Assembly (NCBI GenBank): GCA_027622665.1
Contig: JAQBYT010000004.1
Span: 96,001-160,000 of the forward strand
DNA from: Verrucomicrobiota bacterium
Lineage (GTDB): Bacteria; Verrucomicrobiota; Verrucomicrobiia; Opitutales; Seribacteraceae
Length of the DNA stretch: 64,000 bases
Direction: 5' to 3'
Made by a program: the position numbers and the translations under genes. Shown here in pieces: positions 1-64,000 of the stretch. Positions within the stretch are counted from its first letter, which is position 1; every line of letters starts with the position of its first letter. The notes beneath the pieces were generated by a model that was given only the letters and a program-made list of their open reading frames with translations, was not told where the DNA came from and did no database searches.

Positions 1-2174
1 TTTCGTGCCGCATTGTTGATCAGTACCTGCAAGGACTGGTCTTTTGATGTCCCGCGAAACTTGGCGCAGTCTGCCTTGAAAGTGGCTTCGATGGATTCTA
101 TTTCCGTCTGTACGATCAGGAGTTTCGCCTCGGATAGTTCCACGGAATGCTTTGGCTTCTGGTCAGTTTTTGGACTGTCTTTGGGCGAGATCAGTTTTAG
201 TTCGTCGGATAGTGAACGGATGGTGATTGAGTCAAAGGTCACCGTGGCGTCGAATCCTGAGAGACTGATGCTCCCGTTCGGTCGCCGGTCGGGTAGTTTG
301 TAAGCGACGACGAACTCGTCGTCCAACCACACGTTGATCAAGCGGTGGCGAACTGCAAATCGCAGTTGGTATGTTCCGCCGATCTTAATCGGTTGCGATA
401 CCTTTCCTGCGGGTGGATAGGTTTGTTGTCCGTTTCGGGTGTAGGCTACATGCAACTTCGGGCCGGGCGCATGAGCGCTGGTGTAGACGAAGTTCTCGTA
501 TTTCCCGTCCTCCGATTGATCGAAACGGAAAGTGACCGACTTGTAGGTTGTTCCGCCCGTATGAGTGTATCTACAAGTCAGTTCAAAGTTCTCCGGATGC
601 GGTTTTATAAGCCGGAGCATGGCGGCGTCACGGGTCGGTTTGGTTAGGTGAAGAGCACCGTCCTTGTATTCCCAATCTTTCCCGATAAGTTCCCAGACCT
701 TTGGATTCGGTTTATCAAAGTCGTCCTTCACCTCGAATGACGGAGGTTTGTCGGTCTTCAGGAGATCATCCTCGATTGGTTTAGGTTCCGCCGGGGTTTT
801 CACTTTTTGTTTGGCTTTCTCTCCGGCCCTCTTTCTAGCCTCGTCCAAAGTGAGTTTGGCGGAGTCCAACTTTTCCCGGGCAATGCTTATCCTGTTTTTG
901 TGTACGTAGTCTCGCGTTGAGGGTGCAAAGGCGAAAGCCGAAAGTTTCACAGGTCGAATACCAGGTGCGAAGGATGCAAGAATCGCGGGGACGCCGGGCT
1001 CGATAGTTGTATTCTTGTCGGGGTTCTTAGGGTCTCCTCGAATGTCGAGAAAGGTCTTTATCTCCAGATGATCATCGAAGACGCGCGGGAGACCGTCCTT
1101 CTCGAAATCGGTTTCCCCTGGCACGGGATCCAGTCGGACCTGATGTGGTTCGAAGATAGCTCGGAATGCGTAGTAATCGACCTGCGTGACCGGATCGTAT
1201 TTATGGTCATGACATTTGGCGCAGTTCAAGGTGAGACCAAGAAATGCTTTCCCTGTGTGTTCGATGGTGGCATCAAGCCAAGTGGTCCGGTTGAAAAGGT
1301 AATAATTACGGGCCAGAAATCCTGTGGCTCGCAAGACTTTTGGGTCTTCCGGGAAAAGTTCGTCGGCGGCGAGCATCTCCTCGATCATTCGATCGTAACC
1401 CTTGTCTTCGTTGAGCGACTCGATGATCCAGTCGCGCCAATGCCAAATGTGCTTCTGGCTATTGCGTAGCTGGGCTCCAAGCCCATACCAGTCGGAGTAG
1501 CGCCACACGTCCATCCAATGGCGAGCCCATCGTTCTCCGTGGCGGGGGCTTTCCAGTAACTCGTTCACGATCTCTTCCCACGGTCTCTTGTCGCTCAATT
1601 GTTGTAGCGATGGAGGTAGACCGATTAGGTCTAGGTACAACCTGCGTAGCAAGATTGAGCGTGGGGCTTCGCGTTGTGTTTTGAGGGAAAGACGATCGCG
1701 TTGTTGTTGAAGCAGAAAGTCGATGGGATTACCGGCATTTGGAGAAATCACCGATTTCTTCGGAATCTGGAACGCCCAGTGTTCCTCTGGTGCGAGAGGG
1801 ATGACTTCCTTTGGCGACTTAGCTCCTTGATCAATCCATTGCCGCAACAAGGTGATTTCATCAGCTTTCAATGCAGCGCCCTCCTTCATGGGCGGCATAC
1901 GGTCATCACCCTCATCCAGAATCCTCTCGATCAGCAAACTTTCGGCCGCCTTACCGGGAACGATTACTTTTCCCTTGAGCATCAAGGCCCGAGTCTCGAG
2001 CCTAAGCTTTGCCTTCTGTTTGAGCACTCCATGGCAAGCATAGCACTTGGTCGACAAGATCGGCTTGATCTGGGTCAGGTAGTCAACTTCCTCAACTGGC
2101 TGGCGAGCTTCAACCACTCCCGCAGTGATGCCCAATATGAGGCCAATTCTAATCCAACTGGCAAAAAGGCTCAT
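1..2174 (-). CDS. PSD1/planctomycete cytochrome c protein (cytochrome c + DUF1549 + lectin/LamG-like insert; DUF1553 part runs off the window), partial
   Basis: Not in the ORF track because it runs off the left edge. Hand translation from ATG 2174 gives signal peptide MSLFASWIRIGLILGITAG, heme motif KCYACHG, HWAFQ, LLRRLYLDLIGLPP, HGERWARHWMDVWRYSD and LNCAKCHDHKYDP. The frame stays open to position 1. Confidence 0.9.
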   Translation of the reverse strand, partial: MSLFASWIRIGLILGITAGVVEARQPVEEVDYLTQIKPILSTKCYACHGVLKQKAKLRLETRALMLKGKVIVPGKAAESLLIERILDEGDDRMPPMKEGAALKADEITLLRQWIDQGAKSPKEVIPLAPEEHWAFQIPKKSVISPNAGNPIDFLLQQQRDRLSLKTQREAPRSILLRRLYLDLIGLPPSLQQLSDKRPWEEIVNELLESPRHGERWARHWMDVWRYSDWYGLGAQLRNSQKHIWHWRDWIIESLNEDKGYDRMIEEMLAADELFPEDPKVLRATGFLARNYYLFNRTTWLDATIEHTGKAFLGLTLNCAKCHDHKYDPVTQVDYYAFRAIFEPHQVRLDPVPGETDFEKDGLPRVFDDHLEIKTFLDIRGDPKNPDKNTTIEPGVPAILASFAPGIRPVKLSAFAFAPSTRDYVHKNRISIAREKLDSAKLTLDEARKRAGEKAKQKVKTPAEPKPIEDDLLKTDKPPSFEVKDDFDKPNPKVWELIGKDWEYKDGALHLTKPTRDAAMLRLIKPHPENFELTCRYTHTGGTTYKSVTFRFDQSEDGKYENFVYTSAHAPGPKLHVAYTRNGQQTYPPAGKVSQPIKIGGTYQLRFAVRHRLINVWLDDEFVVAYKLPDRRPNGSISLSGFDATVTFDSITIRSLSDELKLISPKDSPKTDQKPKHSVELSEAKLLIVQTEIESIEATFKADCAKFRGTSKDQSLQVLINNAAR

Positions 2175-2428
2175 CTTTTGGCATGCCTCCGGTCAGACAG
2201 AACCCCAAATTGATTCACCTGAAACTCCTTGCCTAAGCGGTAAAGAGCATCGCCATGTTCATTAATCCGAACCAAGGGGAATTGCCTAAATCTGTTCACT
2301 GGGATTAAATAGTTTTGCATCAACGTGTCTTCAGTAAATTTCATGCTCTTAGGAAACTACGGCATCGACAATCCATTAGAGTGTTCCATCATTAAATTCT
2401 TTTTTCATATCAACCTAACGAAATCTCA

Positions 2429-3460
2429 ATGAAACCGATCCTATATCTTCTAATTGCCAGCTTCTCCTTAAGTGGCTTCTCTTTTCAATTGATGTCCCAA
2501 TCTCTCACTTACGAAGGAAGCTCCGGTGTCGGCAAAGGCAAGCATATCGTTTTCATTGCCAGTGATCACGAATATCGCGGGGAAGAGACCTGTCCCGCCA
2601 TCGCTCGTATTCTTGCCAAGCGTCACGGGTTCAAGTGCACCGTGCTTTTTGGATTGGACAATGATGGATACATCAAGCCGGGCTCCTCGAGCATTCCCGG
2701 AATGGAAGCTCTCGGCAAGGCGGACATGATGTTCCTATTCCTGCGTTTTCTTGCTCCCGATGATGCCACGATGAAACATTTTACCGATTACCTGGACCGT
2801 GGTGGACCAGTCCTCGGGTTGCGGACTACCACCCACGGTTTCAACGGCCTCAAGGGCAAGAACAGCAAGTACAACTACAATTCCCGTGACAAAAGTTACG
2901 ACTGGGGCTTTGGCCGCCAAGTGATCGGTGAAACTTGGCGACCGAGGGAAGGGGCCGGCCATTATGGCAGCAACCACAAGTTCAGTACCCGTATGTTCGT
3001 CGTGCCGGAGCAAAAGGATCATCCTGTCGTGCTCGGGGTGACAGATATGCACGCCATGGCCGGGGCATACAGCGCCGTGCCCATCGAGGGATCCGTTATC
3101 CTCGGTAAAAATCAAGTACTCGATTCCATGAAACCCGATGGCAAACCTTTGGCTAACAAGCCGCCCAGTCCTTGCATCTGGGTGCGCGAATACGAATCAA
3201 AGTCTGGTAAAAAGGGGCGTGTCTTCGCCTCCACTCAAGGTGCCTCCGAGGACATTGTCAGCGAAGGCGTCCGACGATGCATCATCAACGGTGTCTTTTG
3301 GTGCATGGGCCTGGAGAAAAACATCAAGGCGGACATGAACGTGGATTTCGTGGGTCCTTACAAACCCACGACCTTTAGTTTTGGCGGAGGTCGCAAGAAA
3401 GTTAAACCGTCCGATCTCGCCGGTTTCGAAAGCCAACTCCTGCCCGAGACCAAGCGCTAA
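2429..3460 (+). CDS. ThuA-like (trehalose utilisation / class I glutamine amidotransferase fold) exported protein
   Basis: 343 aa with a signal peptide. Motifs HIVFIASDHEYRGEE, GGPVLGLRTTTHGF and GRVFASTQGAS are typical of PVC ThuA-domain proteins. Confidence 0.75.
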   Translation: MKPILYLLIASFSLSGFSFQLMSQSLTYEGSSGVGKGKHIVFIASDHEYRGEETCPAIARILAKRHGFKCTVLFGLDNDGYIKPGSSSIPGMEALGKADMMFLFLRFLAPDDATMKHFTDYLDRGGPVLGLRTTTHGFNGLKGKNSKYNYNSRDKSYDWGFGRQVIGETWRPREGAGHYGSNHKFSTRMFVVPEQKDHPVVLGVTDMHAMAGAYSAVPIEGSVILGKNQVLDSMKPDGKPLANKPPSPCIWVREYESKSGKKGRVFASTQGASEDIVSEGVRRCIINGVFWCMGLEKNIKADMNVDFVGPYKPTTFSFGGGRKKVKPSDLAGFESQLLPETKR

Positions 3461-3489
3461 GCTGCCATTTCAGGATCGATCTTTCCCGC

Positions 3490-6075
3490 TTACTTGCCAA
3501 GGGAACGAGCAAAAAGAATGATCGAGGCAATTTGCTCTTCATTGAGGACGCCGTCGTAGATCGGCATGCCGGCTTCCCCGTTGACTGCCCCTTCGGCAAC
3601 CTTGGCCGTAGGGTTCAGGATGGATTCGCGCAAATAGACTTCGTCGGCGATTATTATTTGGCCGGTCGTCAGCTTACGTTTGGATCCAAATAGCCCAAGC
3701 CAACTGGGTCCTGTTTTACCTTCCCTGGAGCCATCAATGGAATGGCAGGCCACGCAACCGAGTTGAGCGTAAAGAGCCTTGCCTTTTTCTAGGCTTGGCT
3801 TGGCGGGACGTTTCGCGACGGGAGCCAAGCCATCGACTTGAAGGTTTACCTTGTCATCGACAAAACCTCGCTCATTCAAGACCATTTTGCGGAGGAGATG
3901 GGCGGTGAGAAAGGTCTTGTTTTGGATTTGGGCACCGCCCATGGCGGACATCTTGTATCCGACCTCGATTTGCATGACCTCTCGCATATCGGGGATACCT
4001 AGGAACACGGCTTGTTTGTTTGCGGATAGTTTCACCGAGGCCACGACCAACGTCTCGGTGCCTTTCGTCTCGTCCAACTTGTAGTGGGGTGAACCGTAAT
4101 TGGGCGTACGCTTGTAGTTCCATCGCCGCACCTCGTAGGATGCCGGTTTGGATGCGCTTTTAAGGTCAAGCGGGGCAGCGAAACGCAGGAGAATCCCTCG
4201 TTTTGCGACTTGGGCATGTGTCGGGACGGTCCAAGTGCGTTTCGGGTTGGGACGGACGCGACCGAGAAAGGTCTTACCCTTGGCTTTGGTTCCCCAGATA
4301 TTGAATCCGGTTAGGTAAAGCAAACCGTCCGCAGGATTGATTGCCGCTTTGAGCAATGGTTCGTCCAAGGGTATCGGCAAGGGGGTGACTCCGCCTTGGG
4401 CGACGAACTCGTTGACCTCGGCATGGATTTGAAAGAGGCGCGGCGGGTTGAACGAAAGGAGGACCGGTTGGTCTGCAAGCGGTCCCATCTTGCTCTTGCG
4501 CATCCAGATGATGGCTGCAGCGGAACCGCATTCCTGATGCGGAATCCAAGTGAGGGGCGGCGTAATGAGCTTGTCCTTGTCAGCGGGTTCGTTCGGATGA
4601 CCGTAAAACGCACCTTTTTTCACGAAGTCCACCGGGGTCGAAGGTACGTAATGACCCTGTTGGTCGCTGGCGGCGATTTGTCCCGTCACCGGGTCATAAC
4701 CCAAGTAGGGCTGGCGAAAGCCATGGGCCAAACGGGTGACATTGTTGCCGTCGGGGGATATGCGGAGGATGGTGCTGGAGGACCGCCCGATTGTGCTGCC
4801 CGTCTGGCCGGGTTTGCAGACGAGGAAACTGCCGTCCTTTTCCACTTCCAGTGCCGAGGCGAATTCTCGGGTCTCGGCAGTCTGGTCGATTTGAGAACAA
4901 AACAGTTCATGATAGTCTGCTTCGCCATTGCCGTCGCGGTCATGGAGACGCCAGAGTCCATTGCGATCGAATACGAAGATGTCCTCTTTTCGCAGACGAA
5001 GCCCCAGAGGTTCGTGCAAGCCCGATGCGAACCGTGACCAATGCACCTCTTTGGATCCGGGGCGCAGGCCCTCGCCGATCCAGACGTCGCCATCGAAGGT
5101 GACCAAGGCGATGCGTCCGTCCTTGAAGAAGTCTATTCCCGCGGCTCGCACGGCACGCTGATAAGGATTTACAAGGGGTAGGGGAATGGGTTCGAAATTG
5201 AGTGCGTCGTTTTTCTTTGTCTCGTTAAGGGATAGGCTCACTTTTTTTTCCCAGCGTTTACCCGCGGGTTGGTCTGGTCTCGGTGAATTTACGTCGAGGG
5301 GGAAAACAATGGATATTTTCTCCTTCTTGCGGGAGGTGGGAATCCTGCAGACGACATGTCCCTTCATGTTCTCGATACTTCCTTTTCCTCTAATGGTAAA
5401 CTTCGAGCCAGTGGCACCCTCCGTTGCTAAGATTAGGTAGAGAGGCTTCTTGTGAGCGTCCACTTGCAACTCTCGGGTCAAGCCGGCTTTGTTCAAGCGG
5501 AAGCTTTCGCTCACCTTGGTGGTTTCCACTTCATATTCGATCTCGATTTCGGATTGCAGATTGATGCCTCGAAAGCGTGCTAACTTCGGATCAATCCCGC
5601 CTCGTCCGACTTCCGTTTCGGTGGGTGGGACAGGTCGCGGATCCTTGAAGTCGGGCAAACCAACACCCACTCCCGGATAGATGCCGTTTTGGAACAATAT
5701 GTCGCCATGCGGCTTCGGAAGCGCTCCTTGACCGCCTCCCACTTTCTTGAGTTGGTAGGGGTAGCTGTTGACGGACATGCTCGCGTTTATGAAAGGCGCT
5801 TCCCGGGCCTTCCACATAACGGCGACCCGTAGCAAGTCGATGTCATAGGCAAGGAAATGATCCTCTCCCAAGGGAAATACCAAGGCGCGCGGAGTGAGGT
5901 TGTTCTCGCTCGCTTTTGTCCGTCCGTCCACCGTAGCCGAGAAAAAAGGAAAGTCTTTTTCAATCCATTGGTTCCACGGGGCATCGGATTTTGCCTTTTG
6001 GGCATTTGCCGCATGAGAAGAGGATGCGGAGGCCATCGCCGCCAAAATCAACAAATGTCTAAAGGGAGGAGTCAT
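3490..6075 (-). CDS. Exported beta-propeller protein with C-terminal cytochrome c (PVC heme-binding, DUF6797-like N-terminus)
   Basis: Signal peptide from MTPPFRHLL; RFASGLHEPLGL and DRDGNGEADYHE propeller motifs; C-terminal GCVACHSIDG...TGPSWLGLFG...YLRESILNP...MP. Confidence 0.8.
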   Translation of the reverse strand: MTPPFRHLLILAAMASASSSHAANAQKAKSDAPWNQWIEKDFPFFSATVDGRTKASENNLTPRALVFPLGEDHFLAYDIDLLRVAVMWKAREAPFINASMSVNSYPYQLKKVGGGQGALPKPHGDILFQNGIYPGVGVGLPDFKDPRPVPPTETEVGRGGIDPKLARFRGINLQSEIEIEYEVETTKVSESFRLNKAGLTRELQVDAHKKPLYLILATEGATGSKFTIRGKGSIENMKGHVVCRIPTSRKKEKISIVFPLDVNSPRPDQPAGKRWEKKVSLSLNETKKNDALNFEPIPLPLVNPYQRAVRAAGIDFFKDGRIALVTFDGDVWIGEGLRPGSKEVHWSRFASGLHEPLGLRLRKEDIFVFDRNGLWRLHDRDGNGEADYHELFCSQIDQTAETREFASALEVEKDGSFLVCKPGQTGSTIGRSSSTILRISPDGNNVTRLAHGFRQPYLGYDPVTGQIAASDQQGHYVPSTPVDFVKKGAFYGHPNEPADKDKLITPPLTWIPHQECGSAAAIIWMRKSKMGPLADQPVLLSFNPPRLFQIHAEVNEFVAQGGVTPLPIPLDEPLLKAAINPADGLLYLTGFNIWGTKAKGKTFLGRVRPNPKRTWTVPTHAQVAKRGILLRFAAPLDLKSASKPASYEVRRWNYKRTPNYGSPHYKLDETKGTETLVVASVKLSANKQAVFLGIPDMREVMQIEVGYKMSAMGGAQIQNKTFLTAHLLRKMVLNERGFVDDKVNLQVDGLAPVAKRPAKPSLEKGKALYAQLGCVACHSIDGSREGKTGPSWLGLFGSKRKLTTGQIIIADEVYLRESILNPTAKVAEGAVNGEAGMPIYDGVLNEEQIASIILFARSLGK

Positions 6076-6127
6076 AGGGATGGCTTTTAGCAAGAATGAG
6101 GCCTTACGTCGAAATTGTTTATGTGCT

Positions 6128-6286
6128 TCAGGAGTCCCTTTCCTTATCCCGCTTTTTCTTATCCATGGAGCGAAACAGTTTCCGAATGTCCTTGGCGCCT
6201 CCGATGGCTACGAAGATGGCCATCACGGCGTATATTCCGATACCTCCTACCAGCAGTATCGACCAGATTGTTATCCAGTCACTCAT
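6128..6286 (-). CDS. Small single-TM membrane protein (52 aa), probable SSS accessory subunit
   Basis: Hand-translated MSDWITIWSILLVGGIGIYAVMAIFVAIGGAKDIRKLFRSMDKKKRDKERDS*. The ATG overlaps the SSS stop (ATGAGTGA). Hydrophobic helix followed by a basic tail; below the ORF-track size cutoff. Confidence 0.7.
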   Translation of the reverse strand: MSDWITIWSILLVGGIGIYAVMAIFVAIGGAKDIRKLFRSMDKKKRDKERDS

Positions 6287-7817
6287 CAGTTTCTCCTTGA
6301 TTAGTTGTTTCCTTGTCAGGGAAAAGAAGTGACCCGAGAACCATCAGCGCGAGGGCTGCGCCCGTTGTGCAAAGCCCTACGTGGGCAGCCTCTATTTTCT
6401 CGAGTCCGACCGCTTTCTGTACCGGGGTCAGCCCGAACACCGCCAATCCACCGGCGGTTAGCGCGAGATAGGCGCCTACCCGACTGGCGCGTTTCCAGTA
6501 GATGCCCAAGACCAATAGGGCGAGAGCACCGGTGAAATATATGGCGCCGGAAATCATCATGTAGTCCAACAGGTCTTGGCCGAGCGGGTACCATAGGCTC
6601 CAGATCAGTAGGAATACACCGATCAAGACAATCAGTAAACGAGCCAACAAAAGGCGGGATCGGGTGGACATGTCGCCCCCCCGTAATGGGACCACCACGT
6701 CCTCCACGATGACCGAGGCCCAGCAGAGTAGATAGCTGTCATGAGTTGACATAAAGGCGGCCAGCATGCCGGCCCCGACGATTCCGATGATTCCCGCGGG
6801 CAGGATTTGTCCAAGGAAGTGAGGGAAGGCAGACATGGTGAGCTCCGAGTTTTTGATAATGGAGCCATCGGGTGTGAGCAACTCGGATCGTGCTTCGGGT
6901 ATGCCCATAAAATAGGCCAAGGCGCAGATGCCTAGGAATTGCGGCAAGAGGAAGCGTATGAGGAACCCCACGGAGGACCATTTGTAGAGGCTTTTGACAA
7001 CCTCCTCGTTCTCCGCCGAACTGGCTCGCATCACAGCGGTCTGCCAAATGGTCGAACTCACTAACCCGGCGGTAAGAAGCATCCACGCCATATATGAAAT
7101 GCCGAACCCATCTTCGTGAGCCGGATTGAAGCCGGATTCCCCATGGATTTCCTCGACTACTCCAACTAGGTTGTCCCAACCCAACTCACTTACAGCTAGG
7201 CCGCAGGCCAGCAGCAACCCGAAGGAAAGAACGACGAACTGGATGTAGTCGGTGATGATCACGCTCACCATGCCTCCCATGGTCGTGTAGATCAGCACCA
7301 AGATGATCAGCGTCGTCATCACGAGGTTGACCTGCATGGGATCGTTGAGCCCGGTGAGGGCAGTCACGAAAATGGCGCCCGCCTTTAGGAACATCCCCAT
7401 GTTGAGTATTCCCGCCACGGCCAGCAGGATGCCACCGTAGACCCTCACCCCTTGGCCGAAACGTAGGCCGTAGTATTGCGGAATCGTCATCACTCCCAAT
7501 CGTCGAAGTGGCACCACGATGAACCCGGTGAACCCGACCAGCAATGGTACTACCCCGGCGACCACCGCGATATGAAAAGCGGAAAAACCACCCGTAAAAC
7601 CCTTTTGGGCGGCGAACATGACCGTGACCAGTCCCAGTTCAGAGCCCGTCATGGAGGCCACCGCCAGCCAGGTGCGCACCGCCCGCCCGGCTACCACGTA
7701 GTCCGCCATGTCGGAGATGAATCGGTTGACGTAGAGTCCTACTGCCACCGTGCCGAGCAGGTAGCATCCTACGATGACCCAGTCCACACCGCTGAAGTTG
7801 GTTTCCAGGCCCGTCAT
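6279..7817 (-). CDS. Sodium:solute symporter (SSS) family transporter
   Basis: 512 aa with many TM helices; DYVVAGR, YTTMGGMVSVIITDYIQF and GMLAAFMSTHDS signatures. Confidence 0.92.
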   Translation of the reverse strand: MTGLETNFSGVDWVIVGCYLLGTVAVGLYVNRFISDMADYVVAGRAVRTWLAVASMTGSELGLVTVMFAAQKGFTGGFSAFHIAVVAGVVPLLVGFTGFIVVPLRRLGVMTIPQYYGLRFGQGVRVYGGILLAVAGILNMGMFLKAGAIFVTALTGLNDPMQVNLVMTTLIILVLIYTTMGGMVSVIITDYIQFVVLSFGLLLACGLAVSELGWDNLVGVVEEIHGESGFNPAHEDGFGISYMAWMLLTAGLVSSTIWQTAVMRASSAENEEVVKSLYKWSSVGFLIRFLLPQFLGICALAYFMGIPEARSELLTPDGSIIKNSELTMSAFPHFLGQILPAGIIGIVGAGMLAAFMSTHDSYLLCWASVIVEDVVVPLRGGDMSTRSRLLLARLLIVLIGVFLLIWSLWYPLGQDLLDYMMISGAIYFTGALALLVLGIYWKRASRVGAYLALTAGGLAVFGLTPVQKAVGLEKIEAAHVGLCTTGAALALMVLGSLLFPDKETTNQGETDE

Positions 7818-7863
7818 GATCGAAGAGTAAGTGTTCGCGAACTACCTGTTTGGATTTCCGTCC

Positions 7864-10455
7864 TCAAGGCTTCTTCTTCGTCACCCAGACAGGGGAGGAC
7901 CACGCCATGTTGCCGTCCTTTTGGACAACTCTCACATAATAGCGGTTCTCTCCTTCCAACATGTCCTCGTCCGTCAGGGATTGTTCGAAAGTCGAACCTT
8001 TGAAGGAACGAAACTCCTTCCAGTCCTTTTCATTCCGCACTATTGTGATCCGCTTGAAGATGGCCGTTCCGTCCACCTTGAACCATAACTTGGCGTTCTC
8101 CTTGGTTTCAAAAATCGAGCCGAGCGGTTTTCCGTTGCAGGTGAAATTGAGGTATATCTTGTCGGTCGCGGCAATGGTCCGGCGGTTGTCGAAGGCTTCT
8201 ATGATGCCTTCGCGAGTGAAATCCTTGCAATAGACACCTCCGTAACTGGCATGCTGTGAGATATGGTCGGAACTGGCGAACACACCGAGGTTATGCCCAT
8301 GTTTCAGCGCATTTTGATAGGTTCCCGCCTTATATTTCCCGAAATTCGTGATGGGCCCCGGTGGAGTAGCCTTGGCATCCCCGTTAATGGTGTATGCTTC
8401 GCCGGGTCGTAGTCCGACGGTGGGTTGAGGAGCGCCTTCGCCCTCATAGGACACGCGAGCTCCTTGGTAGATTTCCACGACGTTTTCGTGCTCATGGTCG
8501 ATATGCTCGTATTTTCCCCAGTCCGTACCCATGCCGGTTGCCCCGGTGTGGCTGATCACTGCAACTGGTTTGCCGTAACTCTTGAGGATGTCCCACAGTT
8601 CGTAGGGAAGAATTTCCCCAGTCTTCCCACTAACTGGAAAGACCTTGCTCCAAGTCGATTTCAAGTAGGTTGGTCGCTGGATGTAGACGATCGGTCCGCC
8701 ACGCTGGGCAAAAACGACGTTCCGGTGTCCCCAAGGCCAACGTTGCTCACGCTCGTAGACATAGAGCGTATTGAAGCGTTCCGGGCTGTGGAGGGCGTCA
8801 TGCATGCGTTGGTTGTGCCACCATTCGTAGGAATGATACATTTTGCCGGCGTCGGTGTGGTCTGAGGTGCCGAGGAAGTCGAGCTTGGCCAAGTCGTAGG
8901 CGTAGCGGAAATGGTCTAGGATGCATCCGTCAAATCCAGTCCTGCAATTCGAAACGTCGGTGTGGCGATGCACGTCTCCCCAGAACAGCCCATAGGTTTG
9001 CCCATCCACTTTCCATTGGTGGCGATCGAAGGCCGGACGTTCGGGGGTTTTGTGGGAGTGCGGGTCTTCCGGTTTCTGCTCCACCTTGGCAACGGGGGGG
9101 GAGGCCTCGGGAAGTTGGGAAGGAGAGGGAAGGGCGGCCAGCATGATCTTGGCCGTCTGGTGAGCCTTGTGCTTTCTCTCGTCGGATGGCCAGCACACCC
9201 GAAGATCACCCTTGGCTCCTTTGGCAGACGGAAGGAAGACCAGTTTCCGGTCTTGTCCATAGCTGCTTGATGGAATTCTACGGCGAGAACTCCAGGTGCC
9301 CGACTTGACCCGATAGGAGGTTGCCGCAATCCGCCAAAGGGCCGCGTTGAAATAACGGTAGGCGACCCATGGGTTGCCTTCCCTGCCGACTCCCACCACG
9401 GGTACGTTCACGGGATTGCCTGCTGTACCTGCAGGTCCGAGCGGAATTTCTTCAAACTTCGAGGAAGCAATGTCGAACCTGCCGAAGAGAACCGACTTCT
9501 CGGCATTGATTCCCGTCTTGTTTCCGTGACCGCGGTAATCGAGGCCGTGCTTGACCTTTCCCCGCTCGGCCGAGATCCAAAAGCCCTTGCCATCGGCCGT
9601 TGCTGCAATGGATGTCCGGGCCTCGTACTTCTTGCTGTGTCCGATCGGGAACTCCTTTACGTTCCCCTGTGCATCGACCTTTGCGAGGTAGAGGTTGAAT
9701 TCGTTTCCTCTTGAACTGTCGTAGGCTATCCAAGCGTTTCCATCCCGGTCAAAAGCAATGCTGGGGGACCAATCCCCTCCGACTAGGTCGGTTACGACGA
9801 ATTCCTTCGACCATTGACCGGTTGAGGGGTCGTGGTATCGTGCAAAAACATCGCCCTCGCCCGCCCGAAAGGATTGCCAACTGACCCAGACTCTTCCCTT
9901 GGCATCGGTTCCCGCCACCACGAATGCCTCGGCTGCGTCCGAGTCCGCCAAGGTGACGGGTTTGCCCAATCCGTGCTTCTCGTTCCAGGAACAAGCCTTC
10001 AAATTCACAGTTTGGTCATCCGACGTCTCGCTCCACACAACCCAGGTCGTCCCTTTGCCGTCCACCGCAATGGCGGGGGCATGCAGGACGGCCGACGCGA
10101 CCACCGTGGCCAAGGTCTCGAATCCATCGTTCTTCGTCCGGGCGAGCCGCAGGGCGTCGCTTTTGCCATTCCACTCCAGGTAGGCAACGAGGGCGCGGCC
10201 TTGTTTGTCGATCGCGGCTGCCGGCAGGTCGACTTGAATGCCTTCCTTGGCGATCTTTCGCAATTCGCCCGCTAGTTCGATGGCAGGTTGACGGAATGGC
10301 ACCGTCTTCTTCCTGAAATCCCTGACCTTTGGCTTCGGTTTGTTTGGCTGTTTTGGCTTCTGGACAGAGGGTTTGTCGCTTGCCTGAGCGTTTAGTGGAT
10401 CAGCAGATCCACAGAGAAGAGATATGGTCAAGCAGGTGAGGGTAACTATTTTCAT
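7864..10455 (-). CDS. Exported beta-propeller + PHP-fold metallohydrolase (DUF3604/CehA-McbA-like)
   Basis: 863 aa with a signal peptide. N-terminal repeats PxIAxDxxGxxWVxW; C-terminal FWGDVHRHT, LDFLGTSDHT, GHRNVVF, ISHT and FASSDHIS metal-ligand motifs, ending YYVRVVQKDGNMAWSSPVWV. Confidence 0.75.
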   Translation of the reverse strand: MKIVTLTCLTISLLCGSADPLNAQASDKPSVQKPKQPNKPKPKVRDFRKKTVPFRQPAIELAGELRKIAKEGIQVDLPAAAIDKQGRALVAYLEWNGKSDALRLARTKNDGFETLATVVASAVLHAPAIAVDGKGTTWVVWSETSDDQTVNLKACSWNEKHGLGKPVTLADSDAAEAFVVAGTDAKGRVWVSWQSFRAGEGDVFARYHDPSTGQWSKEFVVTDLVGGDWSPSIAFDRDGNAWIAYDSSRGNEFNLYLAKVDAQGNVKEFPIGHSKKYEARTSIAATADGKGFWISAERGKVKHGLDYRGHGNKTGINAEKSVLFGRFDIASSKFEEIPLGPAGTAGNPVNVPVVGVGREGNPWVAYRYFNAALWRIAATSYRVKSGTWSSRRRIPSSSYGQDRKLVFLPSAKGAKGDLRVCWPSDERKHKAHQTAKIMLAALPSPSQLPEASPPVAKVEQKPEDPHSHKTPERPAFDRHQWKVDGQTYGLFWGDVHRHTDVSNCRTGFDGCILDHFRYAYDLAKLDFLGTSDHTDAGKMYHSYEWWHNQRMHDALHSPERFNTLYVYEREQRWPWGHRNVVFAQRGGPIVYIQRPTYLKSTWSKVFPVSGKTGEILPYELWDILKSYGKPVAVISHTGATGMGTDWGKYEHIDHEHENVVEIYQGARVSYEGEGAPQPTVGLRPGEAYTINGDAKATPPGPITNFGKYKAGTYQNALKHGHNLGVFASSDHISQHASYGGVYCKDFTREGIIEAFDNRRTIAATDKIYLNFTCNGKPLGSIFETKENAKLWFKVDGTAIFKRITIVRNEKDWKEFRSFKGSTFEQSLTDEDMLEGENRYYVRVVQKDGNMAWSSPVWVTKKKP

Positions 10456-10555
10456 GGGTGGATCCGATCGGTTAGGGTAATCTGGTTGGAATGTTTGCTT
10501 GCCTAAACAGTACGATCAAGCCTTGTAGCCTGGTTGGTGTTCAATTTGCGAGTAT

Positions 10556-12541
10556 TCACTTTTTACCCGAAAAAAGTTTCTCTCTGCAAAGCCGTTCCAA
10601 GTCAGGGAGGTCATAGGTCTGCAAGGCTCCATTTACGACATCTTCGAAGCAACGCTTGGGCTGACTTTCCTCAAGCATAGACATCCAGGAGCTACGATGG
10701 TCAAAAACTTGTAATTGAGCAAAAAGTTCGGGTTCCAAAGCCACCGCATGGAGTGCGGGAACCGTAGCGCCGCCGATCGCCAATACTTTCATCTTGGCTC
10801 CTTTTGGGATAATGCCCGAGCTATCCAGACTGATTGCAAGTTTGAGTAGGTCTTCTGCTCTCAACGCCACCAATGAACGACCGAGGAGGTAAGACATGTA
10901 AAACGTCTGCCAGTTTCCGAATTGTTCGGAGAATTTACTTCCCCGAGTTTCCCCGGTGCAAGTTATCTCAACGGAAACCACCGAGTGGCCGGCCTTGCTC
11001 AACTCAAGGGCCTTTTCATGACCTTTCTTCACGCCCTCGCCATGCAATAAAAGAACTGGATGCTTTAGTGGATTCGCGGGAAGGTAAGCCACCGAGGTCA
11101 GAGGGTATGAACCCTTTGATCGAAAGAACCCTCGGATCATCTTCAAGCCGTTTTCTTGAACTGTCTCAACGACGTGATGTTCAAGCCTCGGCAAATTAGT
11201 CGAAGGTCGAATCGTTGAAACCTTTCTTATCATCTTGCGGGCAGCTTCCGGTGAAAGTCCGGCGAATTTTTTTCTCTCCGTCAAAAAGTTTTTGGCTAGA
11301 GAACGGTTAAGTTCGAACACTGTTCTTTCGTCGGCAAGGTGAAGGACTTCACCTTGCGGGGTGCACCACAAGTCTTCGACTGAACGTGGTTTCATGGGTT
11401 TCTCTTTCACGGCTCTGTCGTCACCCAAAAACCATCGTCGCGCCAAACGAGTCAGTGTTTCGCGTTGTAGCTTCGTGATGCCGTGTTTGCCTTTGTCTTC
11501 GACCAAGTCGATGGCCAAAGGGTCGCCCAGCAGACTGTAGTATTTCTTGGACTGCCTGAAGTTGTCCCAAGTACCTTTAGTATCGAAATAGTCGCCAGAG
11601 GAACAGCAAATCAGCGTGGGGCGCGGAGCCCTCATGAGGACATAGTCGGTGTGATCCATACCATAGGCAATTTGCCCGAAGATATTCTGTTCCGAATCCT
11701 GTGGCCCTATCGATCCTATGAGTTGTCGAAAAGTGGTGAGGAAGCATGCTGGGGCGGCAAAGCCCACTCGTTCGTCCAATGCCATGATGTAACTAGTCAA
11801 TGTGCCCCCACCGGAGCAACCGGTGCAACCGATCTTGGTCCCGTCTATGTCCTTGCGAGTCGTTAAGTAGTCGATGCCCCGCATGCCGTCCCAAATCCTA
11901 TATCGCGCAGTGTTTACTCCCAGTAGAACAGAGCCGGCCCCGATCAGGAAGTGTTCGGCGACCGACGACAGCTTGCGACCCTCTGCGGGAAGTATTTGGC
12001 TGCGTTCACCTTGCCCGATCGGATCGTAACAAAAGGCCGCAATGCCGTTACGGGCCAGAGTGATTCCTATGAATTGATTGTAGTCCGCACCCTTTCCGCT
12101 CTTGCTGTGACCACAGGCGATCAAGACCGCGGGATAAGGGGGCTTGGTCTTTGGAAGGTATAGGGTAGCTGTAACATGATGCTGAGGCTGACTCTCGTAA
12201 ATAACCTTTTCAACCCGATGGTCACCACCCTCGATTTTTCCAACGACTTTTGCATTCAGTGGCGTTCGTTCCGGAAAGCCCCCGATACGCGAAACGAAGA
12301 ATTTTTTCAAATTCTCCTGATATTCCTTGAATTGAGCAGGCGTTGAAATTTCACTGAGACGTTCCTCGCGGCGATCAAGGGCATTGTAAGCCTGTTTGGC
12401 CAAGTGTTGGTAAACGACTCGGTTGGCTGGGGCATCAAGCAGGTCCTTGTTGAGGATGGGGAAGAGGTCCTCCTTGGCCCAACCTTGGACAGATAAGACA
12501 AAGGCGAAAGCAAGACTGAACAGGGGCTTTTTGTAGTTCAT
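10556..12541 (-). CDS. Acetylxylan esterase-like double alpha/beta hydrolase
   Basis: 661 aa with a signal peptide; GCTGCSGGG nucleophile elbow, YDPIGQGER and WDGMRGIDYL. Confidence 0.85.
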   Translation of the reverse strand: MNYKKPLFSLAFAFVLSVQGWAKEDLFPILNKDLLDAPANRVVYQHLAKQAYNALDRREERLSEISTPAQFKEYQENLKKFFVSRIGGFPERTPLNAKVVGKIEGGDHRVEKVIYESQPQHHVTATLYLPKTKPPYPAVLIACGHSKSGKGADYNQFIGITLARNGIAAFCYDPIGQGERSQILPAEGRKLSSVAEHFLIGAGSVLLGVNTARYRIWDGMRGIDYLTTRKDIDGTKIGCTGCSGGGTLTSYIMALDERVGFAAPACFLTTFRQLIGSIGPQDSEQNIFGQIAYGMDHTDYVLMRAPRPTLICCSSGDYFDTKGTWDNFRQSKKYYSLLGDPLAIDLVEDKGKHGITKLQRETLTRLARRWFLGDDRAVKEKPMKPRSVEDLWCTPQGEVLHLADERTVFELNRSLAKNFLTERKKFAGLSPEAARKMIRKVSTIRPSTNLPRLEHHVVETVQENGLKMIRGFFRSKGSYPLTSVAYLPANPLKHPVLLLHGEGVKKGHEKALELSKAGHSVVSVEITCTGETRGSKFSEQFGNWQTFYMSYLLGRSLVALRAEDLLKLAISLDSSGIIPKGAKMKVLAIGGATVPALHAVALEPELFAQLQVFDHRSSWMSMLEESQPKRCFEDVVNGALQTYDLPDLERLCREKLFSGKK

Positions 12542-12557
12542 GCTTCAATCTTTTTGC

Positions 12558-13751
12558 TTACTTGCTCTTTAATTGCGAGATGAGAAAGGCGCTCGGGTTC
12601 TCGTGTTTTACCTTGGGTAGGCCGGGGTAGACGAGTTCGCAATCAACTCCTTGTGCCTTGCAATCCTCCTGCAGCTTCACCCCGAAGTTCGAGGTGTGAG
12701 TTGGGTCCTTCTGAGCTTTCCCCAATGCGGGCGGAGCGTTATAAGTCAGAAATACGGTAGGATCGTCGGGTTTTGGCCTATACTTGGGCCAGCCGCGAAA
12801 CAAGGTGAGTTCGCGCGGGGAAAGGTAAACCTGCTCGCCGGCGATAAGATTTGCCTCCGCCTCGATGATGCGCGACTTGCCCTCGACCGCCGCCCCGATG
12901 GTCCACAGGTGCTCCAAGTCCTGATGCCCGAAGCGGTCCGTCGAAATCTTCCCGACGTCCACGGAGATGGGCTTGCCACCGCTGTTAATAGCACGGACGG
13001 AGGCCCGGTATCGGTAGCGCCCGGCCAGTTTCGTGCGGTCGGTATGGACGCTCACATGCTTGTAGAGTTGGGCTCGAAAAACGAAGGCGTCGCCCTCCAA
13101 CCGGGACCAGGGAACGATGTCTTTGTGGTATACTTTTGGCTTCTTCTCCAGCCATTTCTTGCCCGTGAAGCGTTGCTTCTTTGTCCGCACGTCGACGACG
13201 CCCGGCGGCAAGGCATGGGACAAGGCAAGGGCCGCCGCCTCCTGGTACCGCACTAGATGGACGGCGGAAGTGCCGAGTCCTTCACTGACCTTGTCGAAGC
13301 CTGCGACCAAGTTGTCTTCAGGCAAGAGAGAATTAAGAACCACAGCGACGTCAAGCAGGTCGTGCAACGTATTTTCGTATTCCGTTCGGTTGAGACGACG
13401 AATGGGCACGCGGCCCTCACGCTGATTTTTCTGGGAAGCTTCATGAAGGGCGGCCTCAAGGAAGGTGAGAAAGTTTCCTGGGGCAGCGGGTTCCGGCTGT
13501 TTTTTCTTCTTAGGTGGCATCTCCTGAAGACGCACCCGGTCGAAGACCCGAATCCTCCTCCGTCTCGCATCCTCTGCGTTCAAGTCCGCCTACAAGGCCT
13601 CGAGATTCAGCCCGCCCTTGGCCACATCCGCATCGTGGCAATCAAAACAATGCATTTCAACAAAGGCCATTGGAACGCTCTCCTTGGCGGAAACGTTCAC
13701 CGAGAACCCGGCCAACGGAACGGGTAAACAAATGAATGAACCGAATTTCAT
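12558..13751 (-). pseudogene. Chimeric pseudogene: DUF1592-family N-terminus (with internal TAG) fused to an alpha/beta hydrolase C-terminus
   Basis: ATG 13751 overlaps the upstream stop. Reads MKFGSF...HCFDCHDAD...NLEAL*(TAG 13590-13592)ADLNAE...RRLNRTEYENTLHDLL, then switches near 12770 to DDPTVFLTY...DPTHTSNFGVKLQE, an esterase-type tail. Confidence 0.8.
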
Positions 13752-16072
13752 CGCCGCACGAATAAGTCCGATAGCACAAGGTGAAACATTAAAGTACGGA
13801 GCTTGTAGCTGTCCTTTTTGGCGGCAGCGGTGATGGCTTTGAGGTGGGTGCGGTCGTCCAGGGTCATCACGCGGCGTAGGGCGAAGGTGGCCAGTTGCTC
13901 GACGAAGGCTTCGGCGAACCGGTCGAGGTCCTGTACCAGCAGTTCCTTGAATTCATTCGGACCGGAATAAGCCCGACCATCGGGAAGTTTGCCGGATGCG
14001 TTTACGGGCGGGTTGGCTCCTTGCCCGCCCGGCATGTTTTCCTCCGTGCGCCATTGGCCGATGGCGTTGAAGTTGTCGAAGGCGAAGCCGAGCGGATCGA
14101 TCTTGGCGTGGCAGGATGCGCAGGTTGCGTGGGTGGCATGGGCCTCGAGCTGCTGCCGGATGGTGGCCTTGGGTTGGTCGGTGGGCGTGGGCTCAAGTGG
14201 TTCGACGTTGGGCGGCGGTGGCGGTGGCGTGCGTCCGAAAATGGCCTCGCTCACCCACACGCCGCGATGCACCGGTCTATGCCGTGTGCCGTCCGAGGTG
14301 AGCATGAGCACGGAGGCTTGGGTGAGCACTCCGCCACGATGATCTTGTGGCTGAAGCACCACTCGCTGGAAGCCGGCCTTTTGTAGCGCAGGCATTTGGT
14401 AATGCAGGGCGAGGCGGGAGTTCATAACGGTCCAGTCCGAGACGAGAAACTCGCGCAGAGACAGGTTGTTCTCGAACACCTCGTTGAAGAACTTGGTGGT
14501 CTCCAGGGCCATGCATTGCTCAAGCCACTTGTCGTAGTCCGGGTACAGGTCCATGTCCGGCGGGAACATGCCGACCTTGTGCAGTTGCAGCCACTGGCGC
14601 GGAAAGGCATCGGTGAAGCGGGCGGTCTTGGGATCGGTCAGCATGCGCGTCAACTGGGCGCCCAAGACTTCCGGACGGTGCAACTCCCCCTTGGAGGCCG
14701 CCTCGGTCAGTGCCTTGTCAGGCAGTGAACTCCACAGAAAATAGGAAAGGCGCGTGGCCAGTTCCCAGTCATTTACCTTATACCGGGGCTTGGCCGGGTC
14801 GCCTTCTACTATGTAATAAAAATTCTTCGAGGTCAGGATGCCCGTCAACGCCCCCAGGTAGGCGCTGCGGAAATTCTCGCCCGCATCCAGTTCTGCTTTG
14901 AGCAAATTCTGGTAGCGATCCAGTTCCACCGGGTTAATCGCCCGCCGCCAGGCACGGCTGGCAAAACGATCTAGGCAGGCCTTCGCCTCGGCGAGATCGC
15001 CTTCCTTGTGCGGATACAGCTCGGCCCGTTTTTGCTGCACGACGTCTGAAACAATCGGCCCCTCATATTCCACCTTGTCCACCAGGAGGAGAGGGAACAC
15101 AGGCCGTCCATCGTCGAGCAGCAGCTTGTAGCCGACGGGTTTCTGAGACCGCAAATTCGCCACTTTGCCTATCGCCTTGGGCGTGTGGCTGAGCGTGTGA
15201 CCGTCGTCCAGTTTTCCGGGGACCTCGTTGATGAGGCTGTAACCGCCCTTGTCCAAGGTCACTTGAAACTCAACCGTGATCGGCTTGCCTTCCGCGGCGG
15301 TTACGTCCCGTCCGGTCACGCCCTTTTTCAGGCTGTTGTTCCAAATCGAAAGGTGCGGCATGCGGCCCTTGAAGGAGGGTAGGGCGCTGAGGGTCACGCG
15401 CACCTTGTACAGTCCGGGTTCACGGGCGTTGAATCCTCCCTCGCGTCGGCCGGGAAACAGTAGCCAGCGCTGGCCATCAGGCGCGGTGCGTTCGCCTTGG
15501 TCCACCTTGGGCGTTTTCGTGGGGAAGGCCTCGGCCAGTACCTTTTCCGCGGCCTGAAGGTAGCGTGTCACATGCGAGGGCGACAGGGAGAGCATGGAGC
15601 CGATGCGGTCGAACCCGTGCCAGCGCGGATCCTCGTTCAAGGCCCCCGGCATGCGCGGGTCGAAATGTACACCGAGCAGGTCGTAAACGGAATGGGCGTA
15701 CTCGTCGCGGCTCAACCGGTAATGAGCCACTGGCCCGCGCTTGGCCATGCGTTCGGCTCTTCCTGATTCTATATTTCGGGAAATCCACTCGGCCACCTCG
15801 CCCAGTTCCACGGCGGTGGGTTGATGCTCATCTTCGGGCGGCATTTCGCCCGAGTTGATGCGAAAGAGCACCTCCACCCAAGTTTGCGCCGTGGCCTCCA
15901 CGCCAAATTCGAGCTTCAAGGTATCCAGCCGAAACTTCCCCTTCTGCTTCTCCGCATCGTGGCAGCGCAGGCAGTAGTTCTTGAAAAAAGGAAGAACCTC
16001 CTTCTCGAAGCCAGGGGCAGCCGAGTACACGGAAAAGCCTGCAAGGACCAAGATGGAAGGCAGGAATCTCAT
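13748..16072 (-). CDS. DUF1592-family protein (cytochrome c + DUF1587/1595/1592/1588/1585), copy C
   Basis: 774 aa with a signal peptide; [39 protein letters not shown] and CASCHAKIDPLGFAF. Confidence 0.92.
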   Translation of the reverse strand: MRFLPSILVLAGFSVYSAAPGFEKEVLPFFKNYCLRCHDAEKQKGKFRLDTLKLEFGVEATAQTWVEVLFRINSGEMPPEDEHQPTAVELGEVAEWISRNIESGRAERMAKRGPVAHYRLSRDEYAHSVYDLLGVHFDPRMPGALNEDPRWHGFDRIGSMLSLSPSHVTRYLQAAEKVLAEAFPTKTPKVDQGERTAPDGQRWLLFPGRREGGFNAREPGLYKVRVTLSALPSFKGRMPHLSIWNNSLKKGVTGRDVTAAEGKPITVEFQVTLDKGGYSLINEVPGKLDDGHTLSHTPKAIGKVANLRSQKPVGYKLLLDDGRPVFPLLLVDKVEYEGPIVSDVVQQKRAELYPHKEGDLAEAKACLDRFASRAWRRAINPVELDRYQNLLKAELDAGENFRSAYLGALTGILTSKNFYYIVEGDPAKPRYKVNDWELATRLSYFLWSSLPDKALTEAASKGELHRPEVLGAQLTRMLTDPKTARFTDAFPRQWLQLHKVGMFPPDMDLYPDYDKWLEQCMALETTKFFNEVFENNLSLREFLVSDWTVMNSRLALHYQMPALQKAGFQRVVLQPQDHRGGVLTQASVLMLTSDGTRHRPVHRGVWVSEAIFGRTPPPPPPNVEPLEPTPTDQPKATIRQQLEAHATHATCASCHAKIDPLGFAFDNFNAIGQWRTEENMPGGQGANPPVNASGKLPDGRAYSGPNEFKELLVQDLDRFAEAFVEQLATFALRRVMTLDDRTHLKAITAAAKKDSYKLRTLMFHLVLSDLFVRR

Positions 16073-16096
16073 TTGAACGATTCGCTTTTGGCCTGG

Positions 16097-17116
16097 CTAC
16101 TTGAAGACGATTTCAAGTTTTGGCCTTTCCTTTGCAAGCCGGTCAATGCTGTCCCGGTTTACATTCCTTAGGTTCCGGAGCGTTAGTTTGCGAAGGCTCT
16201 TGCTTTTCCCGAGGCTGGCGATCCCTGCCTCGGTGACCTTCGACGCCCCTCCGAGGAGAAACTCCTCCAGTTTCGGCATGGCGGCCACCAACATCAAATC
16301 CTGATCGCTGATGGAGGGGGCATGGCCGAGGTCCAGCTTGAGCAAGGTCTTGATCCTCGTCGCGTGGGCCAAGCCAACCGAGTCCGCTTGACGGTCAAGC
16401 AAGGACAGGTTCCTGAGCGGCAGCTTAGCCAGATAAGCTACAGATTTACCTGAACTTCCCTTGTCCGTACTGCCGATGCCAAGCGAATCAAGTTTCGTCA
16501 ATTTGGACAGATGCCGGGCTCCCTCATCCGTAAAATGGGAATGGGCAAACCAGAACCGGTCAGTGACGCCCACTTTGCAAATGGCTTCCAGTCCCTTGTC
16601 GTTCAAGGGGGTGAAGTGGAAGTTCACGCTCTTTAGGTTCTTTGCCTTGAGGTGCTTGAAACCTTCCCCGGCGCATTTGGATGAGGCAAGCCCGAGGGTA
16701 TGCAGGTTAGTCAAGGCTCCGAAATGCTTGAACCCCTCGTCCGTCACTGTCGTAAGCGTAAGGTTGAGGCTCTCCAGTTCGGTCAGATTGCCCAAGGATG
16801 CCATGCCCGCGTCCGTCACTTCGCAATTGGCCAAGCTCAGTGATTTCAAGGTTAAGACCTTGGTCAGCCACTTCTCGAGCCAGGCATCATTGACCATGTC
16901 GTTCTTTCCTCCCCGTCCCTTCAGCGGATTGTTGCCGTTGTAGAGGTCGATCAACAGCGGATTGCCGGCTTCAAACTCGATCTTGCCCCCGATCCTTTCA
17001 ATCTCGACCTTGAGAGGCTTCCATGTTTCTGCCGGATCCTGCAGTGCGTCGGCGGCAAAGGTAATTGTCCCTGCAAATATCCCAAGCAGGCTGATTCGGA
17101 TGAGGGAAAAGCTCAT
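16097..17116 (-). CDS. Exported leucine-rich-repeat protein
   Basis: ATG 17116 overlaps the upstream stop (ATGA), followed by signal peptide MSFSLIRISLLGIFAG. Repeats of LxxLxLxxxxVTDxGxxxL. Confidence 0.85.
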   Translation of the reverse strand: MSFSLIRISLLGIFAGTITFAADALQDPAETWKPLKVEIERIGGKIEFEAGNPLLIDLYNGNNPLKGRGGKNDMVNDAWLEKWLTKVLTLKSLSLANCEVTDAGMASLGNLTELESLNLTLTTVTDEGFKHFGALTNLHTLGLASSKCAGEGFKHLKAKNLKSVNFHFTPLNDKGLEAICKVGVTDRFWFAHSHFTDEGARHLSKLTKLDSLGIGSTDKGSSGKSVAYLAKLPLRNLSLLDRQADSVGLAHATRIKTLLKLDLGHAPSISDQDLMLVAAMPKLEEFLLGGASKVTEAGIASLGKSKSLRKLTLRNLRNVNRDSIDRLAKERPKLEIVFK

Positions 17117-18042
17117 GGTTTTTTGCGAAGAGAAATTGCCCCGGGGTGAGTCATTCGCACGCTGTACAAAGAAGTTCGCGCGGTGATGAATAGGGTCTTG
17201 AAATCCTTGCCGCCGAAGCAAACATTGGCCGGTCCTTCGGGAACCTCGATGGTTTCGAGTTTCTTGCCGTCGGCGTCGTAGACCTTAACCTGACCGTGGG
17301 TGAGATAGAGGTTGCCCTTTACGTCCACGGCCATGCCGTCGCTTCCCTCATCGATCTTGAATAGCTTCTTGCCCAGTTTCCTGTCTTTGGTCACCGCATA
17401 GCAAGTCACGCTAGGGGCGAGGCCGTGGAAGGCGGGGTCCGGGTGGCGCTTGTGCCCCCCCGTGTCGGCCACGTACAGCCTTGAGCCGTCCGGAGAAAAG
17501 ACAATGCCGTTGGGCATGGCCAAGTCCTTGATTAAGACCTCCACCTTGCCCGAATCCGGGTCGAGCTTGTATACCCAATGCCCCGGGATTTCATGCGGGC
17601 CGCTCAAACCCCAAGGGGGGTCCGTGAACCATAAGGTGCCATCCTTCCCCACGGCCACGTCGTTAGGGGAGTTGAAGCGCATGCCGTCGAACTTGTCGGC
17701 AAGGACTGTCGTGCTTCCGTCCTTTTCGATGCGTATGAGGTTCCGGGCCGCGTGCTGGCAGGATATGATGCGCCCCTGCAGGTCGAGGATGTTGCCGTTG
17801 GCCTGCTCGCTCTTTCGAAACTCCGATAAGCCTCCTTTTTTGCTCCACTGCATGAGCTTGCTGTTCGGGATGTCGGAAAAGACGACCTTGTTCTGTCCCG
17901 GCAACCACACGGGGCCTTCCGTGAACTTCATGTTCCCTGCCAGTTTCCTGACCTTGGCCCCGGGTTCGACCAGGGAGGCTCCTTGCAGGAAGATCACTTG
18001 AAATGAGAGAGCGATGCTCAAGGGAAGGAGGATTCGATTCAT
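17113..18042 (-). CDS. SMP-30/gluconolactonase family protein
   Basis: FTEGPVW, FSDIP, RFNSPND, PNGIVFSPDG, SDGMAVD and ANVCFGG motifs; signal peptide. Confidence 0.93.
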   Translation of the reverse strand: MNRILLPLSIALSFQVIFLQGASLVEPGAKVRKLAGNMKFTEGPVWLPGQNKVVFSDIPNSKLMQWSKKGGLSEFRKSEQANGNILDLQGRIISCQHAARNLIRIEKDGSTTVLADKFDGMRFNSPNDVAVGKDGTLWFTDPPWGLSGPHEIPGHWVYKLDPDSGKVEVLIKDLAMPNGIVFSPDGSRLYVADTGGHKRHPDPAFHGLAPSVTCYAVTKDRKLGKKLFKIDEGSDGMAVDVKGNLYLTHGQVKVYDADGKKLETIEVPEGPANVCFGGKDFKTLFITARTSLYSVRMTHPGAISLRKKP

Positions 18043-18062
18043 TTTTATTTTTAGGTTTGAGT

Positions 18063-19238
18063 TCAGTAAATGGGCATGACCATTTTTTGGCCGTGCTTTT
18101 GTTCCTCGATGGAATGGATGCGTTCCTCGGGCGGCATGGAGACGAATTTCCAGCTGTCGGCCTTCACCCGCACGCAGGCCCCTGGCGAATAACCCTTGAG
18201 CAGTTCCTTGAACCGCAGGGTGATTTGCACGCCGCTGCTGCCAGTGACCGGGTGTTTGACCTCATTCCATTTCTCCAGCTTGCAGAACTTGCGGTCGCCG
18301 CGGTGGTACCATGTGCGCAGCGTCTTTTCCGCGCAGGCCACGGCGATGCGGTCATTGCGTTCGCGGCTGAGGTCTTCGATGATTTCCCGGTTCACATCGA
18401 AGAGCGTGATGACCAGTCGCCCGCCGCCGAAGTCGAAAATCTCCATCTCGTCAATCCAGCCGGGCATCCAGCGCTGGCGTTGAAACCTTAGGTGCTTCTG
18501 CCGTTGGCGTCCCGTGGATGCCTTCCATGAGGCTTCATCCAGCCACAGCTCGGTTACCGTAAATTCTCGTTCGGTATTGTAATGGCCGCCCTGGGCCCAG
18601 CCGAGGTTGAACCGTACTGTGGTCCCTGGCTTGATGTCCTTGAGTTCCACCCATCGTCTGTCCCGCCAGACGCGCGTAGTGGCAAGCAAGTCAAAGGTGT
18701 ACGGTGCCTTGATGCCCTGTTCCACCAGTTTCCCGGCAGGCTCGAGGTGTATCTTCTCCTTTTCGATTTCTACGCCCTTTACCTTCCACATTTGGCCATG
18801 CCGGGCGTAATGACTGAAGTCGTCGGTCAGGACCAAGGCGTGGTTTTCCAGCACGATGAGCTTTTGGTAACCCAAGGAGTCGGGGATTGGCGGGATGGTG
18901 TCCTCTTCTCCCTTCGGCGGTAGAAAAAACCAACCGTGTAGGTGCGTGCCCAGTGGTACGTCGCGCAGGGCGGCCCTGGCGCCATTGCGCCAAACGACGG
19001 CATAAGGAAGCAATGCGAAGTAATGCACCGGCCCGGCCCAGTAGCGGTCGCCACCGTCAATCCGTATCCCTCCACGGCGGTTTACGGCGTCCATGTAAAC
19101 CAGCTCGCCGGAAACATATTGGGCCTTTCCCATCGGGGCGAATTCAGCCGGGTCAGGGACGAACTTTTCGTCGGCGGCTAAGGAGGGATTCATCCCCATG
19201 AACGCGAACGCTAATAGCATGTAGAGGGCCCTCATCAC
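18063..19238 (-). CDS. Uncharacterised exported protein X, paralogue 1
   Basis: Signal peptide; [38 protein letters not shown] and GSSGVQI shared with four other ORFs in the window. Start is GTG 19238 or ATG 19235. Confidence 0.85.
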   Translation of the reverse strand: MMRALYMLLAFAFMGMNPSLAADEKFVPDPAEFAPMGKAQYVSGELVYMDAVNRRGGIRIDGGDRYWAGPVHYFALLPYAVVWRNGARAALRDVPLGTHLHGWFFLPPKGEEDTIPPIPDSLGYQKLIVLENHALVLTDDFSHYARHGQMWKVKGVEIEKEKIHLEPAGKLVEQGIKAPYTFDLLATTRVWRDRRWVELKDIKPGTTVRFNLGWAQGGHYNTEREFTVTELWLDEASWKASTGRQRQKHLRFQRQRWMPGWIDEMEIFDFGGGRLVITLFDVNREIIEDLSRERNDRIAVACAEKTLRTWYHRGDRKFCKLEKWNEVKHPVTGSSGVQITLRFKELLKGYSPGACVRVKADSWKFVSMPPEERIHSIEEQKHGQKMVMPIY

Positions 19239-19244
19239 AAAAAC

Positions 19245-20606
<1,362 letters not shown>

Positions 20607-20681
20607 CGTATCTAGGTTTTGAAAGCATCTAAATGGGAAGGCTTTCCTTGTTCAAGGACTATTAAGCGTTTTGGAACCCTT

Positions 20682-21190
20682 TTACCGAGCCACCAAGTCG
20701 GACATGCCGGGTTCCCACTTCAAGGTAGCGACTCGCTTGAGATCTCCTTTCGCTGAAATCCGGTAGGCGGTTAGGCTGGCCCCGGTGGTGGCTGAGACCG
20801 GGAGGAATTTTCCATCGGGGGACAAGGTCAGACCTAGAAACTTGGCTTGCCCGTTATCAAGGACTTGGTAGCTTGCGATCGATCGAAATCTTGTTTGTGT
20901 CCGCGAAAACCCCCGAAGAGATGGTTGCGGTCAGGAGTGACTACCAGATCGGGGGAGCTCAGCCCGATCTTGGACATTCCAGGAGGGAGAACATTGATGT
21001 CCTGTTCGATCTTCAGTTGCCCGTTGGCCTCGCGGCGGTAAGTGGAGAGCCAAATGCCTTGCTCGTTGCTGAAGTAGACCATGGGGAGGGTGGGGTGGTA
21101 GGTCATGTGGCGGGGTCCGGTGCCTTGCGGAGCCTTAGCGTCCTTGGGTTCAAGCGGGGTGATGGCTCCCGTGCTGGTGCCCAACTGGTG
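20682..21190 (-). pseudogene. Lactonase (6-phosphogluconolactonase-type beta-propeller) pseudogene, 3' half
   Basis: GTGPRHMTYHPTLPMVYFSNEQ motif. A frameshift near 20880 continues IASYQVLDNGQAKFLGLTLSPDGKFL...MSDLVAR* (stop 20682-20684). The 5' part is missing here. Confidence 0.8.
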
Positions 21191-21473
21191 CCCCTTTCAC
21201 CTCAAAAAAACAACAACATTCGATGTACTAAATGTAAATCCTCGCACAATTCCAAAAGTTCAATTATCGATGATAAAACATATAAAACACGAGAAATAAC
21301 TACTCCCGTTTCGTTACTTTGTTTTATTATCCTTCCGTTTTTCCCAAGATTTTAACTTTAAAATTAACTCAAGTTCCGTTAGAAAATAAGAATATTCATC
21401 CTAATGAAATATGTTTTAAATTTTAAATTTCGGTGATATATTAGTTAACTTTTAACAATGGTCGTGTATTAAC

Positions 21474-21478
21474 AGGAG
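21474..21478 (+). promoter_or_regulatory. Shine-Dalgarno site (AGGAG)
   Basis: AGGAG lies 6 nt before ATG 21485, downstream of an AT-rich leader. Confidence 0.6.
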
Positions 21479-21484
21479 ATTGAA

Positions 21485-22549
21485 ATGCCAAAAATAAAGA
21501 AAGTTGTAACGGTTCCGAGTGCGGCGTATGGAGTGGAGTCTAAGTTTTTAAAGTTTTATCAAGCAATGCCAGAGCGTGTGCCACAGGTGGGGGATATTGT
21601 CTATGGTCGGGTTGTGAGTGTTGGTCAGCATTCGAACTTAGAAAATAAATCGGCCAGAATACATATGATTCATAACGGTTCTTTGGGCGTTTTTGTATTT
21701 GGTCACAGATATGCACCTGATTATTATGAAGGTCACGTTCCTGAAGAGCCAGTTGAAAAAGTGGATTTGTTGGCTAGATCAGGTGTTGTTGGAAATGTCA
21801 TTGTAAAAAACTCTTTGGTTAAAGACCCTACAAAAATAGAAGTATTAGGCTATGTCTGTACGGTTGATGGAAACGTTGTAAATACATTAGATTACAACTT
21901 AATTAATCCTCGATTGGTTACGAAAAAGAAATCAAGAGCTAAACTAGTTTTAGTTTGTGGGACGTCGATGAATTCAGGTAAAAGTATGGCTGCGGCAACC
22001 TGTTGCTGGGCACTAAGTAATATGGGCTACACGGTTAATGCATCCAAAGTTACGGGTACAGCTAGTCTGAAAGATATTTTATCCATGAATGATGCAGGAG
22101 CTGATAAATATTTAGATTTCACTTATTTAGGTTATCCCTCAACTTATAAATTAAGTGAAGATAAAATGTTAGATGTTTTTAACAAGATTGATTTAAAGTA
22201 TGCGAACGATCCAAAAAAATTCTGGGTGGTTGAGTTAGCGGATGGTATTTTACAAAGAGAAACGGCTATGTTACTTGCTCATGAAGATGTGAGGTCAAGA
22301 ATACATAAACTTATTTTTTGTTCGTATGATGCATTTGGTGCTATTGGGGGGTTGCAAGTATTGAAGGAAAAATTCGAATTGACACCAGATGCAATTTCGG
22401 GTGTCTGCTCTAGTTCGCCTCTTCATATGAAAGAGTTGTCCGAATTTTCGAATATTCCAATTTTTAATAGTGCGGATGCAAATCTTGATTTCATGAAAGA
22501 GATATTGCTTTCAAAGAAAAAGAGGTCCAAATTAGCATTCCAAAGTTAA
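21485..22549 (+). CDS. DUF1611-like P-loop protein
   Basis: 354 aa; FGHRYAPDYYEG, Walker-A-like CGTSMNSGKS, KVTGTAS, DFTYLGYPSTY and VELADGILQRET. Confidence 0.75.
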   Translation: MPKIKKVVTVPSAAYGVESKFLKFYQAMPERVPQVGDIVYGRVVSVGQHSNLENKSARIHMIHNGSLGVFVFGHRYAPDYYEGHVPEEPVEKVDLLARSGVVGNVIVKNSLVKDPTKIEVLGYVCTVDGNVVNTLDYNLINPRLVTKKKSRAKLVLVCGTSMNSGKSMAAATCCWALSNMGYTVNASKVTGTASLKDILSMNDAGADKYLDFTYLGYPSTYKLSEDKMLDVFNKIDLKYANDPKKFWVVELADGILQRETAMLLAHEDVRSRIHKLIFCSYDAFGAIGGLQVLKEKFELTPDAISGVCSSSPLHMKELSEFSNIPIFNSADANLDFMKEILLSKKKRSKLAFQS

Positions 22550-23391
22550 TTATACATGGTGGTGCAGGTCAGATGGAAGGGAGTTTGTTTTCTTTCAAGC
22601 AATATCATTTAGCACTTTCAAAAATCATCAAAAAAGCATATCCGATTCTTAGAGAAAAGGGTTCAAGAGAGGCGGTGATAAAAGCAATAAAGTTGTTGGA
22701 GGACAATCCGATTTTCAATGCAGGAAAAGGATCAAAATTGCAACGTGATGGGAGGGTTCGAATGTCCTCAGCCATTATGAGTTCAGATGATAGTCGTTTT
22801 TCGGGAGTCATTAATATTAGGAATGTAAAAAACCCAATTCAGATTGCAGATTTATTATCTAAAGAAAAACATACAGTTTTAGGAGGGCGTGAAGCTTGTG
22901 AATATGCACGGAAAAATAATGTGAAATACTTTGATCCAATTACAGAAGACCGTTTAAAAGAATTTAAAGAGAAGCGTTCGGGAGATACGGGAACTGTTGG
23001 GGCAGTTGCGTTAGATGACAAAGGCATCATTTGTGTAGGAACATCAACAGGTGGTGTTGGCTATGAGCTTCCAGGAAGAATTGGGGATAGTGCGACTGTT
23101 GCTGGAACCTATGTCTCGAATATGTGCGGTGTTTCTTGCACAGGAAGAGGTGAACATATTGTTAATTATGCCGTGGCTGCACGTGTTGTCAGTTATGTCG
23201 AATGTGGGAAGTCCTTAAAAGAGGCGGTAACAGAGATTATTGGTGATGGAAATGAAGATTCACGTTATTACGGGCTTATTAGTTTAGATTACCAAGGGAA
23301 TTTTGTTGTTGGAGAAACGGATATGGCGACAGTTTTGTATGCTTCATATGATGGGGAACTGTTTAATACATTTTTCAAAGATCAAAAATAA
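22531..23391 (+). CDS. iaaA: Isoaspartyl peptidase / plant-type L-asparaginase (Ntn hydrolase)
   Basis: LEDNPIFNAGKGS, GTVGAVALD (autoprocessing Thr), TSTGG, GRIGDS and CTGRGEHI. The conserved IPKLIIHGGAG lies upstream of the first ATG (22573), so I place the start at ATT 22531. Confidence 0.85.
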   Translation: MSIPKLIIHGGAGQMEGSLFSFKQYHLALSKIIKKAYPILREKGSREAVIKAIKLLEDNPIFNAGKGSKLQRDGRVRMSSAIMSSDDSRFSGVINIRNVKNPIQIADLLSKEKHTVLGGREACEYARKNNVKYFDPITEDRLKEFKEKRSGDTGTVGAVALDDKGIICVGTSTGGVGYELPGRIGDSATVAGTYVSNMCGVSCTGRGEHIVNYAVAARVVSYVECGKSLKEAVTEIIGDGNEDSRYYGLISLDYQGNFVVGETDMATVLYASYDGELFNTFFKDQK

Positions 23392-23570
23392 GCTAATATT
23401 GATTCCCGACAGGTGCCTATCCGAAGTGAAAAGGCGTGGACACTTTTAAAATATCAATTTACCGCCATTTTTGTTCAGGGCGGCCTGGATAACTATGGAT
23501 CATCATGGTACGAAGTAATAAACCTTTCTTATGGATGTGCTGCGTAAAAATATTTTTAAATAATTATTGA

Positions 23571-23823
23571 CGGAACTTTACCCGGTTCTCCCCCAGTCGC
23601 TGTGACGTAGAGTAGCGGTTTGGTGTGCGGTGATGACTCGCCCGGAAATGCCCAAGTCGATCTTTTTGGCGACCTTCAAGTCAAGGCCATCTTAGTTCGG
23701 GGCCGCCTTGACGATCCAGAGGGAGTTTGAATTGCTACAAGGCGAATAGACGTAAAAGGGTTTGCCGAAACAACAATGCGAGCATGCCAGTAAGAAACAG
23801 GTCAGAAAGAGGCATCGTGTCAT
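23571..23823 (-). pseudogene. Lactonase pseudogene, 5' half
   Basis: ATG 23823 gives MTRCLFLTCFLLACSHCCFGKPFYVYSP...APN*(TAA 23692-23694)DGLDLKVAKKIDLGISGRVITAH, then a frameshift to PLLYVTATGGEPGKVP, then AT-rich DNA. Confidence 0.7.
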
Positions 23824-23830
23824 GGTCTTG

Positions 23831-25054
23831 TTATTGCTTGAAAATATCGGGACTGGGCCAGCGGGTCTCGAAGTCGCCGATCAATTCCTCCTTGGGAGGT
23901 TTGTTCTTGGGCCAGTTGTTCGGGCGGATGCGGACGATTCGACCCGGGCGAAATCCTTCCAGAATCAAGTTCATGGAAAACTTCACTTGGATTCCGCTAC
24001 TGCCGAATGGGGGCTCTCCTTCCGTCTTCTCCACGGCAACGATCTTGCCCTCCATTCCGTCGTGATCAGGCCAATAAGTACGCAGGGTGTTCTCGGCCGC
24101 TGCCATCTGTCCGCCGGAACCCGGCTTGAAGTCGGCGTAAAGCGATTCGTCCATTCCTCCGAACAACGTGACCGTGACGTTGGCGTCCCCAAAATTTCCG
24201 TACTCGATCGCGTCTACCCAGGCGGGCATCCAGCGCAAGCGGATGAAGCGGATGTGCCTTTGTCTCTGGCGTTCCTGGGCGACCTTGACTGCGGCCTCGT
24301 TCAACCAGAGATCGGCAGTATGAAACTCTTGGTAGAGGTATCGGGGATGCCAAGTGAGGGCGAGTTGCACATGAAGGTCTGCGATGGAATTCTTTTCCTT
24401 GGCTTGCCAGAGACCTTCGGCAATCAGGTCGTCGATGCCGAGCAGTTCGCGACCTCGCCAGATGCGGGTTGAGCCGTCGATGGTGACCCTGTGCTCCCCC
24501 CCAAGTCCTTCCTCCCCTTCCTTTCGATCCAGGCTGGCCATCAAGTGGCCCTCGTTCCCGTTGGACGAGGTCGAGTATTTTACGGATTCCTTAGTGAGGT
24601 CCACTCCCCTCAATTTCCAGGCCTTGCCTTGACGAAGGCAAAAGCTCAGATCGTCCTCCAGAAGAATCGCATGATTTTCAGCTGGGGTTGCGGGATCCGT
24701 GCCCTTGGAGTTGGGCACGGCCGAAAGCTTGGGGTCGCAGGGGAGGAAAAATTCCCCATAGAGGATGGTTCCCAAGGGAACGTCCCTAAGATCAGCTGGG
24801 GCTCCTCGATAATAAATCATTCCATAAGGCAACATGGCGAAGTGGTGAAGCCTGCGTTCCCGGAAATAGCCGTCCACGAACAAACGTAGGCTGCCCCGGC
24901 GGTTTACGTGGTCGACGAAAACGAGTTCTCCCCGATAGGCCTTGGCTTTTCCGATTGGGGGAAAATTTCCTTGTTCCGGTCGAAAAGCTTCTTCCTCCGC
25001 CCAAAGCTGAGCGGTCAAGGAGGCAATAAAAGAAAGTAAAAGGAAGCGAATCAC
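23831..25054 (-). CDS. Uncharacterised exported protein X, paralogue 2
   Basis: GTG start overlaps the DUF1552 stop; signal peptide; [24 protein letters not shown] and [13 protein letters not shown]. Confidence 0.88.
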
Positions 25055-26406
25055 CCCAAGTCCATGGCCTGGTTGCTGCCGCCGAACTGGTCGCTTTGCA
25101 CGCCCATCTTCTGGGCCATGGACAACAATAGATTGCTCATGTGGGCATCGGCGTTGGCCGGGCGACCGCAGAGGCGGTAGTGAGCTCCCGCGTTGTCGAG
25201 GCTGTAGCCGTCAAAGTGGCCTTTGTTGAAATCGAGGTGCCGTCCATGCTTGATGCCAAGGCCGGTTCCTCCGGCGAGAACAAGAGGCAGGTTGGCGTTT
25301 CCGTGGCTGTGTCCATAGGACATGCCTCCTCCCATGAGGGCCATGGTGGAGTCGAGCAGGGGTTTGCCGTTCAAGTCCTTGGTCTCGGCCAGTCGGCCGA
25401 TGAAGTAGCCGAACTGTTCGAAGGAAAAGGCGTCGCTAAGCGTAAGGTTCTCCATGTGATTGGGGTCGCCGTTGTGGTGGCTGAGTTCGTGACGGGACTG
25501 GGAAATGCCAAGCTCGGGAATGGGAAGCCCTCGGCCCTCGTTGCCGCTGCTGAAGGTGGCGACGCGGGTGGCATCGGTTTGGAAGGCCAGTACCATCAGA
25601 TCGTAAATGGTCCTGAAGTATTCCCCCGCCTGAGTCTGAGGAATGTCTCTATTGGTCCGCTTGCGGTCGGTCTCGGCGATTTTCGGGCGTGGTACGTCGA
25701 GCCAGGCATCAGCCCTCTCGGTGCGAATTTCGGTCTCGCGGACGGAAGTGAGGTACTGGTTCATTCGCCCCTTGTCATCCGCTCCAATTTTTTTCTCCAG
25801 CTTACGCACTTCCTCGAGGTTCGCGTCGAGTACGCTGCCCTTGCGTCGAAGGGCCCGACGCTGGTCATCAGTACCATTCTTGGGTTCCTCGAAAAGGTGA
25901 GCGAAGATTTGCTTGCATCGGCTCATCGCTGGTAAACGGATGCCGTCGGCTGTCCAGGCAAGTGATTCCCCTGCGTTGGCTAGCTCGAGCGAATGAAAGC
26001 GCGTGTGTGGTGCCGTCAGTTCGGCCATTCGTTGGTCAATGGAAATTGTGTTACTGTCCGAGGGGCCAAGTTTGCCTCCGGTCAGCCAGATTTTCTGGCA
26101 GTTGTGGTGATGTCCCAATCCACCCGGGTGGTGGAGGCCGCTGATGGGGGTGACGACGCTTCGGTGCTTCTCGAGGGGTTTAAGGGAACGTGAAAACTCG
26201 TAGTCCGCTCCATCGGCAATAATCTGGTAGTCGAGGGTGTTGACCCCGTTGGGAAGGTAGATGAAGGCGCTTCGGCGAGGCATGATTGGCTCGGCCGCTC
26301 GGAGGGGAGTCATACAGTCGAGGAGGGGGAGGGCAATGAATGTACCGAGTCCTTTCAGGGCGTGCCGCCGGTTGATCAGCCAGGATTGTGTGTTTAGGTT
26401 ACTCAT
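25051..26406 (-). CDS. DUF1552-family protein (Tat signal), copy B
   Basis: NRRHALKG leader; [26 protein letters not shown] and HSHGNANLP. Confidence 0.92.
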
Positions 26407-26412
26407 GATTGC

Positions 26413-28839
26413 TTAGCGTTTTTGGATGAATTCGGACAGGGCCACGGCCCGGACGATGTCCTTAAGTTTGTAGTTCGTTCGTTTCGCTTCTTCAACGATG
26501 GAATGAATGTCTTCTCGGTCATCGATGGTAAGGACCCGGCGAAGGGCATAGGTGCAAAGGTGCTCGACGAAGGCTTTGAGAAAGCGGTCACGGTCCTCGA
26601 TGAGCAGGTTCTTGAACTCGCTGGCATCGCTGAATGTTCTTCCGTCCGGCATCTTACCGCCTGGGTTGACCGGCGGGTTGGACCCCGTGCCCTTTTCTAC
26701 GCGCTCGTGGGTGCGCCATTGGCCGATGGCATCAAACTGGTCGAAGGCCAAGCCGAGGGGGTCGATGTTTTTGTGACAGGCAGCGCAGTTCGGGTTATGG
26801 GCGTGAGCTTCCAGCTTTTGTCTAATGGTCGCCTTGGGGCTGTCCGGCGGGTTCGGTTCGATCGGGTCGACGTTGGCGGGAGGTGGAGGCGGGGTTTTGC
26901 CGAAGATGGTCTCGCTGACCCAGACTCCACGGTGCACGGGGCGATGTCGCGTGCCATCGGAAGTAAGCCCAAGGATCGCCCCCGTGGTGAGAAGTCCGCC
27001 ACGGTTGTCTTCGGGGCGGAGGGCAACCCGCTGAAAGCCTCCCTTGTTCGGTTCGGGGAATCCATAGAAGTCGCACAGGCGAGGGTTGGCCATCGTCCAG
27101 TCGGATTGAAGAAAAGAGTCGATGGCTAGGTTTTGACGGAAGACTTCGTCAAAATATTGAACCACTTCCTCTCGCATGCTGGCCTCCAGCCAGACTTCGT
27201 AGTCCGGATAGAGTTTCAGATCGGGCGGAAACATCCCGAGCTTGTGGAGCTGAAGCCATTGGCGGGGAAAGTCCTCGATGAACCGCTCGATCTTGGAATC
27301 GGCGAGCATCCGGTCTACATGTGCCGCGAGGGCTTTTTTGTCACTAGTCAGTTTGCTCTCTTTTGCCGTATTAAAGAGCGATGGATCCGGCATGGAACTC
27401 CAGAGGAAATAGGAAAGGCGGGAGGCCAGTTCCCAGTCATTGAGTCTTTCGCGGGCTTTGACGTCCCCTTCCACGAGGTAGGTGAAGTTCCGTGAAGTCA
27501 ACATCCCGAGCAGGGCCACCTGATAAGCGTCGAAGACCTTTTCCCCAAGCTTTCGTTCTTCCTCATAGGAACGAAGATAGGGTTGCAGTTCGTTGATCTT
27601 CACTGGGCGGCGCCAAGCCCGTTCAGCGAAATTTTTCAACAGTTGAGCGACTTCCGTACTTGTTGCGTTGTTTTCAGGGAGCAATCCATTGCGGGTTGCC
27701 TTCTCGGACTCGCTTACGATTGGTCCTTCCCATTCGATCCAGTCCAGCAGGACGAAGGAGAAGATGCCGTCCCCCTCCTCGTCGAACATCTTGGGAGCGA
27801 TCGGGTTGAGCAGGGTGGTTTCGCTGCTGTGGGTGAATATGTAGCTGGTGCTGGAAAAGGCGTTTCGGTAATGAGCCCCCTTGCGCCGATCGATGATGTC
27901 GGATGCAATAAGGTTGAAGTCCAGGCTGGCGGGCATCTCCAAGAACACTTCGAATTTGAGGATTTCCGGCTTGTCTTCGGGGCCCATGACATCGAGTTCC
28001 AAAAGTCCCTCGTTGGCCGCCTCAAAAGTCCTCTTGCCAATTCTCAAGTGAGCGACTTGGCCACCTTTGGGACGAATGCCACTGACTTGCATTTTTGCCC
28101 GATAAAGCCCGCTGTGCTCGGGGCCGGTTCTTCCAAACCAATTATGCCTGAAGGCTTGTTGCAGTCGCCCTGGGAAAATCAAGGCACGCAAGGGCCTCTT
28201 GATACCGAATTGATCGAGGTACTTTTGTTGCTGCTTACCTCCATTATAGTGAATGTCCGCTGCCGTCATTCTGACTTTCTTGGCTTCGACCGGCTTGAGC
28301 GGAAAGGCCCGTGCTAGTACGGTTTCGGCGGCCTTGTAGTACCGTTCGACATGCGAGGGTGAAAGTGTAAGCAGGGAGCCGATGCGCTCGAAACCGTGCC
28401 AAAGCGGATCCGCGTTCAACTCACCTGGTTTCGTGGGATCGTAGCGGACGCCCAGGAGATCGTGGACCGTATTCCGGTATTCCTTGCGGCTGAGCCTATA
28501 GTGGGCGACCGGTGGTCGGGCGGCCATACGGGCGGCACGGCCTTCGCTAATTCTGGTGTCAAGCTGGCCAATGACCGATGCGATCTCGCTTTCGGTCGGT
28601 CGGGGTTCTTTTTTCGGGGGCATTTCCCCGGCATTGATCCGTTCCACGATCTCCGCCCAGAGATGTCCGTCCGCGCCCACCTTGAAATCCCGCGAAAGCT
28701 TGTCGATGCGCAAGTCACCTTTTTCCTTCTTTGGGCCGTGGCAACTGATGCAATGGTCGTTGAGGAAACCTTCAAATGATTTGTTGGCCGATAGCAAAGT
28801 AATCGGCAGTGAAATCATCAAAATTATGGCTCTAAGCAT
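26413..28839 (-). CDS. DUF1592-family protein, copy B
   Basis: Signal peptide from [38 protein letters not shown] and [12 protein letters not shown]. Confidence 0.92.
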
Positions 28840-28944
28840 ACTGAAATTTATATTTTCAAAAGGTTCTTGATTCAAATGTTATATGAATGTTCTTAGAGAA
28901 TTCTTTTTTGGGCTCATTGAATAGCTGTCACAATTGACGAGGAC

Positions 28945-30207
28945 TCAATACTTCGGAAAGATGGCAGGAGTAGGAAAGCGTTCTTCAGGCTTGTTTCCTC
29001 CGAGGTATTCCTCACGTGGTATTTGGACCTGTGGCCAGCTTCCTGGACAGATACGGACAACCCGTCCGGGACGGATGCCTTCGATGATCAGGTCGGTCTT
29101 GAATCGAATCCGGATACCGCTGCTGCCAAGCGGAGCATCGCCTTCGAGCCTTGTGACCTCAAGGATTGGGCCTCTGCAGGCCATATGGCCGGGGCCATAG
29201 GCCCCGTGGGTGTGTTTCAAGGTGTTCTCGACGGGATTCATCATTGCGGAAACGTCCTTCTTGAAGTCGGCGTAGAGGGAATCATCCATGCCGCCGAAGA
29301 GGGTGGCGGTAACGGTGGCAGTGCCAAATTTACCATACTCTATGGCATCAACAAAGGCAGGCATCCAGCGGCTCCGGATGAACGCCTTGTGCGTCTCGGT
29401 CTGGTTGCGGGCGGCCCGTTGAATCGAAACGTCGTCGAGCCAGACGTCGGAGACGTGAAAGCGGGTAAAGACACCGTCCGGCGTGGGCCTCCAGGTGATG
29501 CCGAGCAGGACCGCCTGGTCTTTGAGGGATTTCTTTCCGCTCTCAGGCCAAGTGCCTTCGTGGACGAGGTCAGCCACTTGAAGCTTCTCCAGGCCTCGCC
29601 ATATGCGGGTGGCGGCATCGAAGGTCATCGTTTCCTCTTCAGCCTTGGTTCCGCTGTTCTTGGATTCTCGTCGGGCTATGATTTTGCCGGCGCCGTCTTT
29701 GATATTCACCTCCTTCAGCTCCCATACTTTGCCCTCTCGCAGGCAGTGGCTTGCTTCGTCTTCAAGAAGAATCACGTGGTTTTCGGCCGGGGCGATGCCT
29801 TTGCCACTATAGCCGGCGGTCTTGTTGCGGTTGTTGATTGGCAACACGGGTACGGCGGAGAGCTTGGGATCAGGAGGGAGAAAAGCCCGTACGTGCAGCA
29901 CGGTGCCCAATGGAATGTCGCGGAGTTGGGCAGGAGCATTGTGGTAGCGAATGATCCCGTAGGGTAACATGGCGAAGGGGTGCGGCTTGTTTCGAAAGTA
30001 CATGCCTTCACCTTGTATGCGGATGCTGCCGCGACGGTTGGCATGGTCCACGAAAACAAGTTCTCCACGGTAGGAATGTGCCTTTTCAAGGGGAGGGAAT
30101 TTTCCCGTCTCCGGCCGGAACGGTTGTTCCTCGGGGCGTGCATTGGAGACGAGTATGAACAGGACTAGGTGTAGTGTAGAGACCCATCGGGCAAAGTTTA
30201 GTTTCAT
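28945..30207 (-). CDS. Uncharacterised exported protein X, paralogue 3
   Basis: 420 aa; [26 protein letters not shown] and RWMPAFVD; ends FPTPAIFPKY. Confidence 0.88.
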   Translation of the reverse strand: MKLNFARWVSTLHLVLFILVSNARPEEQPFRPETGKFPPLEKAHSYRGELVFVDHANRRGSIRIQGEGMYFRNKPHPFAMLPYGIIRYHNAPAQLRDIPLGTVLHVRAFLPPDPKLSAVPVLPINNRNKTAGYSGKGIAPAENHVILLEDEASHCLREGKVWELKEVNIKDGAGKIIARRESKNSGTKAEEETMTFDAATRIWRGLEKLQVADLVHEGTWPESGKKSLKDQAVLLGITWRPTPDGVFTRFHVSDVWLDDVSIQRAARNQTETHKAFIRSRWMPAFVDAIEYGKFGTATVTATLFGGMDDSLYADFKKDVSAMMNPVENTLKHTHGAYGPGHMACRGPILEVTRLEGDAPLGSSGIRIRFKTDLIIEGIRPGRVVRICPGSWPQVQIPREEYLGGNKPEERFPTPAIFPKY

Positions 30208-30226
30208 AAGGATGGATTCCGTCGGT

Positions 30227-31498
30227 CTAGTATTTCGGAAAGATGTCCGGGGTTGGGAAACGTTTTTCGATTCCGTCCCTGGTGTGGTGGATGTATTCTT
30301 CCCGGGGTACTTCCAGTAGCGGCCAACTTTCGGGACGGATTCTTATTACTTTTCCGGGTCTAAAGCCTTCCGTTACGAGGTTGGTCTCGAGACTTACCTC
30401 AATACCACTGCTTCCGGGGGATCCTCTTTTATCGGTTTTTGAAACCTCTATTAAAATCCCCCTGCTTGCCATCTGGGCAGTGCCTGCAGTCCCTCCCGCC
30501 CAATGTTTCAAGGTGTTTTCCGAGGAGGCAAGCATGGCCTTTCCCCCTTTTTTGAAATCGGTGTATAAGGAGTCATCCATGCCACCGAATAGGGTAACGG
30601 TAACTTTGGCCCGTCCAAACTTGCCGTATTCGACCTTGTCCACCCAGCCTGGCATCCAACGGCTCCTGATAAATGCCTTGTGGGTTTCGTTTTGGATTTG
30701 AGCGGCCCGTTCCATGGCAAGTTCATCCAGCCAGATGTCGCTGACGTGAAAGCGTTTGAAGACACCGCCCGGGGTGGGTTTCCAGGTAATGCCAAGAAAG
30801 ACCGTTTGGTCATTGAGATCTTTTTCCCCGTTTTTTGGCCAGGTTTTTTCGTTCATGAGATCGGTGATACATAGTCGTTCCCGTCCCCGCCAAAAACGGG
30901 TGGTTGCGTCGACGGAAAAGGTTTCCTCATGAATCTGCCCTATGCCTGCTTTGGGCTCCCTGCGTGCGACGATCATGCCGGCTTTTTCCTTCAGCTCCAC
31001 TTCCTGAAGTTTCCAGACCAATCCGAGGCGTTTGCAATGGCTTGGCTCGTCTTCAAGTATGTAAACGTAGTTCTCAGCCGGTGCCACGCCTGTTCCTGCA
31101 TTGCCGTATTTTTTTAGCCGGGTGTCGGTGGGTAAGACCGGTACGGCTGATATCTTGGGGTCGGGTGGAAGAAAGGCTTTTACGTGCATCACCGTACCCA
31201 AAGGGATATCCCGAAGATCGGCCGGAGCTCCCTGGTAACGGACCAAACCGTAGGGGAGTAGGGCAAAGGGGGACGGGTCGGTAAATCGAAACTTACCGTT
31301 CCCGTCGATGCGTATACTGCCGCGACGGTTGGCATGATCCACAAAAGTGAGCTCGCCTTGGTAGGAATGAGCCTTTTCCATAGGTGGAAACTTTCCAGCC
31401 TCGGGTCGGAAGGTATCTTGTTCGGCAGGCGCCTTGCAAACGATGGAGAAAATGCCGAGGTGTAGTGTGGCAATCCATCGGATGGGGAATCGTTTCAT
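30227..31498 (-). CDS. Uncharacterised exported protein X, paralogue 4
   Basis: 423 aa; FRPEAGKFPP, GELTFVDHANRRGSIR and RWMPGWVD; ends [10 protein letters not shown]. Confidence 0.88.
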   Translation of the reverse strand: MKRFPIRWIATLHLGIFSIVCKAPAEQDTFRPEAGKFPPMEKAHSYQGELTFVDHANRRGSIRIDGNGKFRFTDPSPFALLPYGLVRYQGAPADLRDIPLGTVMHVKAFLPPDPKISAVPVLPTDTRLKKYGNAGTGVAPAENYVYILEDEPSHCKRLGLVWKLQEVELKEKAGMIVARREPKAGIGQIHEETFSVDATTRFWRGRERLCITDLMNEKTWPKNGEKDLNDQTVFLGITWKPTPGGVFKRFHVSDIWLDELAMERAAQIQNETHKAFIRSRWMPGWVDKVEYGKFGRAKVTVTLFGGMDDSLYTDFKKGGKAMLASSENTLKHWAGGTAGTAQMASRGILIEVSKTDKRGSPGSSGIEVSLETNLVTEGFRPGKVIRIRPESWPLLEVPREEYIHHTRDGIEKRFPTPDIFPKY

Positions 31499-31518
31499 AA
31501 GGGTGGAAGTCCCTCGAA

Positions 31519-32799
31519 TCAGTATTTTGGAAAGATATCCGGAGTCGGGAAGCGGTTCTCCGGGCTATTGTTGAAGAGGTATTCCTCCCTGGGGATTTGA
31601 GACTTCGGCCAACTGTCCGGACGGATGCGAACTACCCGTCCGGGACGAATGGCTTCGATAATCTGGTCGGTCTTGAAATCGACTTGAATGCCACTGCTGC
31701 CCAATGGAATGTTGCTTTCCTGTTTGGTGACTTGAACAATCTTTCCACCCGATGCCATGTGACCAGGGCCGTAGTGGCTAGCGGTGTGTTTCAATGTATT
31801 TTCCGCACCGTTTATCTGTCCGCCAATATCTTTTTTGAAATCGTCGTACAGTGCCTGATCCATCCCTCCAAAAAGGGTGAGAGTCGCTGTGGCCTGACCA
31901 AACTTTCCGTACTTTACCTCATTCACATAGGCGGGCATCCAGCGGGTACGGATGAAACTGTTGTTCTTCTGGGTCAGGAAATAGGCAGCGTGTTCAATGG
32001 ACTGATCATCCAGCCAAATATCCGAGACATGAAAACTGGTAAAGGCACCGCTTAGTCCATCCCCAGGTGCGGGTTTCCAGGTTATACCCAAAAGGACAGG
32101 TTGGTCACTTAGATCCTTCTTTCCATTTTCAGGCCATGCTTTCTCCTCGATCAGATCCGAGATGCGGATTGATTCGCGTCCCCGCCAAATACGGGTGGCG
32201 GCATCGAAGGTCATGGTTTTGGGCTCAACTTTCGTTTTCTCACCGTCTATGGGTTGTCGACTGGCCACGATCGTGCCAACGAGATTGTTTAGCTTCACTT
32301 CCTGGAGTTTCCACACCAAACCGTTTCGTCTGCAATGACTGGGTTCATCTTCGAGTAGAAGAATATGATTTTCAGATGGGAAAATACCGGTTCCCCGGTA
32401 GTGTCCGGCATCCTTATCTTTATTGTTGGGAGGGAGTACGGGAACGGAAGAGGTTTTGGGGTCGGGTGGTAAAAACCCATGGGCATGCATCACCGTGCCA
32501 AGCGGGACGTCGCGAAGATCGGCGGGAGCATCGTGGTAACGGACCATGCCGTAGGGAAGCAGGGCGAAAGGGTGGGGGTCATTCCGGTAAAATTTCCCCG
32601 TTCCCTCCACGCGGATGCTTCCGCGCCGGTTGGGGTGGTCCACGAAGATAAGTTCTCCCCGATAGGCATGGGCTTTTTCAATCGGTGGAAATTTCCCCGT
32701 TTCGGGGCGGAACGGTTCACTTTTCTCTACGACCGATGCAAAGACGGAGGTCTCGAAAACAAAGGCAAAAGCAAGCCAAACCAGATATTTTCGGATCAT
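31519..32799 (-). CDS. Uncharacterised exported protein X, paralogue 5
   Basis: ATG 32799 overlaps the DUF1552 stop (ATGA); signal peptide [29 protein letters not shown]; ends [10 protein letters not shown]. Confidence 0.88.
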
Positions 32800-34148
32800 A
32801 TTGCGATGACTTGGTTGCTGTCGCCAAATTGTTCCGTCTCCACTCCCATCTTTTGGGCCATGAGAAGAAGCAGGTTGCTCATGTGGGCATCGGAATTGAC
32901 CGGGCGGCTGCAAAGTCGATAGTGGTCACCCGGTTTGTCGAGGGTGTAACCGTCGAAATGACCCTGATTGAAATCAAGGTGACTTCCGTGCTTCAAGCCC
33001 AAGTCTGAACCACCGGCAAAAACGAGGGGCAGGTTGGCATTTCCGTGACTGTGGCCGTAGGACATACCGCTGCCGAAAAGAGACATGGTTGACCCGAGCA
33101 GAGACTTTCCGCTTAGGTCCTTGGTTTCTTCCAAACGGGAAAGGAAGTAGCTGTATTGTTCGATGGCGAAAGTATCGTAGTTCGTCAGCTTTTCCATATA
33201 GCCCTCATCGCCCCCGTGGTGACTAAGTTGGTGGCGGGACTCGGTGATGCCGATCTCGGGTATGGCGAAGGCATCTCCTTCTCCTCCCAGGCTGAAGGTT
33301 GCGACCCGAGTGACGTCGGTTTGAAAGGCGAGAACCATGAGGTCATAAACGGTACGGAAGTAATCCCCCGCCTGGGCTTTGGTGACTTTACGGTTGGTGC
33401 GCTTACGGTCGGAATCGGAAATTTTGGGTAGAGGGGTGTCGAGCCAGTCGTCCGCCCGACGCGTACGGATTTCCGCTTCGCGCACCGAGGTGAGGTACTG
33501 ATCCATGCGACCCTTGTCCGCCTTCCCCATTTTTTTCTCCAATCGACGAACCTCTTCCAGGTTGTCATCCAATACGCTTGCCTTGCGACGAAGTCTTTTG
33601 CGCTGGGCATCAATCCCCCCTTTGGGTTCCTCGAAAAGGGAAGCGAAGATTTGGCTGCACTGCCGCATGGCGGGCAGTTGAACACCGTCCGCAGTCCAGG
33701 CCAGAGAACCCTGAGTCAGGGCAACTTCAAGGGAGGGGTGGCGGGTGTGTTGGCCGGTTATTTCGGCCATTTTTTGGTCCACCGAGATGGTGTTACGGTG
33801 AGCGGCCCCGATTTTCCCTCCTGTCAAAAAGACGTTAATGCAGTTGTGGTGATGCCCGAGGCTGCCGGGATGATGAAGGCCGCTGACCGGCGTGATGGCG
33901 TTACGATGTTTCTCCAAAGGTTTGAGTGATTGGGAGAATTCGTACTCTTTGCCCGGCTCAGTGATCTGGTAATTGAGGGAATGGACACCGTTGGCGAGGT
34001 AGATAAAAGCGCTCCGTTTCGGTGTGGAAACCTTTTCGGCCGCTTTGAGCGGAGTCATGCATTCGAGCATGGGCAGTGCGATACAGGTACCCATGGCCCG
34101 GAGGGCATGGCGGCGATTGATCAACCAGGATTGTGATAAGTAATTCAT
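32796..34148 (-). CDS. DUF1552-family protein (Tat signal), copy A
   Basis: [10 protein letters not shown] leader; [26 protein letters not shown] and HSHGNANLP. Confidence 0.92.
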
Positions 34149-34176
34149 GTTCTTTTCCTTTTTATGTTTTTAAATT

Positions 34177-36600
34177 CTAGCGTTTGCGGAGGAGGTCGGA
34201 GACGGCCACTGCACGGATCATATCTTTAATCTGATAATTCTTTTTCTTTGCCTCTTCTTCGATGACTGAGATGTCATCCTTGTCGTCAACGGTGAGAACG
34301 CGTCGCAGGGCATAGGTGCAAAGGTGCTCGATAAAAGCACGGGCAAAGCGGTCCCGATCATCGAACAGCAATCTTTTGAACTCCACGGAACCCTTGAAGG
34401 TTCGTCCGTCCGGTAAGGTTCCCGAGGCATCGACCGGGGGATTCTCTCCTTTCCCGGTGGGTACGAGTTCGCGGGTTCTCCACTGTCCGATGGCATCATA
34501 CTGGTCGAAGGCCAAGCCCAGCGGATCGATCGTCTTGTGGCAGGCGGCGCAATTGGGATCTTTGGTGTGGGCTTCGATGCGTTGGCGGATGGTGATCTTA
34601 TCTCCTTGCGGAGGGACGGGTTCGATCGGGTCGACGTTGGCCGGTGGGGCGGGCGGGGTTTTGTTGAAGATGGTTTCGCTTAGCCATACCCCGCGGTGTA
34701 CCGGGCGGTGGCGCGTACCGTCCGAGGTCAGTCCGAGAACTCCTCCCATGGTGAGCAGTCCCCCTCGGTTGTCTTCGGGCTTGAGCGAAACGCGCTGGAA
34801 ATCGCCCTTCTTCGGTTCGGGCAATCCGTAGAAGTCGCTGAGGCGGGCGTTGGCCATCGTCCAATCCGAATCAAGCAGGGATTCAATGGGAAGGTTATTG
34901 CTTAGTAATTCCCGGAAAAACTCAACCGGTTCGTTGCGCATACTGGTCTCGAGCCAGTCATCGTAGGTGGGGTAGAGCTTTTTATCCGGTGGAAACATTC
35001 CCACCTTGTGCAGTTGCAACCATTGACGCGAAAAGTCGTCGATGAAGCGGTTGATCCGATCGTCCGTCATCATCCGGTCTACCTGCTTATTCAGTTCACC
35101 GTCTTTCAGGTTACCGGCCTTGGCGGCAGCGAAGAGACCATCGTCGGGCATGGAACTCCAGAGGAAGTACGAGAGCCGGGAGGCAAGCTCCCAGTCGTCC
35201 AAGTGTTTCCGGGCCTTCGGATCGCCTTCCACCAGGTAGATGAAGTTTCGGGAAGTCAGCACCCTGAGCATGGCCGTACGGAAGGCATCGACCGCTTTTT
35301 CTCCCGCATCAAGATCAGCTTGGTAGGATTTTAGGTAGCCCGACAGCTCGTCTTTCCCTACCTGCCTTCGCCAGGCCCGCTCGGCGAAGCGTTGCAGGTG
35401 ATCGGTCACCGTTTGGATCGTGGCATTATCATCCGGGACAATACCTTCCCTTTTGGCTTTTTCCTCCTTCGATACGAGCGGACCTTCCCACTCGACCCAA
35501 TCGAGGATTACCGTGGAGAAGATGCCGTTTCCCTTGTCGTCGAACATCTGCGGGGCGTTGGGGTTGAGGAGAAGGGTCTCGCTGCTGTGCGTGAAGAGAT
35601 AAGCGTTTCCGCTGGAGAGCGCGTTGCGGAAAGCCGCGCCCCCTCTCCGGTCGATCACGTCCGTGGCGACCACGGCAAAGTGCAACCCCGTTGGCATTTC
35701 CAAAAACACCTCCATCTCATAGACCTGCGGACTGTCTTCGGGTGCCGTGACGTCGAATTCGATCAGGCCCTCCACGGTCTCCTCACTAGTCTTCTTGCCG
35801 ATACTCAGGTGGGCCGGTTGGCCGCCGGGCGGACGGATGCCGCTGGCTTGGAGGCGAAGTTTGTAGAGCCCGCTGTGTTCCGGGCCCGTCTTGCCGAACC
35901 AATTGGAGGATAGAGCCGGTTGAACTCGGCCTGGGAAATGGAGGTAGCGCAACGGCCGCTTGATACCGAGCCGGGCGAGGGCCTCCTTTTGTTTCTCCCC
36001 GCCCCCATACCTCAAATCCGCTGCCGTCTTGCGTACTTTTCGCGCCTCGGCGGCCTTGGTGGGAAAAGCCCGCTCGAGCACGATCTCCGCGGCTTGGTAG
36101 TAGCGGTTGACGTGCGAAGGCGAGAGCGAGAGTTGCGAACCGATTCGCTCATAGCCGTGCCACAGGGTGTCCTCATTCAGTTCGCCCGGCTTGGTCGGGT
36201 CGTAGCGGACTCCCAGGAGGTCATAGACTGTATTCTGATATTCCTTCCGGCTCAGGCGATAATGCGCCACTGCCGGGCGCGCCGCCATCCGCGCCGCCCG
36301 ACCTTCTCGAATGCGCTGATCCAGTTCGGCGATGACCTTGCCGATTGCATCGGCGGTTGGCCGCGGTTCATCCTCGGGGGGCATTTCACCGGCATTGATC
36401 TTCTCGACCACTTCGGCCCAGAGTTGCCCATCCACGCCGGACTTGAAATCACGCGACAATTGATCCAGCCGCAAGTCGCCCTTCGACTTCTTGGGACCAT
36501 GACAGCTCACGCAGTGCTTGGTGAGAAAACCCTCAAAGGGTTCGGCGGCTGAACCGGTGGACGCCACGGCAAGCAAAAGGATGGAGGAAAAACGTATCAT
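34177..36600 (-). CDS. DUF1592-family protein, copy A
   Basis: 807 aa with a signal peptide; [31 protein letters not shown] and [12 protein letters not shown]. Confidence 0.92.
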
Positions 36601-36694
36601 TTTAGGGTTTGTAACCTAGTAATTTTTAAACGCATGAACAACAAAGGAAACCATCCTTCAGGGAAATTTGCCCGAAGGTCGTTGATCCTTTCCG

Positions 36695-38131
36695 CTAGGC
36701 AATCAATTCGCTGATGACGTGCCCGTGTACGTCTGTGAGGCGGCGCTGGATGCCATTGTGGTAGAAGGAGAGGCGTTCGTGGTCTATGCCGAGGAGGTGG
36801 AGCGCGGTGGCGTGGAAATCGTAGGAGTAGGTGGGGTGTTCGGCGGCTTTCCATCCGAGTTCGTCGGTTGCTCCATAGCTGATGCCTCCTTTGATTCCTC
36901 CCCCCGCCAACCAGGCGGTGAAGGCTCCTGCGTTATGGTCGCGCCCGAGGGCTCGGTTGCCTTGAGCTGCGGGTTGGCGCCCGAACTCGGAGGTGCAAAT
37001 GACGAGGGTTTCATCGAGCAGACCGTGGGACTTGAGGTCCTTCAACAAGGCGGAGGCCCCGCCGTCGAGGACGCGTCCCCAGTAGCCGTGGTCGCGGGGC
37101 AGATCCTCGTGGCTGTCCCAGTTGGGGCGTATCTTTCTTGCGGTGGTGTTTTCCGCACCGCAAAATATTTGCACGAAGCGCACGCCGCGTTCCACTAGGC
37201 GCCGGGCCAGCAGGCATTGGCGGCCAAAGGGAGCGATGTCCTCGTCCTCCAGTTGGTAGAGCTTGTGGGTGGCGGCCGATTCTCCCTCTATGGCTGTTGC
37301 CTCGGGGGCGCTTAGCTGGAGCTTGGCAGCCATTTCGTAGGCCTTGATGCGGGCTTCCAGCTCGGAGTTGGCGGGCCGTTTCTTGGCGTGTCGCTTATTG
37401 AGCAGACCGAGCAGCTGGGCATCGCCTGTCTTGTCCTTGAAGTCCTGCGGGGGAAAGAGGTCGGCCAGCGGGGCCTTGCCCGCTCCGGCTTGCATGGTAG
37501 TACCCTGTTGCTTGGCGGGGAGAAAACCGGCTCCCCAGTTGATCACGCCACCGGGCGGGAGTCCGCGGGGATCGGGTAGCACTACGTATGCGGGCAGGTT
37601 GTCCGCCTCGCTGCCTAGTCCGTAGGTGACCCATGCCCCCATGCTGGGAAACCCGGGCAGGATGAACCCGCTGTTCATCATGAACATGGCGGGCCCATGC
37701 AAGGCGGACTTGCTGTGCATGGAGTGGACGAAGGCCATGTCGTCGACACAGGTGGCGAGGCGGGGAAATAGGTCGCTTATCCAGCGCCCGCAGGCACCGT
37801 GCCTACGAAACTTCCAGAAACTACCTTGGCAATTGCCCGGCTTGGAGGCGAAGAACTGGAGTTTTCCGTCGGGGTCGAAGGGGGTGCCGTTGCGTTTGGC
37901 CAGCTCGGGCTTGTAGTCCCAAGTGTCCACTTGGCTGACTCCCCCGGGGCAAAAGATCTGGATGACCGCCTTGGCCTTGGCCAGATGGTGCATCGCAATG
38001 TCGCCGCCATGAGCTTCCTTGGCCCACAGACCGCCCAAGGCCATGGAGCCGAACCCGCAACCCAGTGACTGGAGAAAGTTTCTACGGAATGGGGAGAATT
38101 CGTCGGTTTTCAACTTCGAGAAGGTTTGCAT
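36695..38131 (-). CDS. DUF1501-family protein (Tat signal, sulfatase-like fold)
   Basis: FRRNFLQ leader; GGVSQVDTWDYKP, PSMGAWVTYGLGSE, CLLARRLVERGVRFVQ, EFGRQP and GRDHN. Confidence 0.93.
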   Translation of the reverse strand: MQTFSKLKTDEFSPFRRNFLQSLGCGFGSMALGGLWAKEAHGGDIAMHHLAKAKAVIQIFCPGGVSQVDTWDYKPELAKRNGTPFDPDGKLQFFASKPGNCQGSFWKFRRHGACGRWISDLFPRLATCVDDMAFVHSMHSKSALHGPAMFMMNSGFILPGFPSMGAWVTYGLGSEADNLPAYVVLPDPRGLPPGGVINWGAGFLPAKQQGTTMQAGAGKAPLADLFPPQDFKDKTGDAQLLGLLNKRHAKKRPANSELEARIKAYEMAAKLQLSAPEATAIEGESAATHKLYQLEDEDIAPFGRQCLLARRLVERGVRFVQIFCGAENTTARKIRPNWDSHEDLPRDHGYWGRVLDGGASALLKDLKSHGLLDETLVICTSEFGRQPAAQGNRALGRDHNAGAFTAWLAGGGIKGGISYGATDELGWKAAEHPTYSYDFHATALHLLGIDHERLSFYHNGIQRRLTDVHGHVISELIA

Positions 38132-38134
38132 GAC

Positions 38135-39421
38135 CTAGTCCAAGGACCACGGTTTCCGCATGTCACGGCTTCGCAGCCGGTTTGCTTCATTGTCGTTCAG
38201 GAAGTGTTCCTTGACGGGATTCCATTTCAGGGGGCGGCCCAACTTGATGGATAGATTCGCGAGGTGGCAGACGGTGGAAACTCGATGACCAATGTCGACT
38301 GGGAAATACGGATCTTTTCGAGATTTCACGCAATCGAGGAAGTTGCGATGCTCTCCGGCCGGATTGGTGAACAGACGGGTTTCCCCCTTCTCGATCACCG
38401 AATTGAGAATCTTGTCGGAACTGGCTTGGAGTTCGGCTCGCCAACCGAAGTTGCCCACCCAGCCCTTGGATCCAATGAATTTCAGGCTGGGGTTGCCGGA
38501 GGTGCAGGTCATAACTACCCCGTTCTCATAGCGATAGCTCACGTCGTAGTCCTTTACTGTGTCGTAGAGGCCACCTTCCCAGTGCGTTCCCTTTCCGTCG
38601 ATTTCCACTGGTCCGGATCGTTCGGTGTCGTTCGCCCACTGGGCGGTGTCGAACAAGTGGGCACCCCAGTCACAGATGATGCCGCCCGAGTAATCCCAAA
38701 TCCATCGGAAGTTGAAATGGACGCGATCCTTCGTGTATGGGGCCTCGGGGGCTGGCCCCAGCCACATGTCGTAATCCAACTCACTTGGAACTGGTTGCGG
38801 TGCGGGATTGCCCGGTCCCTTGGGTTGCTTCGGCAGAATGACTTCGATCTTCTCCAGTTTGCCGATGCGGCCGTTGCGGACCAGCTCGGCCATGCGGTGG
38901 TAGACCGGAATGGCCCGATCCTCCGTGCTGGTCTGGAAGACCTTGTTGTGCTTCCGCACTTCTTTGATCAGGATTTTCCCTTCGTCGATCGTCAAGGTGG
39001 GTTTCTCGCACTGCACATCCTTGCCGCTGCGTAGGGCCAACACACTCATCAGAGTATGCCAGTGGTCGGGGGTCGAGATCATCACCGCATCGATGTCCGG
39101 GCGGGCCAACACTTCCCTGAAATCTTTCGTCGTGGCACAGCCTGCCCCGGAGTCGCGATAGAAGGAATCCACCATTTTCTTGGCCCTTTCCATGCGCTTG
39201 GAATCCACGTCGCAAACCATCACCACCCGGGCGTCGGCTTGCTTGAGGTAGGCCCGGAGGTTGTGTCCCGTCCCATGTCCGCCGACGCCGATGCAACCCA
39301 CCGTAATCTTCTTGCTGGGAGCATCGGCCCCGAATAGCCTGGAGGGCAGAATGGTCGGGGCCACACCGGCGGCCAAGGTGGTCTTGAGGAAGGATCGCCG
39401 ATTGGGTAGGGGTTTTTTCAT
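38135..39421 (-). CDS. Gfo/Idh/MocA family oxidoreductase (Tat signal)
   Basis: NRRSFLK leader; GCIGVGGHG, ISTPDHWH, CEKP and DWGAHLFD. Confidence 0.93.
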   Translation of the reverse strand: MKKPLPNRRSFLKTTLAAGVAPTILPSRLFGADAPSKKITVGCIGVGGHGTGHNLRAYLKQADARVVMVCDVDSKRMERAKKMVDSFYRDSGAGCATTKDFREVLARPDIDAVMISTPDHWHTLMSVLALRSGKDVQCEKPTLTIDEGKILIKEVRKHNKVFQTSTEDRAIPVYHRMAELVRNGRIGKLEKIEVILPKQPKGPGNPAPQPVPSELDYDMWLGPAPEAPYTKDRVHFNFRWIWDYSGGIICDWGAHLFDTAQWANDTERSGPVEIDGKGTHWEGGLYDTVKDYDVSYRYENGVVMTCTSGNPSLKFIGSKGWVGNFGWRAELQASSDKILNSVIEKGETRLFTNPAGEHRNFLDCVKSRKDPYFPVDIGHRVSTVCHLANLSIKLGRPLKWNPVKEHFLNDNEANRLRSRDMRKPWSLD

Positions 39422-39425
39422 GGCT

Positions 39426-40301
39426 TTACCTTTTGATTGGGACGGGAATCATCTTGATTTCCTTTAGCCACTTGAGCGAGCCCTTCTGCCAGGCATCCCA
39501 GCTCGGTCCCTTGTAGCCGTTCAGGCCGTGGCCACCATTGGGTAGCTCAAGGTACTCGGAGGGAACCTTGTTTTTTTGCAGGGCCTTGTACAAGGCGCGG
39601 CTGTTCTCGGGCGGCACTGGGCGGTCGTCGACTGCATGGGCGAGGAAGATGGGGGGCGTTTCCTTGGTCACTTGCTTCTCGTTGGAGAAGAGCTCTACCA
39701 GTTCATTCGTGGGGGTTTTGCCCAGCAAGTTGCGTTTCGATCCGCCGTGGGTGTGCTTGCCCATGGTCACGACGGGGTAGACGAGGATGGAGAAATCAGG
39801 TCGGCAGGAGAGTCGATCGATTGGGTCCTTCGCCTTGGTCTCGCCCTTGTCGAAATGAGTGGCCGCAGTGGATGCGAGGTGCCCGCCTGCGGAGAAGCCA
39901 ATAATCCCGATTCGCTTCGGGTCGAGACTCCACTTCTTGGCGTTGGCCCGCACGGTGCGAATGGCCCGCTGGGCATCCATCAACGGTACGAATGAGCGTC
40001 CTTTTGGCAGACGGTACTGAAGTACGATACCTGTTATACCCTGTCCATTGAGCCAGGTGGCGATGCCATGTCCTTCGGCACCCATGACCTGCATGCCGTA
40101 GCCTCCTCCAGGACAGATGATGACTGCGGTGCCGTTTGGGTTGGCCGGTCGATGGACGTGTATCCAGGCGTCTTCTTCCTTGAACTTGCCTTCCCCGATC
40201 GGGGCGTGGTTGTTCCAAAGCGCAATTTTTTTCGGCTTGGGAGCCGCGTGGAGACAGGGGAGGATAAAGAGGAACAGTGGCAGGAGGAGGATGCTTTTCA
40301 T
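39426..40301 (-). CDS. Alpha/beta hydrolase (BD-FAE/xylan esterase-like)
   Basis: ICPGGGY, GIIGFSAGGHLA, AHAVDDRPV and GGHG; signal peptide. Confidence 0.9.
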   Translation of the reverse strand: MKSILLLPLFLFILPCLHAAPKPKKIALWNNHAPIGEGKFKEEDAWIHVHRPANPNGTAVIICPGGGYGMQVMGAEGHGIATWLNGQGITGIVLQYRLPKGRSFVPLMDAQRAIRTVRANAKKWSLDPKRIGIIGFSAGGHLASTAATHFDKGETKAKDPIDRLSCRPDFSILVYPVVTMGKHTHGGSKRNLLGKTPTNELVELFSNEKQVTKETPPIFLAHAVDDRPVPPENSRALYKALQKNKVPSEYLELPNGGHGLNGYKGPSWDAWQKGSLKWLKEIKMIPVPIKR

Positions 40302-40314
40302 TTCTTTTATGGGA

Positions 40315-41394
40315 TTATTTTATTCCTTCAAAACCGAGTATGCCGAGGCTTTCGGCCATGCGAACGGGGCGTGACAGGGCCTCCTTCATGCGGGACAATT
40401 CGCCACTCGGGCGACGGTCTGGGCAATCGGGGTGAATTTCGTGGGAGTCGATCAAGCCCAGCAACTCGAGGACGGCCGCGGTGCTTTGCTTGTAGGCTGC
40501 GGCGCTTCCGTTCTCGTCCAACCGGAATACGGCGTCCTCCAGTGACTGGATGGCCTCGAACACCTTGTATGCCCTGGTGTCGAACCGGCCGTTTTCGTTT
40601 TCGAGCCACATTCGTTTGGCGGCGCAGATCAGTGGGCATGCCGACACTCCCGCCCCGATCAGGTTCGGTTGGCCCATCCTGATGGCGGACGCGATGCCGT
40701 AATCATCGCCGCTGTGTGGAGAGAAGTCCAGGTTCAGGTCGCGGCACATGGCGGTCCAGTACAGAAAGTGCGGTTCCTCCAAGGTGGATATTTTGCCGCC
40801 GACCACTTTCTCGTGGTTGGCCAGTTCGCGAAGAAGCCAAGGCTCGTAAGGTGTGGCCCAGGGAACGAACGATGGTTCGAGGGCGTGTACGATGGCGGGG
40901 ACTTCAACGTGTTCGAGGATGTCGAAGTAGGCGTCTCGCCTTTTTTCGGGCTCGAGAGCGTTGAGCTGACGGGAAGTCATCAGCATGACCTCGATGTTTT
41001 GAAATTGCTGGGCGATCTCTAGGTGCGGGCGGTACCAGTCCGCCTGGAAGGTCTCGCCATCCGCCCCATGGGCCGTGGTTCCACAGATGATCTTGTGGTC
41101 GGGAAAGAGGTTCCTGAACCGTTGGATGACCTCCCGGTACAACTCCGTCGAGAGGTTGAAGATGTAGCCGGTGTCTGCGTTGAGGACGAAGACGATTTCG
41201 ATATTGAAGCACTCGGCGCAGGATATCATCCATCGTATGCTGCGTTCGAAACCGGCCCAGTCGGGTTGCCCGTCCTTAAATGGAAGCAAGGTTGCGACGC
41301 AGAGGCGTCCGCAAGTCCGGTGGTCAGTCAGCAATTCTTCGCCGACCCAAGCCCAGGGGGTTTCTTTCCAAGTTGTTTCAGGAGAAAGTTCCAT
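40315..41394 (-). CDS. Divergent dihydrodipicolinate synthase-like (class I aldolase TIM barrel) protein
   Basis: TLLPFKDGQPDWAGF, NADTGY, VVGGKIST (candidate Schiff-base Lys), SGDD and AYKQSTA. Confidence 0.65.
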   Translation of the reverse strand: MELSPETTWKETPWAWVGEELLTDHRTCGRLCVATLLPFKDGQPDWAGFERSIRWMISCAECFNIEIVFVLNADTGYIFNLSTELYREVIQRFRNLFPDHKIICGTTAHGADGETFQADWYRPHLEIAQQFQNIEVMLMTSRQLNALEPEKRRDAYFDILEHVEVPAIVHALEPSFVPWATPYEPWLLRELANHEKVVGGKISTLEEPHFLYWTAMCRDLNLDFSPHSGDDYGIASAIRMGQPNLIGAGVSACPLICAAKRMWLENENGRFDTRAYKVFEAIQSLEDAVFRLDENGSAAAYKQSTAAVLELLGLIDSHEIHPDCPDRRPSGELSRMKEALSRPVRMAESLGILGFEGIK

Positions 41395-41591
41395 GAAGAT
41401 GAGTTAACTGTTTGGTAAAGCTAATCGAGAAATTTGAATTCATTCGCATTCAGTTGGTCTGTATTATAGAAATGATATCATTTTGATATGTATGTTTGTC
41501 GATTCCATTCCGAGCTGAATGGTCGAATCATTCAGCGAAATATCCGTCCCTGAACTTCGGGATCGACCATTTTAAAGGCAAAAACAAAGAT

Positions 41592-42065
41592 ATGTTTACC
41601 CAAGTCCAGTATGGCGCGAAGGAATACGATGAGGCCCTGGCTCTTCGGAGCGAGGTTCTTCGAGCACCTCTAGGGCTTGAACTCGGTCGAGAGGAATTAG
41701 ACGATGAGAAAGACTCGTTTCACTTGGTCTCGTGGCGCGACAATGCAATAGTTGCGTGTCTCGTTCTAATGCCCCAGTCCAAAAAGCAACTCAAGATGCG
41801 CCAACTGGCTGTCCGCGAGAACTGTCGGGGTGAGGGAGTGGGTCACGCATTGGTAAGTTACGCCGAATCCTTCGCCCTGGATCATTCTTACAAAGAAATT
41901 GTTCTTCATGCGCGTGAGACCGCTTTGGGATTTTATGAGAAGATGGGATACGAGGTCGAGGGGGAATGTTTCATCGAGGTCACGATCCCGCATTTTTTCA
42001 TGCGGAAGAACCTCTTGAAAGGCGAGGGAATGCAACTCAAGACGCCATTAGGCAACGGTCATTGA
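41592..42065 (+). CDS. GNAT family N-acetyltransferase
   Basis: LRSEVLRAPLG, MRQLAVRENCRGEGVG, LHARETALGFYEKMGY and FIEVTIPHFFM. Confidence 0.9.
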   Translation: MFTQVQYGAKEYDEALALRSEVLRAPLGLELGREELDDEKDSFHLVSWRDNAIVACLVLMPQSKKQLKMRQLAVRENCRGEGVGHALVSYAESFALDHSYKEIVLHARETALGFYEKMGYEVEGECFIEVTIPHFFMRKNLLKGEGMQLKTPLGNGH

Positions 42066-42066
42066 A

Positions 42067-42804
42067 ATGAAACTCCTTTGCCTTCACGGAAGCGTTCAGG
42101 ATCATCGGGTCTGGCAACCGTTTAAAGAAAGTTTCAATTCGCCAGGCGCGGAGGTATCGTTGGGTTGCGAAGATTTGTATCAAAGCGACCATTTGGGGTT
42201 TGAGGATTGGACCTGGAAATTTTGCGAGCAAGTGGAAAGGGATTCTTTCCGTGAAAAACCTTTTCTTCTTGGCTATTCCTTGGGCGGAAGGCTTGCCTTG
42301 CATGCCTGTCTGGCAAGGCCGGATTTGTGGAGCGGTGTGATTATTGTCTCAGCCGATCCGGGCTTGAGTAGTCCTGAGGAGAAAGAACTTCAGTTGCGTA
42401 AAGATCGGCAATGGGCCGAACGGTTCAGATCCGAACCTCTCGAGGGTTTGCTTGATGAATGGGATGATCTTCCAGTTTTTTGCGGTCGGCCCAATGCCGC
42501 CCCCCGAAATTTCAACGATTGGAATCCTGAAAAGATCAGCGGCTTGTTCGATGTTTTTTCAAAAGGTCGGCAACGAGACTTGTTGCCAGAACTTCGGAAA
42601 CTTAAAAAGCCTCCCCTTCTTTTCATTTCCGGACAAAGGGATGAGAAATACACGCAAGTTGGAAAAGAGTTGTCGGAAGCTTGTCCGATGGTCGAACATC
42701 AGATCATCCCCCAGTCCGGGCACAGGGTGCCTTGGGAAAAGCCGGAGCCATTTTTTGAAATGGTCTGGGAATTCATGGGTTCGGTTTTGAGGAATTCACC
42801 CTAA
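42067..42804 (+). CDS. menH: MenH-like alpha/beta hydrolase (SHCHC synthase-like)
   Basis: CLHGS, LGYSLGGRLALH, SADPGL...DRQWAERF, GQRDEKY and GHRVPWE match the MenH pattern. Confidence 0.65.
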   Translation: MKLLCLHGSVQDHRVWQPFKESFNSPGAEVSLGCEDLYQSDHLGFEDWTWKFCEQVERDSFREKPFLLGYSLGGRLALHACLARPDLWSGVIIVSADPGLSSPEEKELQLRKDRQWAERFRSEPLEGLLDEWDDLPVFCGRPNAAPRNFNDWNPEKISGLFDVFSKGRQRDLLPELRKLKKPPLLFISGQRDEKYTQVGKELSEACPMVEHQIIPQSGHRVPWEKPEPFFEMVWEFMGSVLRNSP

Positions 42805-42828
42805 AAGGAGTTCCTTGTCGAAAGAATC

Positions 42829-45468
42829 TTAGTCGATGTAGACGAATTCATTGGCGTTGAGGAGGGTGTGACAAAGGGCGAAGATGCCTTTATTCTGGAT
42901 AGTGGTTTCGGCGGGCTTACGTTCCTCGCGGGAAGGGGGTCGCCCGAAGGCGAGGGCAAACCCGAGGCGGACTTGGGCGGCGGGATGGTCACCGGCTTCC
43001 TGCTTGAGGCGTTCGGCAAAGTAGCCGGCCTGTTTGAGCATGAATGGGTTGTTGCTCAGGGTGAGTGCCTGCAGGGGCGTGGTGGTGGTGAGGCGCTTGG
43101 GGGTGAGGTTGGCCGGGTCTGGGCAATCTAGGATGGTGAGGAACTCGTGCGGAGTGGTGCGGACCACAAAGCGGTAGATGCTGTGTCGCCAGAGTTCCGG
43201 CTTGTCCGGTGTGACATACTTGTAGATAGGGGCGTAGGCCTCCACGTACTTGAAATCGCGGAAACCGGGGCCTCCTGCTTGCAGGTTGAGTTTGCCAGTG
43301 GTGGCGAGGACGGCGTCGCGAATGGACTCGGCGTCGAGTCGTCGGGGGGTTTGTCGCCACAAAAGGCGGTTGTCGGCATCGTCCTTTGCCCCGTGGACGG
43401 TGTGGGAAACTTGTCGGTAAGCGTAGCTGTTGAGGATGGTGCGCTGGATGGCTTTGAGCGACCAGTTTTGGCTGAGCAGTTCCTCCGCCAGCCAGTCGAG
43501 CAGTTTGGGATGGGAAGGGGTGCTTCCACCGAAACCGAAGTCGCTCGGGGTGTCCACGATACCCTGACCGAAATGCCATTGCCAGAGCCGATTGACGATG
43601 ACCCGTCGTGTTAGTGGATTTTTAGAGTTTGTGATCCAACGGGCAAGGGCGGCCCTGCGATCGGTTTCCGGGGTTTCGTTCGTTCCGAGGTCGGGTTCAA
43701 GTGCCTCGACCCAGCGCAGGGTTCCGGGGGTGACTTCGTCCTTCGGGGCTTCGGGGTTGCCCCTGTAGAGTACTTTCACCATGGGCGGCTTCTTGGAAAC
43801 CACGCCATAGAACTCAGGGGGTTCACCCAAGGCGTTGAGTTGTTTTTCGAGACGGGCCTTTTCCGTACGCAGTTCCTCCAGGCGTTTGAGGTCCTTGGCC
43901 GCGAGGGTCGCTGGATTTGCCGGGACGAGACGGGGGTCGCCGAAACTGATCTGGTCGTGACTGTAGTCATTACCGCCATCGGTGGAGATGAAGGTGAGAA
44001 AACGGGTGTCGTTGGGGATTTCGAAGTCGATCGGCGCGGCATCGTTGCGCCCGAGTCGCTTGTGGGCCATGAGCTTTCCGTCCAGCAATACCCGAAACTC
44101 CGCGCTGGGTGCGACCGTGCGCCCGCCGTAGCCGGCGACGGCGCTGAAACGAAGTTCCCTGATGCCTGTTGCTTCGCGGATGGCGACAAGATCGAAGGTG
44201 ATGCCGGCGTTGGCATGAAGGCCGATCATGGAATGTCCCGGTTTGTTGTAGTCCATGCCGCCCCATTTGGTGGAGAACTGGCTGGCCACGGGACCGTTGC
44301 GTATCATGTCCCATGCCTTGCCGCCATTGGCCGGCAGGCTGGTTGCCTTGAGGTTGGTCGAACTGACCCTAGTCTCGCCTTCGGCCGGCACGAACACGCC
44401 GTCGATGAAATCGTAGGAGCACTTGGCGTAGTTGCCCGGCTTGACGTTGCCTAGATCGCCGAAGTTTCGTTCCTGCATTTTGCCCGTGCGTGCATCCAAG
44501 CCGATCCCTTTACGTCCGGAACCAAAGCCGTTGCCGCCACCCACCAGGTCGGCCAAGTCCACCCCTTGACCCTGCAGTTCCCCGATGGCGAACTGGGTCT
44601 TGTCGATGGCATCGCCAAGTCGTTTCTTTTCCGCATTGAATTTCTTGAGAGCCGGCCCACTAATTTTACGTTTCTCGCGCTTGAGTCCGGCGAAAACTGC
44701 CATGAGGCGGTAGTAATCCTCTTGAGGAATGCCATCCAACTTGTGGTCGTGACACCTTGCGCAGTTGATCGTCATGGCCGTGGCGGCGGTCATGACCTGC
44801 GTCACCATGTCGTCCAGGTCGAGGGCCCGGGCGCTTCTCCTGAGGACGGGACTCTTGGTCTCGACCTGACCGACGAAGTCCCATGGCCCGGCGGCGAGAA
44901 AGCCTGTAGCTACGATGGCATCCTTGTCGTCCGGCCAGAGGGCGTCACCCGCTATTTGCTCCTGCATGAACCGGTCGTAGGGCTTGTCCTCGTTGAAGGA
45001 CTGGATGACGTAGTCTCGGTAATGCCAGGCGTTCGGTCGTAGCTTGTCGCGTTCGAAGCCATGGGTGTCGGCATAATGGGCGATGTCCAACCAGTGTCTG
45101 GCGAAGCGTTCGCCGTAGTGGGGCGAGTCGAGCAGTTCGTCGACCAGTTTCTCGTAGGCCTTTGGGTCCTTGCTCGCAACGAATGCCTCGACCGCCTCCG
45201 GTTTCGGCGGCAGGCCGTGCAAGTCAAAGGACAACCTGCGGATCAGTGTGCGCTGGTTGGCTTCGGGAGAAGGTTTTAGTTTATTGGCTACCAACCGTTT
45301 TTGTACGAAAGCATCGATGGGGTTGCGGGTTTCGGTCAGCGAACCATCCGGTTTTGGAACCTTAGGACGTTTCACCGGTTGCAGCGACCAAATGTCCTCG
45401 GTCTCTCCCCGGGCCGAGAAGGCAAGGGGAATACCAAAAGCCAGAGCCAAGACAAGAAACCTATGCAC
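42829..45468 (-). CDS. PSD1 protein (DUF1549 + NPCBM-like insert + DUF1553)
   Basis: GTG 45468 start with signal peptide; YGERFARHWLDIAHYAD, CARCHDHK, RVIVNRLWQWHFGQG and TTTPLQALTL. Confidence 0.9.
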   Translation of the reverse strand: MHRFLVLALAFGIPLAFSARGETEDIWSLQPVKRPKVPKPDGSLTETRNPIDAFVQKRLVANKLKPSPEANQRTLIRRLSFDLHGLPPKPEAVEAFVASKDPKAYEKLVDELLDSPHYGERFARHWLDIAHYADTHGFERDKLRPNAWHYRDYVIQSFNEDKPYDRFMQEQIAGDALWPDDKDAIVATGFLAAGPWDFVGQVETKSPVLRRSARALDLDDMVTQVMTAATAMTINCARCHDHKLDGIPQEDYYRLMAVFAGLKREKRKISGPALKKFNAEKKRLGDAIDKTQFAIGELQGQGVDLADLVGGGNGFGSGRKGIGLDARTGKMQERNFGDLGNVKPGNYAKCSYDFIDGVFVPAEGETRVSSTNLKATSLPANGGKAWDMIRNGPVASQFSTKWGGMDYNKPGHSMIGLHANAGITFDLVAIREATGIRELRFSAVAGYGGRTVAPSAEFRVLLDGKLMAHKRLGRNDAAPIDFEIPNDTRFLTFISTDGGNDYSHDQISFGDPRLVPANPATLAAKDLKRLEELRTEKARLEKQLNALGEPPEFYGVVSKKPPMVKVLYRGNPEAPKDEVTPGTLRWVEALEPDLGTNETPETDRRAALARWITNSKNPLTRRVIVNRLWQWHFGQGIVDTPSDFGFGGSTPSHPKLLDWLAEELLSQNWSLKAIQRTILNSYAYRQVSHTVHGAKDDADNRLLWRQTPRRLDAESIRDAVLATTGKLNLQAGGPGFRDFKYVEAYAPIYKYVTPDKPELWRHSIYRFVVRTTPHEFLTILDCPDPANLTPKRLTTTTPLQALTLSNNPFMLKQAGYFAERLKQEAGDHPAAQVRLGFALAFGRPPSREERKPAETTIQNKGIFALCHTLLNANEFVYID

Positions 45469-45476
45469 AGCGAAAA

Positions 45477-46031
45477 TCAGGTGTTTGCAACCAGCAACTC
45501 GATGAACTTGCCAAAGTACTGGCCGTTGTCGTGGAAGGTGCGCCCGCTTACCAGGTTGCCGTCGACCACGCAGGGCTCGTCGACGAAGGTTCCTCCACAG
45601 ATTTCGAGGTCGAACTTGCACTTGGGAACGGTGGCCATGCGACGCCCGCGGACCCGGTCCGCCCGGGCGGGAATCTCCACGCCGTGGCATACGCTGGCAA
45701 TCGGCAGGTCGTTGTCGAAGAAATATTGGGTGATGCGGATGAGGTCGAGATCCTCCCGGATGTATTCAGGGGCCCGTCCCCCGGAGAAAAAGATTCCGGC
45801 ATACTCGGACTCGACGATTTCACTGAAGGCGATTTTGGCCTCGATGGTGTAACCCTCCCACTCCTTGGTTATGGTCCAGCCCGGCTTTACCTCGTGCATG
45901 ACCATCTGGTAAGTCTTTTTCTCGGGCCCGGCGACGACCGGCTCGATGCCTGCCTCCTGGAGACGGTAGAATGGATAGAGGGTGTCGAGGGTTTCCGATG
46001 CATCCCCCACGATGATGAGTACTTTGTTCAT
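45477..46031 (-). CDS. DJ-1/PfpI family protein
   Basis: GDASETLD, SGGRAPEY, SVCHG (catalytic Cys) and VVDGNLVSGR. Confidence 0.92.
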   Translation of the reverse strand: MNKVLIIVGDASETLDTLYPFYRLQEAGIEPVVAGPEKKTYQMVMHEVKPGWTITKEWEGYTIEAKIAFSEIVESEYAGIFFSGGRAPEYIREDLDLIRITQYFFDNDLPIASVCHGVEIPARADRVRGRRMATVPKCKFDLEICGGTFVDEPCVVDGNLVSGRTFHDNGQYFGKFIELLVANT

Positions 46032-46127
46032 TTCTTTTGTTTCTGTTCTATGGATGATATTAATTTTAGACGTAATTAATTAATCCTATACGAATTGATT
46101 TTCCAGAAAATGAATCATATCAAATTT

Positions 46128-46159
46128 AAAGACCCGCTGGTATGAACCAGCGGGTCTTT
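46128..46159 (-). terminator. Intrinsic terminator-like hairpin downstream of katG
   Basis: Perfect 14-bp stem AAAGACCCGCTGGT-ATGA-ACCAGCGGGTCTTT, about 40 nt past the katG stop; the U-tract is short. Confidence 0.7.
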
Positions 46160-46201
46160 GATCCAAATATTATTTTAAGTTTTCTTCTGACCGGATCAAA
46201 A

Positions 46202-48574
<2,373 letters not shown>

Positions 48575-48696
48575 TTACGCTTTCAATTCTATATTCGGAT
48601 ACTTGACTGAGGCAAGTCATGTGTAGGATTTTAGACGAATTATTTTAAATTATCCAGTCCCAAACTGGTCAGATCGGAATCTTTCATTTACTACCT

Positions 48697-49056
48697 TTAC
48701 ATCATGAGTTTTTCGTTCATGTCTTCCCTGACCACTCGTTCACCGGTAAGCCTTGCTCCTCCCTTGGTGAGTGTGCCCACGCTGATTACGAACTCGGTTT
48801 GGAGTTCGTTGAGTTTCTTCACCGCCCGGGGGAAGCCGCCGTGCCTGACCCCGCCCGTTCGGTTCGACACCAGGGCGAACCGGAAATTGTTCGGGTCGTT
48901 GAGAAATGTCTTATTCGTCCACGGCTTCTTCTCCTTGGTCACGGAATGCTTGAAGAGGATGCCATGGCTTTCATCGTCATGGACCCATGCGATGAGAGAC
49001 AGAAAAAGGCAGGCCAATAAAAGCAGTCGGGCAGGAGTCGCCATAGCTTGTTGCAT
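48697..49056 (-). pseudogene. Truncated calcineurin-like metallophosphoesterase
   Basis: KKPWT...NFRFALVSNRTGG...AVKKLNELQTEFVISVGTL. The family's metal-binding Asp positions read N and T, and the ORF ends after about 120 aa. Confidence 0.65.
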
Positions 49057-49079
49057 TAGGTTCGTGGTAAAATGATGGA

Positions 49080-49502
49080 TCACTTGTTTTGTTCCACGAA
49101 TAGGTCCATGGCGACTACCGCTTCGTTCAGGGTTTGGTAGCGGGCCACGGTCGCCTTGGGGTTGCCCGAGAGCATGGCGGAGAGGCGGCAGTCGGGATTG
49201 CCGACATCGAATAGGCAGAGGATTGACTTGCCCAGCTTTTCCGCGAGACCCAGCTCGTAGCCCACGCCGAGAGAAGGGGTGGTAACCTCTGCGACCACGG
49301 CGTCGCATTCTTCCAACCAAGCCATGTCGCGGGCATGGATTTGGTTGTCCGATAGGTCATGTTCGCCCCCGTCGCTGAGGGCCTTGTTCCCGACGTGTTC
49401 GGTCAGCACTTCGGCGTGGGTTTGCAGGTGGGCGATCATTGCGTGGTAGGTCGAGGCGTCCTGTCGCCCGCCCCGTATGGCCCCCGCAAAGTAGATTTTC
49501 AT
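49080..49502 (-). CDS. Nucleoside 2-deoxyribosyltransferase / DNPH1(Rcl)-like N-hydrolase
   Basis: MKIYFAGAIRGGRQD, VLTEHV, IHARDMAWL...DAVVAEVTTPSLGVGYELG and LSAML. Confidence 0.9.
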   Translation of the reverse strand: MKIYFAGAIRGGRQDASTYHAMIAHLQTHAEVLTEHVGNKALSDGGEHDLSDNQIHARDMAWLEECDAVVAEVTTPSLGVGYELGLAEKLGKSILCLFDVGNPDCRLSAMLSGNPKATVARYQTLNEAVVAMDLFVEQNK

Positions 49503-49509
49503 GGCATGG

Positions 49510-49958
49510 CTATTTCGAATGCAGCTTGTTCCGGGCCCCGATGGATCTCTTGAGGTGGTCGCGCGAATCGCCGCGGATGGCGTAGCACTGGAACCCGAGG
49601 TTGCCGTTGAAGCCGAATTCGCGAAGCATCTGGAAAAGTGCGGCTTGATCGTAGCTGCCACGGTCCAAAGTCTGAATGAGCTGTCCCCAACTGCTTCCTC
49701 CTTTTTCTGCGCCGGCAGGTACTGTCTTGCCAAAGAAGTGGCTTGGCCTCGGTGAAGGTTGCCTTGAGGTCAGTCTTTGGCTTCACCTTGAAGTGATGCA
49801 AGTTGAACATCACGCCTACGCTTTTCCGTTTGTATTTGCGGGCCACGCCCACGCTGGCGGCGATCACGGGCTCAATTCCGGCTTCCTGCAAGCAGTGGTA
49901 GGGATTCAAGGTATCCAGAGTTTCCGATGCGTCGGCCACGATGATGAGTAATTTCTTT
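49510..49958 (-). pseudogene. Chimeric relic: DJ-1/PfpI N-terminus fused to a sugar-phosphate isomerase C-terminus
   Basis: 49860-49958 mirrors the start of the DJ-1 gene (KKLLIIVADASETLDTL). 49510-49850 is a diverged, frameshifted copy of 51404-51745. No start codon. Confidence 0.85.
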
Positions 49959-51396
49959 AATTTAAATTCTTAAGTTCTTCAAGCATTTCAAATAGCTGTT
50001 TGATGAGCATGTCGGAAGACTGGGGCTGAAAGCGGGAGGTGCCCAACCAGGTCTCGTAGCCCCCCAGCTTGTGCTGGTTGGGAGGAGGCAGGTATCCGTA
50101 GCCACCGTTGGCCAGCCCGATCAGAAAGGTCCGTTCGAAGGGGCTCTTCTCCTTGATCTCGAGTCCGATTTCCACGAGGACCTCAAAGGGCATACTGACG
50201 ATGGCTTGTTCCCCGATCCTGACTGCCTGAATGAGGACGGGTTCGGTTTCGGGGTGCTCTGGGCCCGAATACTCGATCACCCGGTTGGCCACGGAAGTGG
50301 TCCGTTTGTTGATCTCTCCTCTCTCCTTGGAGCTTTTCTTGAGCAGACCCTCGGCGAGAATGATTTCCCTCCTTGCCGGCTTGCGGTAGGGCAGGTCGAC
50401 TTCGCGCTGGAGAACCGTCACGATGGGTTTGTCGTTGTAGTTCTCGATCTTCTTGACCGCCCGCCATGCGGTGTCGGCTGCCTTGGAGGCGACGATGCGT
50501 ACTTGTTCGAACGGTGAGCGTGGAGCCCGAGTCCCGTTAAAGACGAGGTTGTTGATGTCCCCACTGGCTCCGTTGGTCATGAGGGCGACAAAATCCTCAG
50601 GTGGATTGCTTCCGCCGATCCGGTAGGGCATGACCCGGGAGAACTCACCGAAGTAGTCGGCTGATGCCATTCCTACCAATCGTCCGTTTTCCTCCTTCAC
50701 CTTGGGAATGCCCCCGACATAGTGCAGGGCATAATTGGCGATGAGGGCGAGAGGCTTGTTACGGGTGGTCCGGACGTCGATGACGCAAAGTTCGGGATCG
50801 ATCGGGCCAGCCGGTTTGACCAAGTGGTTGCGGTTGGCGTTGGTCTTGACCTGATCCTGTTCGCCAAGCGGGTTGGGAGGCATGGTTCCGGGTTGTAGAA
50901 ACCAGCGCCGGTTGCGCACCTCGGTCGGTTCCACGTCGGAGGAAAAGCCTACCTTGGCCGGTTGCAGGGATTTGATGGCTTCGACGATGGCTTCCTCCAG
51001 TTTCTCGTGCTTGAGCTTTTCGTAAGCTTCCTTGCCCGGCGTTCCCTCTCCACCTTTGGGGGCCGAGTGTGTGTGCGTGGCGCAAATTAGCATTTCCTCA
51101 GTCTTCCAACCAGTCTTTTTGGCCGCTCGGTCCTTGGCGAGATCGGACATCTCGCGACCGATGCCGATGGCGTCGATCAGGCAGATGACAGCCCGTCCAT
51201 TGCCGTACTCGAAGGCAACCGCCCGGACATGCAGAGGATCATGAACGTGATCGGATTTCCCCGAGCGCAACTGAATGGGGAAGACCGTGGGGGTCATGTC
51301 AATGCAGGCGGCTCCCGCTCTGAATACATCCGATTGAGCATGTAATGCGAAGGTTGAGAAAATCGAAAAGGAAAGGAAAGCCAAGTACTTCTTCAT
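49957..51396 (-). CDS. Neutral/alkaline ceramidase-like exported hydrolase
   Basis: Signal peptide MKKYLAFL; VHDPLHVRA, ICATHTHSAP, NYALHY, NGASGDIN and GLANGGYGYLP...GGYE. Confidence 0.8.
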   Translation of the reverse strand: MKKYLAFLSFSIFSTFALHAQSDVFRAGAACIDMTPTVFPIQLRSGKSDHVHDPLHVRAVAFEYGNGRAVICLIDAIGIGREMSDLAKDRAAKKTGWKTEEMLICATHTHSAPKGGEGTPGKEAYEKLKHEKLEEAIVEAIKSLQPAKVGFSSDVEPTEVRNRRWFLQPGTMPPNPLGEQDQVKTNANRNHLVKPAGPIDPELCVIDVRTTRNKPLALIANYALHYVGGIPKVKEENGRLVGMASADYFGEFSRVMPYRIGGSNPPEDFVALMTNGASGDINNLVFNGTRAPRSPFEQVRIVASKAADTAWRAVKKIENYNDKPIVTVLQREVDLPYRKPARREIILAEGLLKKSSKERGEINKRTTSVANRVIEYSGPEHPETEPVLIQAVRIGEQAIVSMPFEVLVEIGLEIKEKSPFERTFLIGLANGGYGYLPPPNQHKLGGYETWLGTSRFQPQSSDMLIKQLFEMLEELKNLN

Positions 51397-51403
51397 GGTA
51401 CCA

Positions 51404-52234
51404 TTATTTCGAATTGAGTTTGTTCCAGGCCGCGATGGATCGCTTGAGGTTCTCCCGGGAATCACCTCGTATGGCGTAACACTGGAACCCGACATTTCCC
51501 TTGAAGTCGAGCTCTCGAAGCATCTGGAAAAGAGCTTTTTGGTCATAACTGCCGCGATCCAGCGTCTGGATGAGCTGCCCCCAGCTGCTGCCCCCTTTTT
51601 CGGCTCCACAGGTACTGACCTGCCAAAGAAGAGGCGTGGCCTCGGTGAGGGCGGCCTTGAGATCGGCCTTTGGCTCCACCTTGAGGTAGTGGCACAAGTT
51701 GAACATAACGCCCACGTTTTCCCGTTTGCATTTGCGGGCCACCCGTACGGCGTCGCCCAAGGTATCGACGTAAAATCCGGCATGTGGGTAGAGCACGATG
51801 CGCAGGCCCGACTCCTTGGCCTGATCGGCGATCTCCCGCACGAAGGCCACCGCCTGCTCGTCGGTGTTGGTTTTCTTGTTCCCTTGGACGTACAGTTCAA
51901 GAATAGTGTTTCTTCCCTTCAGTTCCTTGATCGCCTGAACGATTTCCTTGTCGTAGCTGTGCCCCTTGGAGCCCAGTTTCCCGCCGACGTAGAAACTGAA
52001 CAGCTTGAGGCCTGAATCGTCGTAGAGCTTAAGGCGCTGGGGTAGGGGCACGGCGTCCTTCACCCGGGCCGAACCAATGCCGTCGTAGCCCAACTCCTTC
52101 AGTACCTTGACGCGTTCCTCGGCACTCTTGAAATGAACCCCGTTCTGGAAGGCGTAGACAGGCAAGGTTTCCGTCTTGGCATTTAGTTGAGGCGATATGG
52201 TCAGAAGCAGTAAGATAGAGGCAATTGTTTTCAT
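51404..52234 (-). CDS. Sugar phosphate isomerase/epimerase (xylose isomerase-like TIM barrel)
   Basis: Signal peptide MKTIASILL; LKELGYDGI, LYPHAGF, VGVMFNLCHYLK and GFQCY. Confidence 0.82.
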   Translation of the reverse strand: MKTIASILLLLTISPQLNAKTETLPVYAFQNGVHFKSAEERVKVLKELGYDGIGSARVKDAVPLPQRLKLYDDSGLKLFSFYVGGKLGSKGHSYDKEIVQAIKELKGRNTILELYVQGNKKTNTDEQAVAFVREIADQAKESGLRIVLYPHAGFYVDTLGDAVRVARKCKRENVGVMFNLCHYLKVEPKADLKAALTEATPLLWQVSTCGAEKGGSSWGQLIQTLDRGSYDQKALFQMLRELDFKGNVGFQCYAIRGDSRENLKRSIAAWNKLNSK

Positions 52235-52244
52235 GGGTGATTCT

Positions 52245-53722
52245 TCAAGCAACGACTTCCTTGATGACATGACCATGGACGTCGGTGAGGCGGCGCTCGG
52301 TGCCGTTGTGGTAATAGGAGAGCCTTTCGTGGTTGAGTCCAAGCAGGTGCAGTATGGTGGCGTGAAAGTCGTGCACGGTGGCAATATCCTGTTCGGCCTT
52401 CCACCCGAAGGCGTCGGTGGCACCGTGGGAATAAGGTGCATTGACGCCAGCTCCCGCAAGCCAACCCGTGAAGCCTGCAGGGTTGTGGTCGCGTCCGCTG
52501 GCTCCTTTCTGGAAGGTTGGCATTCTGCCGAATTCTGTGCACCAGACTACGAGGACGTCGTCCAGCATGCCGCGATTCTTGAGATCACGGATAAGGGCGG
52601 CGGCGGGTTGGTCGAGAATGTGGGCGTGGCCGGGATATTGTGCCTCGATTGATTTGTGCCCGTCCCAGTTGCCCACGCCTTCCCCCATGGCATAGGAGCC
52701 GTTGAAGAGTTGGACGAAGCGGACTCCTTTTTCGAGAAGTCGCCGGGCGAGGATGCAGTTCTGGGCGAAACCGGCACGATCCTTGTTCTTGACGTCGTCG
52801 GCGCCGTATTCCTTCAGGATGGAAGCGGGTTCCTTGGACAAGTCGGTCACCTCGGGGATGGACATCTGCATGCGTGCGGCCAGTTCGTACCCAGTTATAC
52901 GGGCGGCCAGTTCGGAGTCTCCTGGATACTTTTTAAGGTGGCGCTCGTTGATCCGCTTGAGCAGCTCGCGTCCATCCTTGTCCGTCTTGCCGGAGAATTG
53001 GGGGGGGGGAACAGGTGCCGAATCTTTTTGGAGGCACTGAAGGGCGTACCCTGAAACTGGGCGGGCAGAAAGGCATTGGACCAGTTGTTGACGGAGGCTT
53101 GGGGGTTGCCCCTTGGGTCGGGAATGGAGACGAAGGCAGGCAGGTCCTCATTTTCGGTTCCGAGGGCGTAGGTCGTCCAGGCTCCCATGGAAGGGAATCC
53201 CTCAAGGATGAATCCGGTGGACATATAGGTCTCACCGGGACCGTGGGTGTTGGTTTTGCTAGTCAGTGAGTGGATGAAGGCGATGTCGTCGGCCAGTGAT
53301 CCCAACTGGGGGAGCAAGTCGCTCGTCATCTTTCCGCATGCACCCCTTGGCTTGAATTCGCGCAGGGGCTTGATGAGGTTGCCGTTCTCTCCCTGGAAGG
53401 TGTTCACGATACCGGGCAGCGGTGTGTTATGTCGCTTGATCAGCTCGGGTTTGTAATCCCAGGTGTCGACGTGGCTGACGGCGCCGGTGCAGTAGATCAC
53501 CAGGACTTGCTTGGCCTGGGCGGGGAAATGCGTCTTGCGGGCGGCATAAGGGTGTGCTGGATGAATCTCGGGTCGTATGGGATTCCCCAGCAAGCCTTCG
53601 TCTGCCAACAATCCTGCCAATGCCATGCCGCCGAACGCCGTACCCGAATGGCGCAGGAAGTCGCGCCGGTTGAGTAGCGAGGTTCCTGCAGGTGATATGT
53701 TCTCAGGTTGAGGCGACTTCAT
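52245..53722 (-). pseudogene. DUF1501-family gene split by a frameshift in a G10/C10 tract
   Basis: The 5' ORF (NRRDFL...SHVDTWDYKP...RHLFPPP) and the 3' frame ([14 protein letters not shown]...ELAARMQMS...EFGRMP...GRDHNP) meet at the homopolymer 53000-53009. Confidence 0.85.
53000..53009. repeat. G10 homopolymer tract
   Basis: ...GAATT GGGGGGGGGG AACAGG... lies exactly at the frame break. Confidence 0.9.
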
Positions 53723-56673
53723 TGCAGAAATAGAAATTCGTTGGCGTTGAAGAGGATCCGGCAGAGTGCGGGGAGACCGTGTTCCTCGAGGTAGGTCTGT
53801 GCATCGTTGGCTTCGTCGGGTTTAGGTGTCCGGCCAAAGGTCCACGCATATGCTCTGGCAATTTGTTTTTTGTGGTCAGCGCCGGCTTCCTTGGCGATTC
53901 GTTCGGCGAAGCGTTGGGATAGGTCGGCCATGAAACCGCTGTTGAAGAGGTTGAGAGCCTGGATCGGGGTGGTGGAGCGGTTGCGGTTGGGCGCGACCTG
54001 ACCTCCGTCGGGGCAGTCGAAGGAGCCGAAGATCGCATCCTGTTCCATGCGGATGCGGAGCGTGTAGATCATCCGACGATAGTCTTGCGGGTCGAATTCA
54101 TCCTTTGGGATCCAGTTGCGGGCGTAATTGGCGTTTGGGACGAAGAGGAGGAAGCCCGGGCCATACATTTTCTGTTCTAGGGCACCAGCGAGAAGCAGTG
54201 CATTGTCCCGAATAGCTTCGGCCTCGAGTCGCCGGGGGGGGAAGCGCCAGAGTAACTCGCTTCCCGCATCCTTGGCTAGCCCATCCTTACGGGGCAGGGA
54301 TGCCTGGCGGTAGGTTTTCGAATGCAGGATGAGGCGGTGGATGTGTTTCACCGACCAACCGTTCTCAACTAATTCGTTAGCCAACCAGTCGAGCAGTTCC
54401 GGATGAGTCGGGCGGAATCCCATATCCCCGAAGTCCGAGGGGGTGGCCACGATCCCACGCCCGAAGTGATAGTGCCAGATACGGTTGACCATGACACGCG
54501 CGGTGAGAGGATTCTTGGGGTCTGTCAGCCACCTGGCGAAGGCTATGCGCCGCTCACGCTCCGGAGCCTCGGGTTTCATGCCGAAGGTTTTCAAGAGCGG
54601 CTTAAGGACGCTCAGGCCATCGGGGGCTACCATTTCCCTCGGGGAGAGCGGATCCCCTCGGTACATGATGCGGGTGGGGGAGGGCTGCCGGAAGGTGCCG
54701 GCATAGATATTCTTTGTGCTTGAGAGGTAGGCAATTTCCTTTTCCAGTTTCTTGAGTTCGGCCAACCAGACCCGGCCCTTTTCGGCATCGGCTTTCGAGT
54801 GGTTGGCGAAATCGTAGTCAGGAGTCGTCGAGGTCTTTTCGTTACCCAAGGGCAGTCGGTCATCTGAGCTTGAAAGCAAGTTCCACTTGCCTGGTTCCGT
54901 GGCTCCTTCGATGCGGTACTTAGTGGGGAGCCTGTCCTTGTAACTCCCAGTCCGATCACGGCCCCATTCGATGCGGTCGATGGTGACGGCTTCGGCTAGT
55001 TCCATCCCAACCCAGCCTTTGCCCATTTGGTTGGAAATCCAGCTTCGGTCATTCCCGTACTTGCCGTCATTAATATGAATGAGCTTATGCTTGGGGTTGT
55101 TGGCGTAGTCGCCCGAAGAGGTCAACTTGGCGCCTGTCGCGACGTTTTTCGAATCCTTCCCCGGGGTCCATAACTCGAGCTCGTCGATGCAGGGTGCGAT
55201 ATTGTTGTGGGTGGCTTCAATCGTGAGGCGTACGTATTTCGCCCGGGCAGGAGGGAAGGTTTCAATGTTTCTGGCAAAATCAACTTGGGAGCGGAAGCCT
55301 GGCTTGGGTCCAGCCGGTTCCTTGCCATTCGATGCCTCAAGGGCAATGACGTCCGCGGTCACCGCCGTGCCGGAACTTCCTCCCCGCAAAACGATCGATG
55401 TTTCCGGATTCAAGTCATGTACTCCGGCATCCTGGAATCCACTCCACAAGGGTTTGCTTAACACCTTCCCCTCACCGTTCGCAAACAACTGCTGGTTAAC
55501 GGTGGCGATGGTCTTTCGATCTTTGTCCGTGGTGGGGATGCCGTCGCCATCCAGTTGATAGAGGGCGTCCTTCGTATGCGTTTCCCATCCGCATCCCCAT
55601 GAAAGCCAGATGCGGTAGCGACCTTTGATTCGTGGACGGTAAACGGCCAGATCCTTGCCCGGTTTTTCGTTCCACCAAGTGTAGGTGCCGCCGCTCAGGT
55701 TGAGGGAACGCTTGTCGTTTCCCGGATCGTTCAGGAAACCCGGTTCGGTGCCTTTGGGGTTAAATCCCTTGCCGGCCGTTTTTTGGAGGAATTCGACTTG
55801 GCCTTTGTTTTCGTCATCGATGAGGACAATCTTTTCCTTGGACTGCGGAAGGAACCCCCTCAGCTTTAGGCGAAGATCAGCTTTCTCCTTATGGAATACT
55901 GCTAATTGCTGTTTCGCCTTCGACGAAGGAGGTATCTTCCGGTCTCCATGCTTCACGCCCTCGAATATCGCCTGCATGGAATAGAAGTCGACTTGCGAAA
56001 TCGGGTCGAACTTATGGTCATGGCAGCGGGCGCAGCCTACGGTCAAGCCCAAGAAGGCTGAGCCTGCGACGCCCACCATGTCGGCCAGTTCATTCGCGCG
56101 TTGTTGCTTGGCCAAGAGGGGATCCTTTCCGCCGACCTGGTCGCTTGGTCCGGCAACGATGAACCCGGTGGCAGCGTCCTGACCCACGGTATCGCCAGCA
56201 ATCTGCTCAAAGACAAACTGGTCGTAAGGCTTGTCCTCGTTGAAGGCTCGGATGACATAGTCGCGATAATGATAGGCATTGGGGCGCTCATGGTTTGTCT
56301 CAAAGCCGGCGCTGTCGGCATAGCGCACGACATCCAACCAGTGGCGGGCCCACCTCTCACCGTAACGGTGGCTGTCGAGAACCGTCTCCACCAACCTCTT
56401 GTAGGCGTCCTCTCCATTGTCCGCGACAAAGGCGTCCACTTCCTCTGGAGTGGGGAGCAATCCAAGCATGTCCAAGTAGATCCGCCGAATCAGTATGCGT
56501 TTGGACGCCTCTTTCGCTTGCTCCAAACCTTTTACCGAAAGCCGTTTCGTTACGAATTCGTCGATGCTCTTCCCAGATGAAGGACGCTCGGGGGGAAGCA
56601 GTGCCCAATGCGTCTTCGCCCCCATCAGGAGCGGGAGAAAAAGAAGGAACGCCAATTGTACTGTTTCGCGCAT
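53719..56673 (-). CDS. PSD1 protein (DUF1549 + beta-sandwich/discoidin F5/8-type inserts + DUF1553)
   Basis: 984 aa; HWALLPP, YGERWARHWLDVVRYAD, CARCHDHKFDP, HINDGKYGNDRSW and RVMVNRIWHYHFGRG. Its stop overlaps the DUF1501 start. Confidence 0.92.
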   Translation of the reverse strand: MRETVQLAFLLFLPLLMGAKTHWALLPPERPSSGKSIDEFVTKRLSVKGLEQAKEASKRILIRRIYLDMLGLLPTPEEVDAFVADNGEDAYKRLVETVLDSHRYGERWARHWLDVVRYADSAGFETNHERPNAYHYRDYVIRAFNEDKPYDQFVFEQIAGDTVGQDAATGFIVAGPSDQVGGKDPLLAKQQRANELADMVGVAGSAFLGLTVGCARCHDHKFDPISQVDFYSMQAIFEGVKHGDRKIPPSSKAKQQLAVFHKEKADLRLKLRGFLPQSKEKIVLIDDENKGQVEFLQKTAGKGFNPKGTEPGFLNDPGNDKRSLNLSGGTYTWWNEKPGKDLAVYRPRIKGRYRIWLSWGCGWETHTKDALYQLDGDGIPTTDKDRKTIATVNQQLFANGEGKVLSKPLWSGFQDAGVHDLNPETSIVLRGGSSGTAVTADVIALEASNGKEPAGPKPGFRSQVDFARNIETFPPARAKYVRLTIEATHNNIAPCIDELELWTPGKDSKNVATGAKLTSSGDYANNPKHKLIHINDGKYGNDRSWISNQMGKGWVGMELAEAVTIDRIEWGRDRTGSYKDRLPTKYRIEGATEPGKWNLLSSSDDRLPLGNEKTSTTPDYDFANHSKADAEKGRVWLAELKKLEKEIAYLSSTKNIYAGTFRQPSPTRIMYRGDPLSPREMVAPDGLSVLKPLLKTFGMKPEAPERERRIAFARWLTDPKNPLTARVMVNRIWHYHFGRGIVATPSDFGDMGFRPTHPELLDWLANELVENGWSVKHIHRLILHSKTYRQASLPRKDGLAKDAGSELLWRFPPRRLEAEAIRDNALLLAGALEQKMYGPGFLLFVPNANYARNWIPKDEFDPQDYRRMIYTLRIRMEQDAIFGSFDCPDGGQVAPNRNRSTTPIQALNLFNSGFMADLSQRFAERIAKEAGADHKKQIARAYAWTFGRTPKPDEANDAQTYLEEHGLPALCRILFNANEFLFLQ

Positions 56674-56715
56674 AGATGGATTACGAGTATATTATTAATT
56701 TGAATTTCTCGGCAA

Positions 56716-57990
56716 CTACTCTTTCCCTACGCACCATAAGTATTTTTTGCCCTTCAAAATAAGTTTACTTTCGGAGACGGCTGCCGATGCACGAGAGGAA
56801 TCACCGAGATCCGATTCACCGAGCAGTTCGAACTTCTCCGCCGCCCGAACAACCAGCGTTTTCCCTGCTGAGGCAATGAAGATGATTCCGTCCGAGGTGA
56901 TCACCGGACTGATCGCCGGATCGATTCCCTGAGGTAACCGCTCCTTGAACAATTCCTCGCCGGTGTTGATCCTGACGCATAGCAAAATACCAGGTTGGTT
57001 CATGCGAAACACTAGGTCGCCGTATGCCACTGGCGAACCAAGTCCTGACGGCGCCGGTCCTAGCTTCGTTTTTAGATGGGTGGCCGTGATGTCGCCTGTC
57101 CCTTCGGGGTCGACGATCAGGCCGGGCTGTCCGCCACGACCACCCATGCAGTAAACAAAACCCTTGGTCATTACCGGGGAGGAAACTGGCCAAATGTCAC
57201 GTCCCCATTTGCAGGACCAAATCACCTCGCCGTTGTTCGGGTCGACGCCTTGCAGCGCATGGGTTGCGCTCACCAAAAGCTGGGGGCGACCTTTCACTTG
57301 AGCGAGGACCGGAGTGGCATGGCCAAAGCTGGTTTTTTCGCGCTTGCGCTGCCAGCGTTGCTTGCCGGTGGCAGCATCGAATGCTTGAATCGTCGCTTTG
57401 GAAGACTTGCGATCGGTCAGCAGGATCACCGTGTCGCCGAAAACCATCGGGCTGACCGCCATTGCGACATCGAATGCCGCATGGTCAGGAATAACCTGCG
57501 ACCACACGGGTTTGCCATCGAGGGTTAGGGCATGAAGAATCGATGAACCGAATGCTGCGTAGACACGTTTGCCGTCGCTGGCAGGAGTGGGCGAGGCGTA
57601 ACCTCCCCGCAGGTCGGAAATCGTCCATGGACCCGGTTTTACGATGCGATCCCATAGCTGTTTGCCATCGGCCAAGCGGTAACAGGTGACGTGATGTTCC
57701 GGCTGGGTCGCCTTTCGGTCCGCGTTCGCCGCCCACACGCAACTCGTCACGAAAACACGACCATTTGCTACGATGGGGCTCCCTTGGTTGTGATCCGGGC
57801 TTCCATCGCCAAAGGGCAGGGGAACTTTCCAAAGGATGTTTTCTCCCGTCTTCGCGTCCCAGCGCAGTGGCAGCTTGGTTTCTTCCTGTATGACGCCCAT
57901 GCCGGTCGATCCGCGATAGCCGGGCCAGTCTTCCGCGGTTAACAGGATTGGGAAGAAGAGACTTAGGACAATTACATTATGGATCACCAT
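56716..57990 (-). CDS. PQQ-binding-like (BamB-like) beta-propeller protein
   Basis: EDWPGYRG, ENILWK, ASPTPASDG and repeated AFDAATGKQRW-type blades. Confidence 0.88.
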   Translation of the reverse strand: MVIHNVIVLSLFFPILLTAEDWPGYRGSTGMGVIQEETKLPLRWDAKTGENILWKVPLPFGDGSPDHNQGSPIVANGRVFVTSCVWAANADRKATQPEHHVTCYRLADGKQLWDRIVKPGPWTISDLRGGYASPTPASDGKRVYAAFGSSILHALTLDGKPVWSQVIPDHAAFDVAMAVSPMVFGDTVILLTDRKSSKATIQAFDAATGKQRWQRKREKTSFGHATPVLAQVKGRPQLLVSATHALQGVDPNNGEVIWSCKWGRDIWPVSSPVMTKGFVYCMGGRGGQPGLIVDPEGTGDITATHLKTKLGPAPSGLGSPVAYGDLVFRMNQPGILLCVRINTGEELFKERLPQGIDPAISPVITSDGIIFIASAGKTLVVRAAEKFELLGESDLGDSSRASAAVSESKLILKGKKYLWCVGKE

Positions 57991-58132
57991 TTTTGTAATG
58001 ATGCGTTGAGAGGTGAAAGGATCAAGCGTGGAACAGAGCCATTTTTCAATCAATGAATCTGGGGGTGGCTAATGCTCGCTAGGATTTATGACTTTTGTCG
58101 CGTGCGTTTGCCGTTGAGCATGGCGCCGATCA

Positions 58133-61100
58133 TTACTTGTCCAGTTCCTCTTCTGTCCACGGTTTGTCGCGATTCTTTGTCGCCTCTCTTACCGATTTCA
58201 CCTCATGCGGGCTCACCGTGCCGCTCCCTTGCCCGAATTCCTTCCGAATGAAGGTCAGTACATCGGCAATCTGTTTATCGGTTAGGCCGCCCATCGCTGG
58301 CATCGGTACGGAGTTCGGTTTGTCACCATGCACTTGGCCCGCCACGGAGATGGGACCAGTTAAGCCGTGTAGAACGGTTTTGATGAGTCTGGCCTTGTCT
58401 TTGCCGCTAACCCAATCGCTTCCCGCGAGTGGTGGGTAGACGCCTGGTAGGCCCTTGCCTCCGGGTTGATGGCACGCCAGGCAGGCCGTCTCATAAATCT
58501 TTTCTCCTGGTGCTCGTGGTTTTGGAATTTCGCCGAGAAGTCTACGCAAATACTCGCGTTGAACATCGCTGTCCAGAGAAAGCTGGCCATCCGCAAAGGC
58601 CGTGGCCCAATACGACTGGAGGGCACGTGCGCTCTGGCGAATCGCGTAGTCCAGAAAGGGATCGCGCGGTTGATCAAGGGCTGCTGCGACGACTTTAATC
58701 GATTCGGACTGTGGCAGGTAGCTCGTGGCAATGACGGCTTCGAGACGGACGCGGGGATGCTGATCCACGACCCTAGCGTTCAGGAGGCTGAGGGGATCGT
58801 CCAATGCCCCGGCCCACATTCCCGTCACGCGGGTGGCGTAGGCTCGAACTCGGGCGTCCTCCGAGTTCAGAAGACGTTTCAGTAACCCCGGGTGCGGCGA
58901 TTCGTGAGCCTGGAAAATGCCGATCAGTTCGAGTCGTTGCTGATCATTTTCCGCCTTTTCAATCAACGCCGTTGCCGCCGGGATCACGGCCGCCGTCGGG
59001 GCGTCAAACAACAGCCGCTTAGCCTGGTACCGGGTCCAGCGTTCGGGCGATTGCAGCTGGTCGAGCAATTCTGCGGGTGACATCGCGGCGAGGTCGGGTT
59101 GTTTGATGGGATCGCGATTTTTCGCCGTGATCCGCCAGATGCGGCCGTGAGTCATATCGCGTCGGGGATCGGCGTAGCTCGCTTGGTAGTGGCCGATTAC
59201 CGGATTGTACCAATCGGCCAAATACATACCGCCATCCGGACCGACACTAACATCGACAGGACGAAACGCGTTGTTCGATGATTTCAGTAACTTGGGCAGC
59301 TGGGTCGTTTTAAAGCCGGAACCCGCATCTTCGAAACGGTGCAGCTCGACCACGGCTCCGAAATAACCGCCTATCAGAGCGCTGCCCTGAATTTCGTCGG
59401 GCAGGGCGCGGGTGCCGATGATATCGAGCGAAGTCGTCTTGGGTGATGTTTCAAAAAGCGGTCCGACGGAGTGGTATTGTTCGGGCGATGCGCGGTAGGA
59501 AGCGCTGGCCTCGGTTTCCGAACTACTACCCGTCGAGCTGGCCCCGCTTACCATGCCGGGGACAGACCAATAGCCCTGGGGACGGTCGCCGGATTTGTGA
59601 AAAACCTGTCCGTAGTCATCAAAGGCGATACCCCAGCAATTAGCTCCCGCCATTCCGCCGCCGAAAAAGCCTTCTAGCAGCAAGGTTCGCGGATTAAAGC
59701 GCCACAGTGCGGCCCGGTCGAGTCGCTTGATTCCCCAGGGAGTCTCGACTCTCGACATGGCGTGTAGGCCCTGACTGAACCACAACGTGCCGTCCGGACC
59801 GTGGCAGATGCTGTTGATAAGCTGGTGAGTGTCGCCGATCCCAAATCCAGAAAAAATGACACGGTGCTCGTCCGCTTTTCCGTCGCCATCCGTATCGCGC
59901 AGGTGGAGGAGGCGATCGAAATCGCAAACATAAACCCCGCCTTTCCCTCCCCCGGGTTCAACTCCCTGAACCATGGTCAGGCCATCGGCGAAGGTCCACG
60001 ACTTATCGGCCTTGCCGTCGCCATCGGTATCTTCAACGATCTGGATGTAGTCGGAATTGTCCGAGCCGGCGAGAGATTGTGGATAAGACGGCGAGCAGGC
60101 CGCGTAGAGTCGCCCGCGTTCGTCCCAGGCGATTTGCACGGGGTTGACCACACCGTGTTCCTCGGAGGCAAATAGATTGACCTCGTATCCCTCCGCCATC
60201 TCGAAAGTGGCCTGTTGTTCCTCCGGGGTGAGAGCTTTCGAGGCACTGGCATGAGAGGTTTTTCTTTTAGGCAATTTCAGGTGAGTGGCCGATTCGCCAA
60301 GAGCGAGAGCGTGAATCCGAGCGTCAGCGGACTTAACGAGCGGAAGCTGGGCGTTGAAGGCCGCCTGCAGGGAAGACCCCTGTCCACCCGGCTTCCCATA
60401 CATTTGATTGACTCGATCTCCGTAGACGAAGGACCAGTTCGCGGGTCGCCAGCAATCGAACCAGAGCCGGTTTTTGAGGATGACTGCTGTGTTCAATTGT
60501 GGCTTTGATAAAAGGCTTTCCACATCTTGTTCAAGGCTGCCGACAATAGCTCGGCTAACAGTCTTCAATCCGCGGCCCGTGAGATGGACGCCGTTTTCAG
60601 TTCGCCGTTCCCCGGTTAGTCCTGACAGATTCACAAAAACAGCGCCGCGTTGTTTCGCGATCTCTCGGATTGCGTTCGTATAAGCGACGACATCACCATT
60701 CCGATTCGACATATCTGGCGCATGCGAAGCAAGCGGCTTCTCGAAAGGCATTGGCGAGACTAGAACGAGGCGTTTGGTTCGGGCTGCGAATTGATCCAGC
60801 AACCGGTGAAAGGCGGTGATGAACTCGGGTAAACGCTCCATTCCATCGAGCGCTTCCATTTGCCCGAATTGAGCGATCACCATCGTCGCGCCAACCGCTT
60901 CCAATTGCTCCGACCAGGTTCCGAAGTTCAGTTCGCGCCATTGCTGGTAAACCGTGTCCGCCTCCCACGCCATGGGCCGAAAGACGGGCTTTTTATCCGC
61001 GTAGGCCAATCCTAACAAAGACTCAATATTCCCCGCCTTTTGTTCCCGCACGAAATTCTCCTGGCCGGCGAAGACAATCACCTCGTTCTTGCCCACTTTG

Positions 61101-61807
61101 AACTTTCCCTCGGAAAAGGGAGCGAGAGGTGCGGACGGTTGCGCTTTGCCGAAACGCCTCAAAATCAACCCATCGGGCGGAACGGCTGATTTGGGCAAAT
61201 CCTCGATCGTGATATTGCGAAAGGAAATTTCGGCCTTGCAGTCACCGTGAATCTGAAGGGCGATTTTGCCCTCCTTCGCAATTTCCGGGTTCGACTCGCG
61301 GTAGATCGCCGTCCGCTGACCATTGATGAAAAGAAGGATCAGATTTCCATCGGCGATCACTTCGTAGCGATTCCATTTGCCAGTTTTTTCAAGATGTCTG
61401 ACGAACTCCTTATCAGCCTGGGCAAGAAACTTGCGGCGACGTGATTCGTCGTAAAGGCATCCCGTCCAGCCTGCTCCAATATCCGCCTGAAACCCTGACA
61501 TTTCGTTAGGCGGATCGGATATTCGCTCGCTCCGGAACTGCACCCCGCCATTGACGAAACCTTCGGTGCCGACCAACTTGTATTCAAAACGCAAGTGGAA
61601 ATTCCGGTAGGACTCGGTTGTGGCGAGGAACTCGTTTTTGGGATTCCCCGCCATCGAGCCTCCGATGATAACGCCATTCTCAATGTGCCAAACCTTATTC
61701 GTCTCGCCCTCCCAGCCGTTGAAGGTTTTGCCATCAAAAAGGGTGACCGGAGCGGAAAATGTAGCAGTAGTGAGCCAAAAAAATGTGCAGACAAGGCAGA
61801 ATCTCAT
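58133..61807 (-). CDS. PVC-type heme-binding CxxCH protein (DUF1080 + SGNH + dehydrogenase-like propeller + HEAT repeats + cytochrome c)
   Basis: LFDGKTFNGW and IALQIH (DUF1080); ENGVHLT (SGNH); FASEEHGVVNPVQIAWDERGRL; FRPVDVSVGPDG; CLACHQPGGKG...PPLAGS. Confidence 0.88.
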   Translation of the reverse strand: MRFCLVCTFFWLTTATFSAPVTLFDGKTFNGWEGETNKVWHIENGVIIGGSMAGNPKNEFLATTESYRNFHLRFEYKLVGTEGFVNGGVQFRSERISDPPNEMSGFQADIGAGWTGCLYDESRRRKFLAQADKEFVRHLEKTGKWNRYEVIADGNLILLFINGQRTAIYRESNPEIAKEGKIALQIHGDCKAEISFRNITIEDLPKSAVPPDGLILRRFGKAQPSAPLAPFSEGKFKVGKNEVIVFAGQENFVREQKAGNIESLLGLAYADKKPVFRPMAWEADTVYQQWRELNFGTWSEQLEAVGATMVIAQFGQMEALDGMERLPEFITAFHRLLDQFAARTKRLVLVSPMPFEKPLASHAPDMSNRNGDVVAYTNAIREIAKQRGAVFVNLSGLTGERRTENGVHLTGRGLKTVSRAIVGSLEQDVESLLSKPQLNTAVILKNRLWFDCWRPANWSFVYGDRVNQMYGKPGGQGSSLQAAFNAQLPLVKSADARIHALALGESATHLKLPKRKTSHASASKALTPEEQQATFEMAEGYEVNLFASEEHGVVNPVQIAWDERGRLYAACSPSYPQSLAGSDNSDYIQIVEDTDGDGKADKSWTFADGLTMVQGVEPGGGKGGVYVCDFDRLLHLRDTDGDGKADEHRVIFSGFGIGDTHQLINSICHGPDGTLWFSQGLHAMSRVETPWGIKRLDRAALWRFNPRTLLLEGFFGGGMAGANCWGIAFDDYGQVFHKSGDRPQGYWSVPGMVSGASSTGSSSETEASASYRASPEQYHSVGPLFETSPKTTSLDIIGTRALPDEIQGSALIGGYFGAVVELHRFEDAGSGFKTTQLPKLLKSSNNAFRPVDVSVGPDGGMYLADWYNPVIGHYQASYADPRRDMTHGRIWRITAKNRDPIKQPDLAAMSPAELLDQLQSPERWTRYQAKRLLFDAPTAAVIPAATALIEKAENDQQRLELIGIFQAHESPHPGLLKRLLNSEDARVRAYATRVTGMWAGALDDPLSLLNARVVDQHPRVRLEAVIATSYLPQSESIKVVAAALDQPRDPFLDYAIRQSARALQSYWATAFADGQLSLDSDVQREYLRRLLGEIPKPRAPGEKIYETACLACHQPGGKGLPGVYPPLAGSDWVSGKDKARLIKTVLHGLTGPISVAGQVHGDKPNSVPMPAMGGLTDKQIADVLTFIRKEFGQGSGTVSPHEVKSVREATKNRDKPWTEEELDK

Positions 61808-61894
61808 GATTTCGTTATATTATTTTTGATTTAGATTCAAGACGACTGGAGATTATTTGATTATCTACTGCCATGTTGCCTGACAATCAGTTAA

Positions 61895-61981
61895 AGGTAC
61901 ATATGACGCTCAAGGGTTTCAGAGGCTAAATTCAGATCTCTATTGAAGTGCTTTTCCTGGGATGCGGAAGCCTCGAAGATT
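61895..61981 (+). mobile_element. IS1595-family transposase N-terminal relic
   Basis: Hand translation RYI*RSRVSEAKFRSLLKCFSWDAEASKI resembles the IS1595-family N-terminus RSRISEAKFRxLLxxFxxDxxAxxI. Contains a stop and is truncated. Confidence 0.6.
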
Positions 61982-61984
61982 GAA

Positions 61985-62190
61985 GTTGCGCCTGGCGTGT
62001 AGAGATTGCTTGCCGAATTTGTCAGTATTCTTGTCACCAATGCCGTAATTATGTTCGGCGACCTCCGTCTCCTTTGAAATATCCGTAAGTTTTTGGGGCT
62101 TCATATGTAGGCGACAAGCGAGTTCGCATGCCTTGCTGGCGGCATCTAGACGATCGGCGGCAGGAGAGCGGGCTGTTTGAAGTCAAGCTG
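61985..62190 (-). pseudogene. Internal DUF1501 fragment (relic)
   Basis: RLDAASKACELACRLHMKPQKLTDISKETEVAEHNYGIGDKNTDKFGKQSLHARR aligns with the ELAxxMQ...DxSxE...YG...FGxQCLLARR segment of the DUF1501 genes in this window. Confidence 0.6.
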
Positions 62191-62227
62191 TTTTAATGCG
62201 GGCTAGCCCCATGCACTCAAGAACACA

Positions 62228-62974
62228 TTAATTCTTTATGATCTCAAGGAGTTCGCATTCGAAGATCAAAGTGTCGCCTGGTTTGATCTTGCCGCCGGGT
62301 CGAGGGTTGTCGCCGTAACCCAACTCGCTTGGGATGTAAATTCGCACCTTGCCGCCGACTTTTACTTTTGTGAGTCCACCGGAGAATCCCTTGATGACGC
62401 CACGCATGGGAAAGCTTGCAGGTTGCTGTCGCTCCACGGAACTGTCAAATACCGTGCCGTCGGTCAATGTTCCGTGATAGTGCAGTCGCACCGTATCGTT
62501 CATGGTGGGATTTGGGCCTGTTCCTTCCTTTAGGATTTCGTAAAGGAATCCGGAAGGATCTTTCAATACGCCTTCCTTTTGCTGCAAGTCGGCAAGGAAT
62601 TGTTTTCCCTTAGCTTTGTTTACAGTAGACGTCTTTGCTCCTGACGATTGCTTGGCCTCACGAGCAATCTCCATCTTCCCTCGCATAATTGCTTCTATTT
62701 TGGGCTGGAGACTTTGTACCTCCGGCGGGATTTCCTTGAGCTTTATTCCTTTTACAATTCCGGATACAATCAACTCGATTTCCTTGTCCGAAAATTCCAT
62801 CCGCGAAAGTCCCGAACCTTGTGCGAACATCATGCCGATGGCTTCGTAAACCTTCTGATCCGGTTGAGGTTCCTTCTCGGCGGCGCTTCCCAATGATGCG
62901 AGTAAAATTGAACTTATTGCGAAAAAGCCCAACGTCTTCATTCCTGCCCTAATTGAATTGGAGTTATTTTTCAT
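62228..62974 (-). CDS. FKBP-type peptidyl-prolyl cis-trans isomerase (FkpA/Mip-like)
   Basis: VRLHYHGTLTDGTVFDSS, VIKGF, IPSELGYG and TLIFECELL; signal peptide (the start may be the downstream MKTLG). Confidence 0.95.
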   Translation of the reverse strand: MKNNSNSIRAGMKTLGFFAISSILLASLGSAAEKEPQPDQKVYEAIGMMFAQGSGLSRMEFSDKEIELIVSGIVKGIKLKEIPPEVQSLQPKIEAIMRGKMEIAREAKQSSGAKTSTVNKAKGKQFLADLQQKEGVLKDPSGFLYEILKEGTGPNPTMNDTVRLHYHGTLTDGTVFDSSVERQQPASFPMRGVIKGFSGGLTKVKVGGKVRIYIPSELGYGDNPRPGGKIKPGDTLIFECELLEIIKN

Positions 62975-63164
62975 GCAAGAAAACTCGCTTCTGTGGGGAT
63001 CGAGTCAATCGAAATCAACTGATTTCTCTTCTTGAATTATTACGAAAACAATCGCATCGAACTGTGTGCTTGAGTAATAATTGCTGGAGTTGATTCTGAT
63101 CTCTTGTCTTGTTCTGGCGGAAGAGAGCGCGTTAACCTTTTCGAATGCTCGTATTTAACAAACT

Positions 63165-63455
63165 ATGAAACAGACATTCAATCTAGTGCACCCCAAAATC
63201 AAATTTCCCAGGCTTGTGGATGCAGTGAGAGGCGATGTCAACAAATACCTAAAGAGAGAGCGAAGAAAAGAGCTGCCGGAGAAATTCGACTTCTGGGATT
63301 TCGACTGCAAATTCGGCCCGACTGCCGAAGAGGCAAAAGTCATTCATGTGGCTGAAATCGGAAAATTCATTGATGCCGCCGAAGTGGAACAGTTGAAGTC
63401 GTTTTATGTTGAAATTTTGGCCAAGGCAGCTCGTAGGACAAAAAAGCCCAAATGA
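63165..63455 (+). CDS. DUF6172-like small conserved protein
   Basis: 96 aa; KYLKRERRKELP..FDFWDFDCKFG and FYVEILAK. Confidence 0.75.
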   Translation: MKQTFNLVHPKIKFPRLVDAVRGDVNKYLKRERRKELPEKFDFWDFDCKFGPTAEEAKVIHVAEIGKFIDAAEVEQLKSFYVEILAKAARRTKKPK

Positions 63456-63492
63456 ATTTCGAAGCGGAAACACCGAAGTCCGCTTTTAAATT

Positions 63493-64000
63493 TTATCCGA
63501 AGATGTCGAGCACTGGCTTGCCGGCAGTGAGGGGGCGGGAAGCACCGGAATTCTCTGTAGCCGGGTCTAGGGATATGCCCATTGCGTGCAGGACGGTGGC
63601 ATGGATGTCTTGAGGGTGAACCGGGTCGCTCTCAGGTTCGGATCCGATTCTGTCCGACTTGCCGTAGACTGCACCACCACGAATGCCGCAACCTGCGAGG
63701 ATGGCTGAGAAACATTTCGGCCAGTGTTGACGACCCGGAGGTTGCTGGGTGAGAACTTTTGGGGTGCGACCAAACTCTCCCATAACCACGACGAGCGTAT
63801 CGTCCATCATGCCGCTTGCCTTAAGGTCGGTGAATAAACCGTACAAGGCTTGATCCAGACGCGGCAGGCAGAAGCCCATGCCATAGGAACCGTTTCCAAA
63901 GGCATTTCCCATGCCCATATTTCCCCCATGCATATCCCAGCTAGAACTGGGCGGTCCCTTCTTGTCGTGCGGTGCCTGTCCGGCCCAGCCGTTGACGGTA
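63493..64000 (-). CDS. DUF1501-family protein, 3' part (runs off the window)
   Basis: Frame open to the right edge (TVNGWAGQ...SSWDMHG); LDQAL, TLVVVMGEFGRTPK, GRQHWP and GGAVYGKSD. Confidence 0.88.
   Translation of the reverse strand, partial: TVNGWAGQAPHDKKGPPSSSWDMHGGNMGMGNAFGNGSYGMGFCLPRLDQALYGLFTDLKASGMMDDTLVVVMGEFGRTPKVLTQQPPGRQHWPKCFSAILAGCGIRGGAVYGKSDRIGSEPESDPVHPQDIHATVLHAMGISLDPATENSGASRPLTAGKPVLDIFG

Follow-up and report, generated by a model that had tools for sequence, protein, structure and literature searches.

For cytochromes such as DUF1592, a group in which other members have binding domains in cis, periplasmic redox roles linked to carbohydrates have been put forward by He et al. 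2017 (PMC5615132) and Kamneva et al. 2012 (PMC3542564). The Group III PSCyt3/PSD genes lie beside DUF1552 and share the domain string PSCyt1, PSD3, PSD5, PSD4, PSCyt3, PSD2 with the DUF1592 proteins described here; they also share the many copies per genome and the lack of a known function (PMC5615132, available text). The X operons differ: they make up one clade, marked by an insertion specific to its DUF1552, by an obligate-looking X gene in one to five copies and by optional leucine-rich-repeat (LRR) and lactonase genes, none of which we found described in the available text of that paper. The modules of DUF1501 with PSCyt1/PSCyt2/PSD1, including four-gene clusters, likewise combine a twin-arginine protein with a multi-domain cytochrome, and the extra genes of some of their clades are thought to aid assembly or substrate recognition; the families differ, however (DUF1501, DUF1549/1553), and the extra genes in the accessible part of that account are not X (PMC3542564). 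Our literature search, outside which most subscription papers fell, found no work treating DUF1552 and DUF1592 together and no demonstrated activity for any member of either family.

Gene layout and recurring neighbours

The window, a 64,000-nucleotide stretch of DNA from a Verrucomicrobiota bacterium, contains three operons, A, B and C (Table 1). All 13 module genes lie on the minus strand and read from DUF1592(A) to DUF1592(C). The coordinates bear out the gene order given in the first-pass annotation and the junctions between DUF1552 and X, i.e., an ATGA overlap in A (with X5), a GTGA overlap in B (X2) and a 6-nt gap in C (X1). DUF1552 and DUF1592 are neighbours in A and B and are separated by three genes in C; the C-type order DUF1552-X-DUF1592 was found in six other loci too. 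Between operons B and C lie a lactonase gene, now broken, and two inserted genes of low GC; the earlier annotation mentions neither feature. Seawater/marine RNA libraries contain contigs that match parts of all the genes, some of them reaching across gene junctions, but contigs cannot demonstrate transcription, its strand or its level, and they may stem from carried-over DNA.

Table 1. Genes and gene remnants of the X-operon region, in window positions
Feature	Position	Strand	Description
DUF1592(A)	34177-36600	-	807 aa, signal peptide, two CxxCH; PSCyt1-PSD3-middle domain-PSD5-PSD4-PSCyt3-PSD2 (Pfam)
DUF1552(A)	32796-34148	-	450 aa, X-linked clade, twin-arginine N-terminus
X5	31519-32799	-	426 aa, subtype 'X5', start overlapping DUF1552(A) stop
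X4	30227-31498	-	423 aa, subtype 'X4'
X3	28945-30207	-	420 aa, commonest subtype; model pLDDT 93.6, three beta domains
DUF1592(B)	26413-28839	-	808 aa counted from the ATG opening the signal peptide
DUF1552(B)	25051-26406	-	451 aa; modelled fold of the alkaline-phosphatase superfamily
X2	23831-25054	-	407 aa, start overlapping DUF1552(B) stop
Broken 7-bladed lactonase, 5' remnant	23559-23817	-	directly behind X2; ~49% identity to L211 lactonase
Low-GC insert splitting lactonase	21485-23391	+	GC 0.37-0.39; outside module
P-loop protein gene (in low-GC insert)	21485-22549	+	
Asparaginase-2-family gene (in low-GC insert)	22573-23391	+	
Broken lactonase, 3' remnants	20685-21190	-	pieces 62% and 47% identical
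DUF1552(C)	19245-20606	-	453 aa
X1	18063-19238	-	391 aa, of a divergent lineage; DUF1552(C) ends 6 nt upstream
SMP-30/gluconolactonase-family protein	17113-18042	-	signal peptide
Secreted LRR protein	16097-17116	-	kin to LRR family recurring beside X operons
DUF1592(C)	13748-16072	-	774 aa; closes operon DUF1552-X-(SMP-30, LRR)-DUF1592

Genes for LRR proteins and for lactonase-family proteins recur with the X operons as optional partners. Among 138 loci examined, an LRR gene lies beside or inside the X operon in 18 distinct loci, a 7-bladed lactonase accompanies it in 9 to 10, and one operon encodes a lactonase-LRR fusion. The three smallest distances between DUF1552 and a lactonase in this genome all belong to X operons. 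The possibility that SMP-30 and LRR are random passengers was rejected.

A third protein family tied to one DUF1552 clade

All five X proteins belong to one homologous family (31-62% identity to X5) with at least 3,545 relatives. The earlier annotation would have taken it as evidence against its own proposal if X matched a characterised family of unrelated role; nothing significant was found for the X sequence in Pfam, NCBIfam or the PDB, the five window proteins having no Pfam match at all, DUF5666/CusF included. A Foldseek search with the X structure model gave no clear match, and the Atlas returned only unnamed clusters, the nearest named ones being DUF5666/CusF at 0.77, with no match to domain 3 among the named ones. 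X is a real, as yet unnamed protein family.

As had been anticipated, X homologues lie mostly beside the DUF1552/DUF1592 pair. Of 80 GTDB loci, 71 have DUF1552 immediately before the X array, the other nine stop at contig ends and none is arranged otherwise; in evenly drawn genome samples with distant X lineages DUF1552 is directly upstream in 33 of 36 loci. Among 107 trios scored automatically, 71 have a start codon that overlaps the stop of DUF1552. A single DUF1552 clade of 116 sequences contains 114 of the 117 X-followed DUF1552s, and its remaining two members have X upstream. This clade was detected in 12 of 301 genomes of the class, all 12 with X. Among 301 genomes of Planctomycetota, 18 scored for it and 16 of these have X (28 of 30 in the pooled samples). 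The present genome has 43 DUF1552-like ORFs, fragments included, of which 39 are without X; because the four followed by X are all four members of one clade, the association is not chance. The proposed dedicated third family, tied to one DUF1592/DUF1552 subfamily, is supported.

The trees of the three families are congruent: patristic distances correlate at r 0.96-0.97 over 102 trios, and of 35 strong splits in the X tree 32 agree with both partner trees. On the latter count X is not freely exchanged between operon lineages, and its description as an exchangeable subunit is rejected. The suggested amplification by duplication fails as a local event, a triplication in place being rejected since A, B and C are each nearer to relatives in other genomes than to one another. 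Judged by these trees, A, B and C are old operons that diverged separately; a fourth X operon lies elsewhere in the same genome.

A rival reading is that X is co-regulated and co-inherited with the pair but acts alone, for instance by binding a ligand freely in the periplasm or by carrying out the next step of the same pathway, and is no enzyme subunit. X does have its own signal peptide (the N-termini are Sec-type, judged by eye), it occurs in 1 to 5 copies per single DUF1552, and X-type domains are fused to unrelated enzymes, i.e., an SMP-30 lactonase (L199) and a Peptidase_S15/PepX_C hydrolase (P0151, the one case among 7,998 long candidates). Core X also stands with neither partner nearby at one locus (L194), which suits an independent role, and with only DUF1592 at another (L184); of seven distant X' relatives, three are found apart from the pair. 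Such independence is nevertheless rather unlikely in view of the near one-to-one co-occurrence, the stop/start overlap, the deep tree congruence and the clade-specific DUF1552 insertion, a bond tighter than that of the optional LRR and lactonase neighbours. The 7,998 long candidates, a weak test, held no fusion of X to DUF1552 or DUF1592, and complex prediction for DUF1552(B) with X2 from paired 80-row alignments scored 0.00, which is no answer and counts neither way.

Predicted folds of X and its partners

The X3 model (pLDDT 93.6) has three beta domains, and the predicted X fold consists of two OB-like barrels and one reductase-type barrel. Domains 1 and 2 resemble weak repeats of one another (hhalign P 0.0012), and OB-barrel matches reach only Z 6.0-6.4 (4gs3, 8txr; full-length model). 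Conserved positions are chiefly Gly, Pro, Arg, Asp or aromatic residues and include no Cys/His cluster. A lipoprotein anchor was rejected, no lipobox being visible by eye. X5, X4 and X3 represent three fixed subtypes that differ at six fixed sites, e.g., F/Y/R71, Y/A337 and H/Q341, and none of 58 multi-subtype arrays repeats a subtype. In the tree comparison X evolves about 2.2 times as fast as DUF1552, which together with the fixed differences at few residues is compatible with a specificity role.

CusF and CcmE, periplasmic chaperones with an OB fold, act as maturation or assembly factors, and X could similarly deliver metal or haem to the DUF1592/DUF1552 subfamily or assist its folding. The small OB-type barrels of DUF5666 and CusF give sub-threshold matches to domains 1 and 2 (DUF5666 in 4 of 98 X members, best E 0.0047; CusF in an X relative, E 0.0009); these, the Atlas value and the His-rich DUF1552 partner speak for such a function. 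X nevertheless stays under every cut-off for these families and joins the two barrels to a third, reductase-type one. CusF copper chaperones have conserved His/Met copper ligands, whereas in domains 1 and 2 of 24 diverse X no His or Met is conserved at 80%, leaving them without a conserved His/Met/Cys ligand set. Three maintained subtypes per enzyme pair are hard to explain for a chaperone and Tat substrates are usually loaded prior to export, so that we consider a maturation factor improbable.

Domain 3 resembles helicase 1B, reductase and lumazine barrels alike (Z 7-9.5), which raises the idea of X as a flavin-binding electron-transfer subunit of a flavo-cytochrome. It matches the FAD domain of methane monooxygenase reductase (Z 8.1, rmsd 3.3, 93 aligned) and lumazine protein (Z 8.1, rmsd 2.1, 78 aligned), and its L-[RK]-[TS]-[YW] motif, followed by Asn/Asp, recalls the RxY(S/T) motif of FNR-type flavin-binding proteins. 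The best matches, however, are non-flavin helicase 1B barrels (Z 9.5), Z values near 8 are common, and none of 98 X members has a FAD-binding Pfam match; the motif precedes the strand, within a loop; in X3-X5 an insertion interrupts it, and in the X4 subtype its Tyr is Ala. A flavin role is very improbable.

The DUF1552 proteins of the window match Pfam HXXSHH (PF07586) with 277-290 bits against a cut-off of 30 and had no match in the PDB by sequence. The DUF1552(B) model matches the alkaline phosphatase/sulfatase superfamily along its whole length, with all 50 structure matches in that superfamily (Z 12-15), ENPP7 (5udy) at Z 15.4, rmsd 3.8 and 237 aligned residues, and arylsulfatase A at Foldseek probability 1.0. 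It differs from that superfamily in its low identity (8-13%), its lack of the sulfatase motif and its His-rich centre. Formylglycine sulfatases carry a C/S-x-P-x-R motif; in DUF1552 CxPxR is absent, and ahead of the conserved LTG stands His-His-Asn-Cys, with neither Pro nor Arg in register. On the model, DUF1552 has a predicted alkaline-phosphatase fold without the sulfatase motif, and the usual nucleophile and Asp ligands, in the register we assume, are presumably replaced by His, Asn, Pro/Ala and Gly. The X-linked clade has its own 22-residue insertion at residues 395-416 and five invariant histidines (His101, 306, 310, 311 and 368). Another reading makes DUF1552 a hydrolase, such as a phosphatase or sulfatase, in a system that oxidises no substrate and in which the haem protein and X have sensory or structural roles. 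It would suit this fold and the sulfatases frequent among X-operon neighbours, but is highly doubtful given the missing motif, the presumed loss of nucleophile and ligands and the constant pairing with a di-haem protein.

All three DUF1592 proteins of the window exceed the Pfam cut-offs for every domain and, as first noted, have two CxxCH motifs each; both motifs and Met73 are conserved in at least 95% of 102 DUF1592.

Proposed function and significance

We tentatively favour, at somewhat less than an even chance, the reading that DUF1592, DUF1552 and X act in the periplasm as a haem-linked oxidoreductase, in which X would be a helper that binds a ligand but has no catalytic role. DUF1552 would be exported folded via Tat, carrying a His-ligated metal centre, and would oxidise a small soluble substrate, the electrons passing to the two c-type haems of DUF1592. 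X may bind or present the substrate, a different one for each subtype. If the product is a lactone, the recurring lactonases could open its ring, a hint that the substrates may be sugars or sugar acids, and the optional LRR protein may be a further binding or scaffold partner. Against this oxidoreductase stand the missing record of activity in either partner family, the lack of X fusions to DUF1552 or DUF1592 in the weak test above, and the X loci away from one or both partners. In addition, lactonases occur in under a tenth of loci, and relatives are not independent; most DUF1552 operons function without X; and the Tat motif is mostly without the consensus Phe. The Tat consensus combines the twin-arginine motif with Phe and a hydrophobic stretch; RR is present in 99% of the DUF1552 clade, where the Phe position holds Ala in 71%, Val in 11% and Phe in 8%. 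The wider possibility of a new modular class of periplasmic oxidoreductases in PVC bacteria, in which a phosphatase-fold His-metal redox enzyme and its di-haem partner would use a fixed repertoire of three-barrel X proteins in trans to choose sugars or sugar acids, with lactonases finishing the reaction, we regard as unlikely.

Genomes of Verrucomicrobia and Planctomycetes carry dozens of DUF1592/DUF1552 pairs, for which no function is known. The X-linked clade is unusually conserved in both phyla and is present in cultured strains, i.e., Limnoglobus roseus PX52, Brevifollis gellanilyticus NBRC 108608 and Neorhodopirellula pilleata Pla100. Because the clade is conserved and cultured and offers a soluble X, six subtype sites and lactonase neighbours, a ligand screen and a haem-reduction assay are feasible for the whole family. 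X, as a soluble, well-modelled third protein with subtype differences and lactonase neighbours, gives an experimental handle on the large DUF1592/DUF1552 family.

A third family tied to one DUF1552 subfamily

The gene set, order and junctions of the three clusters, all on the minus strand, are as the first-pass annotation described them, with X directly behind each DUF1552 (ATGA overlap at X5, GTGA overlap at X2, 6-base spacing at X1). PSCyt1, PSD3, PSD5, PSD4, PSCyt3 and PSD2 all lie above the Pfam cut-off in the three window DUF1592 genes; bit scores for their DUF1552 counterparts are 277-290. The five X proteins have no match in Pfam, NCBIfam or PDB sequences; a profile built from them matched 575 representatives (50% clustering), and of 8,000 candidates scored against X3, 3,545 are relatives at E 1e-10, the 120 listed being all unnamed or 'hypothetical' and free of Pfam domains. 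The family is patchy, occurring in 18/301 Planctomycetota genomes, 14/301 genomes of the window's class and 9/40 relatives. Since one X3 relative (85% identical) is named as coming from 'Verrucomicrobia bacterium TMED56' and the sequencing runs containing this stretch are seawater or marine, the genome is likely that of a marine verrucomicrobium.

Of 492 loci confirmed in GTDB, the best 80 were analysed: 71 have DUF1552 upstream, no more than 1.6 kb from the X array, and the other 9 meet a contig edge, without exception. These 80 (L063 and L064 are near duplicates) are all close relatives of X3, and therefore 40 further places were taken from evenly drawn genome samples, where DUF1552 is upstream in 33 of 36 core-X loci (two of them cut or split); the exceptions have DUF1592 only (L184), neither partner (L194) or a contig end (L211). 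Four of seven distant relatives, termed X', adjoin X or the pair and three do not. A FastTree phylogeny was built for 168 DUF1552 proteins, 117 of which are followed by X. All but three of these 117 (114) fall in one clade with 116 members (support 0.993, stem 0.41), whose remaining two have an X gene upstream instead. Because this sample was collected via X, the converse was checked with a clade profile (E 1e-110; five or six candidates scored per genome). Clade DUF1552 occurs in 12/301 genomes of the window's class, all 12 X-positive, and in 18/301 Planctomycetota genomes, 16 of them X-positive; of the two negative scorers, G531 is truncated at a contig end and G444 gives a match of intermediate strength (376 bits). 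In the window's own genome the clade has 4 members among 43 DUF1552-like ORFs, and each of the 4 is accompanied by X. The link is tight both ways, and these counts bear out the proposal of a third family dedicated to one DUF1552 subfamily; in the loci sampled, X relatives do not lie mostly away from DUF1552/DUF1592.

Descent of the operons and X subtypes

Trees were compared for 102 DUF1592-DUF1552-X trios, after removal of seven with short or missing partners and inclusion of four of the genome's own operons. The correlation of patristic distances is 0.96-0.97, and each partner tree accommodates 32 of the 35 strong X splits, so the three trees are congruent; the evolutionary rate of X is about 2.2 times that of DUF1552. 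Local duplication, by which the first-pass annotation explained operons A, B and C, fails: identity among them is 59-69% for DUF1552, 48-67% for DUF1592 and 32-49% for X, whereas DUF1552 reaches 92% (A), 81% (B) and 69% (C) identity to operons of other genomes. This greater similarity to foreign operons argues that the window, judged by sequence, is a gathering of three old operon lineages. The nearest relatives of B include Planctomycetota sample genomes, and the order of C, DUF1552-X-DUF1592, recurs in L038, L176, L178, L179, L181 and L182.

X5, X4 and X3 sit in three separate clades, each common to both phyla; these subtypes share 66-69% identity and are set apart by six fixed sites. No subtype is repeated within any of 58 arrays with at least two typed copies, and the X3 type is present in all 58; in this count L081 and L214 represent a single locus, and related arrays are not independent.

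Predicted folds and proposed function

Modelled from 98 sequences (pLDDT 93.6, pTM 0.91), X3 shows three beta domains plus a single long helix. The first two domains weakly repeat each other (hhalign P 0.0012), with DUF5666/CusF matches below threshold and OB matches at Z 6; domain 3 is modelled as a reductase-type barrel, to which helicase 1B domains (Z 9.5) are as good a match as a reductase FAD domain and lumazine protein (Z 8.1). Residues conserved across 24 diverse X proteins are mostly structural; one His reaches 83%, and no Cys is among them. A deep lineage (P0005, P0063, P0113; L184-L189, L197) carries two X units in single polypeptides roughly 620-770 residues long.

The DUF1552(B) model (pLDDT 85.7) matches the alkaline-phosphatase superfamily along its length (Z 15.4); the sulfatase motif is absent from it, and by the usual register of that superfamily His appears to occupy the nucleophile position and other residues seem to stand in for the Asp ligands. 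The clade invariably has His101, 306, 310, 311, 368, 387 and 390, Glu290 and Arg305, with Cys103 in 97% of members, and an insertion at residues 395-416 is missing from most of the 52 proteins outside the clade. Twin-arginine RR occurs in 99% of the clade, the consensus Phe being mostly Ala. Both CxxCH motifs and Met73 of DUF1592 each show at least 95% conservation over 102 sequences.

What the analysis shows is linkage, co-descent, predicted folds and X subtypes. As to mechanism, we tentatively infer a haem-linked oxidoreductase of the periplasm, in which X would be a non-catalytic ligand-binding helper: DUF1552 would be exported by Tat and bear a His-metal centre, electrons would pass to the DUF1592 haems, X would contact its partner enzyme, and substrates may be sugar-type. 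Clearly less probable is that X acts independently and is merely co-regulated with the pair, and a maturation factor seems unlikely. X as a flavin subunit and DUF1552 as a hydrolase are each slightly less credible still.

Optional partners and described systems

A secreted LRR family stands beside or inside the X operon at 18 distinct loci of 138 examined, and a 7-bladed lactonase inside it or at most two genes away at 9/138, with a tenth at 4 kb. With the L076 LRR as query, the window's LRR is the sole match in its genome (E 5e-17); a broken lactonase follows X2, and the shortest three DUF1552-lactonase distances in that genome are those of operons C, D and B. For these reasons the SMP-30 and LRR genes of cluster C probably represent partners that recur, and not insertions by chance, even if most loci are without them. 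The search for long X forms, a weak test, gave no fusion with DUF1552 or DUF1592, and its sole fusion, P0151 on one contig, joins a Peptidase_S15/PepX_C hydrolase to a complete X that follows it. In 10/80 loci there is a small gene, about 135 residues long, that resembles the four-helix-bundle intervening-sequence proteins.

Coordinates of features in the window and in other X loci
Feature	Position	Strand	Remarks
Lactonase-LRR fusion	L115:1850-4237		between DUF1592 and DUF1552
Lactonase-LRR fusion, apparently the same	L112:1553-3349		frame break
Broken lactonase behind X2	window 20685-23817		47-62% identical to L211 lactonase; split by low-GC insert
Low-GC insert, ~2.3 kb	within window 20685-23817	opposite to lactonase	P-loop protein (weak DUF1611/CbiA), asparaginase-2-family gene
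X-type domain behind SMP-30 domain, fused	L199:207-2927	-	
Small gene, ~135 residues	L053:5967-6374		between DUF1592 and DUF1552
Operon D	L001:6358-12657 (G000:C42)		fourth X operon of the window's genome; distant X'-DUF1592-DUF1552-X, pair flanked by X' and X; then beta-lactamase-fold gene and lactonase
Broken DUF1592, other subfamily	window 12558-13751	-	behind DUF1592(C); haem motif, in-frame stop near 13590, PSD3; C-terminal domains missing
Peroxidase-family gene	window 46202-48535	-	catalase-peroxidase-sized; within lower-GC stretch
DUF1501 gene in two pieces	window 52245-53722	-	Pfam positions 1-168 and 198-390; frameshift suggested

The accessible text of He et al. (2017, PMC5615132) already describes the PSCyt3-DUF1552 pairing, states its function as unknown, and reports carbohydrate- and protein-binding domains in some of these cytochromes; the pair is common to both systems, and the window's adds X. 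Parallel DUF1501 modules are described in the consulted part of Kamneva et al. (2012, PMC3542564), and the portion seen of PMC2754498 names one DUF1552 gene as stress-regulated, nothing further. The literature searched, as far as accessible, yielded no description of X, and subscription papers or supplements could hold one. The system is a real, robust variant of a known, unexplained one, and what is new is the unnamed third family, its fixed subtypes and its optional LRR/lactonase partners.
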